Below are positions 1 to 64,000 of a stretch of 64,000 nt of DNA, piece after piece. A model generated the notes under the pieces. The model saw only the letters and a list, made by a program, of their open reading frames with translations. It did no database searches and was not told where the DNA came from. Numbering within the stretch: the stretch's first letter is position 1; the number at the start of each line of letters is the position of its first letter. A program made the position numbers and the translations under genes. Source of the stretch: Psammoneis japonica (Eukaryota); assembly GCA_008632985.1 (NCBI GenBank), contig QPGO01000010.1, positions 372,001 through 436,000 of the forward strand, read 5' to 3'.

Positions 1-929
1 AATCACCGTGTTTAATAGATAGAGCCACCAGGAGCCCACCCGCTGCGCCCAAGATGGCCAAGATCCATGTCACCAAGGTCCAACCGCCACCATACCCATT
101 CTCTCCACCACCCTCGTGAAACATGAAGGAGAGGTAAACTGGAAAGCTCCACAAGGCCAACTGAAATTTCGTTCCCATATATCCAATTGTTCGCCACTGG
201 CTTTTATCACCTTTTCAAAGTAAATTGACGCAAACCCGCTCAGCGTCACTTCGACTAGCACTGCCACTGTGCCCAGTATTTGATTGTTTCCGTCCACGGA
301 CATCGGAGCCCCGTCCTTCCAGATGGGCTCAGAAAATAGCAAGACGCCCAGCATTAGAGCTACAAGAGCACGCCATTGAGTTGTGGTGTAGTGACGCCGC
401 AATATTAGAGTGGAAAAGGTGGCAGTCGTCAAGATTTTGCATTGCGCAAAAATAGTAAACATTCCAGCACCAATGTTTCGCAACGAAATGTAGCTGAGAA
501 TGTTCATGAGTCCGTACAGAATTGCCAAAACAAACATCTTTTGAGACTTCTGAGCTAAATAGTTGAGTCGACTCCATATTGAATCGCCTTGCGGTAGATT
601 CCCCGAAATCATCCATGCGGCATACACCATTTTCATTGCTTCACCCATCAAAAGTACCTCGTGCTGGTCGAGCAGACGGGAATAAGTGTCAGCAGACATC
701 ACATTCGTGCGGTATTTATTGACTCGACCGCCTAGAAAATAACAACAGCGCTTACCTTGGAATAGTCCTCTTTCAGAATCCCCTGACTGTACCGTCTCAG
801 TACGGTGAACATTGAGTTTTGCAAACAGAGAATCATCAGCACCACGAGTTTGGTGCTGTTGAGACATGATGATAGCCCTCGACGATTCTTTCCATTCACA
901 TCATCAGGTGTCGAAGGCGTTGCTGCCAT
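1..929 (-). CDS. Nucleotide-sugar transporter (SLC35A / CMP-sialic acid / UDP-galactose transporter family), 3' end outside window
   Basis: ATG at 929; exon 929-756 (…LCLQNSMFTVLRRYSQ…), GT-AG intron 755-664, exon from 663 (HEVLLMGEAMK…AQCKILTTATFS…LSGFASIYFEKVIK…IWERNF). Adding one base in the A-run at 164-166 restores …NFQLALWSFPVY…GGLLVALSIKHGD to the window edge. Confidence 0.88.
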
Positions 930-1664
930 TGTACCACTCTTAATTTATGAAGATAATCTGATTGCTTTTCTTCTCCCACTAGGCTGCCAATATCATGTAC
1001 AAATACGGAAAGAATTGAACACGGAGCTTTGAGCTGAAAATGGAGATAATGACCCGCAGCGCAGCGCCTCGTCTGCTTGTCCGTGACGGACTTATTCTTT
1101 TATTGCGACTGTGCAATACAAAATTCCAAACTCTCGAATAAGCTATTCCATTCACCAATACGAAAATCAATTACAGTTTAATATCCGTGTCTGTTCACAG
1201 GTGCCAGGTGCAGCTCTGATGATTGCTCGTCTTACCGCAAGGGCGAATAAGATCTTAAAGTGTCCCAATGTGCATGGTGAAGAATCAGCTCCCGCACACC
1301 AGCCCTACTGTACGCCTTTGACAACATCATCATCATGGACCCGATACGCGCAAGGCCTCGGCAACAAGAACCACACGGGAGGCTGTGAATTATGAACATT
1401 CATGATTGAATGTATTATATAGACTTCATGAATTATATATGAGATCGAATACTTCTATTATAATGAAACCCGAACCGCGATCTTGCCGCGACCACAAACC
1501 CGAACAAGAACAAAAGGTCGCGAAAACGAGGGAAACGGGAAACGACTCCGAGACGAAAACAACACGCAACTCGAACCCATCTATGCAATTTTCTGTTCAC
1601 AATCGAAAAGACATTCCTCCGCGCCTCCACTTCTCACGGATAGAAACATTTTGACAAAGAAGTC

Positions 1665-3572
1665 ATGCCACGGCCAAAGTCTAAAGCAAAAGGCAAGGAG
1701 GCCCAAATCGCTTCGCTTGTAGAGCTTTTGATGAACGAGCCTTCTCTGAACAATGAGATCCCCGTCAAGCGTGACAAGAACAGTCAACCTTGGTGTCACA
1801 TGGAGCTTTTCGCTCGTACTCTTGAAAATGGTCGTGACTTGGTCCACACGTGCTTTGTGATTTTGGACGGAGTTGAAAGACCAGCAAAGGGGGAAACCCT
1901 CAAAATACCGCGAAGGCCTACAAGACGAGTTGCTGAAATGTCTCCTGGTTTTGCACATGGTAGTTCAGCGTCAGACAAAGTGGCGGAATAAGAGTAGGTT
2001 GAAACAATATTGGCATTCGCGAAGATACAAGCGAGAATTGCAAGACTTTTGCGCTCAGTTTCGTGCAAGCAAAGAACGGATTCATGCCGGTTTCAATCCC
2101 TACCAAAGAAAGAAGATCGGGTTGAAAATTCCGATCATATTGGAAGCACCGGCGAAATTTACATCTGAACCACTAGTTGGACAGAGCAGAGCAAAAATTC
2201 TGCAAGAATTAGACAAAAAGATCTCGAAGGAATCAAGACAAACTACCATGGTCGCTCTCGTTGGTGGTGCCGGGACAGGAAAGAGCCATATCGCCGGCCA
2301 GTTCGTTAGGAAATGGATGAATCAGAAGAGCAATGAAAAAGACGTTCATCGTACAGTCTTTTGGCTATCAGCACAAACCGAAGAAAGTCTTCGTGAAGGG
2401 TACGTGCAAATCTTGAATCAAGCAAATGAAGAAACACCGCGTATAATCGAAAAGAGCGGTATTGGCAACTATGTTGAAATAAGCACTATGCAATTAGCTC
2501 GACAGGTATGGAATAAGCTTGAATGTCTATCAGCACTTGGTATCGACTGGCTTGTTGTTTTGGATCACGTTCCAGAGGTTCTCGATGGTTTGCAAGGTGC
2601 TGGGTCGTTTCTTCCTTTCTTTTTCCCTACTTGCTTGGTGAACGACACAACTGCTCCGTCGCGAGGAAGTATTCTCTTTACAACGCGGTCCACCGAGTTT
2701 GACTGTGAATCTCGTCTGGGGGTAATATCTCCTATCGCTGTGAATGCTCTCTCGGACTCTGAAGCGGTTGCCATGCTAACAGCCAGACTATCTGACGACT
2801 GCAAAGATGCTCAACTAGAACATCTGCTGCAATGATCATAGCTGACATATTTGGTCCGGAAGAAAGCGGTGCATTGCCTCTGGCAGTTGTCACACTAGCA
2901 AATGACATCGAGAGCAATTCGAAAGCATGCCAGGGCGGTGTGACACGAGCTGTGCTTGTGTCAGCCCAAACGAAGGCTACGACCGCAATCATGGAATCGA
3001 TTGAACCAGTGTTGAAGCACCTATTTCACGAAGGAGATGGACAGGTTTTAACCGCTTTGGGTTCTTGGCACTCGCCCCATGACTTGAACGCTTTAGAGAA
3101 ACAAAGCGTTGAAGGCGAAATGAATTATATGGAAGAGGACGGGATGCTGATGTGCCTGGACCGTCTTTTTCGTCTAGGTATTGTTCAATGGGATGACACA
3201 CGAGAGGTTTACACGATCAACAAACTATATCAACTTGCGATTCAAGCCTACTTGGGAAAGCGGCGGAACACACACCTGAAAAGGAAAAAGAGCAAGGTGG
3301 TTCGATTTGCTTCTTGCCTGAAGTTGCCATCCTTCAAGCATAGAGAAGAGGCGAAGTCCGTAAAACAAGGTAACCACGCGATTCCTGACTTCATACTTTT
3401 GGACTTTGAAGATAGAAAACTCAGAGACTCCTTGCCCCCCTCGTCACAGATTTTGCATGCCGATGACCCTAACAAGTACGCAGAGAGCAGAATTGCATGC
3501 TCGGAGGTAATTAGAGATGTAATGTGTGTGGTGGTAGCGTTGCTGACGATAATTGCATTGAAGGCAATGTGA
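1665..3572 (+). CDS. NB-ARC/STAND-class P-loop ATPase domain protein (two apparent 1-bp frameshifts, ~1890 and ~2820)
   Basis: Walker A GGAGTGKS, VFWLSA, Walker B WLVVLDHV and ILFTTR in ORF 1873-2835; GxP-type motif GALPLAV in the next ORF 2832-3572. One extra A at 2819-2820 joins the frames (LETSAAMII). Joining to the upstream ORF from ATG 1665 is less certain. Confidence 0.7.
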
Positions 3573-4058
3573 AGATATGGAATGAGTAACGGATTTTAGG
3601 AACATATTAGCATGCACTGCATTATCATCATTGTGCGATTGTCTTCCTGTTCAAGCTGCTTTCGTTGGCGCCACTGAAAATGAAGCGACACTCACTGTCG
3701 ATATCGTGGCTTGCCGAGAAGACGACAAGGATGTGCAAAGAGAAGCTGTTGAAGACAAACTGCTGCAGGATTGTACGAATATTTTGCGATTCCTGGAACT
3801 GGTTGGACAGATTGCTGGACAGATTGCGGAATCTTGTCTTTATGCGCTGCGGCCATCTTCAAAACGTTCGTAGTTTGATTGTTCGCCATTTTCACACAGT
3901 AGCTCGATTTCTATTAGGCTGCAGTATGTAGCAGGCGATAACATGTTGTGTCGGAGTTCAGCTTGAAAAAGCCTTGGGGTCGAAGTCGGCTCTCTAGATA
4001 ATACATAAGGTAAGGAGACTGGGCTAGAATGTTAAGTTTATGTACCGCCACTCTAATC

Positions 4059-7000
4059 TCACCAGTCATCTCCGAAATCGTCCATATTATCCTCCTCTGC
4101 CTTAGCTGCTTCTGCCGCGGCTGACGCCTCCTCTGCTGCTATCCTCTCAGCTTCGGCAGCAGCCTCAGCAGCCGCTTCAGCCTCCGCAGCAGCGGCTGCA
4201 GCCGCTTCCTCCTCTGCCCGAGCAGCAGCAGCTGCTGCTGCGGCAGCCTCTTGAGCGTCATCGACTGCCGTTTCTGGAGCCTTCTCCTCTTGAATTGGAA
4301 CGTCAGCTGCCGGTGGCGGCACTGGCGCAGAACGAGCCTTGATGAGTTCAATGAGATTCAGATCCAAGTCATCCTTGGCAGTAAGATAATCTTTGGCAGG
4401 CATTCCGGACGCTTTCGTTGCTTCTCGCTGAGATAAGAACATTTGCTCTACCTGAAGAGCAATGTCAACGTCTGGAAAGAGCTCGCGATTCTCCGATGGA
4501 GTCGCCAAGGACTTGGCAGCAGTTTCACTGACACCCTTGAGATCCTCCTTCCACAAGGCCACAATCTCATCGACGCGAGATGGCATGTAGGTCCGGGCGA
4601 AAAAGGCAGCCTCTGGAAGACGCTTGGTTTCGATGAGCAAATCGGCACATGCTTCCACGTTGCCCGTCAATAGGTAGGCGACAAATGCCACATTGGTCTT
4701 CCCGTCTCCCGAAGCCAGCTTGGCAAGCTTCTCCATTCCATCCATGTTCCCTGTAGCCGAGTACAAGAGCAAGAGCCCAGGAAAGTCATTGCTGGCAATG
4801 CTCGCCGACTCACACAGCTCTAAATTCGTATCCTTGAGAGCGGCATCACTCAAGCGCTTCCACTTAGCGAGTGTATCGGTCGAATCCTTGTCTTCTTCTG
4901 GCGTATCTTGCACCAACTTATGTGCCAAATCAATTTGTCCAAGCTCCAATGCTAGGTCAAACTTGTGATCCGGATCCGTCGTAACCTCCATGGCTTCTTC
5001 CTTGAATCCCTGTGATTCCAAAAACCGAGCGACACCAGTGTATGCCGACTCTGGAATGGAAGGCAACAGTTCGTTCGCAGCATCAAAGTCCCCACGCATA
5101 ATGGCAGTTTGATACTGAAGCACCGCAAGCATCACCTTGTAAGAAACGACATTGAGCGATTTGTCGATAAGGTACACCCGGTCCTCCTTGGCGAGATAGC
5201 CCAAAACCGTGTGGGCCGTGGTTCCGGCCGCCGTCGTGTCCAAGTGCACAATTGTTTGGATCTGTCCACCGACGCTATAGTTGAGGCGTCCGACATTGTT
5301 CACGTAGATGAAGCAGTCGCCAACCCACTTTCCAGAGGTGATGGTGTCCGAGATTTCGTACAACAAATCAAAGCTTCCGTCAATACCGTTCTCTGGTGAA
5401 ATCTGACCCGACGCAATGGCATTATGGGTGACATTCTCGTCAAAGGAAAGGACGTAAGCGGTATCCTCACAAGCCAAAAGTACCATATTGCCGGCGTCGG
5501 ACCAATAGACCTCTTTGGGTTCGACGTCAATCTTGCGAACAAACTCTCCACTCTCCCAGTCATAAAACAATACTCCGGCATCACCTCCCTTGACTCCCAT
5601 CATGTGTCCGCCAAAGAGCCCAGTGGCGGCCGCTGTAGCCGGTCGGATGGATTGATGTTCCTTGAAGTTCTTGAAAATCTTGATGCTCGATGTGCTTTCC
5701 CGAATAGCATAGTCACCCGTGCCAGAGCCGCTCCAAACAAAGTCCAGAGCTTGACCAAAGGCCTTGTTACGGAGAGCCTGAGCGGTGTAGATGATGAATT
5801 CTCCGTCACCACAAACGGCCACAAAGCGTCCGTTACAGTTGTGTTTGAGCATTTGGGGATACAAGTCACATGCACCAAGGTCTCGGGGAATAATGGGAAG
5901 ACGATCACCATCCGGGAGACCTTCGTCGTCTCCCCCCGATCCAGAAGCTACTCCACGTACAGAAGTGGTTTGGATGTCGTTGTTGGTGGCCCAGACAATC
6001 TTTCCTGTAGCATCCATGGACACGACGGGTTCGTCTGATCCGAGCTCGATACATACGCAACCCTCGTCAAAGCCAATGGCAAGCTTGTTCGAGTCGGGCG
6101 TGGCGGCAAGTGCCCAGGCTCGCTCCATGCCGTAGTTGAGAGTTGTTTCGGCACGGTATGTTGTACTCTGCCAAATACGAACCGTGCCATCTTCGGAAGC
6201 AGAAGCAATGATGGGTAGCTTCGGATGGAACATGACGGCACAAACGTTGTGAGAGTGCCCCTCTAAGGAATGCACGATGGACTTGGTCTGGATTGCAAAT
6301 GTGAGAAAGAGCAGATACGGGTGAGAAGAAATGCGAAACAATGTACGTAACAACTACTGAATAACTACGACGCACCTGGTAATCCCAAATTTTGACCGTC
6401 CTGTCGTCTGCACCACTCAGAATGTAAGGCTTATCACCACTGGGATAGTAATCGATGCAGTTGACTCCCCGCTCGTGTCCCTCGAGGGTGTAGTGAGGAG
6501 AGTGTGATCCCAGTCCCCATACCTTGATGCTCCTATCCAAACTAGCACTCGCAAAGGTGTTGGTGTCCTTCGGATTGAACTTGACTTGCATGACATAGTG
6601 AGCGTGTCCCTCAAACATTTGGGTACAATCAAATCCGCGGTCCCAATCCCATAGCTTGATGGTCATATCATCGGACGAAGACAGAACGTATGGGAGGGTG
6701 GGATGAACTTCGACACTACGAATGTAATCAGCGTGCGCTTCAAACTCCTTAATTTTCTCCATGGTGTTGTAATTGAACACACGCAACCGCATATCATCTG
6801 ACGCGGCCAAAAACCACTGTTTGCGTGCGAGAAACTTGGCACAACGCACCGGGAGCTCTGACAACTCAAACGACTTCACGCAGGCACCTGATTCGTAATC
6901 CCAAATCATCACGTTGCCACTGTATAGGGCAGACAGAACCCATGGCTCTGAGGGATGTAAGTCGACCGACTTGACGCGCTCCGAAGAGGCGGAGAGCTTC

Positions 7001-7208
7001 TTCTTGATGTCTAGGCGAAGTGGCTGCAAAGCGCGTAGAGGAACAACAACGTGAGAGTCAGTAGCAGGTGAGACTTAATTGCAATTCAGTAGTGACAAAC
7101 GTCACGACGACAACACAGGAACCGATCTAAACAATCATACTGCCGTATCGTGCGCATAATGAGGCGGCTTTCGCCCAGTGCACCGTTCCAGAGAGACCAA
7201 CGTACCAT
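4059..7208 (-). CDS. COPB2: Coatomer subunit beta' (beta'-COP/Sec27)
   Basis: Exons 7208-7206 (ATG only), 7023-6376 and 6287-4059; GT-AG introns 7205-7024 and 6375-6288. Protein [11 protein letters not shown]…RVKSVDLHP…WD40 repeats…[12 protein letters not shown], about 959 aa, ending in an Ala/Glu-rich acidic tail. Confidence 0.97.
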
Positions 7209-8368
7209 GGTGGATCGCTGCTGCCGCTGTTTGAGGAATGACCGTGCGCCTTCCAATGCCCGTGTAGAATTCTACGTGGTTGCAATACCGTTCCAACACT
7301 TTGGATATTTGCACGCGAGCTCGAAGTTGAGAAAGCTCGTATTCCCACAGGGAGGATGGAAGGATAGACGGACGTTCTACATACCTGCACCTACGGTATC
7401 TACCGTACCGTATCTACCCACCTGCAAGTGCAGAACAGCTGTCCGTCCTCATCTACACGTGCTGTGCCAAACCGTACAGTGCTTGTCACTCTACTCTCTA
7501 TCTCTACTCTAGCTAGAGAGTGGACTAGAGTTCTACTTATCGGTGCAACCAGTTTGCTCTAAACTCTTGTAGAACAACAAACACTGTGGCAAGAGGATGC
7601 TTTGACCGATCCGAAAGTTGCAAAAGGTCTGCATTCATGCAGCCTGCTGCAGCTGTTTCCCACTTCCTCAAAATGACGTGGCCCAGCTGGAGAGAGCCAA
7701 AGCTCTGTGACCCGCATCCTCAAACTGCTTCAAAGCAAACCAATTTTTTTGTTGCTGAGAAAAATTGTTCAAGCACTGGAGTGCAAGCAGCATGAAACTG
7801 TGCTGGATTTTTCCTCAATCCAAAGGCGGTGACTGTTTCGTGGCTCCACGGCTTCGAAGAGATGGGCTCGAAGCCTTGCTGCCTGAACAGCTTCTTGACA
7901 ATGACTCTCCTGACATGAAAGCCATTGGCAGAAATGATTGAAGGAAAGCAAGGATTGATTGTCGATTTTAGAACCTGAAGAGAAAATTGAATCAGTCGGA
8001 AGCAAAGTCATTTGAATGGCACCAAAGAGTCAATGTGGGTGGACTTTCCAATGCCATCCTCGGTTTGCGGTTTGACATGTCAAGGACTTGCAAGCCATTC
8101 ATGACATTGAGAGTTCTTAGATTTTTCTCTCTGGCACCGGCAGCTGTCTGTCAGGGGCAGGCTGCGCTTGAGACACACCCCCCACTTCCTGGCCTGAAAT
8201 TACGAGCATGCCTTTTGACTCGCATGTGGCAACACAAGGATGGTTCTCTCATTTCAACTCCCCATTGCTGCCTGCAGCACCTGTGTCAGCATGCATGGAC
8301 AGGTTGGCTGGCTGCAATGGCTTTTAGAAATGGACGTGGAGTCTTTTCCGAAGTGGTGCACCCGCACA

Positions 8369-8609
8369 TGTTGAAATTTGTCCTTCTGGTGACTGTTCCA
8401 GAGCCACCTCAGTCCTCTGGGGTCCGATCCTGAGGGTGAAACAGACAAGCTTGTTATCACAATGCTTTCCAAGAGTCAAAAAAGAACAATGGCTGCTTCC
8501 ATTGGCAGTTTCAGTGCTTCACGTGGAGCACATGAGCACTGGCGCATGAATCTTCTTCTTCGCACCATCTGGTTTTGGTGCTTGGACTTTCAACCCACCA
8601 TTTCCAACA
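8369..8609 (-). repeat. 3' LTR of the Copia element
   Basis: Alignable over its length to 13688-13926; TG…CA ends; purine-rich CAGCAGGAGTG immediately upstream on the minus strand (PPT-like). Confidence 0.93.
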
Positions 8610-11600
8610 CACTCCTGCTGACCAATGACAAGATTCTCACTGTTTCCAAATTTAACCATCTTGGGCACTTGGATGTTCATGATGGCCTGATGATCAACAA
8701 TGAGCTTCTCACCAACCACAGGTTTGGTCATGTGATCTGCCATCATCTTGTCCATTGGGCAGAACTCAATCTCGAGTTCTCCTTGCTTGATGAGGTCAGT
8801 GATGTAAAAATGCTTGATGTGAAAATGTCTGGTGCATTTGCCTGAGCTGGCCTTTCCATTTTGTTCTAATTTCATGCAAATTTAGTTGTCACGATGTGTG
8901 ATGTTGTGCTTGACTTCAAAACCTTGAGCTTCAATGAAACGCTTGGTCCAAAGGACCTTCACCAAAACATCATCTCCTGCAACAATCTCCACTTCCACAG
9001 AACTCCTGGTGTTGATCATCTGCTTTGCACTGACAGATGCAATGATGCCTTTTCCAAGGGTAGAACCTGTGTGACTTTTGCAGTCCGGATGGACTGCAAA
9101 TGCGGCATCCGTGTGCCACTTGATGACAACTTTGTCTCCAGCCAACATGACTGTGACATCAAGCTGGGTTGTCTTGAGGAGAAATTCATGAGCCTCACCA
9201 GCTTTGACCAATCTGATTCATTTGGATCCTTTGCTCTGGTGGAGAGAAAAACAATTCCAGGCTGAATGTCCTGCCTGGCTCTCTTGCAAACAAACATGCT
9301 CTTCATCACAAAAGTGCAAAATGCTCGAGCATGCCTGAGATCCAACTTCTTGGCTGTCTCGTCCACCTTGTTGAGCTTCTTGCTCTGTGGGCAATCCATG
9401 TCACCCAACAATTCTTCTGGGAACTCCTTGAAGAATTCCTTGGCCATTCCTTGCACACAGAGCACCATGTCAACTTGCAGTGCTCCTGGAATGGAGTGAT
9501 CCAGAGTCATGGCTGAACAGTCATGCCTCTTTCCACATGTTGCTTTGACCTTTCCGATCTCATCTGCGTGAGTTTTGTCAAGCCAAATCTTAAATTCATT
9601 GTTGACCTTGCTGTCAACATGGCTGAACTTCAAATCATCTGCATGCCATGTCGCCGTGTGTTGTTTTCCATTCATGATGCGATTGGTGACACATGGATCA
9701 CAAGGGTTAATTTCAAATCTGATTCCTTCAATGTCTCTGCGAAACTTCTTGCAACAAAAAATGGAAGACACCAACATTCCACAGAGTGCCTTCAGCATTT
9801 TGACACATTTGCCTTTGCACACAATGCAGTCCTGGCAAGTGTCTGGATCTAATTCCAGCAACATGTCCACCATCCTTCCATGGATCTTCACAACAATCTT
9901 TTCATCCTTGACCTCAATGTCCATTTGCACAAATGTGCTCAAGATGTCTGCTGTCATGGCATCTCGGCCTTGCTTGGCATCAATCACTCCTGTGATGAGA
10001 ACAGATTCAGTGGATGCTGTTGGGCTGGCGGTTTCATCTCAGTCCATGTGCTCTCATTGCATGCTTCTGTTTGCACACAACCTGGACTTGACTCATCCAT
10101 CTCTTTTCTCTGTGAGAAACATGAGGCTCTCCATGGCTTCCTCTCCAGAGGAGTCATGTCTTTGATGTGAATGGGTTTGAAAACCACTCCATCATGGATC
10201 TGCTTCAGCTCCGACACCGCCAACTTGTGGCCTTCTTCTCCAAACTTCTGGAGTCCTCGTGCCAAGCTGCAAGTCTGAGTGAATTGATGTGCTTCTTCAA
10301 TGGCAGAAATTGTGCTGACCTTCTTGTTCCACTGGCACATTGTCATGGCCATGATTCTGGCCGTCTCCAAGCTGCACTCTTCTTCTTGTGAGTGAGCTTG
10401 AGTCTGCAGATGTCATTGGCAGTCTCCTAATCTTGCCAGAGGTTTCAGAGTCCTTCCTCCCCTGGATGTGGCAACAGGCTCTTTTTGAACACTTTCTTCA
10501 GTTTCACTCTGCTCCTCTCCAGATTTGTCATCAGATTCCAGCTCTTGCATTTTGTCAATGATCTCTTGCACTTTTGGAGAGTGTTCTTTCTCTTGTTCCA
10601 GTCTCTGTTGTTCATCAATGTGGTCAATCATGTCATCAATTTCTTGTGAGATTCCACTGCCGTCTGATGGTTGAGAACCAACTTCGTCATTGTCTCCAAG
10701 ATCATGCTCATCATTGGAGGCTTCTTCTTGATTTTCGTCTTGTTTTCCGCAGCTGGCTTCTTCATCCAATTCTTGATCTTGGATTGTTTCTTGCAGCTCT
10801 TCTTGACTGACTCTGTCACAGTCTCCCCAGTCCAGCTCTTCTTCCTTGTTGTCTTCTGTTTCAATGTCTTCCTCTGGATCACAGTCTTCATCTTCAAATT
10901 GATCTTCATTGCAATCCACTCCTGCAAGCCAAGAAGCACTGTCGTGCAAAACAGCTCCAGCGCAGTTCTGAATCTTGAGACCATTTGGCATCTTGTTCAT
11001 TTCAGCCAAACAATGAACCTGCTTGATGATGGTGGGAGCAATGGGCACAGGGGTGACCTTGCAATGGGTGATCTCCTTGCCTGTTTGCAAGTGCAGCAAC
11101 TGATGTCCAATCTGGTTGCTGTTGGTGGGGCACAAATGAGTGCAATCCAAGGTCCGTGACTCTTGGGTGTTCTTGGGGTCTGGGTTGTCATGAGCCTGCA
11201 CACAAGTGCCGAATGTGATCTTGCAGCTCTTGTCACAGTCTAGACTCTTTTGATGGAGAATCATTCTTGGACTGTAATGTTTGGAAATGCCATGCTTGGC
11301 TGCAAATGTTGAGCTTCTCAGCAGCTTTGGTGACCATGAGTTTTGGCAGATGCTTGAATGGCAGCTGATGACAGGCTGCCCTGGTGTGTTCTTGAACAAC
11401 TTGCTTGTTCCTTTTGGCTTCTGGGGCATGCTCCTGAGCGCCAACGCAGTTCATCTTAAGATCAAGCTTGTCTTCCAGTGCACTCCCAATGGGCCTGCAT
11501 TTGTTGTCACAACGAATGCATGTGACCTTCAAACCAGCCTTGTTGTGGACTCGCGGCACATCTTCCAGAGCTTCTTGATGAGTTGGCTGGGTCACATCCT

Positions 11601-13687
11601 TGAGCGGTTGTGCAGTGCGACAAAAAAATGTTTTGTGACACTGTGGTGAGGAATGGCAATCCATTCACCTTGAGTCCATCCAGGCAAAGAGTGACCTTGT
11701 GCTGCACTGCAATGAGCTCCGTGGGGATCTCTGCACCATCTTCTGCAACTGGCTCTGGCTTCTGCCTTGTGACCTTGCCTTTCAGACTTCCAATGTCTGG
11801 TCCAAAGATCTTCTTGGCCAAATCTACATCCTCCATTGTCATGGAATTGTTCTTGATGCTGTTCATGTGAATGATGGCCTTCAGATCGTTCACAGTTGGG
11901 TTTCCTGATGCACGCAACAATTCCCCAGCTCTCTTGGCTTTCTCAAACTGTTGTGGAGTGTAGAACTTCTTGTTCTCTTCCACACTCTCCACAAATTGGA
12001 GTTGAGCTCCAGTGTCTTCAATCTTGGGCTTGTAAACATGCAGCCCTTTTCCATCCTCCTCGAACCTGATTTTCTTGTTGGGCAGATGAACGGTGAATGC
12101 ATTGTCTTGTGAGGAATCACTTGTGATCCTGTGCTTCTTCTTCATGTTGGAGCAAGCAAAAATGTTGGTGATTGCATCTGGTTTGAACCAAGTCTTGCCA
12201 AACCCTGGTGCCATGGCCTTGTGAGTTGTGACCAGGACTGCGCCATTGATGTGCAATTTCATGACTTCATCCAATGGACAGATGTCTCTGACAAGCTTCT
12301 CGTTGCAGAAGATGGTGGTTGTAGACTGGTTGTCTGATGAAATCCAGTCTCTCATGCTGCCAGATTGATCCTGGCAGAGAGATGCATCGATGTGTGTGCC
12401 AGCCCATCCTGAAACAGCAGATTTTGTTCTAGCGGATTCTTTGGCAAAAGAGTTGGCTGGCTGCACTGGCATCGTCACTTGCTTGAGTGTTGCTTGCTTC
12501 TTGCTTAAAACTTTGGCCTTGTTGATGGCCCATTCTGCTTGAGGTTTTCCTGGCCTTTCCCAGCACTTGTTGGAATGATGTCCTGCTTTGCCACAGCAAT
12601 GACACTTGCCTTCTAACTGAGCAAAGGACAGGGTGATTTCTTGGTTTTCTTCTTGTTTCTTGGAATCAGAGTTGATGTTTTGGTTGTTCCAATCAAAAGT
12701 GTGGTTGCACAACACCATGTTGGCTTCCGCAACAGACTTGGGACATTGGCCATTCTTGAGTGACTGCTGAGTGTTCAATCCTGTCAGAGTTGACCCACAC
12801 TTGCGCTGGTCTGCTTTCTCCAAGCACGTGCAACCCATCAATTGACTGAATGCCTCATCTTGACACTTCTTGATGGAATCTGAATTGTGCTCATTGCAAT
12901 CTGGCATGCCTTCCACTGCCTTGGTGAGGACAATCGGCCCTCTAATGTGAAGTTTCATGATGTCTCTTGCAACCCTGGTGAATCTCTTGGCACGACCTTG
13001 TTTCCAGCGCAGCTCTCATCAAATCTGAGATGACAGCCATGTCGTGCCTGTGCTCTTGACAGTTCAACACATGCTCCTCAATGGCCTTGAGCAACTCAAT
13101 GGGGTTGTTTTCAATTTTGGTTTGGAGCTCGGTTCTTGCTTGAATCTTGTTTTTCATGGCCTTGAAGCATCTCTCCCAGAGCAAGCACAAGCCTTTGTGA
13201 GGTTGTTCTCACAAGTCTGAGTCCTGTTGATGTGAGCATCAAATTCAGTCTTGAGCTCAATTTTGTGCCATTTGTTTGATGGCACGTCCGCCTTGTCATC
13301 TCCAGCCAAGCTGACCTGCAAAGTCGGCTTCTTGGAACTCATGCCACATGGAGTGCAAGTGTTGAGTGCAGCTGCAATGTCGTTTCCAAACTCACAAGTC
13401 TTTTCAATGCAGTTGATGATGAACTCAGCTGCAATCTGAAAATTAGATGCTTGCTTGGCACTCCCAACACAGCAGACACAATCATTGATGCCCTTGTGGC
13501 TTTGCTTGCCACTCTTGTTGCCCCTTCCTGAGGGTCCTCTTCCTTGGCTTTCATCGCCAGTTCTGCCTCTGCCTCTTCCACTCATGATGAAATGGCAAAG
13601 CAGCAAAACATCTCACACAACATGAGGGTGACTCTTTTCTTTCTTGCTTTCTTTTCGCAGCTCTCAGCTGGATGCTTCTCTTTCAGC

Positions 13688-13926
13688 TGTTGAAATTTGT
13701 CCTTCTGGCGACTGTTCCAGAGCCACCTCAGTCCTCCAAGGTCTCATCCTGAGGGTGAAACAGACAAGCTTCTTGTCACAATGCTTTCTAAGAGTTGGAA
13801 GAGAACAATGACTGCTTCCATCGGCAGTTTTGGTGCTTCACGTGGAGCACATGAGGGCTGACGCAAGCATCTTCTTCACAGCCATCTAATTTTGGTGCTT
13901 GGTCTTTTAATCCACCATTTCCAACA
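13688..13926 (-). repeat. 5' LTR of the Copia element
   Basis: Direct repeat of 8369-8609, followed by TSD GCACA. Confidence 0.93.
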
Positions 13927-14374
13927 GCACAGCACACAGCTCTGCCGGTGCAAAAAATTTGAAGCCCGTGTCGATCATGGACAATGACTCACTAAAACCA
14001 TCATCCCCACGAAAGATACAGAGATCAGATTGATTCTTACCAGTACAAAGCATGCTCACCGTGCCGGTGGCCAGCGGATAGCAGGTGCGGTCTTCAGGCA
14101 TTTTTCCGGTCATACCGGTACAAGCAAGAAGAGTGCCGTAAAAAAAGTGGGGGTGTCGTACGAATTTTTGGCGACAATAGGTGTGTGCGTGGTGGACGTA
14201 CCGGTAAGTACTGTAAGACGGCCGTGCGTTAGTTACTACGAGTACAACTACTTGAGAATCTGTCATAATACTCATAGCATACCGTACTGTACTCGCTCGT
14301 AGGATGTCGTTATTACGAAAAGAAGCCTACCGTAGAATGTCTATGACCTTGAGAATGGATTTTAGATTTGTGCC

Positions 14375-14796
14375 TGCCGTGCATGATGCACAAAAATTTA
14401 ACCCCGAGACATTTCCGTTGAGAAAACGTTACGCATAAACCAATACTAATAAAAGGTTACAAGAGGTCATCCAATCTTGTGGAGGAGGTCATAGGTCATT
14501 TTCGAAATTTTGAAAATGATTACCACGAGAAAAACTATGCCCCTCATTTTTTTCCCATTCCCATCGTCCTCCAAACTCGACCATTTCATGCCAATTGGTC
14601 AACACATCCTTTGGCATTTGTGTCGTCGTTATTGAGCAACATATTATTCAAGGAATTGATACCGAATAGTGGTTATCGAAGCGTAACTAACAAGAAACCT
14701 GCAAAGGGGAAGTCGTCGTCTCGTCCTGTGCTGAAGGTGAACAGGAAAAACTCATTGGACTAGTTGAAGGAAACGCTGTTTAGCACTTGTCCTAAG
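14375..14796 (+). promoter_or_regulatory. Upstream region of mucin gene A, co-duplicated with the region upstream of gene B
   Basis: Collinear similarity with 52051-52480 (AACCCCGAGAC…ATTTCCGTTGA, AAGAGGTCATC…AATCTTGTGGA, CGTCCTGTGCTGAAGGTGA, AGGAAAAACTCATTG). Promoter function is inferred from position only. Confidence 0.6.
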
Positions 14797-17700
14797 ATGA
14801 GGCTTTTAAGGGTGAGCTTGTGCCTTGCTTTGCTGCGCACAGGTTTGAGTCAGACTGATGAACCAAGTGACGTGCCTTCAACGATGCCCAGTGTTTTCCC
14901 TTCTGGCATGCCATCGGGAGCGCCAAGTGATGTTCCCTCGACAATGCCGAGCACCATGCCAAGCGCAGTGCCTTCGTCGACTCCGTCGGATGTTCCGAGT
15001 GGCATACCTTCGTCGACTCCATCAATGATGCCTTCCACCTTACCAAGCAGTGCTCCGTCGGGCATGCCGAGCAGCTCTCCTTCAGTGGTCCCCTCGACAA
15101 GCCCATCCGACATTCCCAGTGGCATGCCGAGTAAAACGCCTAGCGCCATGCCTTCAGGAGTACCGAGTGCTGTCCCTTCTGATCTTCCGTCCGTATTTCC
15201 GAGCAGCATGCCAAGCTCCATGCCTTCGTCAAATCCATCCTTGGCGCCATCGAGTCAGCCTTCGGAAGTACCGAGTGCGGCACCCAGTGATGTCCCCTCG
15301 ACTAGTCCATCAGCTCGACCAAGTGATGTGCCCTCTATGCAACCATCTACGGTGCCTTCGACAAGCCCGTCAGCTGTACCCAGTTCGGCACCCAGTGATG
15401 TCCCGTCGGCTAGTCCATCATCCCAGCCAAGTGACAACCCTTCTGCGCAACCGTCTACGGCGCCGTCAAAAAGCCCATCAGCTGTCCCCAGTTCAACACC
15501 CAGTGATATCCCGTCGGCTAGTCCATCGGCTCCGCCCAGTGATGTCCCTTCTGCGCAACCATCTATGGCTCCCTCAACAAGCCCGTCAGCTGTCCCCAGT
15601 TTGGCACCCAGTGACATGCCGTCGACCAGTCCTTCAGCCCAACCAAGTGATGTGCCTTCTGCGCAACCGTCTGCGGTGCCATCGACAAACCCGTCAGAAG
15701 TCCCAAGTTCGGCACCCAGTGACATGCCGTCGACTAGTCCATCAGCCCAACCAAGTGATGTGCCTTCTGCGCAACCGTCTGCGGTGCCATCGACAAGCCC
15801 GTCAGAAGTCCCCAGTTCGGCACCCAGTGAAATCCCGTCGGCAAGTCCATCAGCTCAACCAAGTGATGAACCGTCTGCGCAACCCTCTGCGGTGCCTTCA
15901 ACAAGCCCATCAGCTGTCCCCAGTTCGGCACCCAGTGACGTGCCGTCGACTAGTCCATCGGGTCAACCCAGTGATGTCCCTTCTTCGCAACCATCTACGG
16001 TGCCTTCAGCAAGCCCGTCAGAAGTTCCCAGTTCGGCACCCAGTGTTGTACCGTCGGCCAGTCCATCTACCCAACCAAGTGATACGCCTTCGGCACAACC
16101 GTCTACGGTGCCTTCAGCAAGCCCGTCAGAAGCTCCCAGTTCGGCACCCAGTAATGTGCCGTCGGCCAGTCCATCAACAAAACCAAGTGATACGCCTTCT
16201 GCGCAACCGTCTACGGTGCCGTCAACAAGCCCATCAGCTGTCCCCAGTTCGGCACCCAGTGACATCCCGTCGGCTAGTCCATCGGGTCAACCCAGTGATG
16301 CCCCTTCTGCGCAACCGTCTACGGCGCCTTCAACAAGCCCGTCAGCTGTCCCCAGTTCGGCACCCAGTGACATGCCGTCGACTAGTCCATCAGCCCAACC
16401 AAGTGATGCGCCTTCGGCACAACCGTCTACGGTGCCATCAACAAGCCCGTCAGAAGTTCCCAGTTCGGCACCCAGTGATGTGCCGTCGGCTAGTCCATCA
16501 TCCCAGCCAAGTGACACCCCTTCTGCGCAACCGTCTACGGTGCCGTCAAAAAGCCCATCAGCTGTCCCCAGTTCAGCACCCAGTGATATCCCGTCGACTA
16601 GTCCATCGGCTCAGCCCAGTGATGTCCCTTCTGCGCAACCATCTACGGTGCCTTCAACAAGCCCGTCAGAAGTTCCCAGTTCGGCACCCAGTGATATACC
16701 GTCGGCCAGTCCATCTACCCAACCAAGTGATACGCCTTCGGCACAACCGTCTACGGTGCCTTCAGCAAGCCCGTCAGAAGTTCCCAGTTCGGCACCCAGT
16801 AATGTGCCGTCGGCCAGTCCATCAACAAAACCAAGTGATACGCCTTCTGCGCAACCGTCTACGGTGCCGTCAACAAGCCCATCAGCTGTCCCCAGTTCGG
16901 CACCCAGTGACATCCCGTCGGCTAGTCCATCGGGTCAACCCAGTGATGCCCCTTCTGCGCAACCGTCTACGGCGCCTTCAACAAGCCCGTCAGCTGTCCC
17001 CAGTTCGGCACCCAGTGACATGCCGTCGACTAGTCCATCAGCCCAACCAAGTGATGCGCCTTCGGCACAACCGTCTACGGTGCCTTCAACAAGCCCGTCA
17101 GAAGTTCCCAGTTCGGCACCCAGTGATGTGCCGTCGGCTAGTCCATCATCCCAGCCAAGTGACACCCCTTCTGCGCAACCATCTACGGTGCCGTCAAAAA
17201 GCCCATCAGCTATCCCCAGTTCAGCACCCAGTGATATCCCGTCGGCTAGTCCGTCGGCTCAGCCCAGTGATGTCCCTTCTGCGCAACCGTCTATGGCTCC
17301 TTCAACAAGCCCGTCAGCTGTCCCCAGTTCGGCACCAAGTAACATGCCGTCGACCAGTCCTTCAGCCCAACCAAGTGATGTGCCTTCTGCGCAACCGTCT
17401 GCGGTGCCATCAACAAGCCCGTCAGAAGTCCCCAGTTCGGCACCCAGTGACATGCCGTCGACTAGTCCATCAGCCCAACCAAGTGATGCGCCTTCGGCAC
17501 AACCGTCTACGGTGCCTTCAACAAGCCCTTCAGAATTTCCCAGTTCGGCCCCCAGTGATATACCGTCGGCTAGTCCATCATCCCAGCCAAGTGACACCCC
17601 TTCTGCGCAACCGTCTACGGTGCCATCGACAAGCCCGTCAGAAGTCCCCAGTTCGGCACCCAGTGACATCCCGTCGGCAAGTCCATCAGCTCAACCAAGT

Positions 17701-20700
17701 GATACGCCTTCTGCGCAACCGTCTGCGGTGCCTTCAATAAGCCCATCAGCTGTCCCCAGCTCGGCACCCAGTGATATACCGTCGGCTAGTCCATCCGCTG
17801 AACCCAGTAGCGTGCCATCCTCGACACCTTCAGCCGTACCTTCAACAAGCCCGTCAGCAGTCCCGAGTTCTTCACCAAGTGATATCCCGTCGATTAGCCC
17901 ATCAGCTGAACCCAGTAGCGTGCCTTCCTCGACACCTTCAACGGTGCCTTCAACGAGCCCGTCAGCGGTCCCGACTTCTGCACCAAGTAACGTTCCGTCG
18001 ACCAGTCCATCAGCCGAACCAAGCGACACCCCTTCTGCGCAACCGTCTGCGGTGCCATCAACAAGCCCGTCAGCTGTCCCGAGTTCTTCACCAAGTGGTA
18101 TTCCGTCGAATAGTCCATCGGCTAAACCCAGTAACGTGCCATCCTCAACGCCTTCAACGGTGCCTTCAACAAGGCCATCAGCTCCCCCAAGTTCGGCACC
18201 CAGCGAGTCTCCTTCGACTAGTCCATCCGCACAACCGTCTACGGCGCCTTCAACAGGCCCATCAGCTGTCCCAAGTTCGGAACCCACTAGTATCCCATCA
18301 ACTAGTCCGTCAGCGGAACCGAGTAGCGTGCCATCCTCGACACCCTCAATGATGCCTTCTTCAAGCCCATCCGCTCCCCCAAGTTTGGCACCCAGTGAGG
18401 CTCCTTCGACTAGTCCATCCGCACAACCGTCTACGGCGCCTTCTATAGACCCATCAGCTGTCCCAAGTTCGGCCCCCACTAGTATCCCATCAACTAGTCC
18501 CTCAGCTGAACCGAGTAGCGTGCCATCCTCGACACCCTCAATGGTGCCTTCAATAAACCCATCAGCCGCCCCAAGTTCGGCACCCAGTGAGGCGCCGTCG
18601 AATAGTCCATCAGAGGGACCGAGTAGCCAGTTGTCCTCGACACCTTCGACGGCACCTTCGAGAAGCCCATCAATTGTCCCAAGTTTGCCACCCAGTGAGG
18701 GACCATCGACTAGTCCATCCACTCAACCAAGTGATTGGCCTTCTTTGCGACCGTCTTCGGTGCCTTCAACAAGCCCATCTACGGACCTTAGTTCGGCACC
18801 CAGCACAATCCCGTCGGCTAGTCCGTCAGCTGGACCGAGTAGCATGCCATCCTCGGCACCTTCAGTGGTACCTTCGACAAGCCCATCAGCAGCCCCAAGT
18901 TCGGCTCCCAGCCATGTGATGACGGCGATGCCATCTGATGTACCCAGCACAAAACCAAGCAACGAGCCGACAGACCAGTCAAGCGCTGTTCCGAGTGGAT
19001 CTCCCAGTAACACACCTAGTGCGTCACCATCTGTGTCCAGTGCCGTACCGTCTAAATCCCCTTCAGCGGTTCCAAGCACAACACCGTCTGAAGAAGGCAG
19101 TTCATCGCCATCCGGAACACCGTCCAATGTACCGTCTACATCGGCGCCACCATCTGGCTTACCGAGCGCTGTACCATCATTGGCCCCTTCCTCAAGCAAT
19201 GAACCGTCTGTGACACCGATCTTTGCTCCCTCATCAGCTCCTAGCAATGCACCATCGTCGCAACCATCGGCTGTACCATCAGACGCCCCTTCAGCGGTTC
19301 CAAGCGCAACGCCAACCGGTGTAGACAGCGCAGCGCCATCAACGGCTCCTAGCGATGCACCATCGTCGAAACCGTCGGCTGTGTCTAGTGCGGTACCATC
19401 GGACGCCCCTTCAGTGGTTCCAAGCGTAACGCCAACTGGAGGAGACAGTGCAGCGCCATCACGGTCTCCCAGTAGTACACCATCGTCAAAACCGTCAGCT
19501 GTGCCTATTGTGGTACCGTCAGATGCCCCTTCATCGGTTCCAAGTGTAACGCCAACTGGAGGAGACAGTGCAGCGCCATCAACGGCTCCTAGCGATGCAC
19601 CATCATCGAAAACATCGGCTGTACCATCAGACGCCCCTTCAGCGGCTCCAAGCGTAGCGCCAACCGAAGTAGACAGCGCAGCACCATCAGCGGCTCCTAG
19701 CAATGCACCATCGTCCAAACCATCGGCTTTTCCATCAGACGCCCCTTCTGAGGTTCCAAGCGGAACACCATCCGGAGTAGACAGCGCAGCGCCATCAACG
19801 GCTCCTAGCAATGTACCATCGTCGCAACCATCGGCTGTACCATCAGACGCCCCTTCCGCGGTTCCAAGCGTAACGCCAACTGGAGGAGACAGTGCAGCGC
19901 CATCAAGGTCTCCCAGCAGTGCACCATCGTCGAAACCGTCGGCTGTGCCTAGTGCGGCACCATCAGACGCCCCTTCAGCAGCTCCAAGCGAAACGCCAAC
20001 TGGAGGAGACAGCGCAGCGCCATCAAGGTCTCCCAGCAGTGCACCATCGTCAAAACCATCGGCTGTGTCTAGTACGGTACCATCAGACGCCCCTTCAGCG
20101 GTTCCTAGCGTAACGCCAACTGGAGGAGACAGTGCAGCGCCATCAAGGTCTCCCAGCAGTGCACCATCGTCGAAACCATCGGCTTTGCCTAGTGCGGTAC
20201 CATCAGATGCCCCTTCAACGGTTCCAAGCTATAAACCGTCTGAAGAAGGCAGTTCAGTGCCATCGGGGACACCGTCCAATGTGCCGTCCGCAGTACCAAC
20301 ACTAGCTCCTTCTTTGGCACCAAGCAATTCACCGTCTGCATCGGTGCCACCATCTAGCTTACCGAGCGCAGTGCCGTCCTTGGCTCCTTCATCGAGCAAT
20401 GAACCGTCCATGGCACCGTTTTTCGCCCCCTCATCGGCTCCTAGCAATACACCATCGTCGAAACCGTCGACTGTGCCTAGTGCAGCACCATCAGACGCCC
20501 CTTCAGCGGCTCCAAGCGTATCGCCAACTGGAGGAGACAGTGCAGCGCCATCAACGGCTCCTAGCGACGCACCATCGGCGGTGCCTAATGCGGCGCCATC
20601 AGACGCCCCTTCAGCGACTCCAAGCGTAACGCCAACTGGAGGAGACAGTGCAGCGCCATCAAGGTCTCCTAGCAACTCACCATCGTCGAAACCGTCCGCG

Positions 20701-22638
20701 GTGCATAGTGCGGGACCATCAGATGCCCCTTCAGCGGTTCCAAGCTACAAACCGTCTGAAGAAGACAGTTCAGTGCCATCGGGGACACCGTCCAATGTGC
20801 CGTCCACAGTACCATCATTAGCTCCTTCTTTGGCACCAAGCATTTCACCGTCTACATCGGCACCACCATCTAGCTTACCAAGCACAGTACCATCACTGGC
20901 CCCTTCGTCGAGCAACGAACCTTCCATGGCACCGTTCTTCGCGCCTTCATCGGCTCCTAGCAATGCACCATCGTCAAAACCGTCGGCTGTGCCTAGTGCA
21001 GCACCATCAGACGCCCCTTCAGCGGTCCCAAGCGTGTCGCCAACGGGAGGAGACAGTGCAGCGCCAAGCATCGAGCCGACAGGAAAGCCAAGCGGTATTC
21101 CCACTGGATCTCCTAGTAACACACCTAGCGTGACGCCGTCGTCCTCGCCGTCGGGTGTGTTTGCCGTACCTTCTAGAATCCCAAGCAGTGTACCATCAGT
21201 TTCGCCGTCGGCAACTCCAAGTCGTCTACCAAGTGCAGTACCTTCAGAAAAGCCTTCCTTTGCTCCATCTACGTCGCCCTCCGTTCCCACTTTCGAGCCC
21301 CCACCGCCTGACCCAACGACGTTCATTGAACTGGTTCCTTCCTCAGAAAACCTTACGCCAGCTGTGGTAGAGGAAGGCAAGCCCATGGTGATGAGATACT
21401 TTGTGTCCAACACGGGAGATCGTAGACTTATAAATGTTCGAGTACGAGAGACTTCCAATGCTCCCGTCTTTTATGAGAGCGGCGATTCGAATAATAATAA
21501 CCGACTCGATGTAAATGAGACGTGGACCTACCGTGTCGAAAAGGTGGCTAAACCCGGCGATAACACCGTCAATTTGAGAGCCAGAGGCAGGGCAAGGAGG
21601 ACAAACTGGAGAGCAACGATATCCGAGGATTTCTTTGGTGTCGCGTCGGCTGTTAACATCGACGTTACAGCAAACAATGGTAATGGCTTGACAATCGCAC
21701 CAGGGGAGACAGTTGTGTTTGATTACACTGTCACGAACGGAGGCAACGTTCCCCTCTCCAATGTTCAAGTGTATGATAGTACGCTCAATAAATTTCTGAC
21801 GCTGGCAGGAGGAGACACAAATAATGACGGAAAGCTTGACCTTGACGAGGTTTGGCGATACGCAGAAACCGGTACTGCAGGCACTGGTAGGTATGAAACC
21901 ACCGCTACCGTTACAGCCGAGTACATGGAGAACGGCTTGGATCTTGATGCTGACGATTCGGACAGGACATCGTATAGCAATGTGGCCGTAGGTTGCAGTG
22001 TAAGATTCTGGAAGAAGAACACTGACCAGTGGGACCCGTACAATCCAAACGAGTTGTTCAGGAACGTGGTTGGCATCAAGGCCTATGGAAGGAAATCACT
22101 GCAAAAGGTGTTGACACAAGGAGGCACTACCAGGCGTGGTCTCGGGAGGCAGACAGTGGCTGCTCTTTTGAATGTGGAGAAAGGCAATTACCCATTAGAG
22201 AAGAATGAGATAATTGATGCCTTTGTTGACGCGTTCAGCAGCCGAAACGAGCAAAACTATGCTTCACTGAGAGACACCTTAAAGGCTTTCAACAACAATG
22301 GAGAATGCCCGTTGGATCCCGATCCGCCGCCGCCACGTCCTACTCCTCGGCCTGGTCCCCGTCCGACTCCTCGGCCCGGTCCCCCACCTCGTCCCCGACG
22401 TCCTCCCCGCCCGTCATCCCGACCTCGGGGAAATGGCAATTTGTCCTGGAGGAGACGACTGCAAGAGACCTTGCCGGACGACCGAGTCCTTGAACCCGGT
22501 CGCCCTGGGAGAAGCAACGGTAAAGGAGGCAAAGGTGCAACAAGGGACGCCTTGACGGATGGCACGGGTACTGCTGCACGAGGTGGGCAACGTAAGCTTC
22601 GACGACCTTCACGAAGATTCCGCGACAAAAGGGGATAA
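14797..22638 (+). CDS. Giant secreted Pro/Ser/Thr-rich mucin-like adhesin A (signal peptide, PSxx stalk, two DUF11/DUF7507-like Ig repeats, GCx(3)FWK…CPL domain, Pro/Arg-rich tail)
   Basis: Single uninterrupted ORF from ATG 14797 ([19 protein letters not shown], signal-peptide-like) to TAA 22636-22638. More than 2100 aa of PSxx tetrapeptides; [18 protein letters not shown]…GDTNNDGKLDLDEVWRY motifs. Confidence 0.88.
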   Translation: MRLLRVSLCLALLRTGLSQTDEPSDVPSTMPSVFPSGMPSGAPSDVPSTMPSTMPSAVPSSTPSDVPSGIPSSTPSMMPSTLPSSAPSGMPSSSPSVVPSTSPSDIPSGMPSKTPSAMPSGVPSAVPSDLPSVFPSSMPSSMPSSNPSLAPSSQPSEVPSAAPSDVPSTSPSARPSDVPSMQPSTVPSTSPSAVPSSAPSDVPSASPSSQPSDNPSAQPSTAPSKSPSAVPSSTPSDIPSASPSAPPSDVPSAQPSMAPSTSPSAVPSLAPSDMPSTSPSAQPSDVPSAQPSAVPSTNPSEVPSSAPSDMPSTSPSAQPSDVPSAQPSAVPSTSPSEVPSSAPSEIPSASPSAQPSDEPSAQPSAVPSTSPSAVPSSAPSDVPSTSPSGQPSDVPSSQPSTVPSASPSEVPSSAPSVVPSASPSTQPSDTPSAQPSTVPSASPSEAPSSAPSNVPSASPSTKPSDTPSAQPSTVPSTSPSAVPSSAPSDIPSASPSGQPSDAPSAQPSTAPSTSPSAVPSSAPSDMPSTSPSAQPSDAPSAQPSTVPSTSPSEVPSSAPSDVPSASPSSQPSDTPSAQPSTVPSKSPSAVPSSAPSDIPSTSPSAQPSDVPSAQPSTVPSTSPSEVPSSAPSDIPSASPSTQPSDTPSAQPSTVPSASPSEVPSSAPSNVPSASPSTKPSDTPSAQPSTVPSTSPSAVPSSAPSDIPSASPSGQPSDAPSAQPSTAPSTSPSAVPSSAPSDMPSTSPSAQPSDAPSAQPSTVPSTSPSEVPSSAPSDVPSASPSSQPSDTPSAQPSTVPSKSPSAIPSSAPSDIPSASPSAQPSDVPSAQPSMAPSTSPSAVPSSAPSNMPSTSPSAQPSDVPSAQPSAVPSTSPSEVPSSAPSDMPSTSPSAQPSDAPSAQPSTVPSTSPSEFPSSAPSDIPSASPSSQPSDTPSAQPSTVPSTSPSEVPSSAPSDIPSASPSAQPSDTPSAQPSAVPSISPSAVPSSAPSDIPSASPSAEPSSVPSSTPSAVPSTSPSAVPSSSPSDIPSISPSAEPSSVPSSTPSTVPSTSPSAVPTSAPSNVPSTSPSAEPSDTPSAQPSAVPSTSPSAVPSSSPSGIPSNSPSAKPSNVPSSTPSTVPSTRPSAPPSSAPSESPSTSPSAQPSTAPSTGPSAVPSSEPTSIPSTSPSAEPSSVPSSTPSMMPSSSPSAPPSLAPSEAPSTSPSAQPSTAPSIDPSAVPSSAPTSIPSTSPSAEPSSVPSSTPSMVPSINPSAAPSSAPSEAPSNSPSEGPSSQLSSTPSTAPSRSPSIVPSLPPSEGPSTSPSTQPSDWPSLRPSSVPSTSPSTDLSSAPSTIPSASPSAGPSSMPSSAPSVVPSTSPSAAPSSAPSHVMTAMPSDVPSTKPSNEPTDQSSAVPSGSPSNTPSASPSVSSAVPSKSPSAVPSTTPSEEGSSSPSGTPSNVPSTSAPPSGLPSAVPSLAPSSSNEPSVTPIFAPSSAPSNAPSSQPSAVPSDAPSAVPSATPTGVDSAAPSTAPSDAPSSKPSAVSSAVPSDAPSVVPSVTPTGGDSAAPSRSPSSTPSSKPSAVPIVVPSDAPSSVPSVTPTGGDSAAPSTAPSDAPSSKTSAVPSDAPSAAPSVAPTEVDSAAPSAAPSNAPSSKPSAFPSDAPSEVPSGTPSGVDSAAPSTAPSNVPSSQPSAVPSDAPSAVPSVTPTGGDSAAPSRSPSSAPSSKPSAVPSAAPSDAPSAAPSETPTGGDSAAPSRSPSSAPSSKPSAVSSTVPSDAPSAVPSVTPTGGDSAAPSRSPSSAPSSKPSALPSAVPSDAPSTVPSYKPSEEGSSVPSGTPSNVPSAVPTLAPSLAPSNSPSASVPPSSLPSAVPSLAPSSSNEPSMAPFFAPSSAPSNTPSSKPSTVPSAAPSDAPSAAPSVSPTGGDSAAPSTAPSDAPSAVPNAAPSDAPSATPSVTPTGGDSAAPSRSPSNSPSSKPSAVHSAGPSDAPSAVPSYKPSEEDSSVPSGTPSNVPSTVPSLAPSLAPSISPSTSAPPSSLPSTVPSLAPSSSNEPSMAPFFAPSSAPSNAPSSKPSAVPSAAPSDAPSAVPSVSPTGGDSAAPSIEPTGKPSGIPTGSPSNTPSVTPSSSPSGVFAVPSRIPSSVPSVSPSATPSRLPSAVPSEKPSFAPSTSPSVPTFEPPPPDPTTFIELVPSSENLTPAVVEEGKPMVMRYFVSNTGDRRLINVRVRETSNAPVFYESGDSNNNNRLDVNETWTYRVEKVAKPGDNTVNLRARGRARRTNWRATISEDFFGVASAVNIDVTANNGNGLTIAPGETVVFDYTVTNGGNVPLSNVQVYDSTLNKFLTLAGGDTNNDGKLDLDEVWRYAETGTAGTGRYETTATVTAEYMENGLDLDADDSDRTSYSNVAVGCSVRFWKKNTDQWDPYNPNELFRNVVGIKAYGRKSLQKVLTQGGTTRRGLGRQTVAALLNVEKGNYPLEKNEIIDAFVDAFSSRNEQNYASLRDTLKAFNNNGECPLDPDPPPPRPTPRPGPRPTPRPGPPPRPRRPPRPSSRPRGNGNLSWRRRLQETLPDDRVLEPGRPGRSNGKGGKGATRDALTDGTGTAARGGQRKLRRPSRRFRDKRG
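14863..21290 (+). repeat. Coding minisatellite: 12-bp PSxx unit, 108-bp (36-aa) higher-order unit, 648-bp block duplication
   Basis: GAAGTTCCCAGTTCGGCACCCAGT…CCATCTACCCAACC recurs at 16021 and 16669 (648 = 6x108). The distal part switches to [12 protein letters not shown] units. Confidence 0.9.
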
Positions 22639-23172
22639 TGTTGAATGGAATGCGTAGGTTGAAAACTGCGCGATGTATAGGGGATGAGAAACGTCCCGAA
22701 GCTGTTGTGTCTCATGACAAACGTTCTGGAATATTCCATACAAGTTCAGACAACGAGCTTCACAATATTCGTTACTGCATTTACCTGGCAGTTTGGATAC
22801 AGCGACCCTTCTGACAGATAACAGTTAGTGTTTGGGTCTCGGCTGTTGCTGGTACTGTACGCTACGAATGTTTGTTACATTTTCGTGTTTGAACTTTTCT
22901 ATAGAATTTGAAAATACATTTTCATCTCGCATGTAAGATTCAATTGTAGCACGGGCTCTTGCTGCTTTCAGAAGGACGAGAGAAGCTTGTCTTGAGCTGA
23001 TCGTTGCATGATTCTGCATACTGTATTATTACTCGAGCATGACCATACGGTATCCCATGGCCCATGGGACAAGTACAAATCAAAACACACACACAACACC
23101 AACAACACAACCTCGTGAAAACGGTTGTACATTGAATGACCTGCGTTGCGGTCGTTGAGCTCCTCGTCAATG

Positions 23173-23612
23173 CTCAACGCATTCTTCCTCTGATGTTGGG
23201 AAAAATCAACGCATCCAACGCTTCTACCGTAAATGTTCATTGATTCATATTTGTATGTTCATTTTCTCATCGTGGCCCAGCAATTCGCAATTGTGGCCCA
23301 GCAATTCGCAATTGTGGCCCACTCTCAACGCATTCTTCTTAATTGTTGGGCAACAATTCAACGCATCCAACGCATCCAACGCTTTTACTGTAACTACATA
23401 TGCTCATTGATTAATGTTTGTATGTTCATTTTCTCATCGTGGCCCAGCAATTCGCAACTGTGGCCCACTCTCAGCGCACTCTTCTCAGTTGTTGGGCAAC
23501 AATTCAACACGCAGCCAACGCAGCCAACGCTTTTGCTGTGGCTGTGCTCATTGGTTGATGTTTGCATGTTCATTTTCTCATTGTGGCCCAGCAATTCTCA
23601 ATCGCGGCCCAG
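23173..23612. repeat. Three-copy ~146-bp tandem repeat straddling the edge of a TpA-depleted domain
   Basis: Copies start at about 23173, 23322 and 23468 (CTCAACGCATTCTTC…GTTGGG…ATGTTCATTTTCTCATCGTGGCCCAGCAATT). Confidence 0.9.
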
Positions 23613-23629
23613 TCTCTGCTCTCAGAGCT

Positions 23630-24365
23630 CTTGTTCCTGTGAACTCCGGACCGCTTGGAAGTTGGGCAGCAGCACAGCGACGGCAGCAGACGCACCGCCC
23701 AATGACAGAAAAACAGAGTTGGAAAAAAGCGGCTTCGTTTGGGATGTTTTCAAAAATCTGTGGGAGAAACAGTGTGAGAATCTGTTGCTGCACATTGCAG
23801 TTCATGGAGACAGCAAGTGTCGCGACTTGTTGTGCTTCGATTCGTTTCTTTTCTTGTCACAATGATCTGAGTGTCTTTTCATTTTTCTGCGCTTTGCTGG
23901 CAGCGTCAGTTCCCAGTGTGGATGAGACAGGTCTTGGGCCATGGGTGTTATGACAGAGGCAGGAGAAGGACACCATGCCTTCTGAGAGACGTCAAAAGCC
24001 AGACGACGTTGGATGTGTTTGGGGTGTTTCCGACTGCCTTTGGAGTGAAAAATTCCAACAGCTGTGTCAGCACCGCGAGACTCATGGAGACAGCAAGTGT
24101 GGCCATTTGTTGCACTTTGGCTGCTCTGATTTGGTTGTCTAATGTTCTGCTCTGTGCACCTCGTTTTTCTGGCATTGCAGCGTTGGTTCCCACCAGAACG
24201 GTTCTTGGGTCATGGGCAAATGCACAAAGGCAAAACAAGGACGGCATGTCAGCGGAACAATGTCAAAAGCTGGAGGACATCAGGTTTGTTTGGGACATTC
24301 TTGACTGCTCTTGGAACGAGAACTGCCAATGGCTGCGCCAGTGCCGCCAGGCTCATGGATGCAGC
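23630..24365 (+). pseudogene. Helicase-associated (HA, PF03457-like) repeat protein pseudogene
   Basis: Three repeats of VP…LGxWxxxQR…LExxGFVWD…W…L…HGD, with same-phase introns at 23813-23903, 24093-24180 and from 24364. In-frame TGA (probably from CGA) and a frameshift are present. Confidence 0.85.
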
Positions 24366-27174
24366 AAGTGCGCCATTTGCATGCTTGGGCTCTAAATGCG
24401 TCAATGCATGTTGTTCTCTAAAAAAGAGCCGATTGTCAACTGCAAAGACCAAAGTGAAAACACAAGCAAAGGCGCAAACAACGTTCAACTCTGTGCTGCA
24501 CATGCCGTTGAGAAGTGTGAAACGTGAAGAGCACCTTTCCGCCAAGGCGTCCTGCAATGCCGGCATGCTTCACTTCCAAAGAAGGTTTTTTCAGAACAAC
24601 ATTTTCTGACTTGGTCTTCATGCTTCTGAGAACCCAACCTTGCGTTTTCTCTTGTTTTGAATGCATCTTGGAACTCATCAAGACAATTGAGGACCAATGT
24701 CCCACCGACTGTGTTGCCATTGTTGTTGAGCAGTGCTGCAATGACCTCAGCCGTGCACAACAGGTTTTCGCCATGGTTGCCACTGCCAAATCAACATCAC
24801 CAACCAGAACAATCCTTTCGCAAGCAATGCTGGGATGGCAATTGGGGTGCAATTGTGTGGCGGGGAAGTTTTTGAAGACAACACAACTTTCAAAACATCC
24901 CCTGAGCTTCTTGCCAAGTGCCATCCAAAACGACAAAGAGGGGGGCACCAGCCTCAACAGCAGTCTCATCACTGTTGTGAAGGGTCGTGTTGCCAGCACC
25001 AGTCCAAACCAATGCGGGATTCATTCCTTGTCATTCAATTTGTTTCAAATTGTTTTCAATTGTCTTTGCATCATTTCGTCCGGACCACATCCACTTGTCA
25101 ACAGTGACATGCTCTGACAGCAATGACTCCTGGTGTTCATTGCAACACCCTTCCGCCACTGCAAAGAACAATTGCGCTGTCGAAGTTGGTCATTTCACTT
25201 CGTTGGAATGCTGCAGGCAGCAGAACCACTTGCATGGCGACAGTCAGCTGTTTTGTTGCATCTTTGACAAAAAGCTGCACACCCTGATGCTTGTGTTTCA
25301 TGCATTTTGCCACAAGCTCACACAACCTCCACATCCATTCAGGAACACAGTCCTTGTCATTCATGATGGAAAAGCCAGATTTTTCACAGAGAGGGTGCAG
25401 CCTGTTCTCGGCAAAACAAAAGCAAGATTTTTCAACGCTTTGCCGCATTTTACAGTCATGTGAAGCTTCTTGCATCAAAAACAGTGCTGCACCTTGACAT
25501 TGGTGATTCCTTGACACACAGAGAGACCGCAGAAATGTAAAATGAGATCTGGCTGGGCAGAGTCAGACGGCCACCATGATGGAACATTCGTCATCCATGA
25601 GACTGCACACTTCATCTCTTGCCTTTGGAGCTGGAGGGGCCACCCTCTTTTGATTCATAAAGTGCTGTCGATGAAACGAATCCAACAACGTGCGTTCTTT
25701 CTCATTCACCACATGCTTGAAGTGATGCCTGCTGTGGGTTGTTCTGCCAATGTGAAATGCAGAGGAGACTTGACAAAACAGGCCAACAACAGCTGCAACT
25801 TTGTGTTGTTGCTTGCAGCACCACATCCTGACATTTCCAATGGCTCCAATGAGCTTTCATGGCCAGCAACCGGGGACAACAATTCTGGCTGTTGTGGGTG
25901 TGACAGGGACGGACGTGATGAAAAGAGAGCAGCAGCAATGCAGAAGAGAGAGTTTTGCTGCAGAACGGAAAGATGACCTGTCATTTTTGAGGTGTGTTCA
26001 GTGATGTCGCATCACTCAGCCTCTCATCACAGTGTCCCTCACTCTGCTGCTCTGATGGGGCAAGAGGATGAAAACAGCGTCGGCACATCCAACAGGCCCA
26101 CGGCAACATGCATCGCATGAGACGTGTTCCAGCCGCACGTGAACCAAATCGTGCACAAAAACGACATTTGCGCGATTTTTGCGCGGTCCCTAACTTACGA
26201 TCGAACTTTCACCACCAAAAGTATAGATTTGTGCAAATGTAAATGTTTTGCAACACTAACAAGACTCGTGTGAGTGTTGCAATGTCATTGTCATTGTGCC
26301 ATCTATGTTTTTCATTGCGTTGAAAGATTCGCAACACAACGGATGATTTTCGGCGAAAATGTTGCCGTTATTTGGATGTTGCCTAAATGTGTTTTTCTAC
26401 GATGCTACTTGGTGGGTTTTCTACCTGCAAAAAAATCTCAGCATAAATCTACTGACGTGCAATCAGCATCGAGTCTACTGAGGAAGTTCATGATGCACAT
26501 CCCATGAGGATTTGAACACCCCTCAAAAAACCACTTAAATGTTCATACTCTGCAAGCCTGTGAAAGTCAATCCGTCTGAGCATCTTTGTCAAAATGCCAC
26601 ACATGCTAAAATGTGCACAAATTACATTCAAAATCCGATTGTCGTTTTGTGCGTCACCTGGGACTGGAACATGTCATGGCATGACGCAAACCGCACACTG
26701 CCAATCAGAGACCACTTTGTGCGTCTCGAACAACAAAACAGAAATAGAACATTTGTGCTGGCATGTCAATGTTAGATTCAAATTTCATCGAGCAGTGGAT
26801 GCGGAGCGCGGGAACCACAGAACATTGGATCGACATCCCGTGCACAGGTTCCCCTCCGAGGGGCCCTGTTTGAGGGACCCTGTTCGAGGGAACCTGTCAG
26901 CTGGGTGGTGTTTGAAGTGCAATTAAAATGCCACCAATGAGGACAAGTGACTCTGTTCGAGCCCAAAAAATGCGCTTCTTGCACAGCAGCAGCAGCCCAG
27001 CGTTCTGCACCAATCGTCATGTGCGCTGCCACACCACATGGCACCAACACTGAAGTGGTCAGCTTGCTTGGCAGATGGGGGTCATGTGGTGTGTTTTGAT
27101 GTGTGAATCTCATGTGGCACATCAGGTTGAAATGTTTTGGGAAATTGATTTGCACAACTCACTCCAGCGTGTTG

Positions 27175-27445
27175 TTTGTTTTGGCAGAAAGTTGTTGGAA
27201 GGTTCGGCTGAGGTGATGTTTTGGCCCAGCACTGCTTGATGGCATCCAATTTCCTTGCATGTTGTCTCAGACTGTTCTGTGGGTCCAACCTTGTTGTTGA
27301 CTTGTCATGTGCAACCTGGTTTGAACAAAGCACACTTGGATGCATCATTTGTTTTGGCAGGAAGTTTTTGGAAGGTCGCCAAGGTGATGTCTTGCCTGGT
27401 CAAACAACGGGGTCCAATGTCCTCCTTGCATGTTGTCTCAGGTGC
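27175..27445. repeat. Diverged tandem duplication, period ~173 bp
   Basis: GTTTTTGGCAGAAAGTTGTTGGAAGGT (~27177) vs GTTTTGGCAGGAAGTTTTTGGAAGGT (27351); CCTTGCATGTTGTCTCAG at ~27253 and ~27424. Confidence 0.65.
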
Positions 27446-30400
27446 TGCTCTGCAAAGGGGCTCTCACTGCAAGTTTGGCACCATTGTTGACTCACCATGG
27501 TTGGCATGCTGCGGATCTTTGGCCCCCACCGCAGACTTTGATGAGAATGGAACCTTCAACCTGCACTGCATCACACCGCACTTTGGCCTTGCAACATTTT
27601 TTGGGCATGCCGGCATTTTTGAATCCACAGGCTCAGAAGAGCCTGTGTTGAACAAGCCATGTGCAGGGGTTGTGAGTCCCGAAAAACAGGGTTTGGGCCG
27701 ATTTCTGGTGCAGGGCTCACGCAGAAAATTCGCGCAGAATGTCTTGTTCGTCGTGCTTTTCCCGTGCTTTGCGAAAAATGAGCCACAACCTCAAGGAATC
27801 GATTTCAGTCATAACGGTTGACACTTTGCGTGCTCACTTTTTGATGACAAACACGACGATGTCCACCGTTCGGCAAAACTCCATCATTGGAAAATGTTGG
27901 CCGTGGTGGGACCGCAGTGAAGTGTTGATCGAATTTCTGAAAATGGAATTTTGAAGTGTTCACGCACAGAATCGTGTTGCTTGTGTAAAAGTCATCATGT
28001 AAAGTGTCAATGGTTTCAGGGGAAAACGATTCCTTGAGGCGTCGGTGGAGCGAGCAGAGAAGCACGGTAGAAGCACGAGAAAAAAATCGGCCCAAACCCT
28101 GTGTAATTTTTATAATTTTTTCTACGTAAAATTTCTACAAGCTTACTGCTTTTCGTACCGACCCCAGTAGCATTCTACGTTACATACCAGAATTTTTAAT
28201 TATTTATTTAGTCATTAATATATCATTACGAATTGACAACCACCGATTTTTGGCACGCGACACCACACGATGACACGTTCCGTCGAACGAGTTCGGGCCC
28301 ACCCGGAATAGTTACCAAGCCATTTGGGTACAGCTATATCAATGAGGTACTTGCGGATCATATATGTCTCATTGGCTTGGTAATTCTTCGTGGTTGACAA
28401 ATAAACGACGGCAAAGGATTCACGTGTTGTTTTGTCGTGCTGTGGCGTCAAGAGCCAGGTTAGTCGAGTTAATCCCAGTAGAAAACCTACGTAGGCCTAC
28501 TCTGAGCCACAAGCGCGCGTAATAAGCTTGTACGTGATTTTTGTACCAGTGCACATGGCTTATCGAAATCTGCACGCACAGCACACACGACACGATGCTG
28601 ACTACCGGTACCCTCGCTCCATCCATGCATGCATCGTGGCGCCGGCGGCCGGCGATCGCCTTGCCGTGGCGGGTGGCGGTCAAGTTCTTACCGTATGGTG
28701 CCAAGCCTGGCCAAGCAGTCCATTCCAGACACTACATTAGACAACTCTCTCTCTCTCTCTCTAGAGAGAGAGTAGATGGGAGTGAGACGACACTGCACAT
28801 GGCGTCGGGCCCAGGCACACGTTATGACGATTTCGTCCGCGGCGTATCGGTGGCAGCTGTTTTGGCTTTTGAAGTATCGAGAACGCAATCCTAACTCCAC
28901 CCAAACAACAACAAGAAAAAGTCGATTCAAATCGGAATCCCTGCATGAGCATCATGCTGGTAAGACCTTGGCTGGAAGTCTTACTGAATCCATATTCGTG
29001 ACGTGCGAGTCGCTTCAACGATAGAAGTGCATACCGCCGCGCACTTCCACTAAAACACGCAGCAACACGTTCAACGTGTTATTGTTCACGTGCGCCACCA
29101 TGGCCTTTTTGTGTCATCATCCATTATTGTTCCTGGAAAGATGCTCAAGTAGCAATTGCAAATAGGATTGCATTCAGATTTGATGGCGGTGCCGCCAAGA
29201 GTGTGTGCCAGACGCAGGGTATTTTGGGCGTTTCTGTTGCTATGATAATATGAAGTGTGTCTCCGAGATGTACCTTACACCATGATTGAGATTGGTCTGC
29301 ATGATTTATTGAAAAAGACAACCGAATCCAAACAACGTCAAGACGAAAATAATAACTCATCATGGATGCCACAATTGAAACCGTGGCCAATGCGAAACAA
29401 CCAATGGCATTTGTACGGTATCCTTAGCATGTCCAGCATACAGTGGTGGCATTCCTCGGGACGCCAAGTCATGTCAACCACATGCTGCTGGGCTTGTTCC
29501 TGTGGTTTGCTATTGTGTGTTTGGCAGGTCTTGCGTTGGCTTGGCTGTGGGTTCCAACTTGGGAAATATATACCGTACTGTTGAATGGTGTATAGGCTTG
29601 GCTGGTGGTGTTGCAGTTGTCGAAGATGCAGAGGGCGGTGGAGCAGGGAGAGTCGTTGGTGAATTTGTTTGTTGCTTCGTGGGAGATGGTGTGGGAGCAT
29701 GTGGCAGGGATAGACATGTTGTCGTAGGATGAGTTTTTGGGAGACCGTTGGCCGTGAAGAAAGAAAGCAGTCTATGACTAGTCCGCTGATTATTCGTTGG
29801 GTATGGCGTGCTAGTTGAAGTATCACGCCAAAATGAAAAACAAACATGAAATGAAATTCACTGCATTTACAGACGCGAAAGTGCTATCCGAGTTAATAGA
29901 ACATAGATATATCCTAAAAGAGGTGTTAGCTGAGCCCTCGAGAGATGCTTAGTACCATACTTTTTCTTTACACAGAGCCAAGAAAGCGGAGTCAATGGCT
30001 TCTTGTCATCTTGCAGTACGGCGTGACATTATGATATGAGTGCGGAAAGATCCTTCATTTTTCATCGAGCAGGACGAACGCCCCAAAGCGTTGCAAGTGC
30101 AGGTGTCCGTTCAACACATACACGGCAGTGTCGCGCTCTCTCTCTCTAGCCGCAGTGCATTGCGACGAACAAGATAAGATGACGTTGCCGGTCATTGACA
30201 GATGGCCATTGATGGTCGGTGCACGGTCATCCTTTACGACGTAAAGCAACATTTGAGCCTGTGAAAGCAAAGCGCCCCCTGTGCGCACGTGTGACACAAA
30301 CTTTTGTGCCTCTGCTCTGCACGAATGCCGGCAGCAGCTGGCATGATGCACAGGGTGGAGAGAAAATGGCAAACCATTGTTGATGGTCACACAGCACAAA

Positions 30401-31311
30401 AGCCCAGCATCAGCATTGGAAGATGATCCAGCAACCCAGCATGGGTGGAGACAGCATGAGATGCCACAATGGTGCAAAAGCACGCTGCAAAGTGACATGT
30501 CAACAGAATGTTTGCACAGGCAGTGTTTCAGAGCAAGCTGCAATTTGCAGCCAAGCTGTTGCTCTGAAATTGCAGGTGCTTGATGCTTTTGAAGTTGGCG
30601 CCAAATTTGAGCACTGCCAAAGCTGTGCTGGCACGTCAATGTGCTCACCACCCTGCTGCTCTGCTGTCCTGCCCTCTTTGGTGCAAGCACTGTTGTTTTT
30701 GCCAGCTTGCAGCTTTGCCCCCCTCTGTGAGCACAATCTCTTGCCTGGCAAGGGTGCTCCAGTGGTGCTGCAGAGAGCAGCAGTGCTTGCCTCTGGAGCA
30801 CCCACCCCTGCTGACTGCATGCTCAGTCTGCTGCCAAGGTGCTGCCACCAGCAAGACAGCACCAGCACTGGGCTCTGAGGTGCACCACCATTCAAAGCTG
30901 CTGCTTTGGCCACACAGCTGCACTCAAATCATTGTCATCAGGTTGAAAACAAGTCAAATGAAGCCATGGCACTCTCGCTCTCATGGGGTGGCTCAGCAAG
31001 CTGTTTCACAAGGCTCTGCTGCAACCCACTTTTTTGCAGCATCCTTGGTCACAACAAGGTCCTGCACCACTTTCCAGTTGTTGCGGCTTCAACAAATCAT
31101 TGCAGTGGAAGCTTTGCAAAAATGGCCAACACATGGCCTGACTTCTTCTTCTTCAGCAGTGCTGCCAGCCAGTCACATGGAAAATTGACCACAAAGACAA
31201 ATTGATCGCCAATTGATTGCCGCCGCTTGCGAGACACTAAATTGGCTGATGCACCATGCATCTCATGACCTGTTGTGGCGCCTTGACACCATGTCAGAAA
31301 TGTGTTGTTAA

Positions 31312-32110
31312 ATGGGTGTGATCTTGATTGTCACTCTTGCAGGTTGTGATTTGTCTCCCAATCCAACGTTCACAGTGACGTCCCCGGCGACCTCAGTGTT
31401 GACATCGTCGGTGCGAACGAAGCCTTCTGAACACCTGTCCGACTTGGACTGGTGCCGCAAGGACTGTGTGGATGTCAAACCTTGCTTGCTCAAGATTCCT
31501 GTTGCAGATGATTTCCAAATAATGACCGATCCATTGGATGAACTTGAGGGCTGCTGCCTCTGCCATGACAAGACCAAGGGCCACTGGATGTGGAGCGGCA
31601 AAGTGTCCGGCGATGGAAAACCCTGCTTTCGTGTCCGTGGAGGCCAACACTGGGAAAATGCAAACAAGTTGGATGAGATGAGAAGTTCCAAATTCTGCCG
31701 TGAGTGCCCCCAAAAGAGCGCTTCTCAAACTCTCAGATGTCGTGAGGGGCACCATGACAATCTTCAGATGCATTGTGGCATGGCATTTGACAGGAAAGAG
31801 GAAAAGCAAACATTGTTTGACTGTTTTTGTTGGAGTGAAGAGACGATGAAATTTCTTTGTGGACACAAGGGCAGTGCGCTGGACAACATGCAGCTTGATG
31901 TGTTGGCGCATCTTTGGGAAATGTGCTGTCATCTCATGCTTGGTGAAAGAAGAAAACATCTTGGAAAGTCCTGGGTTTGAAGCACTTGGGCTCAGGGACA
32001 ACAACAGAAAACGAAAGAGGGATTGGCAACAAGACGCATCGACAATGAAAATGTTGATCACAGTGTCACCATCATGTCAGATGGCAATGGTGCCAAGACG
32101 GGGATGTTGA
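31312..32110 (+). pseudogene. Decayed ORF with possible GIY-YIG-like nuclease motif
   Basis: EGCCLCHD…WMWSGK…RVRGGQH reverts to EGCYLY.D…W.RSGK…R…QH; downstream LWEMCCHLML…ESPGFE. Family assignment is by motif resemblance only. Confidence 0.4.
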
Positions 32111-35100
32111 GATGCCAAAAGCAGAACAAGAAAGATGATGTTCATGTTCAGACCTCGTCACGGGTAATTTTCTGTAGAAGTGCAAGCCATTTGATGCTTT
32201 ACATTAGTTGACCACAAAATGCTTGTGGCCAATTTTCCACGTGACTAGCCAGATCTTCTCATGGCTTTTTTTCTGTTGGTTTTGGGCAGTGTTTCACAAA
32301 CTCATCAAACAAAAGCATTTCTCATGAGCAGGCAGCCCCACTCAGCTTCTTGCAGTCAGCCAGAAAGAGCATGTCACCTTTGAGCCATGGGTCTGATGCT
32401 CCCTCTTTGAAAAGTTTAGAGCCACAGCTCAGTGAACCAATTCCACAACAACAAAGCCCTTTGCTGGCTCAAACAGAGTTTGGTTGGCATGTTTCAGAAA
32501 AATTGGTTGAATCCAAAGAGCCACGTCATCACTTGAACTTGAATTTGGCCAATGTGATGTGGTGAAAGAGCACACCAAAATTGTAAAATCCTTTGTGCTG
32601 GATGCCACTGGAGGCAACAAAAAATGGCCTGAACCAAAGGCCACCTGAATTTTCTGGCACAAGTTTTTGGATCTGCCAGACACGCAATTGTGCAACCACA
32701 GATTCAAGCCACACTTGTCTCTTCTGTTTCACACATTTGCTGAAAGGTCCAAACACTCCTCAAGCTTTCCCAACCAGCGTGGATCAACTGGCAACTGTGT
32801 TGAAGACATGACTCCAAAGTGCACATCACCTTCCATGGCATTGTGTCCCAAGGGCAAATTAAAAATGAGAAATGAAGCCACCAAAACCACAGCGGCAATG
32901 TCAAAGTGCATGGCAACTTGCATGTGCAGAGACAGTGACCAAAGCAACCTCAGATTTGGCAGCATGCCTTTGTGCTCTCCAGGTGATTTGAAATCACAAA
33001 ATGGCTGAGGCACAAACAGACCATTTGCACTGACAACAAGATTGTGGCAACCATGCACCTTTTCTGACAGCATGTTGAGATGGGACAGATTGTCTTTGTG
33101 GCACTTTGCATTTTTGGCTTCATTGATGCTGGTGCAGCAGCAGCAGGTCAACTTCACATGGCACAGTTGGGGATGAAGACTGCTCCAAAATCACCACATT
33201 CAAGAGCTGTGACATGAACTCAAGACAAAGCTCCACAAAGGTTTGGCTGCATCCCCCACATCCACAGGCAGATCTGCAGTGGACTTTCCTGTGCAGCACC
33301 CAGGGTTGTAAATGGTGCACTCAAAATGGCACTGATGCCGCCAATGCCAGCCATTGGAGTGCAGTGCACCATTGTTTTTGCAGCCCTTCTTCTTGCAGTG
33401 GGAAATGCAGTCATGCTTTTTGAGCCACTTCTGGGCCAGCCATTGCCTTCATGCAGTGTGAATGGGTCAAAGTGAAAAACCCACACAGCTTCTCTGCTCA
33501 CCAATTCAAGAGATCAATGTTCTCTTTTGACATGGCCAAAACTTCATAAAAATGCTTTGCCTTTCCTTTTGCCCTCCTTGCACTTGAATTGCCTGAGCCA
33601 AGCATGGTGTTCTTGATTGTCTTGAGGCAGTGGTGTGAAGCTTGGTGCCACTCTTTTTGGTTTGCACCTTGAGCTCTCCTCTCTTCTCATTGTTTGCTTC
33701 GGGTGCTGACACATGATCATCTTTGTCCATGCTGCAGTCTTCATCATCATTGCCAAATCATTTGTTGTTGTCGCCATTGCCACTGACAATTTCTCCACAA
33801 ACAAACCTCAGCAGCAGCCCTGAGTCTCCCTGGCAACTCTTGCCACTGTTTCTCTTTTTGTTGAGTGACTCTTGCTCCAAAGTCTCTTCCCACTGCATGG
33901 TTTCTTGTGTTGGCTCTTTCTCTTCTTGCCTTGGCAGTGTGCTGCTGCTCTCATGCTTGAGAGTGCCTCACTTCCTCCATGGCTCTCCAAGGAGCTCTTG
34001 TTGGAGAACATTGTTGGGGTCAAACAGACCTCCATCAATGGCACCTTGACCTCTCTCATTTGATGCCTCTGCCCTTCAGCACCAGGTCTGTTGCTGCCAC
34101 TGCCTTGGCCACACCTGTGGCAGTGTGTGCCAATGTGCAAACATCCAGGCTGCGGCTTTTGTGCAACAACTCTTGCTTTGTTTTTGAGTCTCCTGCCTTG
34201 CCTCTGTCATGTGTGCTGCACTGCAAAGAAAAACTGGCCTGTCCTCTTGCCAGAGCAAACTTTGTGAAACAACTCTGCCGGCAGCTTCTTGTCATTGGAC
34301 AAGCAAACACAATCTACAAGCACCAGCCAGATGTGGTCAACAGAGATCTTGGCAAACACAGAGCAGGGCAAAAGATTGTTGCATCATGGTGTGCAGCTAG
34401 AAGCCAAAAACAGTGCATTGTTGTTTTCTTCTAAAAATCCCAAGTGTGGTTCAGCACATTGCCATGGTCTCAAAGAAAATTCCAGCATGAGTCCAAAAGT
34501 GTCCTGAAAGTGCACCTCAGCCACGGTCAAGTTGCAGGGCAAGTGTGAGGCTCAGTTTTCTGTTTTTTTGGAAACAAATGGCCAAAATTGAAGAATTTAC
34601 CATGTGATCAAATCAAGTTGGGTTTGTGTGCTTTGTCATTGGCAAAAGAGCATCAAGCAGTTCCTCAGGTTTAGATCTCACTTCTGGAAATGGCGGCACT
34701 GTGTCACAAGCTTTCTTTTGGTCTCAACCCTGGTGCACACAGCTGCAGGGCAGTTCGTTCACTTTGTCAGAGCCATTGCCACATGCAGCAACAGTGACAA
34801 TGAGTGCCATGTGTGCAATGCACTGCAATGATGATGAAATGTTCCACACAGGTCAGGGATGATTGGCGAACATCTGCAAATGCAAGAAGCATTCATGCTT
34901 GATGAGTTCTGTGCTCCCAGAATCACAAGTTTAGATGCTCATTGACATCTGTGGTGTTGTCTATTCTGATGTATTTCATGGTGTGCATGCGCAAACACAG
35001 AGTGCAAATTAATGGATTTGGGGTGCCATTTCCATGCTGAAGTCATCTCAGAGGCAGATGCATGAGCAATTTGAAATCACTGAGTGAGCAATGCACATGT

Positions 35101-35437
35101 GCATCATCGATGTGCTCACACAATGTGATTCACATTGTGTTGTGCACTTGCCATGGGTCAAGCCAACTGTTGGGAACAAAAGCATGCAAGAGTGTGTGAC
35201 CATGCATGTCCAATGAGAGTTGGCACTCCAGTTTGCACAAAATTCACATGCAGTGACATGCAGATGTGATGTTGGAATCCAATCTCTAGACATGTGGTTC
35301 AGATGAACTGATGGAACACATGCAATGATGAAAAGCAAAAAGAGAACTTCACACAACTTGCTCACTTTTTGTGTGAGAACCACACAACTCATGTGAAGAG
35401 GCATTTTCATCATCAACAAACCAACAAGCCATCAACC

Positions 35438-38400
35438 ATGGCAGCAAACATTGCAGCCATGTGTGCTGCATGCCACAGACTGGGCTTCATGAATGAAGCC
35501 TCAACGGCCCTTGCCACCAACCAGGGAATCAACACCATCAATGAACTGAGTCATCTTGATGACATCAAGCCATTGGCTGCCCAGGAGGTGCAGCAGGTGG
35601 TGGAGCAAATCCACAACCTGACCTGGGGACCACCACATTGCTGCGGGCTGAGATGAACCTCAAGCTTGCAGTTTTTGTTGCTTGCCACATTTTGAGTGCA
35701 TCTCACACATGTTGCGTGCAGTCAACATAAAACTCAACCATGTCAGGGGGTGCCACCATCTTCTTTCAGCGGAGGCAGCCCATGAGAACCCAAATGTTCT
35801 GCCTGCCAACATTAAAAAGGACTGGCCAAAGACAATGGAATTGACACATGAGCATTTTCATGCTTGTTGCGGGGAGACCAACATCCCCCTTGCCTGTGTG
35901 GTCTGAGACAATCAAGCAGTGACACCAGAGGCAGACAACAACACCAACAACTGTGCCAATGCCTGTGCTGAGATGATTGCCCATGCCCCACACTTCACTG
36001 CTGGGGCCAACCTGCAACCCACCAAAATGTTTGCCACAGACAAAGTCAAGGTGTGGGAGATTGTTGCTGGAATCATGCGGGAACACACATGTCGGGCACA
36101 TGTTGAGAAGGCTCAGTGTAACCAGGATGGCAGGATGGCCCACCTGAACCTGTGCAATTACTTCTTGGGCCCAAGTGACACAGATGACATGGCTGGCATG
36201 GCTGAAAAGTGCTCAGCAGGTCTTTCCCACCATGGCAAATGCCAAAACTGGAACTTTGAGTGCCCAGTGCATGTTCATGTTGAGCAGCACTCCATCATTG
36301 GGGTCCTCAAAGAGCATGGCCATGCCAGAGTCAACAAATGTTTGAAGGTGCATCACCTTCTGGACAGCATCAAGGACTTGTCCCTTGACTCCGTTGTGAT
36401 GCAGATCATGGCCAGCATGGCTCTGTGCAGCAACTTTGATGGGTGTGTTGTCTTGTGCAAAGACTTCATCAAACAGTCCAAGCTGGACAATGAAAACAAG
36501 AAGCTTTGCATTGCTGCCCTGAAGGCTGCCAAATGCCAATGCAATGATGTTGTTCACAAGAAAGACGTCAAGGACAAGTGCTGCCTGCCCAAGGAGTGCA
36601 AGCAGATGTCTCCAAAAGCAAGGAAGAAGCTCAAGACCCTGCACGATGCTTGCAGCAACAATGCCAAAAACATGAAGTGAATCAAGGTCCTCACCAGTGC
36701 AGTCACCACCATTGCTGCTCACATTGAGGACCAGCAGGACAATGCTGCAAGTGAGTCCAAAAAGCCCATGAAGCGGCCTGCCATCAAGCAGAGATGTGAC
36801 CTCTCCAACTTCCAACTCTCAAAGAACACGATGGCCAACAACTGGTTTGATGAGAATGACAACCTCAAACCTGGCAGGAAGGAGCAAGAATGATCCTCTC
36901 CAACCATGTGTCTCAGTCTGCTTTAGACTTTGCGCATCACCCAAATGACCACGAGGGATGCCATGTGCACAGAAGCTTGCAGTGAGATTGACAGTCATGC
37001 AGACAGATGCAAGCACACCAGGCAAGCAGGCTTTTTAATTGCACTCAACCATTGTTGTCCAGCAGATGTCACAGGTTGCAACCCAGAAAAGGGCACCAGC
37101 AAGAGTTTGCACAATGTCAGTGGAGCCATCGCATGCATGGGGCCCACTTTGGGCCACCAACACATCCTGGCAGTCCACCAGGCAGTGCACATCCTGCACC
37201 TTGAACACAACCTTTTGTGTCCCCCACGCCATTGTGGCTGAATGATGTGGGAGTTGATCTTCAACCAGAATTCCTGCTGACAAAGCCTGACAGTGAGTCA
37301 CATGTGGCGATGTTTGCAGATGCAAATGGGGATGAGCTCCAGATTCCATTGGAACTGCATGGTGTCAAAAGCTGCTTTCGCCCTTCAAACCCACTGCTTT
37401 GGAGCATGAATCAGCCATGCAAGATGGTGCAGTGGCAGAACTTACATGCAAGTCCCCCAAATGGGACCCACAAACTGGCAATTTTCAAACCAGAGAGGAT
37501 TCCATGACGGACTCTCTTGGATGTGTGCATGAGACCAGGGACAATGTGCATCCTCAGATTCAAATCTTGAGCACAAAGCTCTCACACATTGCAGCTCAAG
37601 AGACCTCAGACCATCTGGGGAATCAGCTGCTTCAAGACATCTTGCACACATGCAACAACCGCATGCTGCTGGCCTTGATTGGTCTCTCTTTGCATGGGAC
37701 GACAAAGTGGGGACTGCATGTCAACGCAGAATGTTTGGCCAAGAATTGGTCTGTCAGCCTCAAGGATGCTGAGAATGCTGTCAAAGTCACAACACAGTGT
37801 GGTGCATGAATGGCCCTCCATCCAATGCTGTCACAAAGGTTTTGGATGAATGATCAGCAGTTACAACACAGGTGTGTCATGAAGGAGATGCACTCCAACA
37901 CACCAATTTCCTTGACCAAATCAAGAAGAGGCAACACCTGTGCCCAAGTCTTTGGCATGTCCAGTGGTTGGTTTTATGGGCTTGTCCTCTGAGATCAAAA
38001 GGATCAGTGCACAAAGCTCTGTCCTTGCTCTTTGTGCAAGATGGTGCACCCCACATGTGATGATTGTGGATGGGGCAAAGGAGAAGATGCTGGGTCAGTT
38101 CAGCAAGAAGGCCAGGGAGGCTGATTGTCATGTCAGGCAGACTGAACCCCATGCTCCATGGTCCAATGCTGCTGAGGGCAATGTTCGTGAACTCAAGCAC
38201 AGCATCAGATGCAAAATTGTAAAGACTCAAGCTCCAAAGCATCTTTGGGATGATTGTCTTGAACTTGAGGCTCTCATCCAGTCCAGTGCTGTCCATGACA
38301 TTTACAAGTTAGATGGAAAGGTTTCAGAAACCGTTGTGTCCAGACAGACAGCCAACATTTTGCACATGTGCGAGTCAGGCTGGAATGCCTGGGTCATGTT

Positions 38401-38466
38401 TGGGGACATGGCAGTCCCATTTCCTGAGGACAAGGAAGTCCTGGGGTGTTGCCTTGGTCTGAGCCA
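35438..38466 (+). mobile_element. Truncated degenerate Copia (CoDi-like) element: gag, protease, integrase
   Basis: gag (KDWPKTME…IPLACVV…EMIAHAPH…DGRMAH…WNFE…KVHHLLDSIK), protease EIDSHADRC, integrase (SRRGNTCAQVF, DGAKE, QTEPHAPWSNAAEGNVRELK, LWDDCLELEA). Breaks off after VLGCCLG; no RT follows. Confidence 0.88.
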
Positions 38467-40499
38467 GCTTCTGATGTGATGGACTCCCAGGACTTCTCAC
38501 TCTGGCAACACAAGTCCTTTTGCACCACTTGCTGGCAAACATGCACACGTCATCAGGACCTTTGCCAAATGCACTCCAAATGAGTTCTGTCTGGGTTGGC
38601 CAGGTTGCCTTTGTCCACCCATGTGCAACTTCCCAGCAGGTGAGATTTTCAAACTTGTTTAAAATCCCAACAGAAGGCACTGACACCATTTTTTGATGCC
38701 ATGCTTCAGAGGCATTTTCAAGGTTGATGAGAATCAACTCCCTGCTGGGGTCTGGGGTGGGGCTGCAGAGACACTTTGGACAAAATCTCCCTGAGTCTTC
38801 TTCCATGAGGGGTTTGGGTGTCAAGCTTGAAAGTGCTCCTGAAGTGTCTTTCAATGAAACTGACAGTGTCATCACACAGATCCAACAGAGCTTGACAGCC
38901 AATGATCATCATGCACAGATGGACATGTGCACCATTGAGATCAATCAGAGATGGCAAGTTGGCAAGTGCTGTCAGCTGACTCTGTGCAGCACAAGGGTCA
39001 GACTGTGTGTGGAGGATGGTCAGATGCATTTGGATGGACAAGATGATCTGAGATCTTCTCACTCTTTGTTGCTGGCACACCTGTTGTCCACTGTTGCTGG
39101 TCTGTGGGGAGCTCTTTGGCTTGTTGCTCTTGCCATCAGTGTTCTGACAGGTTGTGGCCTTGTCACATTGTTGTCCTTCTGCATTGCATCTTCCACTGTG
39201 ACTTGTTTGGTTTGTGAGCTGAGCAAGCCTGCTGCCAATTTTTTGATCCTGAAAGTGCTTTTTTCATCAGCGCACAGGCTCTGCAGACTGGTGCCAGGCT
39301 TTTGCATGTGCATGATCAAAACTTTTGTGCACCTCATCCACCATGATGAATGCACCCTCCAAGAACCCCCCATTTGTGACACCACCAACATGATTTCTTC
39401 TGTTGTCTTCATGCAACACACTCAACACCATGAGGTCACCAAGCACTTCAACATGCAGTCTTTGCAACAGCACCACTGTGTTGATCTGGATCAGTTTTTG
39501 AGGATTCCAGGCATGTGAGAGCCAAGGACAACATTTTTGATCTCCCTCAGGATCACATCCTTTGAGAGCTCTTTCTCCCAGAAACTCTTGATCCTGCGGA
39601 TGCACCGCCAGTTGCACTGCTCTTCAAGAAAGCACCCCTCAACATTGCTGGCCCCGCCCACATCTTCTGATCAAGTGTTGTGTTTGTCTCAACAGATGAC
39701 AGACCACAAGATCAAGGAAGCTCTTGAGGCTCATCACCCAAAGGTGATCATCACCATTGGTGTCTCCCATCTCTGCTTTGACCCTGCCATGCAACATGCA
39801 TGCACTCCAGCCCATGCTCCCAAGACTCCACCAGCATCATCCACTGCCTCAGGCTCTGTTGACATCTCCAACTTGACAGATTCACTGAACCACTGCTGTG
39901 CTGTGTCACACACACCTGCATCTGGAACTCCCAGTGGATCTGTGACTCATGCCATGACTTTGTCATCCAAATTTGTGTTTGGTCCAGATGCTCCACCTGC
40001 CAATGTCATCTGGATGGCACTGATCACCTTGTCTTGCATGACAACCCCCCCTGTTTGTCATGACATTGACTCCAGATCACAAGGCTCTGCTTCGGGAACC
40101 AAGCCCATGTGTTGATGACTCTCCTTGTGGCATTTGCCAGTGGTGCCTCAATTTCCAATGCCACGGTGCTGATTGTAGATGCTGCGTGCACCCACTGTGT
40201 GCTGCTTCAAATGAAACCATGGCAAAGACAAAGGTTTTGCCATTGGCCATGGACCTGACAATGATGTCTCACAATGCATGCATGTCCACTGCCTTGCAGA
40301 AGCTTCTTCTTTTGCACTCCGATGTGCTCTAAAAAAAAACCTGGTTTTTAAGTGTTGTCACACCTTTGCACAGCAACACCAGTGCCGGCTAACCCACACT
40401 TCCAGTGCACTCACCAGGAGTGCTTGTGCAATTAGCTGGACATGGCACCCTCTGAAGAGGGCACCCAACACAAGCAACTGAGAACAGTGCATGTGCTGT

Positions 40500-41490
40500 A
40501 AAGCACTGGGCACTTTGCCTGTTTCAAGCTGTCTTTGAGATGGGATCAATGAACTGACATCCAGCCAGTTTTGAATGTGTGAAGCAGAAAACATCCTGTG
40601 TTCTTCCATGAAGTCCATTGACATGTTGCAATCCTTTGCCAGGTGCTCTTGACATTTGTTGTGTGTTGCCACAAGCTCAGCCTCTGCCAATCAATGTTGA
40701 GAAGACTTCCTGCTGTCTGTGTGCATTGTGACCATGAACTGACTGATTGTGTTCTTCCCATGGTTCCCACCAGCTTCACCAGACAAAAGACCCCATGATC
40801 TGTGCTGTCCAGTCAGGTGGTTGTTTGTTTGCCTTGTGATGCTGTTGCAACAATCCAGAGTCATTTGGATGTCCTGATTGGAGTGCATTTTCCACAAGCA
40901 AGAGAACCTGCCACTGAAAATTTGGTGCCACCCAATGTTGTTCTGTGCACTCCACAATGCTTGGCATCTGTGGTCCACATTCTCTGTGCAAACCATCTTG
41001 TCATCCAACCATGCCCACAGAGAAGAAATAAAAAAAAATCTCAGTGGTGGCATCGTGTTGAGGTGATCGCAGCATTTCCAAAGACCCTGCAGAAACTTCC
41101 TGCACCATGCTTTGCTGTGTGGGCATTGCAGCATGTGATCTCAATCTTCCATTGGGTGTTCACATGACAAGCAATGGTGAGGATGAACAAGATTGCAATG
41201 GTGGGTGATCTTGTTCATTGGGAGAAGGTTGTGAAGCAGCATTTCACTGCACTGACGTGTTGCTTGGAATGATGTTTGATGGGTGCCACATGTGTGTGCC
41301 AATCAATCAAATCAAAAACTTCTGGAGTCATTGATTTAGTTCCATAAACATGCCACTTCAATTGAGGTGCAGCAGCAGCATGCCGGAGGTGTTTCTTGTA
41401 ACTGGAAGTGACCCCACTGTCCAAGAGAGGCATGCATGAGTGAGAGTGTGGAAAGGGTGGCACCCGAGAAGTGTTGCATTGGCGGTGTCA
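40500..41490 (-). mobile_element. Fragment of a non-LTR retrotransposon (3' part of the ORF, Ambal-like)
   Basis: VTSSYKKHLR…FDLIDW, then H.LQC, QNNIGWHQIFSGRFS..W and IQNWL, motifs I recognise from the C-terminus of diatom non-LTR ORFs. Confidence 0.6.
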
Positions 41491-41499
41491 TTGGAAATT

Positions 41500-44400
41500 T
41501 CCTGCCAAGCAATTGGCTTGGATGTGCTTCCAAAGAACAGCAAGCTCCACTGCATTGTTGCATTGTGCTGTGGCAATGGATGCAATGCATTGAAGCAAAT
41601 CCCATTTCAGGTGCATCCAGCTTTTTGCAAGGAAGCAGTGGGGTTGGCAGACTCATGCCCCAAGCAAGGAAACCCATTGATCAACAATTGCTTCGCACTC
41701 TTCAAGGATTTCCTGCGGTTGCTTGCTTTCTTTTTTAAAGCTGATTCATCATTGGATGACAGTCATGAGATGACTGTCTTTGTTAAGAATGCCCACAAAG
41801 CACTCAAAGTTCCTAACAAGAGTTGCAAAGATTGAGTGTTGTTCATTGGTTCACTTGCACAAGTGCATCAAGAAGCAGATTGTTGAAATGCTCAGCTTGT
41901 TCCTGAGTCAAGCTGACAGTCTGGTCATCATGGATGCCTCATCCAACTGAGTTTGGGGCCTGTGCCATCAATGTGAACATTGCAATGACTCTTTGTCTTG
42001 CACTTCATTTGGTGTCAATGGTGTGGATGTCACCAACCCACCGACCATTGCCAATCTTCCCCCGGATGACACTCCTCATGATGTGTTTGCACCTGAAGAT
42101 GCTTTGGTTCCATGGGATGACACCTTTGACACACTTTGTGATGAGTTGCATGCCCTTGACATTCCTTTTGACAGACAACAATTGTCTTTTGCATCACACT
42201 CACTTGGTGTTTTGCATCACACTCAATTGGTGCTGGTGTTCAAACTCAAGGCTGATCCAGACAAAGCTGCCAAGCATCCATGTCTCGTGTGCAGTCCCAT
42301 GGGATGACACCTTTGACACACTTTGTGATGAGTTGCATGCCCTTGACATTCCTTTTGACAGACAACAATTGTCTTTTGCACCACACTCACTTGGTGTTTG
42401 CATCACACTCAATTGGTGTTGGTGTTCAAACTCAAGGCTGATCCAGATAAAGCTGCCAAGCATCCGTGTCTTGTGTGCACTGGCAAACATCTTTTTAAAG
42501 ATTGTCCCATCCTCAAGAACCATCCTTGCATCAAGGGTTTTCACATTTGCTTCTGCCAGTTCTTGAAGCAAGAAGCTGCTCAATGTGCAGCTGCCTTTGC
42601 TGGCACTTGGGGTGACTCACCTGCTGGACAGAATGGACAAGTTCTCCTGCCTGCTGATTCTCCACCATTGGATTTTCAGTTGGATGATCATGGCAAAGTT
42701 CTGGATCTACAATGCAGCCCGTTCTCTCCTTCCTGAGACAAACCCAATGATTTGCAGGGCAACTGTGAAAGAAGGACTCACTGCTCTGTTGCCTTCTGCT
42801 TCTGCACCTCTTTCTCCAGATGCCAGTGTGGACACTGCCCACCTCACCAGCCCCCTCAACAACACCTGAAGTCATGAATCTCCTCAACAATGATCCTTTG
42901 GCTGATGAACTAGATCAGGAGAGGGCAGAGGAGGCTGTTGAGCAACTGTTGGAACCTTTTGACCTTGAATGCTCTGACACACATGAGACAAAACTGAATT
43001 TGCCATCATCAACTCTGTCCAGATCTCAGTTGACACACCTTCTTGGGTGTCTCCATCCATCATGTTTGATGCAAAACACAAAGCTTTTGAAGCAAATGCA
43101 GTGCAGTTTGAGGCTGAAGAATGTTGCACCCAGTTCAATGCTGGTGCCCATGTCTCCTGTGTGAGTGCTGATGTGGATCTGCTCCATCAACAACAAGCAT
43201 TTGCTCCATCCAACCCATGGTCCCTCAAGGTGAACCCAGCTCTTGGTCAAGCAGCCACCCCCCGTGGCCATGGATGCTTGTCAATGAGCATGCATTCCAC
43301 ACATGCAATGGCGGTTGCAAGAAAGATTTTTCAGTTGATTGTCTTCTCAAGTTTCATGATCGTGGTGCCTGCAAGCACATGCTGTGAAATGCAGACTCTG
43401 CTCCAGTCAAGATGTGATCATCCATGGACAGCTCGTCAATGTTCATCCTCAAATCCTCCCAGAAATGCATGACATGCTTGACAAGTCCATCACAACACTC
43501 AAGAAGGATGACCCCATGTTTGCTGAAGAATGTGATGCCATCATTGTGCATGTGATTGACACTCCTTTTTGACTCTTGCCTTGAAGAAGAGGTTCCTGTG
43601 CAGCCCCCCAAGGCTGACACTGAATGCCTGCTTTGGCATCAACATCTTGCCCATCTGAGTTGCCACTGCTTCCACAATGCTTGCCAACATTTTGATGGCA
43701 TTCCCAGGTTTGACCATGGTGCCTCTCCTTTGCATGCTTGTTTCACTTGCATTTGTGCAAAGCAGACCAAAAACCTGGTGGGTTCCAACTCTGCTTGGAC
43801 TGCCACCCAGCCTCATCAGGGATCAACTGTGGATTTTGCATTCTCTGGTTTAAAGTCCAAGAATGAGGACCATGTGGGACTCAATGGCAAACCACATTGG
43901 ATCACAATCTGTGGTCATTGCACTTGATGTCTCCATTGATTTGTGAACAAACACTGGTCAAAATGTCCCAACAAACATGTCTTTGTGGATCAAGGTGGTG
44001 AGTTGCGTGCATCGTTGAACATGACTTCCAATGCAAGATGTGGCCTTCTGGCACTGATGCCTCCAATCAGAGTGACCCTGTTGAATGTGGTCTCTTGAGT
44101 GAAGAATGCCATCCATTCTGTTTTGATTGGCGCCAATTTGCCAGTGAAATTTGGCCATGTGCTTTCCACCACTGTCTCCATGTCAAGAATGCCTCACCTT
44201 CCAAGGACCAAGATGTTGCTCTCATTGCCCTTTCTGCTGGAAAAAGGAGAATTTTTCAACTCTTTGCACCTTTAGATTCCGTGTCTGGGCTCACAAGAAC
44301 AAGAGTCATCTGGCTGCCAAGCACTCCAACTCAATCAAGGGCATTTTCCTTGGTTGCATGCCTGACACTGCCAAGAATTTTATCTGGTGTGATGCTGCCA

Positions 44401-46830
44401 TGTCCCCTGTCAAGATGGACAAGCACATTTGGTTTGATGAAGGCATGAATGATCTCCCACATGATGATGTCCCACCAAATGCTGTGCACTTGCAATGCAC
44501 TCAGAATGGCAAACCATTTCCAGCTGAAGCAATGGAGTCCACTGTGGATGGATTTTATTTTTCAGGCAATCCACTCTCCAAGCCACTTGCTCATGCTGTG
44601 AAATGCTCCCCTTTGGATGAAATTCAGGCATGGACATCACCACAGATGAACCATTCAACCATGTGCATGTCTCTGGCATCAAGTGGTTCCGCCTTGTGCC
44701 TCTTCTTCCCCTCGAGGCTGCCAAAAAAAGATTGTGGGCACCTGTGTCACATTGATTGATGGTGTTGATGTTTTCACTTGTGACCAAGTCATTGCTGAGC
44801 TTTGTTGCCTGTGCAATGCTGATGATCCAGAATTTGTTGTTGGCTTTGCTCTGGAATGTCATCTTGATTCCAAGCAGCTCCAACATGCTTTGGTGGAACA
44901 TGACATGTGTGCTCCAAGCCCAGGAGAAGAAGAGGAACATGTTCCTGAGCTCACCTGGGCTGATGTGCAATCCATGGCGGTGCTGTGGTTCCCTGATGTT
45001 GATTTTTCCATGTTGGACAATGTGGTGATCTGGATTCACTCCCCATGATTGATCATGAGCCTGGTGCACTCAATGTTTTTGTTCTCGCTTCTCATGCCAT
45101 CACCCCAGAGAAACAAGAGCTGGATGGCTTTGCTTCAAAATGCCTCCAGAAGCTCCCAACTTGGCCCCTTTGGCACAAAGGTGAGTTCAAGCAACTTGAT
45201 CATTTTCATGTGCTTGGCATGTTTGGTGCTCCAACACCCCATCCTGAGGATGCCATTGTCTTGCATCCCCACTGGCAATGTGACATCAAGATGGATGGCA
45301 CACACTGATCTCAGCGCTGTTGCAATGGATTGCCTTGAACAGCACCAGCTTTACATTGCCCACAGTCCACCTGTTTGTCTTGTGTGGAACAGCCTGCTCA
45401 ACATCTCTTTTTTGCCATCTCATCTTCCATGAGCCACTGTGTCTGCTTCAGCAATGCTCAAGATGCGCGCGGCCACTCACCACATCCCACAACCCCTGTT
45501 TGCATCCAAGTTGACAAAACCCATGCCACATGGTGCAAGGACGACCACTTTGGCACAGACCTGGACCACTCCATGGTGCTGGCAATCCTTCATGCTCTGC
45601 AGGGACACCCTGAGTCTGGTGTTCCATGGGAGAATTACATCAGCGCAACATCAACAGATGCAAAGCTTCTCTCCCAGAATGCCGCTCATGACAAGAGCAG
45701 TTGTGCTGGGACTGTTGACAGCAAGCAAGCTCTGCTCTTCTGGCAGGTTGATGATTTCTTGATTGCATGCCTGGAGAAATCCTTTGCCATCAAGATTCTT
45801 GATTCAATTGGTGAGTCGCTGCATCTCCCTGGTGAGGATGCCATTCCTTCCAAGTGCTTGGGGCTCTGTGATGAACTCAATGGTGTGGATGTCCATCAAC
45901 ATGATGACTCTGCTTCCATTGCTTGCCATGGATGGCTTGATCACACATTGAAATCACATGGTTGGCTGAAACCTGCTGTGGATGAATCAGACTCCAACTT
46001 CCAAGCCGCTCCTCTCCCTGTTGAGTCTGTCTGCCAGTTGTGCTCTGATGTTGGTCTGGTGGAAGGCACCCCCAAAAATGTGCTGAACTGGCAGAGGCTC
46101 AAGGTTCTGGACATCAAAACTTGCTGGGTGAATTGTTGCATGTGTGTGTCAAACTTGATGTTGGGCATGCAATCACCACATTGTCCAAGTTTGCATCACA
46201 CCTGTCTCTGATTCATTGCACAGCATTGAAGGGTGTTGCCAAGCATCTGCACCGCACAAAGCATTGGAACATCAACTGCAAGAAACCTGCCAAGGATCAT
46301 GCATTGCCACCACATCCACATGAGCAACTTAAGCTGGATGACTCCCCACCCTGATTCACTCAACTCCATGCTTTCTTGGATGCTGCATGTGGAAATGATC
46401 TCCACAATTGATGCTCCGCCACTGGGCATGCTTGTGTGTTGGCTGGCACCACTGTCTTATGTTGTTGCAAAACACAGATTGTGACCACCATGAGCTCCAA
46501 TGAGGCTGAGTTCTGTGATGGCACTGCTGCCAAACAGATCCTGTGCCTCCACTCTGCACTTCAGGGACTTGGATTTTTTCAAGAGGGTCCTGCTCCTTTG
46601 TGTGTTGATGATGAGTTGGCCATCAAGATCATCAACAATCAAGTTCCAACTGAGCACTCCTGCCACATTGACATTCAGTGTGGTTTGCCCTCCAAGATTG
46701 GAAGGATGCTGGTCAAATTGTTGCTCAACACATTCCTGGCATTGTTGACCCAAACAATGACCTTGCCAAGGCTCTCAGGTCAACACTGCATGCCCGCCAT
46801 GCACATCAGATGATGGGGGCCACTTCCATT
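41500..46830 (+). mobile_element. Degenerate Copia (CoDi-like) internal region: gag-PR-INT-RT-RNase H; LTRs not identified
   Basis: GNGCNALKQI…HPAF (gag), CLVC..KHLFKDC, QFNAGAHVSC (protease), LLWHQHLAH and VDFAFSG (integrase), VLHPHWQC.IK, SCVEQP, ALQGHPESG, QVDDF (RT), SSNEAEF and HIDIQ (RNase H). Confidence 0.9.
42110..42479. repeat. Near-identical 187-bp tandem duplication within Copia gag
   Basis: CCATGGGATGACACCTTTGACAC… starts at 42110 and 42297. Confidence 0.93.
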
Positions 46831-49059
46831 GAGCTGCCACTCTGTTGTCCTTTGGCATCTGCAGAATTTCCCTGTGCTGTTTTGTGATGTCTGACTCCAT
46901 TTCGAGTCCTCTGGTTTGATTTGCATTCATTGTGAAAATTGTGAGACCAGTTTGCAGCTGGGAAAATGGAATCATGTGGACAGGGATGGCAGCATGAATT
47001 CTCTCATTTGTCCAAATTTTGGATCACATCAAAATTGCTCCATGTTTCTCCAATCTTGGATGATGTGCACTCACAAACACTTGCTCATGGTGTGTCATTG
47101 CACTGCATCACAACCATGTTGGGGGCCAGTCAATGTGTGTGTGCTTTGCAGGGACACCGCAGCATTGACTGAACACTGCCCCCCTGTCCTCAAATGCTGT
47201 TGGCATCAGACTCTCAAGATGACCAAAATCCCACCAACACAATGGTTGCAGTGCCCCAGAATCCATTTGAGTGTTGTGCGCACTGATGATGAACTTGTGC
47301 ATGACAACCACCCCTTGCTCATGTGACTGCATTAACTGCACAACATGCCCACTTTTCTCTTGTGGTGCTGCTCTTTGTGAACCTTTGTTTTTGGGCTTTG
47401 AGTTGCAGCCAAACTGAGAACATGTCTTTTTCAATCCACCCTTGGTTTTGCATTGTGGTTGACTGCATCTCTGCTGACAATGCTGGCACATTCCAGCTGT
47501 GTGAACAAAAAATTGGACATTTCAGCAGATTTCAAGCAGTTGCCAACCTGGGGACAAATTTGTGAAACAAACAATGAATCTCTGCTGTTTGCGGATGTTT
47601 TTGGGTGCTCCAACAAGACCTGCCAAAGTGCACCCAAATAAGTGGTTGCTCTCAATTTCTCATTTTCTTTTTCATTGTGCCACAGGTTTGTGCCACAACA
47701 TGAAGGGTGGTTGATCATGAGATCAAAGTCTTGTTTGCACTTGTGAGTTGACAAATTTGTGACAACTTTCAACCATTCAAACGACAACTTCAGAACTCAA
47801 AGACAGCACACTTGTTGGCCAAAACAAGCAGAGCAATTTCAAAATGGTGATGAAAATGTCCTTGCCAGAAAACATGGTGTGGAAGTGACTCAATTCACTG
47901 AGCCACATGCATGGAGCTCTGCATTTGACAGCACGTGCTTTCTGTGCAAGTCACCATGGGAGTGTGTGGTTGTTTTCTGACATTTTTTTTGACTTTGCAA
48001 TTGTGGAAGCAGAGTCAATTGATGGTGAGTTGTGTTGCATTTCATGCCAAAATGGACCTTCTGCATTTGTGAGATTTTGCAGGTCTTTGTGCATCACACA
48101 GAAGTTGGATGTGGCAGCTTCAAAGGTGGCACTTGCGTGTTCTTGACCTCTTTTGGAGCAGGGGGTCAAAAATGATCAGAGAAGAGGGTGCAAAACTTTG
48201 CACTTGGAAAGTCACTGAAGCTGTCGTGAGTTTGTGGTTGTTGAGCTGAACAAGAGAGAAACGGTCCCTGCAGGCTGAAAGCACTGTTTTTGTCATCACA
48301 AGGCAGAAAACAGAGCCACTTTTGTGTGCAGTCATTTTTGTTGTTGTGATCACCACCGTGCTTGTTGTGTTGAGAGTTGATGACAAGTCGCCTCAACTCT
48401 GCACAGCAAGGTGTTTAGTTTTTTTGATGCTTGTGTTCACAAGACAAGTGTGCTTGAGTGCAGCTGAGCTGCAAACTTGTCCCAGACTTGGGTGCAGCAC
48501 ACACGCACAAAAAATGATGCCCATTTTTGCACAAAACACATGCCCAAACTTGTGGCACAATTTTCAATGGCAAAAATGCAGAAACCTTCAAATGTGAAGT
48601 CATGGGCACACCTGTGCAGAAAGGTCCAGTGCATGTGCCTGCATCAACATTTCCAAGGATTGATTTGGTGTTTCATCTCCAAATGATGCAGCAAGATGAG
48701 AGCTCAATTTTCCCTCGAGCATTTTGTGTTTGCACTGTGATGTGCTGATGCACAAAACATTCTTCAACAGCACTCTTTTACACAAATTCAACCATGAAGC
48801 CAAAACATTGAATGTTTTTTGTTTGTGTGCATTTTGACAGCAATCACACAATGGCTCAAACAACACACACATTGAGCAACAAATTGTGCAACAGGCAAGT
48901 CTGGAAAGATGTTGCTGCAATGGCTTTGACTTCTCCTGCTGCTTCCTTGATGTCAATGATTAAAAATCTTGCACTGGTTGACAACTGGGAAATGGTTTGC
49001 AGGACAAAGGAAAGAGATGGTGCTCAGGCAGTGGCAAGTTGGGAGCAAAGCAAGGCTGG

Positions 49060-49505
49060 TCGTTCCTCTGAAAGCTGCAGCCATCATGCTGCAGTGGGAT
49101 GTCTGGAAGAGAAAACTGCTCAAAAAGATGTGACAGCAGGCTTTGCCAAGAATCAAGTTGGAACACTTGCAGATCAGCTGAACTGTGGTGCACAAGCTTT
49201 TGACCTTCATCCTGCTGCAATCAATGGAGGGATGTTTTTTGACACAGAGACAGAGAGGTCTCATTGAGACATCATTCCAAGATGCAATTCAGGAAACATT
49301 GAACTGGGCAAACTTGGATTTGACAGAGAGAGAACTCATGCTGCTCAAAATCTTTCCATGTTGCAAAGGAAGCAGCTGCAATGGTGCAGTGCAAAAATGT
49401 GCCACAGACTGTGACAGTCATTTTTCATCACAGACAGTTTGCACATTGACTGTGTCAAATGCTGTGGTGCTGCTCACGATGCCCTTCAGCTTCCCACAAG
49501 GTTGA
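49060..49505 (+). pseudogene. PI-PLC X-box-like (PLC-like phosphodiesterase) pseudogene fragment
   Basis: SHHAAVGCL…FAKNQVGTLADQLNCGAQAFDLHP resembles SHDAA.GYL…QL..GARAFDLRP; frameshifted continuation FQDAIQETLNW…ELMLL. Confidence 0.6.
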
Positions 49506-51313
49506 AAAGAGGCAGCCATCATGGCTGCTGAAAGCTGTGGCTGTTTTTGTTTTTCTTTGTTGTTCTTGTTTGTTTTGGCTTCAGACATGAATGTGGTGAC
49601 ATTTGTGATGCAAGCAATTGTCACAATGAACACATCATGAAACACATGTTTCTACATGAAAACAGGCATGTGCATGCCACCCAAGTCTGAGGCAAGTCCA
49701 CATGAGTTGACAAACAGCACTTGTTTGCCCATTGTGCATCTTTTCCACCTCATTTCTCCAGCATCTCTCTCTTTCTTAGTGCCACACCAGGCCAGCCCAA
49801 CAAACTGCGTTAGCCAGGTTGGTGCCAGCACTGCACTTTGGATGACCAGCCAGTGCCAAGGCACGCACTTTGCCACAAACTGTTCTTCTCAAGAGTTTTT
49901 TCCTTTCTTCTGCCAGTGCTGGCATTTTCAACTCTTTTCACACACACACAAAGTGAGCAGTTTTTCTTGCAGCAGGAGGTTGAGCCACAACGACATTGTT
50001 GCACACATGCAAAAAGAGGGGTTTTCCTTGCAGCAAGACCAGCTGCAAAACAGCAGGCATCTGGGGCACAATGCTTTGTGCCCCATGATGCCCATCTGAA
50101 GTTGCAGCTGTTGCCACTGTCACACTCTGTCTCAAGTGGAAGTCAGGAGGGATCAGCACACCCGGAGTGCACCACATGAAAGATGGGTGGCGAGAGGGGA
50201 CAGGAGGCACGCAGTGGGTGGAAGCAAAAAAAGGTGGGCCAAGGCATGGACATGTGGGCAAGAGTGGACAGAGGGAAGAGTGAGTCAAGCATGAGGGTGC
50301 AATGGAGAAGGGACATGCGCATGTGTGGAAAGACAAGTTGTGCCAACCAACACCCACATGAGAACAAAATGTTGTGCAACACAAGAAAACCCCACTCATC
50401 TCTTGTGAACTGCAGTGTGTGAGCAAAGTGCCCACTGAGACCATTTTCCACATGATGTTTTCTTCCCTCACATCAGTTCTCTTGCTCTCTTGTCTTTTGT
50501 CTCTCAGTTTGACAAGCAGTGGATGTCAGTGTCAGAGAAGCAGGGGGAGCAATTTTTGGAGCTCCAGTGGAAACTGGCTGACATGTGTGTGAGCCAAACA
50601 TGAAGTTGATGGTGCAGCCACGGTGCAGCCATGGTGCAGCTGTTGTCAGGTGGAAGTCAAATGATGGGAGTTCATGGAGAGTTGTTCCTTCTTGCTTCAG
50701 AATTTCTTCGTGCAAAATGTCTCCCGCTGTTGAGTCAAAGTCTGGACCAAAATGTTCAAAATCTGTCAGCCAAGCATGCCGTTGCATTGGTTGGACCAAT
50801 GAAGAGAGATTTGGACAAAAAAAGGTGGAGTTTGCAAACCAGCATCTGGCACAGAAACCAAGCAATGCAAAGGATCCGCGGCAGAGAGATTTCCCCACAA
50901 ACAGCCCGGAGCTGAGGGACTCAACAGCCTGCCAGCACCCTCTTGAGCAGCAAGAAGAAGTGTGCTCTCCAACAGACCCCTCCCAAATGAATTGTTTTTG
51001 TGCCAATTTGGCAGTGCCAAAAGGAAGTTGGGTCGCACTTCTTTCACATGGCCAAAACAGCCACTTCATCTGGTGGATGGCAGCTGGAGGCATTTGAGCT
51101 CTTGCAGCATGTCACACCACAACCTTTCTTGCAGCTTGGTCCTGTTGTGCACTGCAGCAACAGATTTTGTCCCAAAATCAACTTGAGTGAGCATGTTCTT
51201 TTGCATTTCTTCACTCTCGTTGAACAGACAACATGCTTGCCCAAGCGCCGCTTCTTCGTGTTGCTGCATGACTCGCAAACCCACTCCAGCAAGTTGGAGT
51301 GTTGCTCTGTTGA

Positions 51314-51485
51314 AACATGCTCAACTTTGAGGAGGGTGGTGTGGGCACCCCTCTTGTTTGCACCCATTTAGACAAAGAGCAGAGCCGCAATGACAAGACA
51401 TGCTCAACTTTGAGGAGGACAGCGCGCTGGGTGCCTGCCCCTCTTTGCACCCACTCAGACAAGGAGCAGAGCCGCAACAACAAGA
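51314..51485. repeat. Two-copy ~85-bp tandem repeat
   Basis: ACATGCTCAACTTTGAGGAGG…TTTGCACCCA…GAGCAGAGCCGCAA occurs at about 51315 and 51398. Confidence 0.8.
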
Positions 51486-52050
51486 GCGAGAGTTGTGATG
51501 AGATGCAGCAATGTCATGCTTCTTGAAAAGGGCAGCAATGTTGTGCTTCTTTTCATCGACAATGGAAAAGCATGACGGTCCCAGCAGTTTGCAACATTTT
51601 TCCAAAGACCAGCGCGGCAATTTCCGTTTGTCACATCGGGTGCGGAATTTTTGCATGAAGGGGGCCATGACGCATGCGCAAAAATTTGGGCGAATTTCAT
51701 GGGGGGCCTCAAGAAAATACGGTACAGCCCCCCCCCGCAAAATCACGAGATGTTTGTGCATAAATTTTGTAGAAGTACTATGTAGAAGGGAATGACCCCC
51801 CACCCTGCGATAGATAGATGTGGCGTGGGAAAAGAAAGAGCAGTGCAGACACTTTCGAATTTATGAATGGGCAATGTAACAGATGTCAAATGACCGAGCC
51901 TTCCGAGCAACCGTCATTATCACATTAAAAATACAGTATATAAAGTTACAAGCAACACAAAATATTATATACTGTACCATAATGTCAAACCTAAGTCTTG
52001 TGTAAGTCGTGACGAAAGTAGTAGATTTATGCCCATTGTGTCCCATACTT

Positions 52051-52480
52051 GCCGTGCAAATGCTCGCTCATCGATTTACTAACCCCGAGACGATTTCCGT
52101 TGAAAAATAGATGTTTATGAACACAACATAGCGCCCTGATGGAGGTTTAAAGAGGTCATCAGCAATCTTGTGGAAGAGGTCATTATCGAAAACAACGAAA
52201 ATGTTGAGCACAAAGAAATAAGCCCCTCATCTTTTCCCCATCACCTTCGTCCTCAGAACTGGATCCATTCTTACCAAATTGGTCCATACATCATTTGGCC
52301 TTGTGTTGTGGTTATTGAGGAACCACACTAATCAAGAAACTGATATAGAATACTCGTCGCCGAACTGTAATACTCAAGAGACTTGAAAAGGGAAAGTCGT
52401 TGTCCCGTCCTGTGCTGAAGGTGATCAGGAAAAACTCATTGTATTAGTTGAAGGAAACGCTGTTTGGCGATAGTCCTAAA
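52051..52480 (+). promoter_or_regulatory. Upstream region of mucin gene B (paralogous to 14375-14796)
   Basis: Collinear shared blocks with the gene A upstream region. Confidence 0.6.
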
Positions 52481-55400
52481 ATGAGGCTTTTAAGGGTGAG
52501 CTTGTGCCTTGCTTTGCTGCGCACAGGTTTGAGTCAGACTGAAGAAGCAAGTGACGTGCCTTCAACGATGCCTAGTGTTTTCCCTTCTGGCATACCATCG
52601 GGAGCGCCAAGTGATGTTCCCTCGACAATGCCGAGCAGCATGCCAAGCTCAGTGCCTTCATCGACTCCGTCAGAAGTTCCGAGTGGCGTACCTTCGTCGA
52701 CTCCATCCAGCTTGCCAAGCAGTGCTCCGTCGGGCATGCCGAGCAGCTCTCCTTCAGTGGTCCCCTCGACAAGCCCATCCGACATTCCCAGTGGCATGCC
52801 GAGTACAACGCCAAGCGACATGCCTTCAGGAGTACCGAGTGCCGTCCCTTCTGATCTTCCGTCCGTATTTCCGAGCAGCATGCCAAGCTCCATGCCTTCG
52901 TCAAATCCATCTTTGGCGCCATCGAGTCAGCCTTCGGAAGTCCCGAGTGCGGCACCAAGTGATATCCCCTCGACAAGTCCATCAGCTCGACCTAGTGATG
53001 TACCCTCTATGCAACCATCTACGGTGCCTTCGACAAGCCCGTCAGCTGTACCCAGTTCGACACCCAGTGATATCCCGTCGGCTAGTCCGTCATCCCAGCC
53101 AAGTGACACCCCTTCTGTGCAACCGTCTACGGTGCCATCAACAAGCCCGTCAGCTGTCCCGAGTTCTTCACCAAGTGATATTCCGTCGAATAGTCCATCA
53201 GCTGAACCCAGTAGAGAGCCATCCTCAACACCTTCAACGGTGCCTTCAATGAGCCCGTCAGAGGTCCCGAGCTCGGCACCGAGTGACATCCCGTCGACTA
53301 GTCCGTCAGATGAACCCAGTAGAGTGCCATCCTCGACACCTTCAGCGGTGCCTTCGACAAGCCCGTCAGAAGTCCCGAGTACTGCGCCAAGTGATAATCC
53401 GTCGACTAGTCCATCCGCTGAACCGAGTAATGTGCCATCCTCAACACCTTCAGCGGTGCCATCGACAAGCCCGTCAGAAGTCCCGAGTACAGCGCCAAGT
53501 GATATCCCGTCGACTAATCCATCAGCTGAACCGAGTAGCGTGCCATCCACAACACCTTCTGCCGTGCCTTCAACAAGTCCGTCAGCAGTCCCGAGCTCGG
53601 CACCCAGTGATATTCCGTCGGCTGGTCCGTCTGCAGAACCAAGTAGCGTGCCATCATCGACACCATCAGCGGTGCCTTCAACAAGCCCATCAGTAGTCCC
53701 GAGCGCGGCACCCAGTGATATCCCGTCGAATAGTCCATCAGATGAACCGAGTAGAGTGCCATCCTCAACACCTTCTGCCGTGCCTTCAACAAGCCCGTCA
53801 GTAGTCCCGAGCGCGGCACCGAGTGATATCCCGTCGGCTGGTCCGTCAGCAGAACCCAGTAGCGTGCCATCCTCGACACCATCAGCGGTGCCTTCAACAA
53901 GCCCATCAGTAGTCCCGAGCGCGGCACCCAGTGATATCCCATCGACTAGTCCATCAGCTGAACCGAGTGGCGTGCCATCCTCGTCACCATCAGATGTGCC
54001 TTCAACAAGCCCGTCAGCGGTCCCGAGCATGGCACCAAGTGATATCCCGTCGACAAGCCCATCAGCCGAACCCAGTAGCGTGCCATCCTCGACACCTTCA
54101 GCGGTGCCTTCGACAAGCCCGTCCGAAGTCCCGAGTACTGCGCCCAGTGATATTCCGTCGGCTGGTCCATCCAATCAACCAAGTGATGAGCCTTCTCTGC
54201 AACCGTCTATGGTGCCTTCAACAAGCCCGTCAGCTGTCCCAAGTTCGGCACCAAGTGATATCCCGTCGACTAGCCCATCAGCTGAACCCAGTAGCGTGCC
54301 ATCCTCGACACCTTCAGCGGTGCCTTCAACAAGCCCGTCAGAAGTCCCGAGTACTGCGCCCAGTGATATTCCGTCGATTAGTCCATCAGCTGAACCGAGT
54401 AACGTGCCATCATCGACACCTTCAGCGGTGCCATCGACAAGCCCGTCAGAAGTCCCGAGTACTGCGCCAAGTGATATCCCGTCGACTAATCCATCAGCTA
54501 AACCGAGTAGCTTGCCATCCTCAACACCATCAGTCGTGCCTTCAACAAGCCCGTCAGTGGTCCCGAGCTCGGCACCAAGTGATATCCCGTCCGATAGACC
54601 ATCCGCTAACCCGAGTAGCGTGCCATCCTCGTCACCTTCATCCGCGCCTTCGACGAGCCCGTCAGAAGTCCCGAGCTCGGCGCCGAGTGACATCCCGTCG
54701 AATAGTCCGTCCGATGAACCCAGCAGAGTGCCATCCTCGACACCTTCAGCGGTGCCTTCGACAAGCCCGTCAGAAGTCCCGAGTAATGCGCCAAGTGATA
54801 ATCCGTCGACTAGTCCATCAGCTGAACCGAGTAATGTGCCATCCTCGACACCTTCATCTGTGCCGTCGACAAGCCCGTCAGAAGTCCCGAGTACTGCGCC
54901 AAGTGATATCCCGTCGACTAGTCCATCAGCTGAACCGAGTAGCGTGCCATCCGCAACACCTTCTGCCGTGCCTTCAACAAGTCCGTCAGCAGTCCCGAGC
55001 TCGGCACCCAGTGATATTCCGTCGGCTGGTCCGTCTGCAGAACCAAGTAGCGTGCCATCCTCGACACCATCAGCGGTGCCTTCAACAAGCCCATCAGTAG
55101 TCCCGAGCGCGGCACCTAGTGATATCCCGTCGACTAGTCCATCAGCTGAACCGAGTAGAGTGCCATCCTCAACACCTTCTGCCGTGCCTTCAACAAGCCC
55201 GTCAGTAGTCCCGAGCGCGGCACCCAGTGATATCCCGTCAGCTGGTCCATCAGCTGAACCCAGTAGCGAGCCATCCTCAACACCTTCAAAGGTGCCTTCA
55301 ATGAGCCCGTCAGAGGTCCCGAGCTCGGCACCGAGTGACATCCCGTCAACTAGTCCGTCAGATGAACCCAGTAGAGTGCCATCCTCGACACCTTCAGCGG

Positions 55401-58400
55401 TGCCTTCGGCAAGCCCGTCAGAAGTCCCGAGTACTGCGCCAAGTGATAATCCGTCGACTAGTCCATCCGCTAAACCGAGTAATGTGCCATCCTCAACACC
55501 TTCAGCGGTGCCATCGACAAGCCCGTCAGAAGTCCCGAGTACTGCGCCAAGTGATATCCCGTCGATTAGTCCATCAGCTGAACCGAGTAGCGTGCCATCC
55601 ACAACACCTTCTTCCGTGCCTTCAACAAGTCCGTCAGCAGTCCCGAGCTCGGCACCCAGTGATATTCCGTCGGCTGGTCCGTCTGCAGAACCAAGTAGCG
55701 TGCCATCCTCGACACCATCAGCGGTGCCTTCAACAAGCCCATCAGTAGTCCCGAGCGCGGCACCCAGTGATATCCCGTCGAATAGTCCATCAGCTGAACC
55801 GAGTAGAGTGCCATCCTCAACACCTTCTGCCGTGCCTTCAACAAGCCCGTCAGTAGTCCCGAGTGCGGCACCCAGTGATATCCCGTCGACCAGTCCATCA
55901 GTTGAACCGAGTAGAGTGCCATCCTCAATACCTTCTGCCGTGCCTTCAACAAGCCCGTCAGTAGTCCCGAGCGCGGCACCCAGTGATATCCCGTCGGCTG
56001 GTCCGTCAGCAGAACCCAGTAGCATGCCTTCCTCTACACCTTCAGCGGTGCCTTCTACAAGCCCATCAGTAGTCCCGAGCGCGGCACCCAGTGATATTCC
56101 GTCGACTAGTCCATCGGCGGAACCGAGTAGCGCGCCCTCCTCGACACCTTCATCGGAGCCTTCAACGAGCCCATCAGCTATCCCGAGCTCGGCACCAAGT
56201 GATAGCCCGTCGACTAGTCCATCAGCTGAACCGAGTAATGTGCCATCCTCAACACCTTCAGCGGTGCCATCGACAAGCCCGTCAGCTGTCCCAAGTACTG
56301 CGCCAAGTGATATCCCATCGACTAATCCATCAGCTGAACCGAGTAGCGTGCCATCCTCGTCACCATCAGATGTGCCTTCAACAAGCCCGTCAGCGGTCCC
56401 GAGTAATGCGCCAAGTGATATTCCGTCGACCAGTCCATCAGCTGAACCGAGTAATGTGCCATCCTCGACACCTTCAGCGGTGCCTTCGACAAGCCCGTCC
56501 GAAGTCCCGAGTTCGACACCCAGTATTGCGCCGTCGACTAGTCCATCCGATCAACCAAGTGAAGAGCCTTCTTTGCAACCGTCTACGGTGCCTTCAACAA
56601 GCCCGTCAGCTGTCCCAAGTTTGGTACCCAGTAAAGTCCCGTCGACCAGTCCTTCAGCTGAACCAAGCAGCGCGCCATCCTCAACACCTTCCACGGTGCC
56701 TTCAACAAGCCCGTCAGCGGTCCCGAGCTCCGCACCCAGTAACATCCCGTCGACCAGTCCATCAGCTGAACCAAGTAGCGTGCCATCCTCAGCACCTTCA
56801 ACGGCGCCTTCAATAAGCCCGTCGGATGCCCCCAGTTCGGCACCCAGTGAGACGCCGTCGTCTAGTCCATCAACACAACCGTCTGTGGCGCCTTCATTAG
56901 GCCCATCAGCTGTCCCAAGTTCGGCACCCAGCAACATCCCGTCGATTAGTCCGTCAATTGAACCAAGTAGCGTGCCGTCATTGACACCGTCAATGGTGCC
57001 TTCAACAAGCCCATCAGCTCCCCCAAGTTCGGAACCCAGTGAGGCTCCTTCGACTAGTCCATCCGCACAACCGTCTGTGGCGCCTTCAACAGGCCCATCG
57101 GCTGTCCCGAGTTCGACACCCACCAGTGTCCCATCAACTAGTCCGTCAGTTGAACCAAGCAGCGTCCCATCCTTGACACCGTCAATGGTGCCTTCAACAA
57201 GCCCATCAGCTCCACCAAGTTTGGCACCCAGTGAGGCTCCTTCGACTGGTCCGTCCGCACAACCGTCTACGGCGCCTTCAACCAGCCCGTCAACTGTCCC
57301 AAGTTCGGCACCCACTAGTATCCCATCAACTAGTCCGTCAAATGAACCAAGTAGCGTGCCATCCTTGACACCGTCAATGGTGCCTTCAACAAGGCCATCA
57401 GCCCCCCCAAGCTCAGCTCCCAGTGAGGATCCTTCGACTAGTCCATCAGCTGTCCCAAGTTCGGCACCCACTGGCATCCCATCAACTAGTCCGTCAGCTG
57501 AACCAAGTAGCGTGCCATCCTTGACCCCGTCAATGATGCCTTCCTCAATCCCATCAGCCCCCCCAAGTTCGGCACCCAGTGAGGCTCCTTCGACTAGTCC
57601 ATCCGCACAACCATCTGTAGCGCCTTCAACAGGCCCATCAAATGTACCGAGTTTGGCACCCACTGGCATCCCATCAACTAGTCCGTCAGCTGAACCGAGT
57701 AGCGTGCCATCCTCGACACCTTCAATGGTGCCTTCCTCAATCCCATCAGCCCCCCCAAGTTCGGCACCCAGTGAGGCTCCTTCGACTAGTCCATCCGCAC
57801 AACCATCTGTAGCGCCTTCAACAGGCCCATCAAATGTACCGAGTTTGGCACCCACTGGTATCCCATCAACTACTCCGTCAGCTGAACCAAGCAACGTGCC
57901 ATCCTTGACACCGTCAATGGTGCCTTCAACAAGCCCATCAGCGCCCCCAAGTTCGGCACCCAGTGAGGCTCCTTCGACTGTTCCATCAGCCGTCCCAAGT
58001 TCAGCACCCACTGGCATCCCATCAACTGGTCCGTCAGGTGAACCAAGTAGCGTACCATCCTTGCCACCGTCAATGGTGCCTTCAACAAGCCCATCCGCTC
58101 CCCCAACTTCGGCACCCAGTGAGGCTCCTTCGAATAGTCCATCCGCACAACCGTCTGTGGAGCCTTCAAGCGGCCCATCAGCAGTCCCGAGTTCGGCACC
58201 CACTGGCATCCCATCAACTAGTCCGTCAGCTGAACCGAGCAGCGTGCCATCCTCGACACCTTCAATGGTGCCTTCTTCAATCCCATCAGCCCCCCCAAGT
58301 TCGGCACCCAGTGAGGCTCCTTCGACTAGTCCATCCGCACAACCGTCTGTATCGCCTTCACGAGGCCCATCATCTGTACCGAGTTTGGCACCCACTGGTG

Positions 58401-61400
58401 TCCCATCAACTAGTCCGTCAGCTGAACCAAGCAACGTGCCATCCTTGACACCGTCAATGGTGCCTTCAACAAGCCCATCAGCGCCCCCAAGTTCGGCACC
58501 CAGTGAGGCTCCTTCGACAGTTCCATCAGCCGTCCCAAGTTCAGCACCCACTGGCATCCCATCAACTAGTCCGTCAGCTGAACCAAGTAGCGTGCCATCC
58601 TTGCCACCGTCAATGGTGCCTTCAATAAGCCCATCAGCGGCCCCGAGTTCGGTACCCAGTGAGGCGCCATCGAATAGTCCATCAGCGGGACCAAGTAGCC
58701 AGTTGTCCTCAACACCTTCAACGGCACCTTCGAGAAGCCCATCCATTGTCCCAAGTTCGCCACCCAGTGAGGCACCATCGACTAGTCCATCCACTCAACC
58801 AAGTGATTGGCCGTCTCTGCAACCGTCTTCGGTGCCTTCAACAAGCCCGTCTACGGTCCTAAGTTCGGCACCCAGCACAATCCCGTCGGCTAGTCCGTCA
58901 GCTGGACCGAGTAGCATGCCATCCTCAGCACCTTCAATGGTGCCTTCGACAAGCCCATCAGCTGCCCCAAGTTCGGCACCCAGCGAGGCGCTGTCGGCGA
59001 TGCCATCTGATGTACCCAGCGCAGTGCCAAGCAATGAGCCGACAGGCGAGTCAAGCGCTGCTCCAAGTGGATCCCCCAGCAACACACCTAGCGTGACACC
59101 ATCGTCCTCACCGTCGGCTATTTCCAGTGCCGCACCGTCTACACTCCATTCAGGGGCTCCGAGCAACGCACCGTCTGAAGAAGAAAGTTTATTGCCATCG
59201 AGCACACCGTCCAATGTACCGTCTGTAGTACCGTCATCAGCCCCATCTCTGGTTCCAAGCAATCCACCGTCTAGATCGGTGCCACCATCTTACTTACCGA
59301 GCGCAGTGCCGTCCTTGGCTCCTTCGTCGAGCAATGAACCGTCCATGGCACCGTTTTTCGCCCCCTCATCGGCTCCTAGCAATGCACCATCGTCGAAACC
59401 GTCGGCTGTGCCTAGTGCAGCACCATCAGACGCCCCTTCAGCGGCTCCAAGCGTAACGCCAACTGGAGGAGACAGTGTAGCGCCATCAACGGCTCCTAGC
59501 GACGCACCATCGTGGACACCATCGGCGGTGCCTAATGCGGCAACGTCAGAAGCCCCTTCAGCAGTTCCAAGCGTAACGCCAACTGGAGGAGACAGTGCAG
59601 CACCATCAAGGGCTCCTAGCAATGCCCCATCGTCGGAACCGTCTACTTTGCCTAGTGCGGTACCTTTCGACGCCCCTTCAACGGTTCCAAGCGTCACGCC
59701 AACTGAAGACAGTGCAGTGCCATCAATGGCACCCAGCAATGTACCATCGTCGAAACCGTCCGCGATGCCTAGTGCGGTACCATCAGGCGCCCCATCACCC
59801 GCCGCTGGAGGAGATAGTGAACTGGCATCAACGGCTCCTAGCAAAGTACCATCATCAAAACCGTCGACTGTGCCTAGTGCGGTACCATCAGACGCCCCTT
59901 CAGCGGCTCCAAGCGTAACGCCAACTGGAGGTGTCGGTGCAGTGCCATCAACAACTCCTAGCAATGCACCATCGAAACCGTCGGCTGTGCCCAGTGCCGT
60001 ACCGTCCACGCTTCCTTCAGCGGTCCAAGCAACGTACCGTCTGAAGAAGACAGTTCAATGCCATCAGGGACGCCGTCCAATGTACCATTTGCAGCACCAT
60101 CAACAGCACCTTCTCTGGCTCCAAGCAATTCACCGTCTACATCGGTGCCACCATCTAGCTTACCGAGCGCAGTGCCGTCCTTGGCTCCTTCGTCGAGCAA
60201 TGAACCGTCCATGGCACCGTTTTTCGCCCCCTCATCGGCTCCTAGCAATGCACCATCGTCAAAACCGTCGGCTGTGCCTAGTGCAGCACCATCAGACGCC
60301 CCTTCAGCGGCTCCAAGCTTAACGCCAACTGGAGGAGACAGTGCAGCGCCATCAACGGTTCCTAGCGACGCACCATCGGCGGTGCCTAGTGCAGCACTAT
60401 CGGACACACCTTCAGTGGTTCCAAGCGTAGAGCCAACTGGAGGAGACAGTGCAGCGCCATCAACGGCTCCTAGCGACGCACCATCGGCGGTGCCTAACGT
60501 GGCACCATCGGACGCACCTTCAGCGGTTCCAAGCGTAACGCCAACTGGAGAAGACAGCGAAGCGCCATCAACGGCTCCTAGCAATGCACCATCGTTGAAA
60601 CCGTCGGCTTTACCCAGTTCCGTACCATCCACACTCTCTTCAGCGGTTCCAAGCGCAACGCCAACTGGAGGTGTCGGTGCAGTGCCATCAATAACTCCTA
60701 GCAATGCACCATCAAAACCGTCAGCTGTGCCCAGTGCCGTACCGTCAACACTCCCTTCAGCGGTTCCAAGCAACACACCGTCTGAAGAAGACAGTTCAGT
60801 GCCATCAGGGACGCCGTCCATTGTACCATATGCGGTACCATCAACAGCACCGTCTCTGGCTCCAAGCAGTTCACCATCTACATCGGTGCCACCATCGAGC
60901 TTACCGAGCGCAGTGCCATCAATGGCTCCTTCGTCGAGCAATGAACCGTCCATGGCACCGTTTTTCGCCCCCTCATCGTCTCCTAGCAATGCACCATCGT
61001 CGAAACCGTCGGCTGTGCCTAGTGCAGCACCATCAGACGCCACTTCGACCGCTCCAAGCGTAACACCAACTGGAGGAGACAGTGCAACTCCATCAACGGT
61101 TCCTAGCGACGCACCATCGGCGGTGCCTAATGCGGCACCATCGGACACACCTTCAGTGGTTCCAAGCGTAACGCCAACTGGAGGAGACATTGCAGCGCCA
61201 TCAACGGCTCCTAGCAATGCACCATCGTTGAAACCGTCGGCTTTACCCAGTTCCGTACCATCCACACCTTCTTCAGCGGTTCCAAGCACAATGCCAACTG
61301 GAGGTGTCGGTGCAGTGCCATCAATAACTCCTAGCAATGCACCATCAAAACCGTCGGCTGTGCCCAGTGTCGTACCGTCAACACTCCCTTCAGCGGTTCC

Positions 61401-64000
61401 AAGCAACACACCGTCTGAAGAAGACAGTTCAGTGCCATCAGGGACACCGTCCAATGTACCATTTGCGGCACCATCAACAGCACCGTCTCTGGCTCCAAGC
61501 AATTCACCGTCTACATCGGTGCCACCATCTAGCTTACCGAGCGCAGTGCCGTCCTTGGCTCCTTCGTCGAGCAATGAACCGTCCATGGCACCGTTTTTCG
61601 CCCCCTCATCGGCTCCTAGCAATGCACCATCGTCAAAACCGTCGGCTGTGCCTAGTGCAGCACCATCAGACGACCCTTCAGCGGCTCCAAGCTTAACGCC
61701 AACTGGAGGAGACAGTGCAGCGCCATCAACGGTTCCTAGCGACGCACCATCGGCGGTGCCTAACGCGGCACCATCGGACGCACCTTCAGCGGTTCCAAGC
61801 GTAACGCCAACTGGAGGAGACATTGCAGCACCATCAACGGCACCTAGCAAGGCACCATCGTTGAAACCATCGGCTTTGCCCAGTTCCGTACCATCCACAC
61901 TCTCTTCAGCGGTTCCAAGCGCAACGCCAACTGGAGGTGTCGGTGCAGTGCCATCAATAACTCCTAGCAATGCACCATCGAAACCGTCAGCTGTGCCCAG
62001 TGCCGTACCGTCAACACTCCCTTCAGCGGTTCCAAGCAACACACCGTCTATAGAAGACAGTTCAGTGCCATCAGGGACACCGTCCAATGTACCATTTGCG
62101 GCACCATCAACAGCACCGTCTCTGGCTCCAAGCAATTCACCTTCTACATCGGTGCCACCATCTATCTTACCGAGCGCAGTGCCGTCCTTGGCTCCTTCGT
62201 CGAGCAATGAACCGTCCATGGCACCGTTTTTCGCCCCCTCATCGGCTCCTAGCAATACACCATCGTCGAAACCGTCGGCTGTGCCTAGTGCAGCACCATC
62301 AGACGCCCCTTCAGCGGCTCCAAGCGTATCGCCAACTGGAGGAGACAGTGCAGCGCCATCAACGGCTCCTAGCGACGCACCATCGGCGGTGCCTAATGCG
62401 GCACCATCAGAGGCACCTTCAGCGTCTCCAAGCGTGACACCAGCTGGAGGAGACAGTGCAGCGCCATCAACGGCTCCTAGCGACACACCATCGGCGGTGC
62501 CTAACGCGGCACCATCGGACGCACCCTCAGCGGTTCCAAGCGTAACGCCAACTGGAGGAGACAGTGCAGCACCATCAACGGCTCCTAGCAATGCACCATC
62601 GTCGAAACCATCGGCTGTACCATCAGACGCCCCTTCAGTGGTTCCAAGCGTAGAGCCAACCGGTGTAGACAGTGCAGCGCCATCAACGGCTCCTAGCAAT
62701 GCACCATCGTCGAAACAGTCGGCTGTGCCTAGTGCGTTACCATCAGACGCCCCTTCAGCGGTTCCAAGCGCAACGCCAACTGGAGGAGACAGTGCAGCGC
62801 CATCAAGGTCTCCCAGCAATGCACCATCGTCGAAACCGTCCGCAGTGCCTAGTGCGGTACCATCTGGCGCCCCATCAACCGCCACTGGAGGAGACAGTGG
62901 AACGGCATCAACGGCTCCTAGCAATGTACCATCGACGAAACCGTCGGCTGTGCCTAGTGCGGTACCATCAGACGTCCTTTCAGCGGTTCCAAGCGTACCG
63001 CCAACTGGAGGAGACAGTGCAGCGCCATCAAGGTCTCCCAGCAGTGTACCATCCTCGAAACCGTCGGTTGTGCCTAGTGCGGTACCATCAGACGCCCCTT
63101 CAGCAGTCCCCAGCGCGCCACCAACTGGAGAGGACAGCACAGCGCCATCAACACCTCCCAGCAGTGCACCATCGTCGGAACCGTCGACTGTGCCTAGTGC
63201 GGTACCCTCTAATGCCCCTTCAGCGGTCCCAAGCGTGTCGCCAACAGAAGGAGACAGTGCAGCGCCAAGCATCGAGCCGACAGGAAAGCCAAGCGGTATT
63301 CCCACTGGATCTCCTAGTAACACACCGAGCATGACGCCATCATCCTCGCCGTCGGGTGTGTTTGCCGTACCTTCTAAAATCCCAAGCAGTGTCCCAACGG
63401 TTTCACCGTCGGCCACTCCAAGTCGTCTTCCAAGTGCAGTACCTTCAGAAAAGCCTTCTTTTGCTCCATCTACGTCGCCCTCTGTTTCCAATGAGGTCGA
63501 CCCCCCAACAAATTTCATTCAACTGGTTCCTTCCGCAGATAACCCTACGCCAGCTGTGGTAGAGGAAGGAAAGCCCATGGTGATGAGATACAGCGTGTCC
63601 AACACCGGAGATCGTAGACTAAGAAATGTTCGAGTACGAGAGACTTCCAGTGCTCCTGTCTTTTATGAGAGCGGCGATTCGAATAATAATAACCGACTCG
63701 ATGTAAATGAGGTTTGGACCTACCGTGTCGAAAAGGTGGCTCAACCCGGCGATAACACAGTCAATTTGAGAGCCAGAGGCAGGGCAAGAAGGAGAAACTG
63801 GCGAGCAACGATATCCGAGGATTTCTTTGTTGTCGCATCGGCTGTTAACATAAACGTTACAGCAAACAATGGCAATGGCTTGACAATCGCACCAGGGGAG
63901 ACAGTTGTGTTTGATTACATTGTCACGAACGGAGGCAACGTTCCCCTCTCCAATGTTCAAGTGTATGATAGTACGCTCAATAAATTTCTGACGCTGGAAC
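52481..64000 (+). CDS. Giant secreted mucin-like adhesin B (paralog of gene A), more than 3800 aa, runs off the window; 1-bp frameshift at ~60024
   Basis: Same signal peptide [19 protein letters not shown] from ATG 52481. GCGGTCCAAGC at 60020-60030 versus GCGGTTCCAAGC in sister repeats. The shifted frame continues through PSxx repeats into the same DUF11-like domains ([14 protein letters not shown]…, from ~63550). Confidence 0.85.
52550..63490 (+). repeat. Coding minisatellite of gene B: 108-bp units, 2052-bp block recurrence, 633-bp distal units
   Basis: Off-frame ORFs recur at 53283 and 55335 (2052 = 19x108). ACCGTCAACACTCCCTTCAGCGG recurs at 60741, 61374 and 62007 (633-bp spacing). Confidence 0.88.

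Follow-up and report, generated by a model that had tools for sequence, protein, structure and literature searches.

Loss of TpA and CpG from degraded transposon DNA in the diatom Psammoneis japonica

Affected blocks and their unaffected neighbours

The window analyzed here is a 64-kb stretch of the P. japonica genome (contig QPGO01000010.1, positions 372,001 to 436,000), for which a sequence-only reading had reported three blocks of dead transposable elements and pseudogenes almost devoid of TpA between normal genes. A 1-kb composition profile and a list of gaps between TA sites confirm that the TpA depletion is real and that TA-poor dead elements lie beside normal flanks. Two parts of that description need amending: a normal island divides the second block, and the loss is not of TA alone, as CpG is also lost, to a different and variable degree. 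The features are as follows.

4059 to 7029, minus strand: coatomer beta' gene with COPA/B domains, an unaffected control
7571 to 13788: block 1, depleted of TA and CG, comprising a Copia LTR retrotransposon (8369-13926, coding on the minus strand) and about 800 bp to its left
8369 to 8609, minus strand: 3' LTR (LTR a) of the block-1 element, beginning TG and ending CA
8534 to 10143, minus strand: reverse transcriptase and RNase H of the block-1 element (reverse transcriptase core used, 9019-10038)
11510 to 13015, minus strand: Gag-protease region of the block-1 element, containing WISSDNQS
13688 to 13926, minus strand: 5' LTR (LTR b) of the block-1 element, keeping three TA (13789, 13887 and 13908)
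14797 to 22638, plus strand: giant Pro/Ser-repeat protein gene, an unaffected control, with a paralogue at 52481-60322
23204 to 23616 (144-bp unit) and 23715 to 24380: degenerate tandem repeats just upstream of and in block 2a
23422 to 26190: block 2a, with TA nearly gone (7 sites, observed/expected ratio, o/e, 0.04) and CG half lost (90 sites, o/e 0.54)
26191 to about 26630: island of normal TA between blocks 2a and 2b
26925 to 27985: block 2b (TA 1, o/e 0.01; CG 34, o/e 0.53)
30243 to 51717: block 3, 21.5 kb of degraded repeats including a second Copia element, with borders at 30242 and 51718
43556 to 44756, plus strand: integrase side of the second Copia element (weak gag_pre-integrs and SH3_retrovirus Pfam matches)
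45339 to 46208, plus strand: reverse transcriptase of the second Copia element, from a family unrelated to that of block 1

The edges of the blocks are sharp, resolved to tens of bases, and one of them falls on an LTR end, though such sharpness could stem from insertion history instead of targeting. On the left of block 1 the last normal TA lies at 7570 and the following one at 7969; on the right the border is the outer end of LTR b, with TA density normal from 13993. The unassigned affected stretch outside the LTR (7571-8368) has TA and CG o/e of 0.08 and 0.42, beside 0.06 and 0.29 in LTR a and 0.06 and 0.21 in the interior of the element. Block 3 holds 70 TA (o/e 0.05) and 181 CG (o/e 0.15) along with 2581 TG and 2453 CA, and the stretch that includes the island (26191-26924) has a TA o/e of 0.36 as a whole. 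The description of some affected sequence as pseudogenes is tentative, resting only on weak Pfam matches to HA and GNAT in block 2a, of which HA falls below the curated cut-off and one GNAT model just above it.

The genes next to these blocks keep ordinary TA and CG, as had been claimed. The coatomer beta' gene, whose best named homologues are from diatoms (78-82% identity), lies 540 bp to the left of block 1, and the DNA between (7030-7570) is normal (TA o/e 1.01, CG o/e 1.00). The Pro/Ser-repeat gene aligns with its paralogue over 4.5 kb at 77% identity and contains 27.4 copies of a 108-bp unit (83% match), and despite this duplication and these arrays it is spared, with o/e of 0.44-0.79 for TA and 0.83-1.04 for CG; its paralogue, which also has internal 108-bp arrays, is likewise of normal composition.

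Coding regions within the blocks are damaged at conserved residues. The block-1 reverse transcriptase, frameshifted near residue 297, has 67 homologues, mostly annotated with Pfam PF07727, as well as tblastn matches, and at all nine of its conserved-Tyr columns Tyr has been replaced (8 Cys, 1 His). The Gag-protease region, matched by 6,177 library proteins at E <= 0.001, has 3 Cys, 3 His, 1 Ser, 1 Leu and a single Tyr at its nine columns. In the block-3 reverse transcriptase (60 homologues, the named ones from Nitzschia inconspicua and Cylindrotheca closterium), none of 13 columns retains Tyr (5 Cys, 2 His, 3 Trp, 3 other), and Arg has become His four times and Cys, Trp and Gln once each. Of the 31 conserved-Tyr columns in the three regions, one keeps Tyr, 16 have Cys, 6 have His and 8 have other residues. 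Comparison with homologues confirms the individual motif changes noticed in the sequence-only reading: KALYG to KALCG and NPYDPC to NPCDPC, WHVDD to WHADD (codon GCA), HDYL to HDCS (codons TGT and TCA) and, against the consensus W-I-L-L-D-N-Q-S, WILLDNQS to WISSDNQS (both codons TCA).

Composition, context and timing of the changes

Across the four blocks (31,523 bp pooled) we counted 104 TpA and 389 CpG, where the density of 11,813 bp of non-repeat flanking DNA (526 TA, 642 CG) would give 1,404 and 1,713. Block o/e is 0.05 for TA and 0.22 for CG; in the 1-kb profile the blocks range over 0.00-0.14 for TpA and 0.05-0.55 for CpG, and the flanking DNA over 0.5-0.85 and 0.8-1.16, TpA being already under-represented in normal DNA (o/e 0.65). 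TpG and CpA stand at 1.5-2.3 inside the blocks and the remaining 12 dinucleotides at 0.88-1.21, with ApA not depleted (1.19 in blocks vs 1.10 in flank) and G+C content alike (47.8% vs 47.4%). The gain of TpG and CpA equals the loss of TpA and CpG, and whichever base follows, loss of TAN plus CGN corresponds to gain of TGN plus CAN (20.2 vs 19.7 for N = A, 20.5 vs 21.8 for C, 17.2 vs 17.5 for G and 25.4 vs 18.4 for T). The two losses are separable: that of TpA is uniform among blocks and exceeds that of CpG, being near-complete even where half of the CG remains, whereas CpG loss varies between blocks and is weakest at GCG, and the two are uncorrelated over 31 one-kb windows (TA o/e 0-0.12, CG o/e 0.05-0.60; Spearman rho 0.08). 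Neither CpG decay nor RIP accounts for the TpA loss, as the sequence-only reading had argued.

TpA loss also follows a steep context rule. Survival relative to the flank is 0.019 for VTAB, 0.14 for TTAB and VTAA and 0.47 for TTAA, so that these four-base counts bear out, strongly, the suspected context bias of the TA changes. RTAY sites are about 99% gone and TTAA sites about half retained, with a single ATAT, GTAC or ATAC/GTAT site in the blocks vs 172 in the flank. The effect is roughly additive per strand, and by the base 3' of the adenine, which is also the base 5' of the opposite-strand T, loss is far greater for T and C than for G, and least for A.

Comparison of repeat copies dates the changes. 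The two block-1 LTRs are 86.7% identical, rising to 95.9% in a purine/pyrimidine alphabet, and differ at their 47 Y-R steps as CA/TG (3), TA/TG (2), CA/TA (2) and CG/TG (2); as the LTRs of one Copia element differ in this way, the change post-dates integration. Pooling six repeat pairs gives 13 CA/TG differences, 16 of TA against TG or CA and 15 of CG against TG or CA, and recoding as purines and pyrimidines raises identity from 76-87% to 95-96%. Transitions outnumber transversions 115:41 in these pairs vs 37:31 in a non-repeat duplicated control, which keeps 7 TA/TA. Among the differences from the window that were listed (40 of 292, 38 of them inside the block), five in-block ones are adjacent double TG/CA swaps, six have CG where the window has TG or CA, and three have TA there. 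Both outcomes arise, on either strand (3,726 TG and 3,426 CA in the blocks), and they are not clustered in runs (runs test z = 0.63, -2.04, -1.35 and 0.13). The changes were therefore made in DNA after integration, on both strands about equally, and the block borders, LTR differences and normal non-repeat flanks support the earlier claim of a DNA-level mutational process confined to repeats.

At 145 non-YR sites the block-1 LTRs differ by 10 transitions and 8 transversions (about 12% divergence). The elements are thus old, so a steady TpA rate some 30-50 times background would suffice and a burst is unnecessary. The repeat pairs also show 58 transitions at 510 non-Y-R sites, vs 57 at 426 Y-R sites; purines one base 3' of a Y-R step are often altered (TAA/TGA to TGG), and purines in RRR context have the lowest transition frequency (0.046). 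Given these non-Y-R transitions, dinucleotide counts may make the process look cleaner than it is.

The depletion is not a property of the Copia lineage concerned. The possibility that intact young members of the same families are equally TA-poor is countered in part: 78 of 80 related metagenome loci, all from other organisms, have a TpA o/e of at least 0.45, many being low in CpG alone (L032, CG 0.14 and TA 0.55; L058, CG 0.23 and TA 0.59). Similar damage does occur elsewhere: locus L078 (JGI) has a TA o/e of 0.17 and a reverse transcriptase reading NPHDPC and KAPCG, and database reverse transcriptases P0043 and P0087 (ENA) and P0065 (Logan) have no Tyr at the aligned conserved-Tyr columns, where Cys and His predominate.

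Proposed mechanism and alternatives

Our preferred reading, to which we give about even chances, is that two separable post-integration transition processes, each acting on a single dinucleotide, operate in the transposon DNA of this diatom, both ending in TpG and CpA, the one at TpA being probably enzymatic. The first would convert CpG by decay of methylated cytosine, to an extent varying by block and least at GCG. The second would convert TpA (A:T to G:C) faster and more uniformly, striking each strand independently and site by site, through an enzyme recruited to repeat DNA rather than by passive chemistry. In the chemistry we favor, adenine in a T-A-Y context is deaminated hydrolytically to hypoxanthine while the DNA is double-stranded or briefly opened; this is the same type of reaction as 5-methylcytosine to T and would explain why both routes converge on TG. 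The net effect is to remove every Tyr codon and many Arg, Val, Leu and Ile codons, and the elements are therefore permanently inactivated. The link to methylation and any defence function are putative, as is the direction by silenced chromatin proposed earlier.

A TA-preferring adenine deaminase, as proposed earlier, is a possible agent, as a candidate only. We know of no natural adenine deaminase acting on double-stranded DNA, and no candidate enzyme was seen within the 64-kb window, in line with the earlier statement that none is encoded there. Published work describes uncharacterised stramenopile deaminases fused to Tudor arrays, and another study reports a RID-related DNMT4 of unassigned function in 31 of 60 diatom species (PMC9998398). 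Two other proposals fare worse. A Pol eta-like WA-to-WG process fits poorly, ApA being undepleted, and adenine modification is unsupported by known eukaryotic 6mA, which one preprint places at ApT in active genes, with no mutagenic footprint, and finds absent from the one diatom tested.

Among the alternatives, an unlikely one makes the TpA changes a by-product of repair in methylated DNA: a T:G-mismatch corrector that serves to reverse 5-methylcytosine deamination, always putting C for T, would also act on replication-error mispairs at TpA, or patches would be resynthesized in an error-prone manner. TA would then drift to CA and TG wherever the correction system is recruited. The co-location of TA changes with CpG decay suggests methylated DNA, the changes are slow, site-independent and strand-symmetric, as replication errors would be, uncorrected T:G mispairs could plausibly reach the needed rate of tens of times background, and very-short-patch (VSP) repair in E. 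coli offers a precedent. However, an efficient T:G to C:G corrector should preserve CpG, which is unprotected here (o/e 0.05-0.60), and the two losses are uncorrelated (rho 0.08). The ApA loss predicted from a Pol eta-like spectrum is absent (1.19 vs 1.10), and 78 of the 80 related elements elsewhere, many of them CpG-poor, lack TA loss.

It is improbable, we think, that thymine was the target, with a TET/JBP-type dioxygenase oxidizing T in R-T-A and 5-methylcytosine in CpG within repeats; this too we rate low, including its further step, in which 5-formyluracil and 5-formylcytosine would mispair to give T to C and C to T. Thymine hydroxylation with TpA preference occurs in other organisms, as 5-hydroxymethyluracil in dinoflagellates and base J at telomeric TTA. 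The context rule can be read just as well as favoring A or G on the 5' side of T, and one enzyme class acting on a 5-methylpyrimidine followed by a purine would explain the TG/CA convergence. Against this, T- and A-targeted change cannot be told apart from sequence because TpA is its own complement, the lack of correlation between TA and CG losses argues against a single enzyme, and the literature matches listed all concern dinoflagellates, with no diatom 5-hydroxymethyluracil among them.

Passive decay, in which old, methylated, unselected DNA loses CpG by deamination and TpA by general instability or under-representation, strikes us as a little more doubtful again. The elements are indeed old (about 12% LTR divergence at non-YR sites) and TpA is already low in normal DNA (o/e 0.65), but the depletion is deeper for TA (0.05) than for CG (0.22), and TA is lost completely even in blocks that keep half of their CG. 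Nor would such decay predict the steep four-base rule separating RTAY from TTAA, normal composition in unselected non-repeat DNA a few bases away, or retention of TA in CpG-poor relatives such as L032 and L058.

Editing before integration, by ADAR/ADAT-like A-to-I and APOBEC-like C-to-U activity on element RNA or cDNA fixed by reverse transcription, is disfavoured and very unlikely. Known editors favor an A preceded by U or T, and the clearest affected sequences are retroelements, but the changes fall on both strands in about equal measure and do not run along one strand, TG/CA differences between the two LTRs of a single element go both ways, and tandem repeats have changed as well, along with the 800-bp stretch outside the LTR.

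A sequencing or assembly artefact, such as miscalls in modified DNA, is scarcely tenable, and the TA-less sequence is not a base-calling artefact. It is present in contigs of public run X1, a run of unrecorded library type that may be the assembly's own sample: an 8,311-letter contig covers 4000-8404 with seven differences, short contigs match the block interior with zero or one difference, and 7213-8283 is covered by one long X1 contig only. Word depth is about 57 in the contigs carrying the sequence, which nevertheless depart from the window at seven positions; the Tyr to Cys/His pattern recurs in other sources (L078, P0043, P0087, P0065), and the elements show frameshifts and ordinary LTR divergence of about 12%.

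Adaptive avoidance, by which transposons became TA- and CG-poor to escape a host nuclease or sensor, is likewise disfavoured and the least credible of all, for although selection for CpG and UpA suppression is documented in RNA viruses (PMC3829696), conserved residues have been destroyed here (30 of 31 Tyr, the V of HVDD and the LL of the protease-region motif), copies are frameshifted, and copies and LTRs show TG vs CA at the same site.

Comparison with known systems

Literature searches yielded no description of a TpA-erasing hypermutation pattern, and the rewriting of nearly every TA and most CG in dead transposons to TG and CA is apparently undescribed. The earlier term "reverse RIP" is a label for this outcome alone and not for a relationship to RIP. 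As in RIP of ascomycetes (RID/DIM-2), transition hypermutation acts at the DNA level, is confined to repeats and transposons, is post-integration, copy-specific and dinucleotide-specific, and destroys coding capacity. RIP, however, changes C to T mainly at CpA, creating TpA and depleting CpA and TpG, and we know of no A:T to G:C component in it, whereas in the diatom blocks TpA is erased and CpA and TpG are doubled, and neither genes duplicated at 77% identity over 4.5 kb nor 27-copy arrays are hit.

Decay of methylated CpG, as in vertebrates and plants and in the TCG-type "RIP-like" decay of basidiomycetes, shares the CpG half of the pattern, its variable extent and its restriction to repeats, and is the sole pattern in many related Copia loci of other organisms. 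It leaves TpA, however, while in the diatom TpA is lost more heavily than CpG and independently of it. VSP repair in E. coli, held to deplete CTAG and enrich CCAG and CTGG, likewise turns TA words into CA and TG words as a side effect tied to cytosine methylation, but it acts mildly, across the whole genome and in a single tetranucleotide context, and the effect in the diatom is repeat-restricted and near-complete, with RTAY lost far more than TTAA.

Pol eta WA-to-WG mutagenesis in antibody somatic hypermutation likewise turns A into G where T precedes it, whichever the strand, and does so as a sequel to cytosine deamination and repair; it would be expected to strike ApA, which is undepleted in the diatom, where purine transitions are lowest in RRR (0.046). 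Finally, APOBEC3 and ADAR make deaminase-type transitions with neighbor preference and inactivate retroelements, but they act before integration on single-stranded cDNA or RNA and leave strand-asymmetric change, whereas the diatom pattern is symmetric, post-integration and includes repeats that are not retroelements.

Composition, borders and gene content of the depleted blocks

Four stretches of the window are nearly devoid of TpA, as the sequence-only reading had claimed for blocks of dead transposons and pseudogenes. Both a 1-kb profile and the list of TA-free gaps, the longest of which run to 1,558 and 1,516 bases, place them and the main features as follows.

Depleted stretches (coordinates approximate) and other features
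7571-13788: depleted block 1
8369-8609 and 13688-13926, minus strand: long terminal repeats (LTRs) of the block-1 Ty1/Copia element, which has gag-protease, reverse transcriptase (the first RT) and RNase H
23422-26190: depleted block 2a
26925-27985: depleted block 2b
30243-51717: depleted block 3
45339-46208: second, unrelated Copia RT in block 3, assigned by homology
26191-26630 and 27986-30242: islands between depleted blocks, with ordinary TpA and CpG but neither a long ORF nor clear terminal repeats
1873-3572, plus strand: ORF with a NACHT/NB-ARC-type STAND NTPase domain; the next ORF, of 246 aa, lacks a family match
4059-7029: coatomer beta' gene
14797-22638 and 52481-63518: paralogous giant secreted-looking proteins made up of Pro/Ser-rich repeats, with a 108-bp unit in 27.4 copies; the first ends in a C-terminal DUF11/DUF7507 domain

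To quantify the depletion, blocks totaling 31,523 bp were compared with 11,813 bp of non-repeat flank.

Dinucleotide counts and observed/expected (o/e) ratios in blocks and flank
Measure; blocks; flank
TA observed; 104 (1,404 expected at flank density); 526
CG observed; 389 (1,713 expected at flank density); 642
TpA o/e; 0.05; 0.65
CpG o/e; 0.22; 0.96
TpG and CpA o/e; 1.82; 1.20

The remaining twelve dinucleotides have o/e values of 0.88-1.21, and base composition is unmoved. Counted by 3' neighbor, what TAN and CGN lose together is regained by TGN and CAN; only with T as that neighbor (25.4 lost vs 18.4 gained) does roughly one quarter go unrecovered. Borders are abrupt, the left border of block 1 and the right border of block 3 being the sharpest: 23 TA lie within 7306-7570 and the next 399 bases are TA-free, while at the right border of block 3 a single TA in 51369-51718 is followed by 25 in the next 275 bases, and at all borders non-repeat DNA is normal a few bases outside.

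By homology the host is a diatom; the best named homologues of the coatomer beta' gene are from Odontella, Triceratium, a name truncated to 'Thala' and Entomoneis (78-82% identity), and the transposon proteins match Attheya, Epithemia, Nitzschia and Cylindrotheca. The block-1 element has an RVT_2 RT with gag-protease upstream (homologues carry PF07727) and an LTR pair that starts with TG and ends with CA. Elsewhere, blocks 2 and 3 consist of degraded repeats that match HA and GNAT weakly and include several tandem arrays in decay. Self-comparison of the window, both ordinary and recoded to purine/pyrimidine, revealed no more large repeat pairs (recoded matches of 25-30 letters are noise), and by tblastn the window has no second copy of the first RT family. 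Terminal repeats sought on both sides of the island 26191-26630, where TA is normal, gave nothing convincing. Both islands could be either younger insertions or protected unique DNA. The plus-strand frame of the second Pro/Ser-repeat copy stops at 60322, while repeat-like sequence runs on to about 63.5 kb as an antisense ORF of 1,186 aa; this points to a frameshift or an intron in that copy.

TAA and TAG are nearly absent from the blocks in all frames (7571-51717), resulting in 94 stop-to-stop ORFs of at least 110 aa on both strands. The practical consequence of such stop-poor DNA is many spurious long ORFs, and gene callers would over-predict here. Pfam searches over these 94 ORFs matched five of them weakly and recognized neither RT (0 families), both of which were detected by homology search alone, so standard annotation may undercount such repeats in diatom genomes.

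Context-dependent mutation after integration

An LTR element integrates with two identical LTRs, and any difference between them is later change. The block-1 pair is now 86.7% identical, rising to 95.9% in a two-letter alphabet of purine and pyrimidine; at 47 pyrimidine-purine (Y-R) steps, three pair CA with TG, four pair TA with TG or CA, and two pair CG with TG. Across six repeat pairs in the blocks, pooled counts are 13 CA/TG steps, 16 TA vs TG or CA and 15 CG vs TG or CA, with a transition:transversion ratio of 115:41; the control, duplicated non-repeat DNA upstream of both Pro/Ser-repeat genes, gives 37:31, with 7 TA/TA steps retained. The public sequencing run X1 is also rich in diverged relatives of the element (933 contigs matched), and there transitions account for 244 of the 287 places scored by kind of change. 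Of 292 differences 40 were listed, and 38 of those fall inside the block.

In-block differences between the window and run X1, among those listed (38)
Adjacent TG/CA swaps; 5 pairs
Window TG or CA vs CG; 6
Window TG or CA vs TA; 3
Window TA vs CA; 1
Other transitions; 11
Transversions; 7

Adjacent double TG/CA swaps are predicted if copies converted an ancestral TA or CG independently, and are rare under ordinary mutation. Together, these comparisons indicate that the change is mutational and occurred in situ, post-integration. One 8,311-letter X1 contig, covering 4000-8404 across the left border, differs from the window at seven positions, five of them in 834 depleted bases and two in 3,570 normal ones; among the former, three have TG in the window vs CG or TA, a hint that the process is recent or continuing.

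Both strands are affected, with 3,726 TG and 3,426 CA in the blocks, and the two outcomes are unclustered (runs-test z = 0.63, -2.04, -1.35 and 0.13); events are site-independent and not processive along one strand. TpA loss is uniform, at o/e 0-0.12 across all 31 one-kb windows, whereas CpG o/e spans 0.05-0.60 and is uncorrelated with it (rho 0.08). In block 2, 96% of TA is gone against only about 45% of CG; given this contrast and the absent correlation, the two losses are separable and the TpA route is the faster.

The sequence-only reading would have fallen had A-to-G changes shown no TpA context bias. TpA loss in fact depends steeply on the flanking bases: survival relative to flank is 0.019 at VTAB (V, not T; B, not A), 0.14 at TTAB/VTAA, where one side is unfavorable, and 0.47 at TTAA. 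This rule is close to additive per strand, and ATAT, GTAC and ATAC/GTAT together leave 1 site in the blocks vs 172 in the flank. CpG resists loss best in GCG, where survival is 0.60 at GCGC and 0.36 at CCGC/GCGG, compared with 0.14-0.24 in other contexts. Changes are also frequent in the repeat pairs at purines immediately after a Y-R step (e.g., TAA or TGA vs TGG), with purine transition frequencies of 0.151 for YRR, 0.109 for RRY and 0.046 for RRR. The 145 non-YR sites of the LTRs hold 10 transitions and 8 transversions, a divergence that makes the element old. From the survival figures we estimate a per-base rate at TpA some 30-50 times the background transition rate, and about 25 times at CpG, at which a steady process suffices and no burst is required. 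In methylated genomes, point mutation is normally quickest at methyl-CpG; that TpA outpaces it, and only inside repeats, is exceptional.

The damage can be followed codon by codon in the window aligned to homologues, with conserved-Tyr columns scored. The altered motifs named in the sequence-only reading (KALCG, NPCDPC, WHADD, HDCS and WISSDNQS) are all present with the predicted codons, including GCA for Val and TCA for Leu.

Residues at conserved-Tyr columns
First reverse transcriptase; 9 columns; 8 Cys, 1 His
Gag-protease; 9 columns; 3 Cys, 3 His, 1 Ser, 1 Leu, 1 Tyr
Second reverse transcriptase; 13 columns; 5 Cys, 2 His, 3 Trp, 3 other

Changes from Arg to His, Cys, Trp or Gln, plus C|G changes across codon boundaries, reveal the CpG half of the process. 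The Tyr-to-Cys:Tyr-to-His ratio varies among elements (8:1, 3:3 and 5:2, and mostly His in the metagenome locus L078), and there is thus no consistent strand bias. Tyr became Trp (TGG) three times in 45339-46208 (residues 198, 250 and 262), and likewise in L078 and the database RT proteins P0043 and P0065; this cannot be reached from TAY by transitions alone.

Targeting and candidate mechanisms

The outer end of one LTR marks a border, and that LTR still keeps 3 TA; the left border lies 800 bases past the other LTR, where the single long X1 contig alone matches. The paralogous Pro/Ser-repeat genes are unaffected despite 77% identity over 4.5 kb and long internal arrays in each, one of which has 27.4 copies of a 108-bp unit at 83% match. 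We therefore think that the process is directed by whatever marks transposons for silencing and not by duplication as such, although these genes could also have escaped through selection on them or through an identity threshold. Contigs of a second public run, X2, cover the coatomer gene and give nearly no cover on the Copia element, which is no measure of silencing, just as depths summed over the element are no copy number. Within the coatomer beta' gene, at 6287-6376, they skip 88 bases with CT..AC ends; on the minus strand these would correspond to a GT..AG intron, so run X2 probably contains transcripts.

The CpG loss may be put down to deamination of 5mC in methylated repeats. For the TpA loss, our preferred reading is that an enzyme recruited to repeat DNA would deaminate adenine in T-A-Y to hypoxanthine, which would be read as G. 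Both conversions would then be hydrolytic deaminations, with TG on the struck strand, and this shared chemistry would account for the common end state, the strand independence and the 3'-neighbor rule. The literature offers candidates: the cited passages describe predicted, uncharacterized deaminases of stramenopiles that are fused to SAM and Tudor domains or else to a Rossmann domain, and for which the authors proposed editing or mutagenic roles (PMC3239186), and a RID-related DNMT4, its function not known, in 31 of 60 diatom species surveyed (PMC9998398).

Because TpA is self-complementary, T and A are indistinguishable as the target from sequence, and oxidation of thymine by a TET/JBP-type enzyme is an alternative to adenine deamination. 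Another alternative is that T:G mispairs are over-corrected by a methylation-linked repair system. Two further ideas of the sequence-only reading fit poorly. Decay of a methylated adenine in an AMT1-type 6mA system would follow symmetric methylation at ApT (VATB) in active genes; here the target is TpA in repeats, and ApT is unchanged (o/e 0.89 vs 0.97). The passages cited from a preprint place eukaryotic 6mA at ApT in active genes with no mutagenic or compositional footprint, and report 5mC only, with 6mA absent, in P. tricornutum, the one diatom tested (10.1101/2024.10.28.620566). A Pol eta-like WA-to-WG mutator should act at both TpA and ApA, yet ApA is not depleted (AA o/e 1.19 in blocks, 1.10 in flank) and the excess is seen only at purines adjoining a Y-R step. 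Editing of RNA or cDNA (ADAR/ADAT or APOBEC3) should leave changes on a single strand relative to the transcript, fixed before integration, and is disfavored, as TG and CA are near parity without runs, the LTRs differ both ways, and sequence outside the LTR is affected.

To return to adenine deamination, we offer tentatively, and as the less probable side of the question, the joint reading that diatoms, or some of them, have a transposon-directed mutator that turns T-A-Y adenine into a guanine-reading base in double-stranded genomic DNA, acting beside cytosine methylation as permanent silencing.

Occurrence elsewhere and comparison with known systems

A basecalling artefact had been named as one way in which the TA-less sequence might mislead. 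Contigs of run X1, which bears the same organism code, carry this sequence, the short ones fitting the element interior with 0-1 differences, but the library type of X1 is unrecorded and it may be the assembly's own sample, so X1 alone is not independent support. Judged from the matching records as a whole, the TA-less sequence is not an artefact, with records from other sources providing the independent support. Among 80 metagenome loci encoding relatives of the first RT, found by a pattern-based scan that favors intact copies and so under-samples mutated ones, 78 have ordinary TpA (o/e 0.45-0.96), many being CpG-poor only, unlike the blocks of the window. The TA-poor loci are L078 (TpA o/e 0.17; whole locus 2055 bp), which encodes KAPCG, NPHDPC and HEHL at relatives' Tyr positions, and L060 (0.30). 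Database RT proteins P0043, P0065 and P0087 have zero Tyr at aligned conserved-Tyr columns, mostly reading Cys or His, and the two such columns aligned in P0094 read Cys and His. In all, the same TpA or tyrosine loss is seen in Copia sequences L078, L060, P0043, P0065, P0087, P0094, P0330 and P0373, and like loss in unrelated metagenome and read-archive records implies that the process occurs outside this assembly, in the same or other species. In the full-text literature outside subscription journals we found no description of TpA loss in transposons, in diatoms or any organism.

Repeat-targeted point mutation is a known kind of process, although to our knowledge its role in genome defense is established for fungi alone, where the change is from cytosine to thymine only; that the chemistry here is categorically new is unproven but a real chance. 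A TpA-specific A:T-to-G:C process confined to transposons would be new mutational chemistry in major marine primary producers. We know of A:T-to-G:C conversion in duplex DNA at present only from engineered base editors; these data could reveal a natural enzyme that performs it and, if the reading is true, a DNA adenine-deaminating genome defense without known counterpart. They also offer a testable role for orphan diatom enzymes such as the RID-like DNMT4 and the Tudor-linked deaminases.

Of the known systems, methyl-CpG decay is matched in its sequence half, as CG o/e in the blocks lies far below the flank value with a matching TG/CA gain. Fungal RIP leaves C-to-T changes at CpA, high TpA/ApT and low (CpA+TpG)/(ApC+GpT), and the blocks show the opposite, with TA at 0.05 vs AT at 0.89 and CA and TG at 1.82 vs AC and GT at 0.90. 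Outcome and logic are thus alike while RIP's defining dinucleotide signature is reversed, and, if true, the process would be a second analogue of fungal RIP, with an independent evolutionary origin and the opposite dinucleotide polarity.

Follow-up and report, generated by a model that had tools for sequence, protein, structure and literature searches.

TpA erasure, CpG decay and their probable origin in a dead copia-type retrotransposon of the diatom Psammoneis japonica

In Neurospora and other ascomycetes, RIP kills transposons by dense, context-specific transitions which have sharp edges and some leakage into the flank. This process, triggered by sequence duplication, converts C:G to T:A at CpA and makes TpA. 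ADAR (A>G) and APOBEC (G>A) also hypermutate retroelements, at the RNA or cDNA stage, before integration and on one strand, and flanking host DNA is not affected. To date, a single preprint, on the chlorarachniophyte Bigelowiella natans, describes a hypermutation of chromosomal DNA specific to TpA; integrated NCLDV and virophage DNA is affected there, and an ADAT2/TadA-like enzyme has been proposed (Mettrop et al., bioRxiv 10.64898/2026.01.13.699255). The main text of this preprint makes no mention of diatoms or of neighboring-base or trinucleotide context; ADAR is described there as having a 5′ U preference. Diatom-specific Ty1/copia lineages, named CoDi, have been defined, and LTR elements of Phaeodactylum carry CpG methylation (Maumus et al. 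2009, PMC2806351); hypermutation and dinucleotides are not mentioned in that article.

The DNA analyzed here, called the window, is a stretch of 64,000 nt from Psammoneis japonica (GCA_008632985.1 QPGO01000010.1:372001-436000), with positions counted from its first letter. It contains a dead, full-length LTR retrotransposon of the Ty1/copia type, which spans 5,558 bp on the minus strand, is bordered by a 5-bp target-site duplication (TSD) and lies within a tract largely devoid of TA dinucleotides:

7571..13926, no strand: whole TA-erased tract, 6.36 kb, TA at 0.07-0.08 of expectation
7571..8368, no strand: TA-erased flank, 798 bp, downstream of the element's 3′ LTR; TA 4 versus 52.1 expected, CG 20 versus 47.6
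8364..8368, no strand: left target-site duplication GCACA, by direct reading
8369..8609, minus strand: left LTR (the element's own 3′ LTR), 241 bp, TA 1 seen versus 16.3 expected
8675..13585, minus strand: full-length gag-pol polyprotein relic with 4 frame changes, collinear by tblastn with residues 1-1622 of P0068, a diatom copia protein
13688..13926, minus strand: right LTR (the element's own 5′ LTR), 239 bp, TA 3 seen versus 16.6 expected
13927..13931, no strand: right target-site duplication GCACA, by direct reading

The initial annotation of this DNA had claimed an LTR pair with an intact TSD, and both are present, the GCACA copies lying at 8364-8368 and 13927-13931. The LTRs (8369-8609 and 13688-13926) form a direct repeat with 86.7% identity over 241 columns, and their termini, TGTTG...CAACA, provide the TG...CA ends that, along with a 5-bp TSD, are expected of copia-type elements. 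The RT ORF aligns with diatom proteins carrying PF07727 (E 1e-96, 58% identity), and homologs with this RVT_2 domain come from Nitzschia, Attheya, Epithemia and Cylindrotheca. A profile search of the ORF at E 0.001 gave no match to PF07727 (13.5 bits for a cut-off of 31.6, intact relatives reaching just 34-44 bits). The polyprotein relic is collinear with diatom polyproteins of 1,600 aa. In the copia gene order (gag, protease, integrase, RT, RNase H), integrase precedes RT; N-terminal to its RVT_2 (1142-1372), P0068 has a match to an integrase SH3-like domain (814-867) that falls below cut-off (E 0.039). The gag part contains a CX2CX4HX4C knuckle (zf-CCHC_4, E 0.14). Like CoDi elements, this is a diatom copia-type LTR element, a likeness drawn here at the copia level. 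Read contigs show that its family has many diverged copies.

About 93% of the expected TAs are gone from the tract, in which TpA is down to 0.07 and CpA/TpG is raised to 1.7. Its edges are sharp, at 7570/7571 on the left and, on the right, at 13926, the outer edge of the right LTR. TA stands at 0.98 of expectation in both neighboring segments, 7000-7570 and 13927-14400; its density is normal from 13993 onward and also within a coatomer-like gene at 4059-7074. Local action, sharp bounds, affected mobile DNA and a spared neighboring gene are thus all seen here. As in Bigelowiella, A:T is converted to G:C only at TpA, yielding TpG or CpA depending on the strand, the action is local, has sharp borders and is directed at foreign or mobile DNA, and the lasting footprint is low TpA with high CpA+TpG (10.64898/2026.01.13.699255). 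The two cases also differ: in Bigelowiella, the mutations arose de novo in mutation-accumulation lines, in single-copy viral inserts, whereas here the footprint alone is seen, and it covers LTR retrotransposons of a diatom together with 0.8 kb of flank; erasure is far deeper here (TA 0.07 of expectation versus Rho 0.45 in the Bigelowiella NCLDV region), and, unlike in Bigelowiella, it is accompanied by CpG loss.

The direction of the change was read from coding relics, ancestral bases being polarized by the protein consensus of diatom homologs that are just 31-62% identical. Among the 31 conserved Tyr codons of the element, one is kept, while 18 have become TGY and 9 CAY; with 27/31 destroyed in this way, the change is from TpA to TpG or CpA, on both strands. 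Across 706 consensus columns, TA>TG occurs 40 times, TA>CA 19, CG>CA 27 and CG>TG 13, versus 28 other A:T>G:C and 27 other G:C>A:T changes. A>G per polarized A reaches 121/230 at TpA, 39/420 at ApA, 22/378 at GpA and 14/426 at CpA, the background rates (3-9%) including true lineage divergence since they come from homolog comparison. Both strands are represented among the polarized TA sites of the element (44 TG and 24 CA outcomes), and symmetric R-TA-Y Tyr contexts give 5 TG and 7 CA. An independent polarized data set is provided by another element of the window:

43559..46818, plus strand: second copia relic, unrelated to the first, Tyr kept 0/31

Its outcomes (40 TG, 16 CA) agree with those of the first element. 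In addition, position 13757 is TA in 6 family contigs and TG in both LTRs.

Since the 798-bp flank, part of which is single-copy (7800-8368, with a depth of 57 in run X1 versus 1,000-2,600 inside the element), has been erased as well, the mutations are placed in chromosomal DNA. Collectively, the flank, the two strands and the lost Tyr codons support that TpA to TpG/CpA hypermutation acted on chromosomal DNA after insertion, as the initial annotation had proposed, rather than on RNA before reverse transcription. Flank and two-strand outcomes are stronger evidence, proving action at the DNA level more cleanly than the differences between the LTRs on which that proposal had relied.

It is highly improbable that the copy arrived already mutated by ADAR-like A-to-I editing of the element RNA before reverse transcription. 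Like ADAR activity, the process is a transition hypermutation with a nearest-neighbor preference, T before the edited A, which matches the 5′ U/T preference of ADAR (10.64898/2026.01.13.699255), and sense-strand TG outcomes exceed CA (44:24 and 40:16); yet 24/68 and 16/56 conversions fall on the other strand, symmetric Tyr contexts split 5 TG to 7 CA, and the flank, single-copy over 7800-8368 and never reverse transcribed, is erased equally. As sole cause, RNA editing is ruled out by the erased flank and the two-strand outcomes. Unlike the products of ADAR or APOBEC, this locus is affected on both strands and in its flank, and its two LTRs differ.

The locus shares with RIP the dense, context-specific transition mutation of transposons and the sharp edges. 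The chemistry is opposite, TpA being destroyed as the direction of the Tyr codons indicates, and duplication is no trigger: tandem arrays of a 108-bp unit (95 copies) keep TA at 0.43-0.75 of expectation, and mutation has reached copy 3 of a 150-bp repeat but spared copies 1 and 2. RIP does not fit the locus, with TpA down to 0.07, tandem arrays spared and the single-copy flank 7800-8368 affected.

Whether the mutator spread into the flank is less secure. A search of 7571-8368 for homology or function found none, and CG is less depleted there (0.42) than in the element (0.22), which suggests that their histories may differ. The flank may possibly be an older relic, erased beforehand, at whose edge the copia element inserted without any spreading, although this would need insertion exactly at the right edge of the relic, as TA is normal from 13993, and TA erasure has the same depth in flank (0.08) and element (0.07). 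We consider this the less probable history.

The sites quoted from the LTR pair in the initial annotation all exist: TTATC/TTGTC at 8456, TCCAAG/TCTAAG at 8470 and TTCAA/TTTAA at 8591, as well as the triplets TGG/TAA (8570-72 vs 13887-89) and TGG/CAA (8418-20 vs 13737-39). Of the 32 differing columns in the LTR alignment, 22 are transitions and 8 are transversions, the other two forming a 2-bp gap; a messy patch lies at 8537-8564. The classes said to dominate these differences are present (TA vs TG/CA at 4 sites, TG vs CA at 3 sites or 6 substitutions, CG vs TG at 2 sites) but account for 12/30 substitutions, a share for which dominance is a generous word. With 22 transitions placed randomly on the left LTR, already CA/TG-saturated (20,000 placements), TA-vs-TG/CA sites did not exceed chance (4 observed for 4.1 expected, P 0.62), and CG-vs-TG/CA sites numbered 2 versus 4.7 expected. 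By the same model, TG/CA double sites (3 seen, 0.4 expected, P 0.004), adjacent transition pairs (6 seen, 1.9 expected, P 0.007) and three-transition runs (2 seen, 0.16 expected, P 0.018) are in excess. The clustering of transitions between the LTRs is real, single-site classes are at chance in the LTR pair alone, and this pair by itself is little proof. TG versus CA had been interpreted as two outcomes of one ancestral site; three such sites are found, but a TA ancestor is not implied, since such pairs can also derive from CG and the direction is not readable from two LTRs.

That the LTRs belong to different subfamilies, in a recombinant or gene-converted element which inherited its differences, had been raised by the initial annotation as an objection to its own reading. 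The 13% divergence, the 8 transversions, the messy patch and the many diverged copies of the family would fit such an origin, which is nevertheless very unlikely: the intact TSD argues against inter-element recombination, and at 13745, 13772 and 13903, where all 8-10 family contigs match the left LTR, the transversions belong to the right LTR alone and are no subfamily markers, in a read-table check that covered 3/30 LTR substitutions.

From such triplets, the initial annotation had concluded that TAA is converted to TGG, which it took as a hint that the adjacent A is hit too, by a processive enzyme or in a WA context. The features concerned are the following:

8418..8420, plus strand: TGG versus CAA at 13737-13739, triple transition; TAA or CGG ancestor
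8477..8479, plus strand: CAA versus TGG at 13796-13798, plus A/G at 8482; mirror-image triple transition
8570..8572, plus strand: TGG versus TAA at 13887-13889; GG/AA doublet
23476..23619, plus strand: copy 3, mutated, of a tandem repeat of ~150 bp (the 23.4-kb repeat), with one polarized GTAAC to GTGGC change

The polarized relics do not bear out this claim. In the two copia relics of the window, the A following a strictly polarized TAA to TG conversion became G in 0/8 cases; with the 23.4-kb repeat (1/2), a flank polymorphism (0/1) and the shared LTR site 13757 (0/1, counted once), TAA to TGG totals 1/12. AA>GG and TT>CC doublets in these relics show no excess, with 1/243 dinucleotides versus ~1.6 expected (AA>GG 1/159, ~1.1 expected; TT>CC 0/84); no excess over independent expectation, which had been named in advance as counting against the tandem claim, is thus what was found in the two relics. 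GG>AA and CC>TT doublets are in excess, with 9/234 dinucleotides versus ~2.3 expected (GG>AA 5/139, CC>TT 4/95), the expectations of ~2.3 and ~1.6 being calculated by hand from doublet counts. A tandem change is present at 4/16 CGG/CCG sites. Given these doublet rates, the LTR triplets more likely had CGG or TGG ancestors altered by GG to AA, rather than arising by TAA to TGG, with their polarity taken from rates in coding relics. Where TGG faces CAA (two sites), the rough odds in favor of GG to AA would be only ~2-3:1; doublet rates on their own would give ~9:1. What looked like TAA to TGG is better read as GG-to-AA doublets and is no basis for inferring enzyme processivity or a WA motif.

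A TpA mutator that also converts the A beside its target, and whose action would be recorded in the LTR triplets, is unlikely. Three LTR sites fit it, as do the adjacent-transition runs in excess between the LTRs. Fewer runs of TG and CA outcomes along the element than expected (24 versus 32.0 +/- 3.7, P 0.022) would also fit locally one-stranded action, although the same test is not significant in the second relic (P 0.13). The 23.4-kb repeat, also cited for TAA to TGG, does contain the polarized GTAAC to GTGGC change, and in copy 3 a second TAA has become CAG, so that the second A is altered in 2/3 TAA sites (in copies 1 and 2 the TAs are intact, with a tract edge at 23421/23476); strict sites elsewhere show no excess. 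Against such a mutator, besides the 0/8 strict sites and the rarity of AA>GG and TT>CC, CA outcomes whose 5′ base is synonymous as T or C have T in 11 cases and C in 3, the first element has 4 cases of L(TTA)>S(TCA) and none of L>P(CCA), and in bulk the tracts show no enrichment of TGG over TGA. The ~2-fold excess of A>G at ApA (39/420) over CpA and GpA (36/804) leaves a weak hint of a WA context, yet it may simply mirror K>R and N>S exchanges, which are frequent.

Tandem CC>TT substitutions are a classical fingerprint of UV, which the CC>TT/GG>AA doublets of the two relics (9 versus ~2.3 expected; CCG/CGG 4/16) resemble. Single C>T changes outside CpG show no dipyrimidine preference (TpC 19/274, CpC 18/281, ApC 19/210, GpC 14/294), and UV is unsupported as a general cause.

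A joint reading, to which we assign a probability of about 0.7, is that of a dead copia element in a bounded tract, altered by a TpA mutator and by CpG decay, the latter being the source of the LTR doublets. A first process, TpA-specific A:T-to-G:C hypermutation, would have converted TA to TG or CA, according to the strand affected, since insertion, with the signature of the de novo mutations in the integrated viral DNA of Bigelowiella natans. It may consist in the deamination of adenine in DNA by an enzyme directed at the silenced chromatin of mobile elements. A second process, the decay of CpG to TpG/CpA expected for methylated transposons, would be accompanied by the excess of tandem CC-to-TT (that is, GG-to-AA) changes. 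The LTRs would differ through the independent action of both processes and of ordinary mutation on each, and the GG/AA doublets would most likely represent CGG or TGG changed to CAA or TAA by this second process, not by the TpA mutator. More tentatively, and with somewhat less than even chances, a diatom "reverse RIP" can be envisaged: a chromatin- or transcription-guided TpA adenine deaminase, perhaps ADAT2/TadA-like, would act on either strand of silenced retrotransposons regardless of copy number, spread ~0.8 kb past the 3′ LTR and stop at the edge of the 5′ LTR, a separate cytosine process causing CpG loss and CC>TT changes.

The near-saturated footprint on diatom retrotransposons suggests a genome defense common to distant algal lineages, with a chemistry opposite to that of fungal RIP. 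A caution also emerges for similar loci: in CA/TG-saturated DNA, LTR differences cannot be polarized by eye, TG/CA pairs coming from CpG or TpA.

Within the flank, position 8109 is TA in the X1 contig and TG in the window, a difference that hints at a recent change, and positions 8318 and 8357 are CG in the X1 contig and TG in the window.

A dead Ty1/copia-type relic (copia 1) occupies positions 8369-13926 on the minus strand, its left LTR being the 3' LTR and its right LTR the 5' LTR, while a second, unrelated relic (copia 2) lies further downstream. In the features listed here, the LTRs are delimited by direct repeat comparison, and "tract" designates a TA-erased stretch.

8369-8609, minus strand: 3' LTR of copia 1 (241 bp), with TGTTG start and CAACA end
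13688-13926, minus strand: 5' LTR of copia 1 (239 bp), direct repeat of the former with the same ends
8364-8368 and 13927-13931: target-site duplication GCACA, on the outer side of each LTR
43559-46818, plus strand: copia 2, inside the 30-51 kb tract

Between its LTRs, the minus strand of copia 1 holds a full-length, decayed polyprotein. By tblastn, a relative of 1,624 residues aligns over its residues 1-1622 to the stretch from 13585 to 8675, in which the frame changes four times. The RT part of the relic gives, at 58% identity, an E of 1e-96 with diatom proteins that carry PF07727 (RVT_2), the named sources of these proteins being Nitzschia, Attheya and Epithemia. Against Pfam, the stop-to-stop ORFs of copia 1 gave no match at E 0.001 and its RVT_2 score was 13.5 bits (cut-off 31.6); 12 ORFs of other tracts gave a single faint integrase SH3 match and nothing else. 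In X1, a sequencing run compared with the window, word depths add up to 1,000-2,600 across the element versus 57 on its flanks, which establishes a multi-copy family, and other family copies differ from copia 1 at 452 transition and 96 transversion places.

The two LTRs differ at 32 alignment columns, corresponding to 22 transitions, eight transversions and a 2-bp gap. The initial annotation had read these differences as TA conversion in chromosomal DNA, and every site it quoted was found in the alignment. TA faces TG or CA at four sites (8456, 8470, 8571 and 8591), TG faces CA at three (8418-19, 8477-78 and 8512-13) and CG faces TG at two (8390 and 8503). Both LTRs are saturated in CA/TG (1.3-1.7x expectation), so that nearly half of the possible LTR transitions appear TA- or CG-related. 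When 22 transitions were placed at random on the LTR in 20,000 rounds, 4.1 TA-versus-TG/CA sites were expected (4 seen) and 4.7 CG-versus-TG/CA sites (2 seen). Under the same random placement, an excess was obtained for TG/CA double sites (3 seen vs 0.4 expected, P 0.004), adjacent transition pairs (6 vs 1.9, P 0.007) and triple transition runs (2 vs 0.16, P 0.018). The LTR pair alone thus shows clustering and no TA-specific spectrum. It cannot give the direction of change either, since TG/CA has two possible sources, TA (by A>G, whichever the strand) and CG (by C>T, again on either strand). Outgroup LTRs were sought with two degenerate LTR patterns among metagenome contigs, with 0 matches.

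The direction of change was obtained from protein homologues. Seventeen intact homologues were aligned to copia 1 by tblastn, and a residue was considered ancestral when at least 80% of at least 10 homologues agreed, which gave 571 columns. Among 31 conserved Tyr columns, a single Tyr is kept, the others having become Cys (TGY, 18), His (CAY, 9) or another residue (3). Conserved Arg is kept in 21 of 40 columns, and CGN>CAN/TGN accounts for 14 of the 19 losses, while other residue types are mostly 75-95% kept, with five (including Ala, Ile and Val) at 68-74%. Loosening the consensus threshold to 70% gives 706 columns, of which 190 are changed, and the changes deduced there are TA>TG (40), TA>CA (19), CG>CA (27) and CG>TG (13), the rest being other A:T>G:C (28), other G:C>A:T (27) and transversions (82), counts which include true lineage divergence (31-62% identity). 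Copia 2 agrees with this: all 31 conserved Tyr have been lost (15 are now Cys and 9 His), only three Arg codons are kept, and the outcomes are 40 TG and 16 CA. In addition, two of its Tyr columns are now CGY, that is Tyr>Arg, which implies that both strands of one TpA were struck. Per polarised adenine, counting both strands of the two relics, A>G amounts to 121/230 when the preceding base is T, and to 39/420, 22/378 and 14/426 when it is A, G and C, respectively. Collectively, Tyr losses, inferred changes, per-adenine rates and the second relic, all read from aligned sequences, indicate that the process is TpA>TpG/CpA on both strands, along with CpG decay. A transcription-strand bias was considered and rejected, as the sense-strand excess of TG vanishes in symmetric contexts (5:7).

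The extent of the tract around copia 1 bears on the molecule that was mutated. The observed/expected ratio of TA falls to 0.08 at 7571-8368 (4 TAs, for 52.1 expected) and to 0.07 in the element, against 0.98 on either side (7000-7570 and 13927-14400); the nearest dense TA ends at 7570 on the left and begins at 13993 on the right. Erasure therefore covers 798 bp (7571-8368) outside the element, downstream of its 3' LTR, and stops sharply, at most 67 bp past the outer edge of the 5' LTR. From 7800 on, this flank is single-copy in X1, where it is found on one 8.3-kb contig (depth 57) which reaches 36 bases into the LTR. A flank that had no RNA or cDNA stage is thus erased as deeply as the element itself and, together with the outcomes on both strands and the LTR differences, this rules out RNA editing before integration as the cause. 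The proposal that chromosomal DNA was mutated, rather than RNA before reverse transcription, is accordingly supported, the flank and the two-strand outcomes being stronger evidence than the LTR pair. How the flank came to be erased may be explained by read-through transcription, by spreading chromatin or by an older relic at this place. CpG is less depleted in the flank than in the element (observed/expected 0.42 vs 0.22), so that the TpA and CpG processes are separable. Comparison of 7800-8404 with the X1 contig revealed five differences over some 600 erased bp, versus one over 417 bp on the normal right side. Three of the five are places where the window has TG and X1 keeps TA (8109) or CG (8318 and 8357), which suggests that decay went on after the split of the two haplotypes or strains. 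Outside the tract, the WD40 gene at 4059-7074 (minus strand), which we take from its translation to resemble coatomer beta-prime, is intact, has normal TA and CG, and starts about 500 bp from the tract edge.

Duplication is not the trigger of this process. In an approximately 150-bp tandem repeat (23173-23625), TAs are kept in copies 1-2 and all lost in copy 3, which lies inside the next tract, the tract edge falling between 23421 and 23476, within the repeat. It is thus position, and not duplication, that decides what mutates, and repetition does not induce TpA mutation. In the 108-bp tandem arrays (15.1-21 kb and 53-63 kb; 95 copies), TA stands at 0.43-0.75 of expectation. The outcome is similar to that of RIP, but neither of the two features that define RIP is shared. 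As to the arrays themselves (15100-21300 and 52800-63500), they are coding-like, with 58% G+C, a strong C over G skew and a TA content considered normal, and they are about 77% alike across 4.5 kb (14399-18911 vs 52080-56631). A 187-bp tandem duplication inside a tract (42107-42479) is 96% identical, its copies differing by six substitutions, including CA vs TA, CA vs CG and CG vs TG, and one gap.

It had further been proposed that the A adjacent to the TpA is also struck, giving tandem TAA->TGG by a processive enzyme or in a WA context. The LTR pair holds three triplets of this kind, TGG/TAA (8570) and TGG/CAA (8418), on which the proposal was based, and additionally CAA/TGG (8477), none of which is among the 40 of 552 variable places of X1 that were listed. 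For each, a GG ancestor is equally parsimonious, with CGG having become TGG in one LTR and CAA in its partner, or with TGG having become TAA. Polarised sites do not support the tandem reading. At the eight TA>TG sites of the two relics at which the 3' A is fixed by consensus, A is kept in seven, C is found in one and G in none; in the mirror case, TA>CA preceded by a synonymous T/C position, T is found 11 times and C three times, and in copia 1 L(TTA)>S(TCA) occurs four times and L>P(CCA) never. With both bases fixed, AA>GG was found at 1/159 and TT>CC at 0/84, for about 1.6 doublets expected from single-site rates (hand arithmetic), and no bulk enrichment of TGG over TGA was found in 29 kb of tracts. 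In favour of the tandem reading, the 23.4-kb repeat holds one such event, GTAAC>GTGGC in copy 3, polarised by copies 1-2 and accompanied by one TAA>CAG and one TAA>TGA. Among all 12 polarised TAA>TG events (eight in the relics, two in the repeat, one polymorphism in the flank and, taken as one event, site 13757, which both LTRs share), a single one is tandem, within what a 4-9% background would give.

The opposite doublets are in excess. In the two relics, GG>AA was found at 5/139 and CC>TT at 4/95, that is nine for about 2.3 expected (Poisson P about 0.0006, by hand), and where a CpG was converted next to a G or C fixed by consensus (CCG/CGG), that neighbour had changed too in 4/16. UV was rejected as the source of the CC>TT doublets, single C>T showing no dipyrimidine preference. 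Judged by the doublet rates only, GG>AA would be about ninefold the likelier origin of a GG/AA difference. For the two TGG/CAA sites, roughly assuming that TA gives rise to discordant TG/CA sites somewhat more often than CG does leaves odds of about 2-3:1 for a CGG ancestor, with relic rates standing in for a third LTR copy. The tandem TAA>TGG reading of the LTRs was thus probably mis-polarised.

Regarding a WA context, A>G in the two relics is about twice as frequent at ApA (9.3%) as at CpA and GpA (4.5%), which is only a hint, as K>R, K>E, N>S and N>D also rank with the most frequent exchanges in genuine protein divergence. Regarding processivity, runs of TG/CA outcomes number 24 in copia 1, versus 32.0 +/- 3.7 by chance (P 0.022), and 20 in copia 2, not significantly fewer than chance (23.8, P 0.13). 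Two-step changes are found in copia 1 (His CAC>TGC twice, Gln CAG>TGG and Trp TGG>CAG) and in copia 2 (Tyr>Arg CGY twice), and these columns are compatible with successive rounds of mutation, a TA newly formed by C>T being converted again or both strands of one TpA being struck.

The element still contains 25 TAs, of mixed origin: four belong to surviving Tyr codons, each in TACA, and at least three have newly arisen (through Asp>Asn and Gly>Arg via G>A after T, and Gln>stop via C>T); one new TA, at 12943, is backed by five X1 contigs of the family. Leftover TAs cluster in YTAR (tracts 8369-13926, 24001-26000, 27001-28000 and 30201-51000), with densities relative to normal, over all tracts, of 0.53 for TTAA, 0.30 for CTAA/TTAG and 0 for ATAT and GTAC. 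Polarised conversion by context is 25/50 for TAA, 48/91 for TAT, 43/69 for TAC and 5/20 for TAG, rates which do not indicate a resistance of TAA. A strand-specific 3'-neighbour rule (TAT>TAC>TAG>>TAA), derived from the leftover TAs, was dropped, since it is contradicted by the polarised rates of TAA and TAT and fails at 39 converted Tyr codons (log-likelihood -28.5 vs -26.0 for a constant bias).

A process of this kind is known from one preprint. Among de novo mutations in the giant-virus and virophage DNA integrated in Bigelowiella natans, 230 of 231 in two regions are reported to be A>G or T>C, every one at TpA, and an ADAT2-like DNA adenine deaminase has been proposed by the authors (Mettrop et al. 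2026 preprint, 10.64898/2026.01.13.699255). This signature equals that of the diatom tracts, and no mention of diatoms or of a neighbouring-base or trinucleotide context was found in the text of the preprint. In the literature searched, including diatom transposon papers, the process is undescribed in diatoms and the Bigelowiella preprint is the sole match. The LTR observation of the initial annotation is partly confirmed, its DNA-level reading being supported and its tandem reading, the one new claim, not.

Among the public copia homologue proteins, four (P0043, P0115, P0065 and P0111) contain 0-0.7% Tyr, versus a median of 3.7%, with raised Cys/His, and judging from this composition they would appear to be translated from copies elsewhere that lost their TAs in a similar way.

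What the first reader, a model, noticed from the sequence alone, without database searches (positions are those of the whole stretch)
23173..23612. Tandem repeat crossing the domain boundary gives a before/after record of the mutation
Copy 2 (outside) vs copy 3 (inside): CTTAATT->CTCAGTT, TTTTACTG->TTTTGCTG, TGTAACTA->TGTGGCTG, GATTAATG->GGTTGATG, TTGTATG->TTGCATG, CATCGTGG->CATTGTGG. Essentially every TA in copy 2 is converted in copy 3, and copy 1 keeps TA at matching sites, which polarises the change. The boundary is therefore sharp to within about 150 bp (nucleosome scale), and targeting depends on position rather than sequence.
Basis: seen in the sequence. Interest (0 to 1): 0.85.

Follow-up and report, generated by a model that had tools for sequence, protein, structure and literature searches.

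The report
TA-erasing hypermutation border in diatom
A three-unit DNA repeat in a diatom chromosome straddles the razor-sharp edge of a block in which almost every TA (and many CG) has been mutated to TG or CA, a kind of targeted hypermutation that kills genes and that I could not find described anywhere.

Summary
The array at 23173-23619 has three ~148-bp units with 4, 7 and 0 TA. All 6 alignable TA of unit 2 are TG or CA in unit 3. On unit 3's own branch, 10 of 13 changes are A:T>G:C.

The array lies on the left edge of one of three blocks (about 7.6-14.0, 23.45-28.0 and 30.2-51.7 kb) where TA is 15-fold and CG 4-fold depleted, TG/CA is enriched and G+C is unchanged.

Three units alone cannot root the change, but two outgroups do:
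- A dead GNAT+DTW gene inside the block (24659-25760, minus strand) has His/Cys where relatives have Tyr, and stop/Cys/Gln/His where they have Arg.
- A contig from the same sample carries the unconverted, open version.

TA loss is a step at all 8 block edges (here within 23423-23474), whereas CG loss is graded.

Best reading: enzyme-driven, region-limited hypermutation of silenced DNA, TpA>TpG/CpA with RTAY sites about 99.8% lost, plus methyl-CpG decay. It resembles fungal RIP in logic but has different chemistry and direction. The mechanism and the cause of the sharp edge are inferred. I found no published description.

The parts
23173..23323 (.). Repeat unit 1 (outside the block). It has 4 TA and carries an internal 21-bp x2.4 sub-repeat.
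23324..23470 (.). Repeat unit 2 (outside the block; the 'before' state), with 7 TA and 6 CG.
23471..23619 (.). Repeat unit 3 (inside the block; the 'after' state), with 0 TA and 6 CG. Of 13 unit-specific changes, 10 are A:T>G:C.
23423..23474 (.). Interval that must hold the left edge of TA conversion. It runs from after the last TA (23421-2) to the first unit-3-specific change (23474). No informative site lies in between.
23450..26120 (.). Converted block 2a. TA rho is 0.03-0.05. CG is only mildly depleted for the first ~1.1 kb and more strongly after that.
23715..24380 (+). Degenerate ~280-bp tandem repeat holding a weak helicase-associated (HA) domain relic (ORF 23871-24392, E=6e-5, below the Pfam cut-off).
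24659..25760 (-). Dead GNAT + DTW-domain gene. It has one frameshift near 25216 and in-frame TGA stops. Tyr and Arg codons are converted.
26121..26675 (.). MITE-like element with 22-nt terminal inverted repeats and very high read depth (summed k-mer depth of that bin 22142, against about 65 for single-copy contigs). Its TA and CG content is normal. It is an unconverted insertion inside the block.
26800..27990 (.). Converted block 2b.
7580..13990 (.). Converted block 1. It contains 241-bp direct repeats (8369-8609 and 13688-13926) that are 86.7% identical, or 95.9% when only purine/pyrimidine class is compared.
30245..51700 (.). Converted block 3 (21 kb), with TA rho 0.00-0.15 and CG rho 0.05-0.47. 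It gives only weak Copia-type hints (gag_pre-integrs at 7e-4 and SH3_retrovirus at 1e-3, both below cut-off).
14764..22638 (+). Giant PT-repeat/DUF11 gene with normal composition. Its 3' flank runs into repeat units 1-2. A paralog lies at 52080-63997.

Best explanation
The window is diatom nuclear DNA. It holds blocks of silenced, non-functional DNA that have undergone near-saturating hypermutation made only of transitions and specific to two dinucleotides.

At TpA steps, one of the two A:T pairs became G:C (TA>TG or CA). Conversion is almost complete at purine-T-A-pyrimidine sites. At CpG steps, one G:C pair became A:T (CG>TG or CA). G+C therefore stays constant, tyrosine codons vanish, and CGA codons turn into TGA stops.

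The three-unit repeat at 23173-23619 was already in place when the block to its right was hit. Units 1-2 lay outside the target and unit 3 lay inside, so unit 2 against unit 3 is a genuine before/after pair. The edge of targeting lies within about 50 bp.

I read this as two coupled processes:
- A fast, enzyme-driven one that removes TpA. Most likely it is deamination of adenine to inosine in DNA, with a strong preference for T on the 5' side. It acts on a sharply delimited stretch.
- Slower decay of methylated CpG in the same silenced stretch, weaker towards the edges.

Shown here: the pattern, its direction, its context rule, the step-like edges, and the death of a host-type gene.

Inferred: that an enzyme does it, that the mutated base is A rather than T, that the target is defined by chromatin state or position, and the link to methylation.
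For: Organism. The coatomer beta' gene at 4059-7029 is 70-84% identical to diatom proteins.

Composition. Inside the blocks (31,224 bp), TA frequency is 0.0035 and CG is 0.0116. CA and TG are each 0.1135. G+C is 0.479. In non-coding DNA outside (5,656 bp), the corresponding values are 0.0529, 0.0497, 0.0787 each, and 0.451 (profiles).

Repeat.

Direction, test 1. tblastn of the closest relative P0121 onto 24659-25760 (minus strand) gives two segments of 46% and 51% identity. Its 9 aligned Tyr read H3, C3, E1, stop1, F1 and never Y. Among its aligned Arg, 11 stay R and 16 read stop5, C5, Q4, H2 (alignment).

Direction, test 2. One contig of run X2 (1097 bp, depth 30) covers 24629-25667 with 126 differences. 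Over 24655-24855 the window has TA 0 / CG 4 / TG 24 / CA 26, and the contig has TA 7 / CG 13 / TG 15 / CA 18. Translated, the contig version is open and restores the family's Y and R residues, where the window has H, C and two stops.

Direction, test 3. The two 241-bp in-block repeats show 3 TG-versus-CA double mismatches, as expected from independent conversion.

Transitions only. Purine/pyrimidine recoding raises repeat identity from 76% to 95% and from 87% to 96%. Among the places where X1 contigs differ from the window, 1538 carry transitions and 423 carry transversions.

Context rule. Counting both strands, RTAY sites number 2 against about 1,071 expected from outside density. Survival rises through CTAT 0.005, CTAC 0.035, TTAT 0.07, TTAC 0.10, CTAG 0.16 and TTAG 0.26 to TTAA 0.35.

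Edges. Mean TA per 200 bp falls from 10.6 to 0.4 in adjacent bins. CG falls gradually: 10.2, 6.6, 5.4, 3.4 (5 of 8 edges averaged; all 8 listed; positions).

Not an assembly artefact. X1 contigs of 0.7-2.75 kb (depth 57-69) match in-block sequence with 0-2 differences. One contig (29307-31784) spans a block edge.

A rather than T. The 7 extra changes in unit 3 away from TA have, read as A>G, the 5' neighbours A, A, A, A, G, C, C. This is weak evidence.
Against: - No enzyme, base modification, chromatin or methylation data are available. No genome is held for this window, so candidate deaminase or oxygenase genes could not be sought.
- A duplex-symmetric outcome cannot tell A>G from T>C.
- No local strand clustering of TG against CA was seen beyond the outside control (dispersion 1.11-2.74 inside against 1.35-2.45 outside). 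Processive single-strand deaminases often leave such clustering.
- A step-like edge narrower than a nucleosome is not what spreading chromatin marks usually give.
- A MITE and a 2.2-kb island inside or between blocks are unconverted, so position alone does not decide.
- The 7-kb PT-gene duplicates are unconverted.
- Contiguity of unit 2 with unit 3 rests on the assembly. The only bridging contig shown (X2, 791 bp, depth 7.6) has one unit fewer and 22 differences whose letters I could not see.
- The runs come from one sample, possibly the one the window was assembled from.
- Of the 80 metagenome loci around diatom coatomer genes, I scanned the 30 that are 5 kb or longer. None has a 1-kb window with TA rho below 0.25, so the phenomenon may be lineage-restricted or confined to repeat-rich DNA.
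Confidence: 0.55

Rival explanations
1. Same region-limited hypermutation, but the mutated base is thymine. A TET/JBP-type oxygenase converts T at TpA in silenced DNA to 5-hydroxymethyl- or 5-formyl-uracil, which mispairs with G and yields T>C (TA>CA, read as TG on the other strand). The same enzyme family also acts on 5-methylcytosine, which would tie the TA and CG processes together.
For: The outcome is duplex-symmetric, so T>C fits as well as A>G. T and 5-methylcytosine are both 5-methylpyrimidines, and the two targets, TpA and methyl-CpG, are the two self-complementary pyrimidine-purine steps with a methyl group on both strands. This is an inference.

In dinoflagellates a TET/JBP homolog makes 5hmU, which is enriched on repeats and represses them. 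Earlier work cited there found preferential replacement of T in TA and TC (passages of PMC11572971 read).
Against: Read as T>C, the 7 non-TA changes of unit 3 have no TC preference: the 3' neighbours are T, T, T, T, C, G, G. That 5hmU or 5fU is mutagenic enough for 99.8% conversion is recalled chemistry, not tested here. No TET/JBP gene or 5hmU is known to me in diatoms, and none could be sought.
Confidence: 0.2
2. The mutation process is real, but the sharp edge is not an edge of targeting. It is a historical crossover, a gene-conversion end, or an assembly join inside the array, between a converted haplotype or paralog and an unconverted one.
For: Converted and unconverted versions of the same DNA coexist in one sample. 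Other arrangements of this repeat family exist in the reads: there are joints 23396>23561, 23616>23340 and 23616>23548 with inserted letters that contain TA (table 5c). A contig with one unit fewer bridges 22975-23452 to 23593-23812. Read depth over 23335-24001 is about 5 times that of single-copy contigs.
Against: All 8 edges in the window are equally step-like, and one of them is spanned by a single 2.5-kb contig with 2 differences. Eight independent crossovers would be needed. The longest exact stretches shared by units 2 and 3 are about 20 bp or less, too short for a 31-mer graph to misjoin.
Confidence: 0.13
3. A repeat-induced process like fungal RIP. Duplicated DNA is recognised by homology and mutated, and block edges are the ends of homology between the duplicates.
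For: The converted GNAT+DTW gene has at least one intact relative and one further related copy in the same sample. 2270 X1 contigs align to 22-42 kb at 80-100% identity, so block DNA is low-copy repeated. Diatoms carry DNMT4, a relative of the fungal RIP factor RID with unknown function (passages of PMC9998398).
Against: Units 1-2 are homologous to unit 3 yet untouched. The 7-kb PT-gene duplicates are untouched. The very high-copy MITE is untouched. An intact partner survives, whereas RIP mutates both copies according to the RIPCAL abstract (PMC2621366, listing). Parts of block 3 have single-copy depth.
Confidence: 0.08
4. RNA-level A-to-I (ADAR-like) and C-to-U editing fixed by reverse transcription. 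On this view the blocks are edited retrocopies.
For: There is an A>G bias with T, then A, favoured on the 5' side. There are weak Copia-type hints in block 3.
Against: Block 2a continues an unconverted genomic tandem repeat and holds relics on both strands, HA on plus and GNAT+DTW on minus. TA loss without AA loss (AA 0.0802 inside against 0.0824 outside) is far more specific than ADAR preferences as I recall them.
Confidence: 0.02
5. Sequencing or assembly artefact: modified bases in heterochromatin are miscalled as TG/CA.
For: Miscalls on opposite strands at a symmetric modified site would mimic TA/CG>TG/CA.
Against: K-mer contigs of depth 57-69 reproduce block sequence with 0-2 differences per 0.7-2.75 kb. 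The converted and intact versions are both present as distinct contigs in X1. The dead gene also has a frameshift. The library type of the runs is not on record, and they may be the data the assembly was built from.
Confidence: 0.02

Closest known systems
Repeat-induced point mutation (RIP) of Neurospora and other filamentous ascomycetes
   Same: Near-saturating hypermutation made only of transitions and specific to a dinucleotide context. It acts on non-functional or duplicated DNA with sharp borders, creates stop codons and kills genes. It is later associated with cytosine methylation. Diatoms have DNMT4, a relative of RID (PMC9998398, passages).
   Different: RIP is C:G>T:A, mostly CpA>TpA. 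It creates TpA and lowers G+C (RIPCAL abstract PMC2621366, plus recall). Here TpA is destroyed by A:T>G:C, CpG is the cytosine context, and G+C is unchanged. Homologous units and large duplicates escape, and an intact partner survives. RIP is described as fungal-specific.
CpG decay by deamination of 5-methylcytosine in methylated DNA (vertebrates; methylated transposons of diatoms)
   Same: CG>TG/CA confined to silenced DNA, graded towards the edges. CG methylation of diatom transposons is documented (PMC9998398 abstract and passages).
   Different: It cannot remove TpA. Here TA loss is stronger (15-fold against 4-fold) and step-like. At this edge it occurs without CG loss: unit 3 keeps 6 CG.
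A-to-I hyperediting by ADAR, and tRNA adenosine deaminases (TadA/ADAT) and their engineered DNA base editors
   Same: An A>G outcome with U/T preferred 5' of the edited A. The TadA/ADAT natural target is A34 after the invariant U33. This is recalled and was not tested.
   Different: Those enzymes act on RNA. No natural eukaryotic enzyme deaminating adenine in chromosomal DNA is known to me. The RTAY context rule does not match their reported 3'-side preferences as I recall them.
5-hydroxymethyluracil on dinoflagellate transposons (TET/JBP thymidine hydroxylase)
   Same: An enzymatic mark placed on T in silenced repeats, historically reported to prefer TA and TC dinucleotides (PMC11572971, passages).
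   Different: It is an epigenetic mark, not reported there as a cause of T>C hypermutation or of TA-free DNA. It has not been shown in diatoms.
APOBEC3-type editing of retroelements
   Same: Context-specific deaminase hypermutation that inactivates mobile DNA (PMC4866542, abstract seen in the listing).
   Different: It is C>U on single-stranded cDNA, giving strand-biased G>A. It needs a retro-intermediate and does not affect TpA.

Membership tests
Fungal RIP | Mutations are C:G>T:A transitions | tested here: not met
   The dominant class is A:T>G:C: 10 of 13 on unit 3's branch, and TA frequency falls 0.0529>0.0035. C:G>T:A occurs only as CG>TG/CA.
Fungal RIP | CpA>TpA preference, so TpA rises and G+C falls | tested here: not met
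   TpA rho is 0.05 inside against 0.70 outside. G+C is 0.479 against 0.451.
Fungal RIP | Triggered by sequence duplication; all copies are mutated | tested here: not met
   Units 1-2, the 7-kb PT-gene paralogs and the high-copy MITE are unconverted. An intact GNAT+DTW copy persists.
Fungal RIP | Depends on a RID/DNMT4-type protein and occurs before meiosis | not testable with these tools
   No genome is held. There is only literature context.
Methylation-driven CpG decay | CG>TG/CA in a delimited region | tested here: met
   CG rho is 0.20 inside against 0.98 outside non-coding DNA. 11 of the 13 CG of the intact copy read TG or CA in the window over 24655-24855. Among Arg aligned to P0121, 11 stay R and 16 read stop/C/Q/H.
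Methylation-driven CpG decay | 5-methylcytosine present on the region | not testable with these tools
   No methylation data. Raw signal or EM-seq would be needed.
Methylation-driven CpG decay | Accounts for the whole signature | tested here: not met
   It cannot explain the TA loss, which is stronger and is decoupled at the edge.
ADAR-type hyperediting of retro-copies | The edited unit is an RNA-derived insertion | tested here: not met
   The block is continuous with unconverted units of the same tandem repeat and carries gene relics on both strands.
ADAR-type hyperediting of retro-copies | 5' neighbour preference U about equal to A, then C, then G, with broad A loss | tested here: inconclusive
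   TA is lost 15-fold but AA is unchanged (0.0802 against 0.0824). The 7 non-TA changes have 5' neighbours A, A, A, A, G, C, C.
TET/JBP thymine modification | 5hmU or a derivative present at TpA of silenced DNA; oxygenase gene present | not testable with these tools
   No genome and no chemistry. There is only a literature lead.

The most novel reading that the evidence does not exclude
Diatoms (at least this lineage) possess a natural genome-defence or gene-silencing system that edits chromosomal DNA at A:T pairs. An adenine deaminase, or a thymine-modifying enzyme, erases TpA steps (RTAY first) from silenced DNA, with borders sharp to tens of base pairs, and works alongside CpG methylation. 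That would be the first A:T>G:C counterpart of RIP, the first RIP-like system outside fungi, and a possible source of a natural double-stranded-DNA adenine editor.
Probability: 0.4. Interest if true: 0.95.

Novelty: new variant of a known kind. Interest (0 to 1): 0.85.

Why it matters
If this is an enzymatic process, it is a new way for a eukaryote to disable DNA permanently. It removes all tyrosine codons, turns CGA into stops, strips TATA-like and AATAAA-like signals, and still leaves base composition unchanged.

It would extend RIP-type defence beyond fungi, to an ecologically dominant algal group, and with the opposite chemistry. It would also point to a natural activity that converts A:T to G:C in double-stranded chromosomal DNA. 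Such activity is so far known to me only from engineered base editors.

The repeat at 23173-23619 is valuable because it is an internally controlled before/after pair, and it fixes the edge of targeting to about 50 bp. That makes the question of what defines the target directly testable with methylation, nucleosome and histone-mark maps.

Practically, such blocks yield long spurious ORFs because there are few stop codons. They also hide homology from BLAST (76% identity against 95% after purine/pyrimidine recoding). Both will mislead annotation of diatom genomes.

Tried and rejected
- **Reverse polarity** (TG/CA ancestral, RIP-like CA>TA outside the block): rejected by the protein outgroup and the intact copy.
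- **Whole genome:** none is held, so the paralogous flank beyond 64000, candidate enzymes and a genome-wide block map could not be examined.
- **Hidden homology by purine/pyrimidine recoding**: only the repeats already known were found. Homology between the two PT-gene flanks stops at 14399/52080, which is 400-480 bp inside normal DNA, so those block edges are not duplication breakpoints.
- **Pfam on 134 stop-free ORFs of the blocks**: only GNAT passed its cut-off. The HA, gag_pre-integrs, SH3_retrovirus and RIH_assoc hits were below cut-off.
- **Word-based homolog searches** with the GNAT ORF and the SH3-like ORF found nothing.
- **Rfam and tRNA scans:** nothing.
- **Strand clustering of TG against CA, and periodicity of surviving CG/TA:** nothing beyond the control, apart from at most a weak 120-240-bp bump for CG.
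- **Shared motif at block edges:** none seen by eye.
- **Related diatom loci from metagenomes:** of 80 loci, the 30 that are 5 kb or longer were scanned, and none has low-TA windows. These are gene-dense contigs, so this is weak evidence.
- **RNA evidence:** no RNA holder was listed. Run X2 has no cover over 26003-28003 and 30005-42000, and within 23.3-26 kb the pieces listed for it are variant copies. I draw no conclusion on expression from this.
- **Literature:**, plus a term search in a 2025 diatom transposon preprint, returned nothing on TA>TG/CA hypermutation. This covers only the held library. Supplements were not opened.
- **Earlier scan notes**: nothing relevant.
Full report
**What the window is.** The window is eukaryotic nuclear DNA from a diatom. 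The gene at 4059-7029 (minus strand) is coatomer beta' (Pfam). Its best matches, at 70-84% identity, are diatom proteins where a source gives a name. No whole genome is held for this window.

**The composition anomaly behind the finding.**
- A 1-kb scan of dinucleotide odds ratios and 200-bp counts show three blocks: about 7.6-14.0 kb, 23.45-28.0 kb (interrupted at 26.1-26.8 kb) and 30.2-51.7 kb.
- In these blocks TA is almost absent (rho 0.00-0.15), CG is low (0.05-0.55) and TG and CA are nearly doubled (1.5-2.3).
- Pooled over 31,224 bp of block DNA against 5,656 bp of non-coding DNA outside: TA frequency is 0.0035 against 0.0529, and CG is 0.0116 against 0.0497. CA and TG are each 0.1135 against 0.0787, and G+C is 0.479 against 0.451.
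- The loss of TA plus CG (0.088) roughly equals the gain of TG plus CA (0.070).

**The observation.**
- Tandem Repeats Finder and self-BLAST find the array. It has three units: 23173-23323, 23324-23470 and 23471-23619 (alignment).
- TA counts per unit are 4, 7 and 0. CG counts are 7, 6 and 6.
- Units 2 and 3 differ by 19 substitutions: A>G 8, T>C 5, C>T 2, T>G 2, G>T 1, C>G 1.
- All 6 alignable TA of unit 2 read TG (4) or CA (2) in unit 3. The seventh lies in an indel.
- Positions inside a TA changed in 6 of 12 cases against 13 of 130 elsewhere (Fisher p=0.0015).
- Over the 129 columns where all three units have a letter, the 13 changes private to unit 3 are A>G 6, T>C 4, T>G 1, C>T 1 and G>T 1.
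- The 10 changes private to unit 1 and the 4 private to unit 2 show no such bias.
- Unit 1 shares TA at only 3 of the 6 sites. Some A:T>G:C changes in unit 3 are not at TA.

**Direction of change.** Three units give an unrooted tree, so unit 1 cannot polarise the change by itself. Three independent tests do.

1. *Protein outgroup.*
   - Inside the same block, 1-2 kb to the right, lies a dead gene at 24659-25760 (minus strand).
   - Pfam finds a GNAT domain above its cut-off.
   - A full HMMER search finds a family of proteins mostly 376-465 residues long with GNAT and DTW-type motifs.
   - tblastn of the closest relative, P0121, gives two segments in different frames (46% and 51% identity), so there is one frameshift.
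   - Its 9 aligned tyrosines read His 3, Cys 3, Glu 1, stop 1, Phe 1 and never Tyr.
   - Among its aligned arginines, 11 stay Arg and 16 read stop 5, Cys 5, Gln 4, His 2.
   - These are exactly the products of TAY>CAY/TGY and CGN>TGN/CAN.
2. *Unconverted copy in the reads.*
   - Public runs from one sample hold this DNA.
   - One 1097-bp contig of run X2 covers 24629-25667 with 126 differences.
   - Applying the 30 listed differences over 24655-24855, the window has TA 0, CG 4, TG 24, CA 26. The contig has TA 7, CG 13, TG 15, CA 18.
   - Translated in the gene's frame, the contig version is open and shows the family's Tyr and Arg residues. The window shows His, Cys and two stops at those places.
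   - An unconverted, apparently intact copy therefore exists in the same sample. Whether it is an allele or a paralog is open. X1 depths of about 67, 38 and 51 for three versions do not settle this.
3. *Independent conversion of in-block repeats.*
   - Two 241-bp direct repeats that both lie inside block 1 differ partly by TG-versus-CA double mismatches (3 cases). This is expected if each copy converted an ancestral TA or CG independently.

**Nature of the process.**
- *It consists of transitions.* Recoding to purine/pyrimidine raises identity of the array from 76% to 95%, and of the 241-bp repeats from 87% to 96%. Among the places where X1 contigs differ from 22-42 kb, 1538 carry transitions and 423 carry transversions.
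- *It is strongly context-dependent*.
  - Counting both strands, ATAT, GTAC and ATAC/GTAT together occur 2 times against about 1,071 expected at the outside density.
  - Survival rises through CTAT/ATAG 0.005 and CTAC/GTAG 0.035.
  - It continues through TTAT/ATAA 0.07, TTAC/GTAA 0.10, CTAG 0.16 and TTAG/CTAA 0.26.
  - The highest survival is TTAA at 0.35.
- *It is far faster than background.*
  - In the 188-bp stretch compared with the intact copy (24662-24849), 7 of 7 TA and 11 of 13 CG are converted, against 4 transversions.
  - In unit 3, 6 of 6 TA are converted, against 4 transversions in about 140 sites.
- *TA loss and CG loss are separable.* Averaged over 5 of the 8 edges (the three MITE-adjacent or short ones are listed but not averaged), TA per 200 bp drops from 10.6 to 0.4 between adjacent bins. 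CG declines gradually: 10.2, 6.6, 5.4, 3.4. Unit 3 has lost all TA but keeps 6 CG.

I read this as a fast, discrete TA-specific process on a sharply delimited stretch, followed or accompanied by ordinary decay of methylated CpG that is weaker at the margins.

**The edge.**
- The last TA is at 23421 and the next at 23949.
- The first unit-3-specific change is at 23474 and the first converted TA at 23486.
- The edge therefore lies in 23423-23474. The last 48 bp of unit 2 hold no informative site.
- All other edges are equally abrupt. For example, TA occurs about every 14 bp up to 7570 and then not until 7969, and there is no TA from 49811 to 51369 or from 51369 to 51718, after which TA is dense.
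- I saw no shared motif at the edges.

**What is and is not hit.**
- Genes with 400-850 bp of flank are spared: coatomer, the NACHT gene and both giant PT-repeat genes.
- A 555-bp MITE-like element (26121-26675, 22-nt inverted ends) sits inside block 2 with normal TA and CG. The summed depth of its bin is 22142, against about 65 for single-copy contigs. It presumably inserted after the event.
- A 2.2-kb island at 28.0-30.2 kb is also normal and has no clear ORF.
- The 7-kb PT-gene paralogs (77-91% identical) are unconverted.
- Duplication is therefore not sufficient and position is not sufficient. Time of arrival, activity state, or both also matter.

**Is it real DNA?** X1 contigs of 657-2751 bp with k-mer depth 57-69 match block sequence with 0-2 differences. 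One contig (29307-31784) runs across a block edge. The converted and unconverted versions are distinct contigs in the same run. This argues against a base-calling artefact. The runs may, however, be the assembly's own data, and their library type is not on record.

Contiguity of units 2 and 3 themselves is not shown by any contig displayed to me. The only bridging contig (X2, 791 bp, depth 7.6) joins 22975-23452 to 23593-23812 with one unit fewer.

**Mechanism (inferred).** TA>TG/CA requires A>G on one strand or the other, or equivalently T>C. I see two candidates.
- *Deamination of adenine to inosine in DNA* by an enzyme preferring a 5' T. The 7 extra changes of unit 3, read as A>G, have 5' neighbours A, A, A, A, G, C, C. 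That grades sensibly from T, but the sample is small.
- *Oxidation of thymine at TpA* by a TET/JBP-type enzyme to a mispairing base. In dinoflagellates such an enzyme marks and represses repeats, and older work cited there found 5hmU preferentially in TA and TC (PMC11572971, passages).

The two targets, TpA and methyl-CpG, are the two self-complementary pyrimidine-purine steps that carry a 5-methyl group on both strands. One reader module could therefore direct both processes. This is speculation. I saw no strand clustering of products beyond the control.

**Comparison with known systems.**
- *Fungal RIP* is the closest in logic. Its defining features fail here: direction, CpA>TpA preference, AT enrichment, and mutation of all duplicated copies.
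- *Diatom DNMT4* is related to the RIP factor RID and has no known function (PMC9998398, passages). This is a lead only.
- *CpG decay* explains the CG part only.
- *ADAR or APOBEC editing of retro-copies* does not fit a block that continues a genomic tandem repeat and holds relics on both strands.

Seven literature searches and one in-paper term search found no description of TA-erasing hypermutation. This covers only the held library, and no supplements were opened. Of 80 metagenome loci around diatom coatomer genes, I scanned the 30 that are 5 kb or longer, and none shows low-TA windows. The phenomenon may be lineage-specific or confined to repeat-rich DNA that metagenomes do not assemble.

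**Verdict.**
- The polarity claim is correct, and is now supported by true outgroups.
- The positional-targeting inference is the best reading but is not proven.
- The repeat is one edge of a larger phenomenon that appears to be undescribed.
- I rate it a new variant of RIP-like hypermutation. There is a substantial chance (about 0.4) that it is a categorically new DNA A:T>G:C editing defence.

Noticed in passing
14764-22638 (+) and 52448-60322 (+), continuing to 63999: Two paralogous giant genes (each with an ORF of 2624 aa) are built of 108/120-bp coding repeats. Pfam finds PT repeats (E=8e-110) and a DUF11/DUF7507 domain. G+C is 0.57-0.59 with strong negative GC skew. The paralogs are 77-91% identical over 14399-21805 against 52080-63997.
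   Followed up: partly
26121-26675: A MITE-like element with 22-nt inverted ends lies in a bin with summed k-mer depth 22142, against about 65 for single-copy contigs. Seventeen contigs break at 26121. It is unconverted although it lies inside a converted block.
   Followed up: partly
28000-30200: An island of normal composition lies between two converted blocks and has no convincing ORF. Run X2 has contigs identical to the window over 28644-29936. Its nature (non-coding gene, promoter or young insertion) is unknown.
   Followed up: no
8369-8609 and 13688-13926: Two 241-bp direct repeats lie 5.3 kb apart inside block 1, in an LTR-like arrangement. No reverse transcriptase or integrase domain was detectable in the ORFs between them. 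The converted block extends about 770 bp beyond the left repeat.
   Followed up: partly
42105-42479: A 187-bp tandem duplication is 96% identical and both copies are TA-poor, so it arose after conversion. One copy has since gained a new TA from CA, and two differences are CG against TG/CA.
   Followed up: partly
blocks 7.6-14.0, 23.45-28.0, 30.2-51.7 kb: Because TAA and TAG are nearly absent, the blocks are full of long spurious ORFs on both strands (up to 502 codons stop to stop). They contain almost no tyrosine codons. This is a trap for gene finders.
   Followed up: yes
30300-51550: Distances between surviving CG show a dip at 40-100 bp and a broad excess at 120-240 bp. This may hint at nucleosome-linked methylation, but it is weak.
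   Followed up: partly
1873-3572 (+): A NACHT/NB-ARC-type STAND NTPase gene (weak Pfam hits, E=3e-6 and 2e-5) lies next to the coatomer gene.
   Followed up: no
23715-24380 (+): A degenerate ~280-bp tandem repeat lies just inside the block and carries a weak helicase-associated (HA) domain hit (E=6e-5). It is probably another dead host-type gene next to the array.
   Followed up: no
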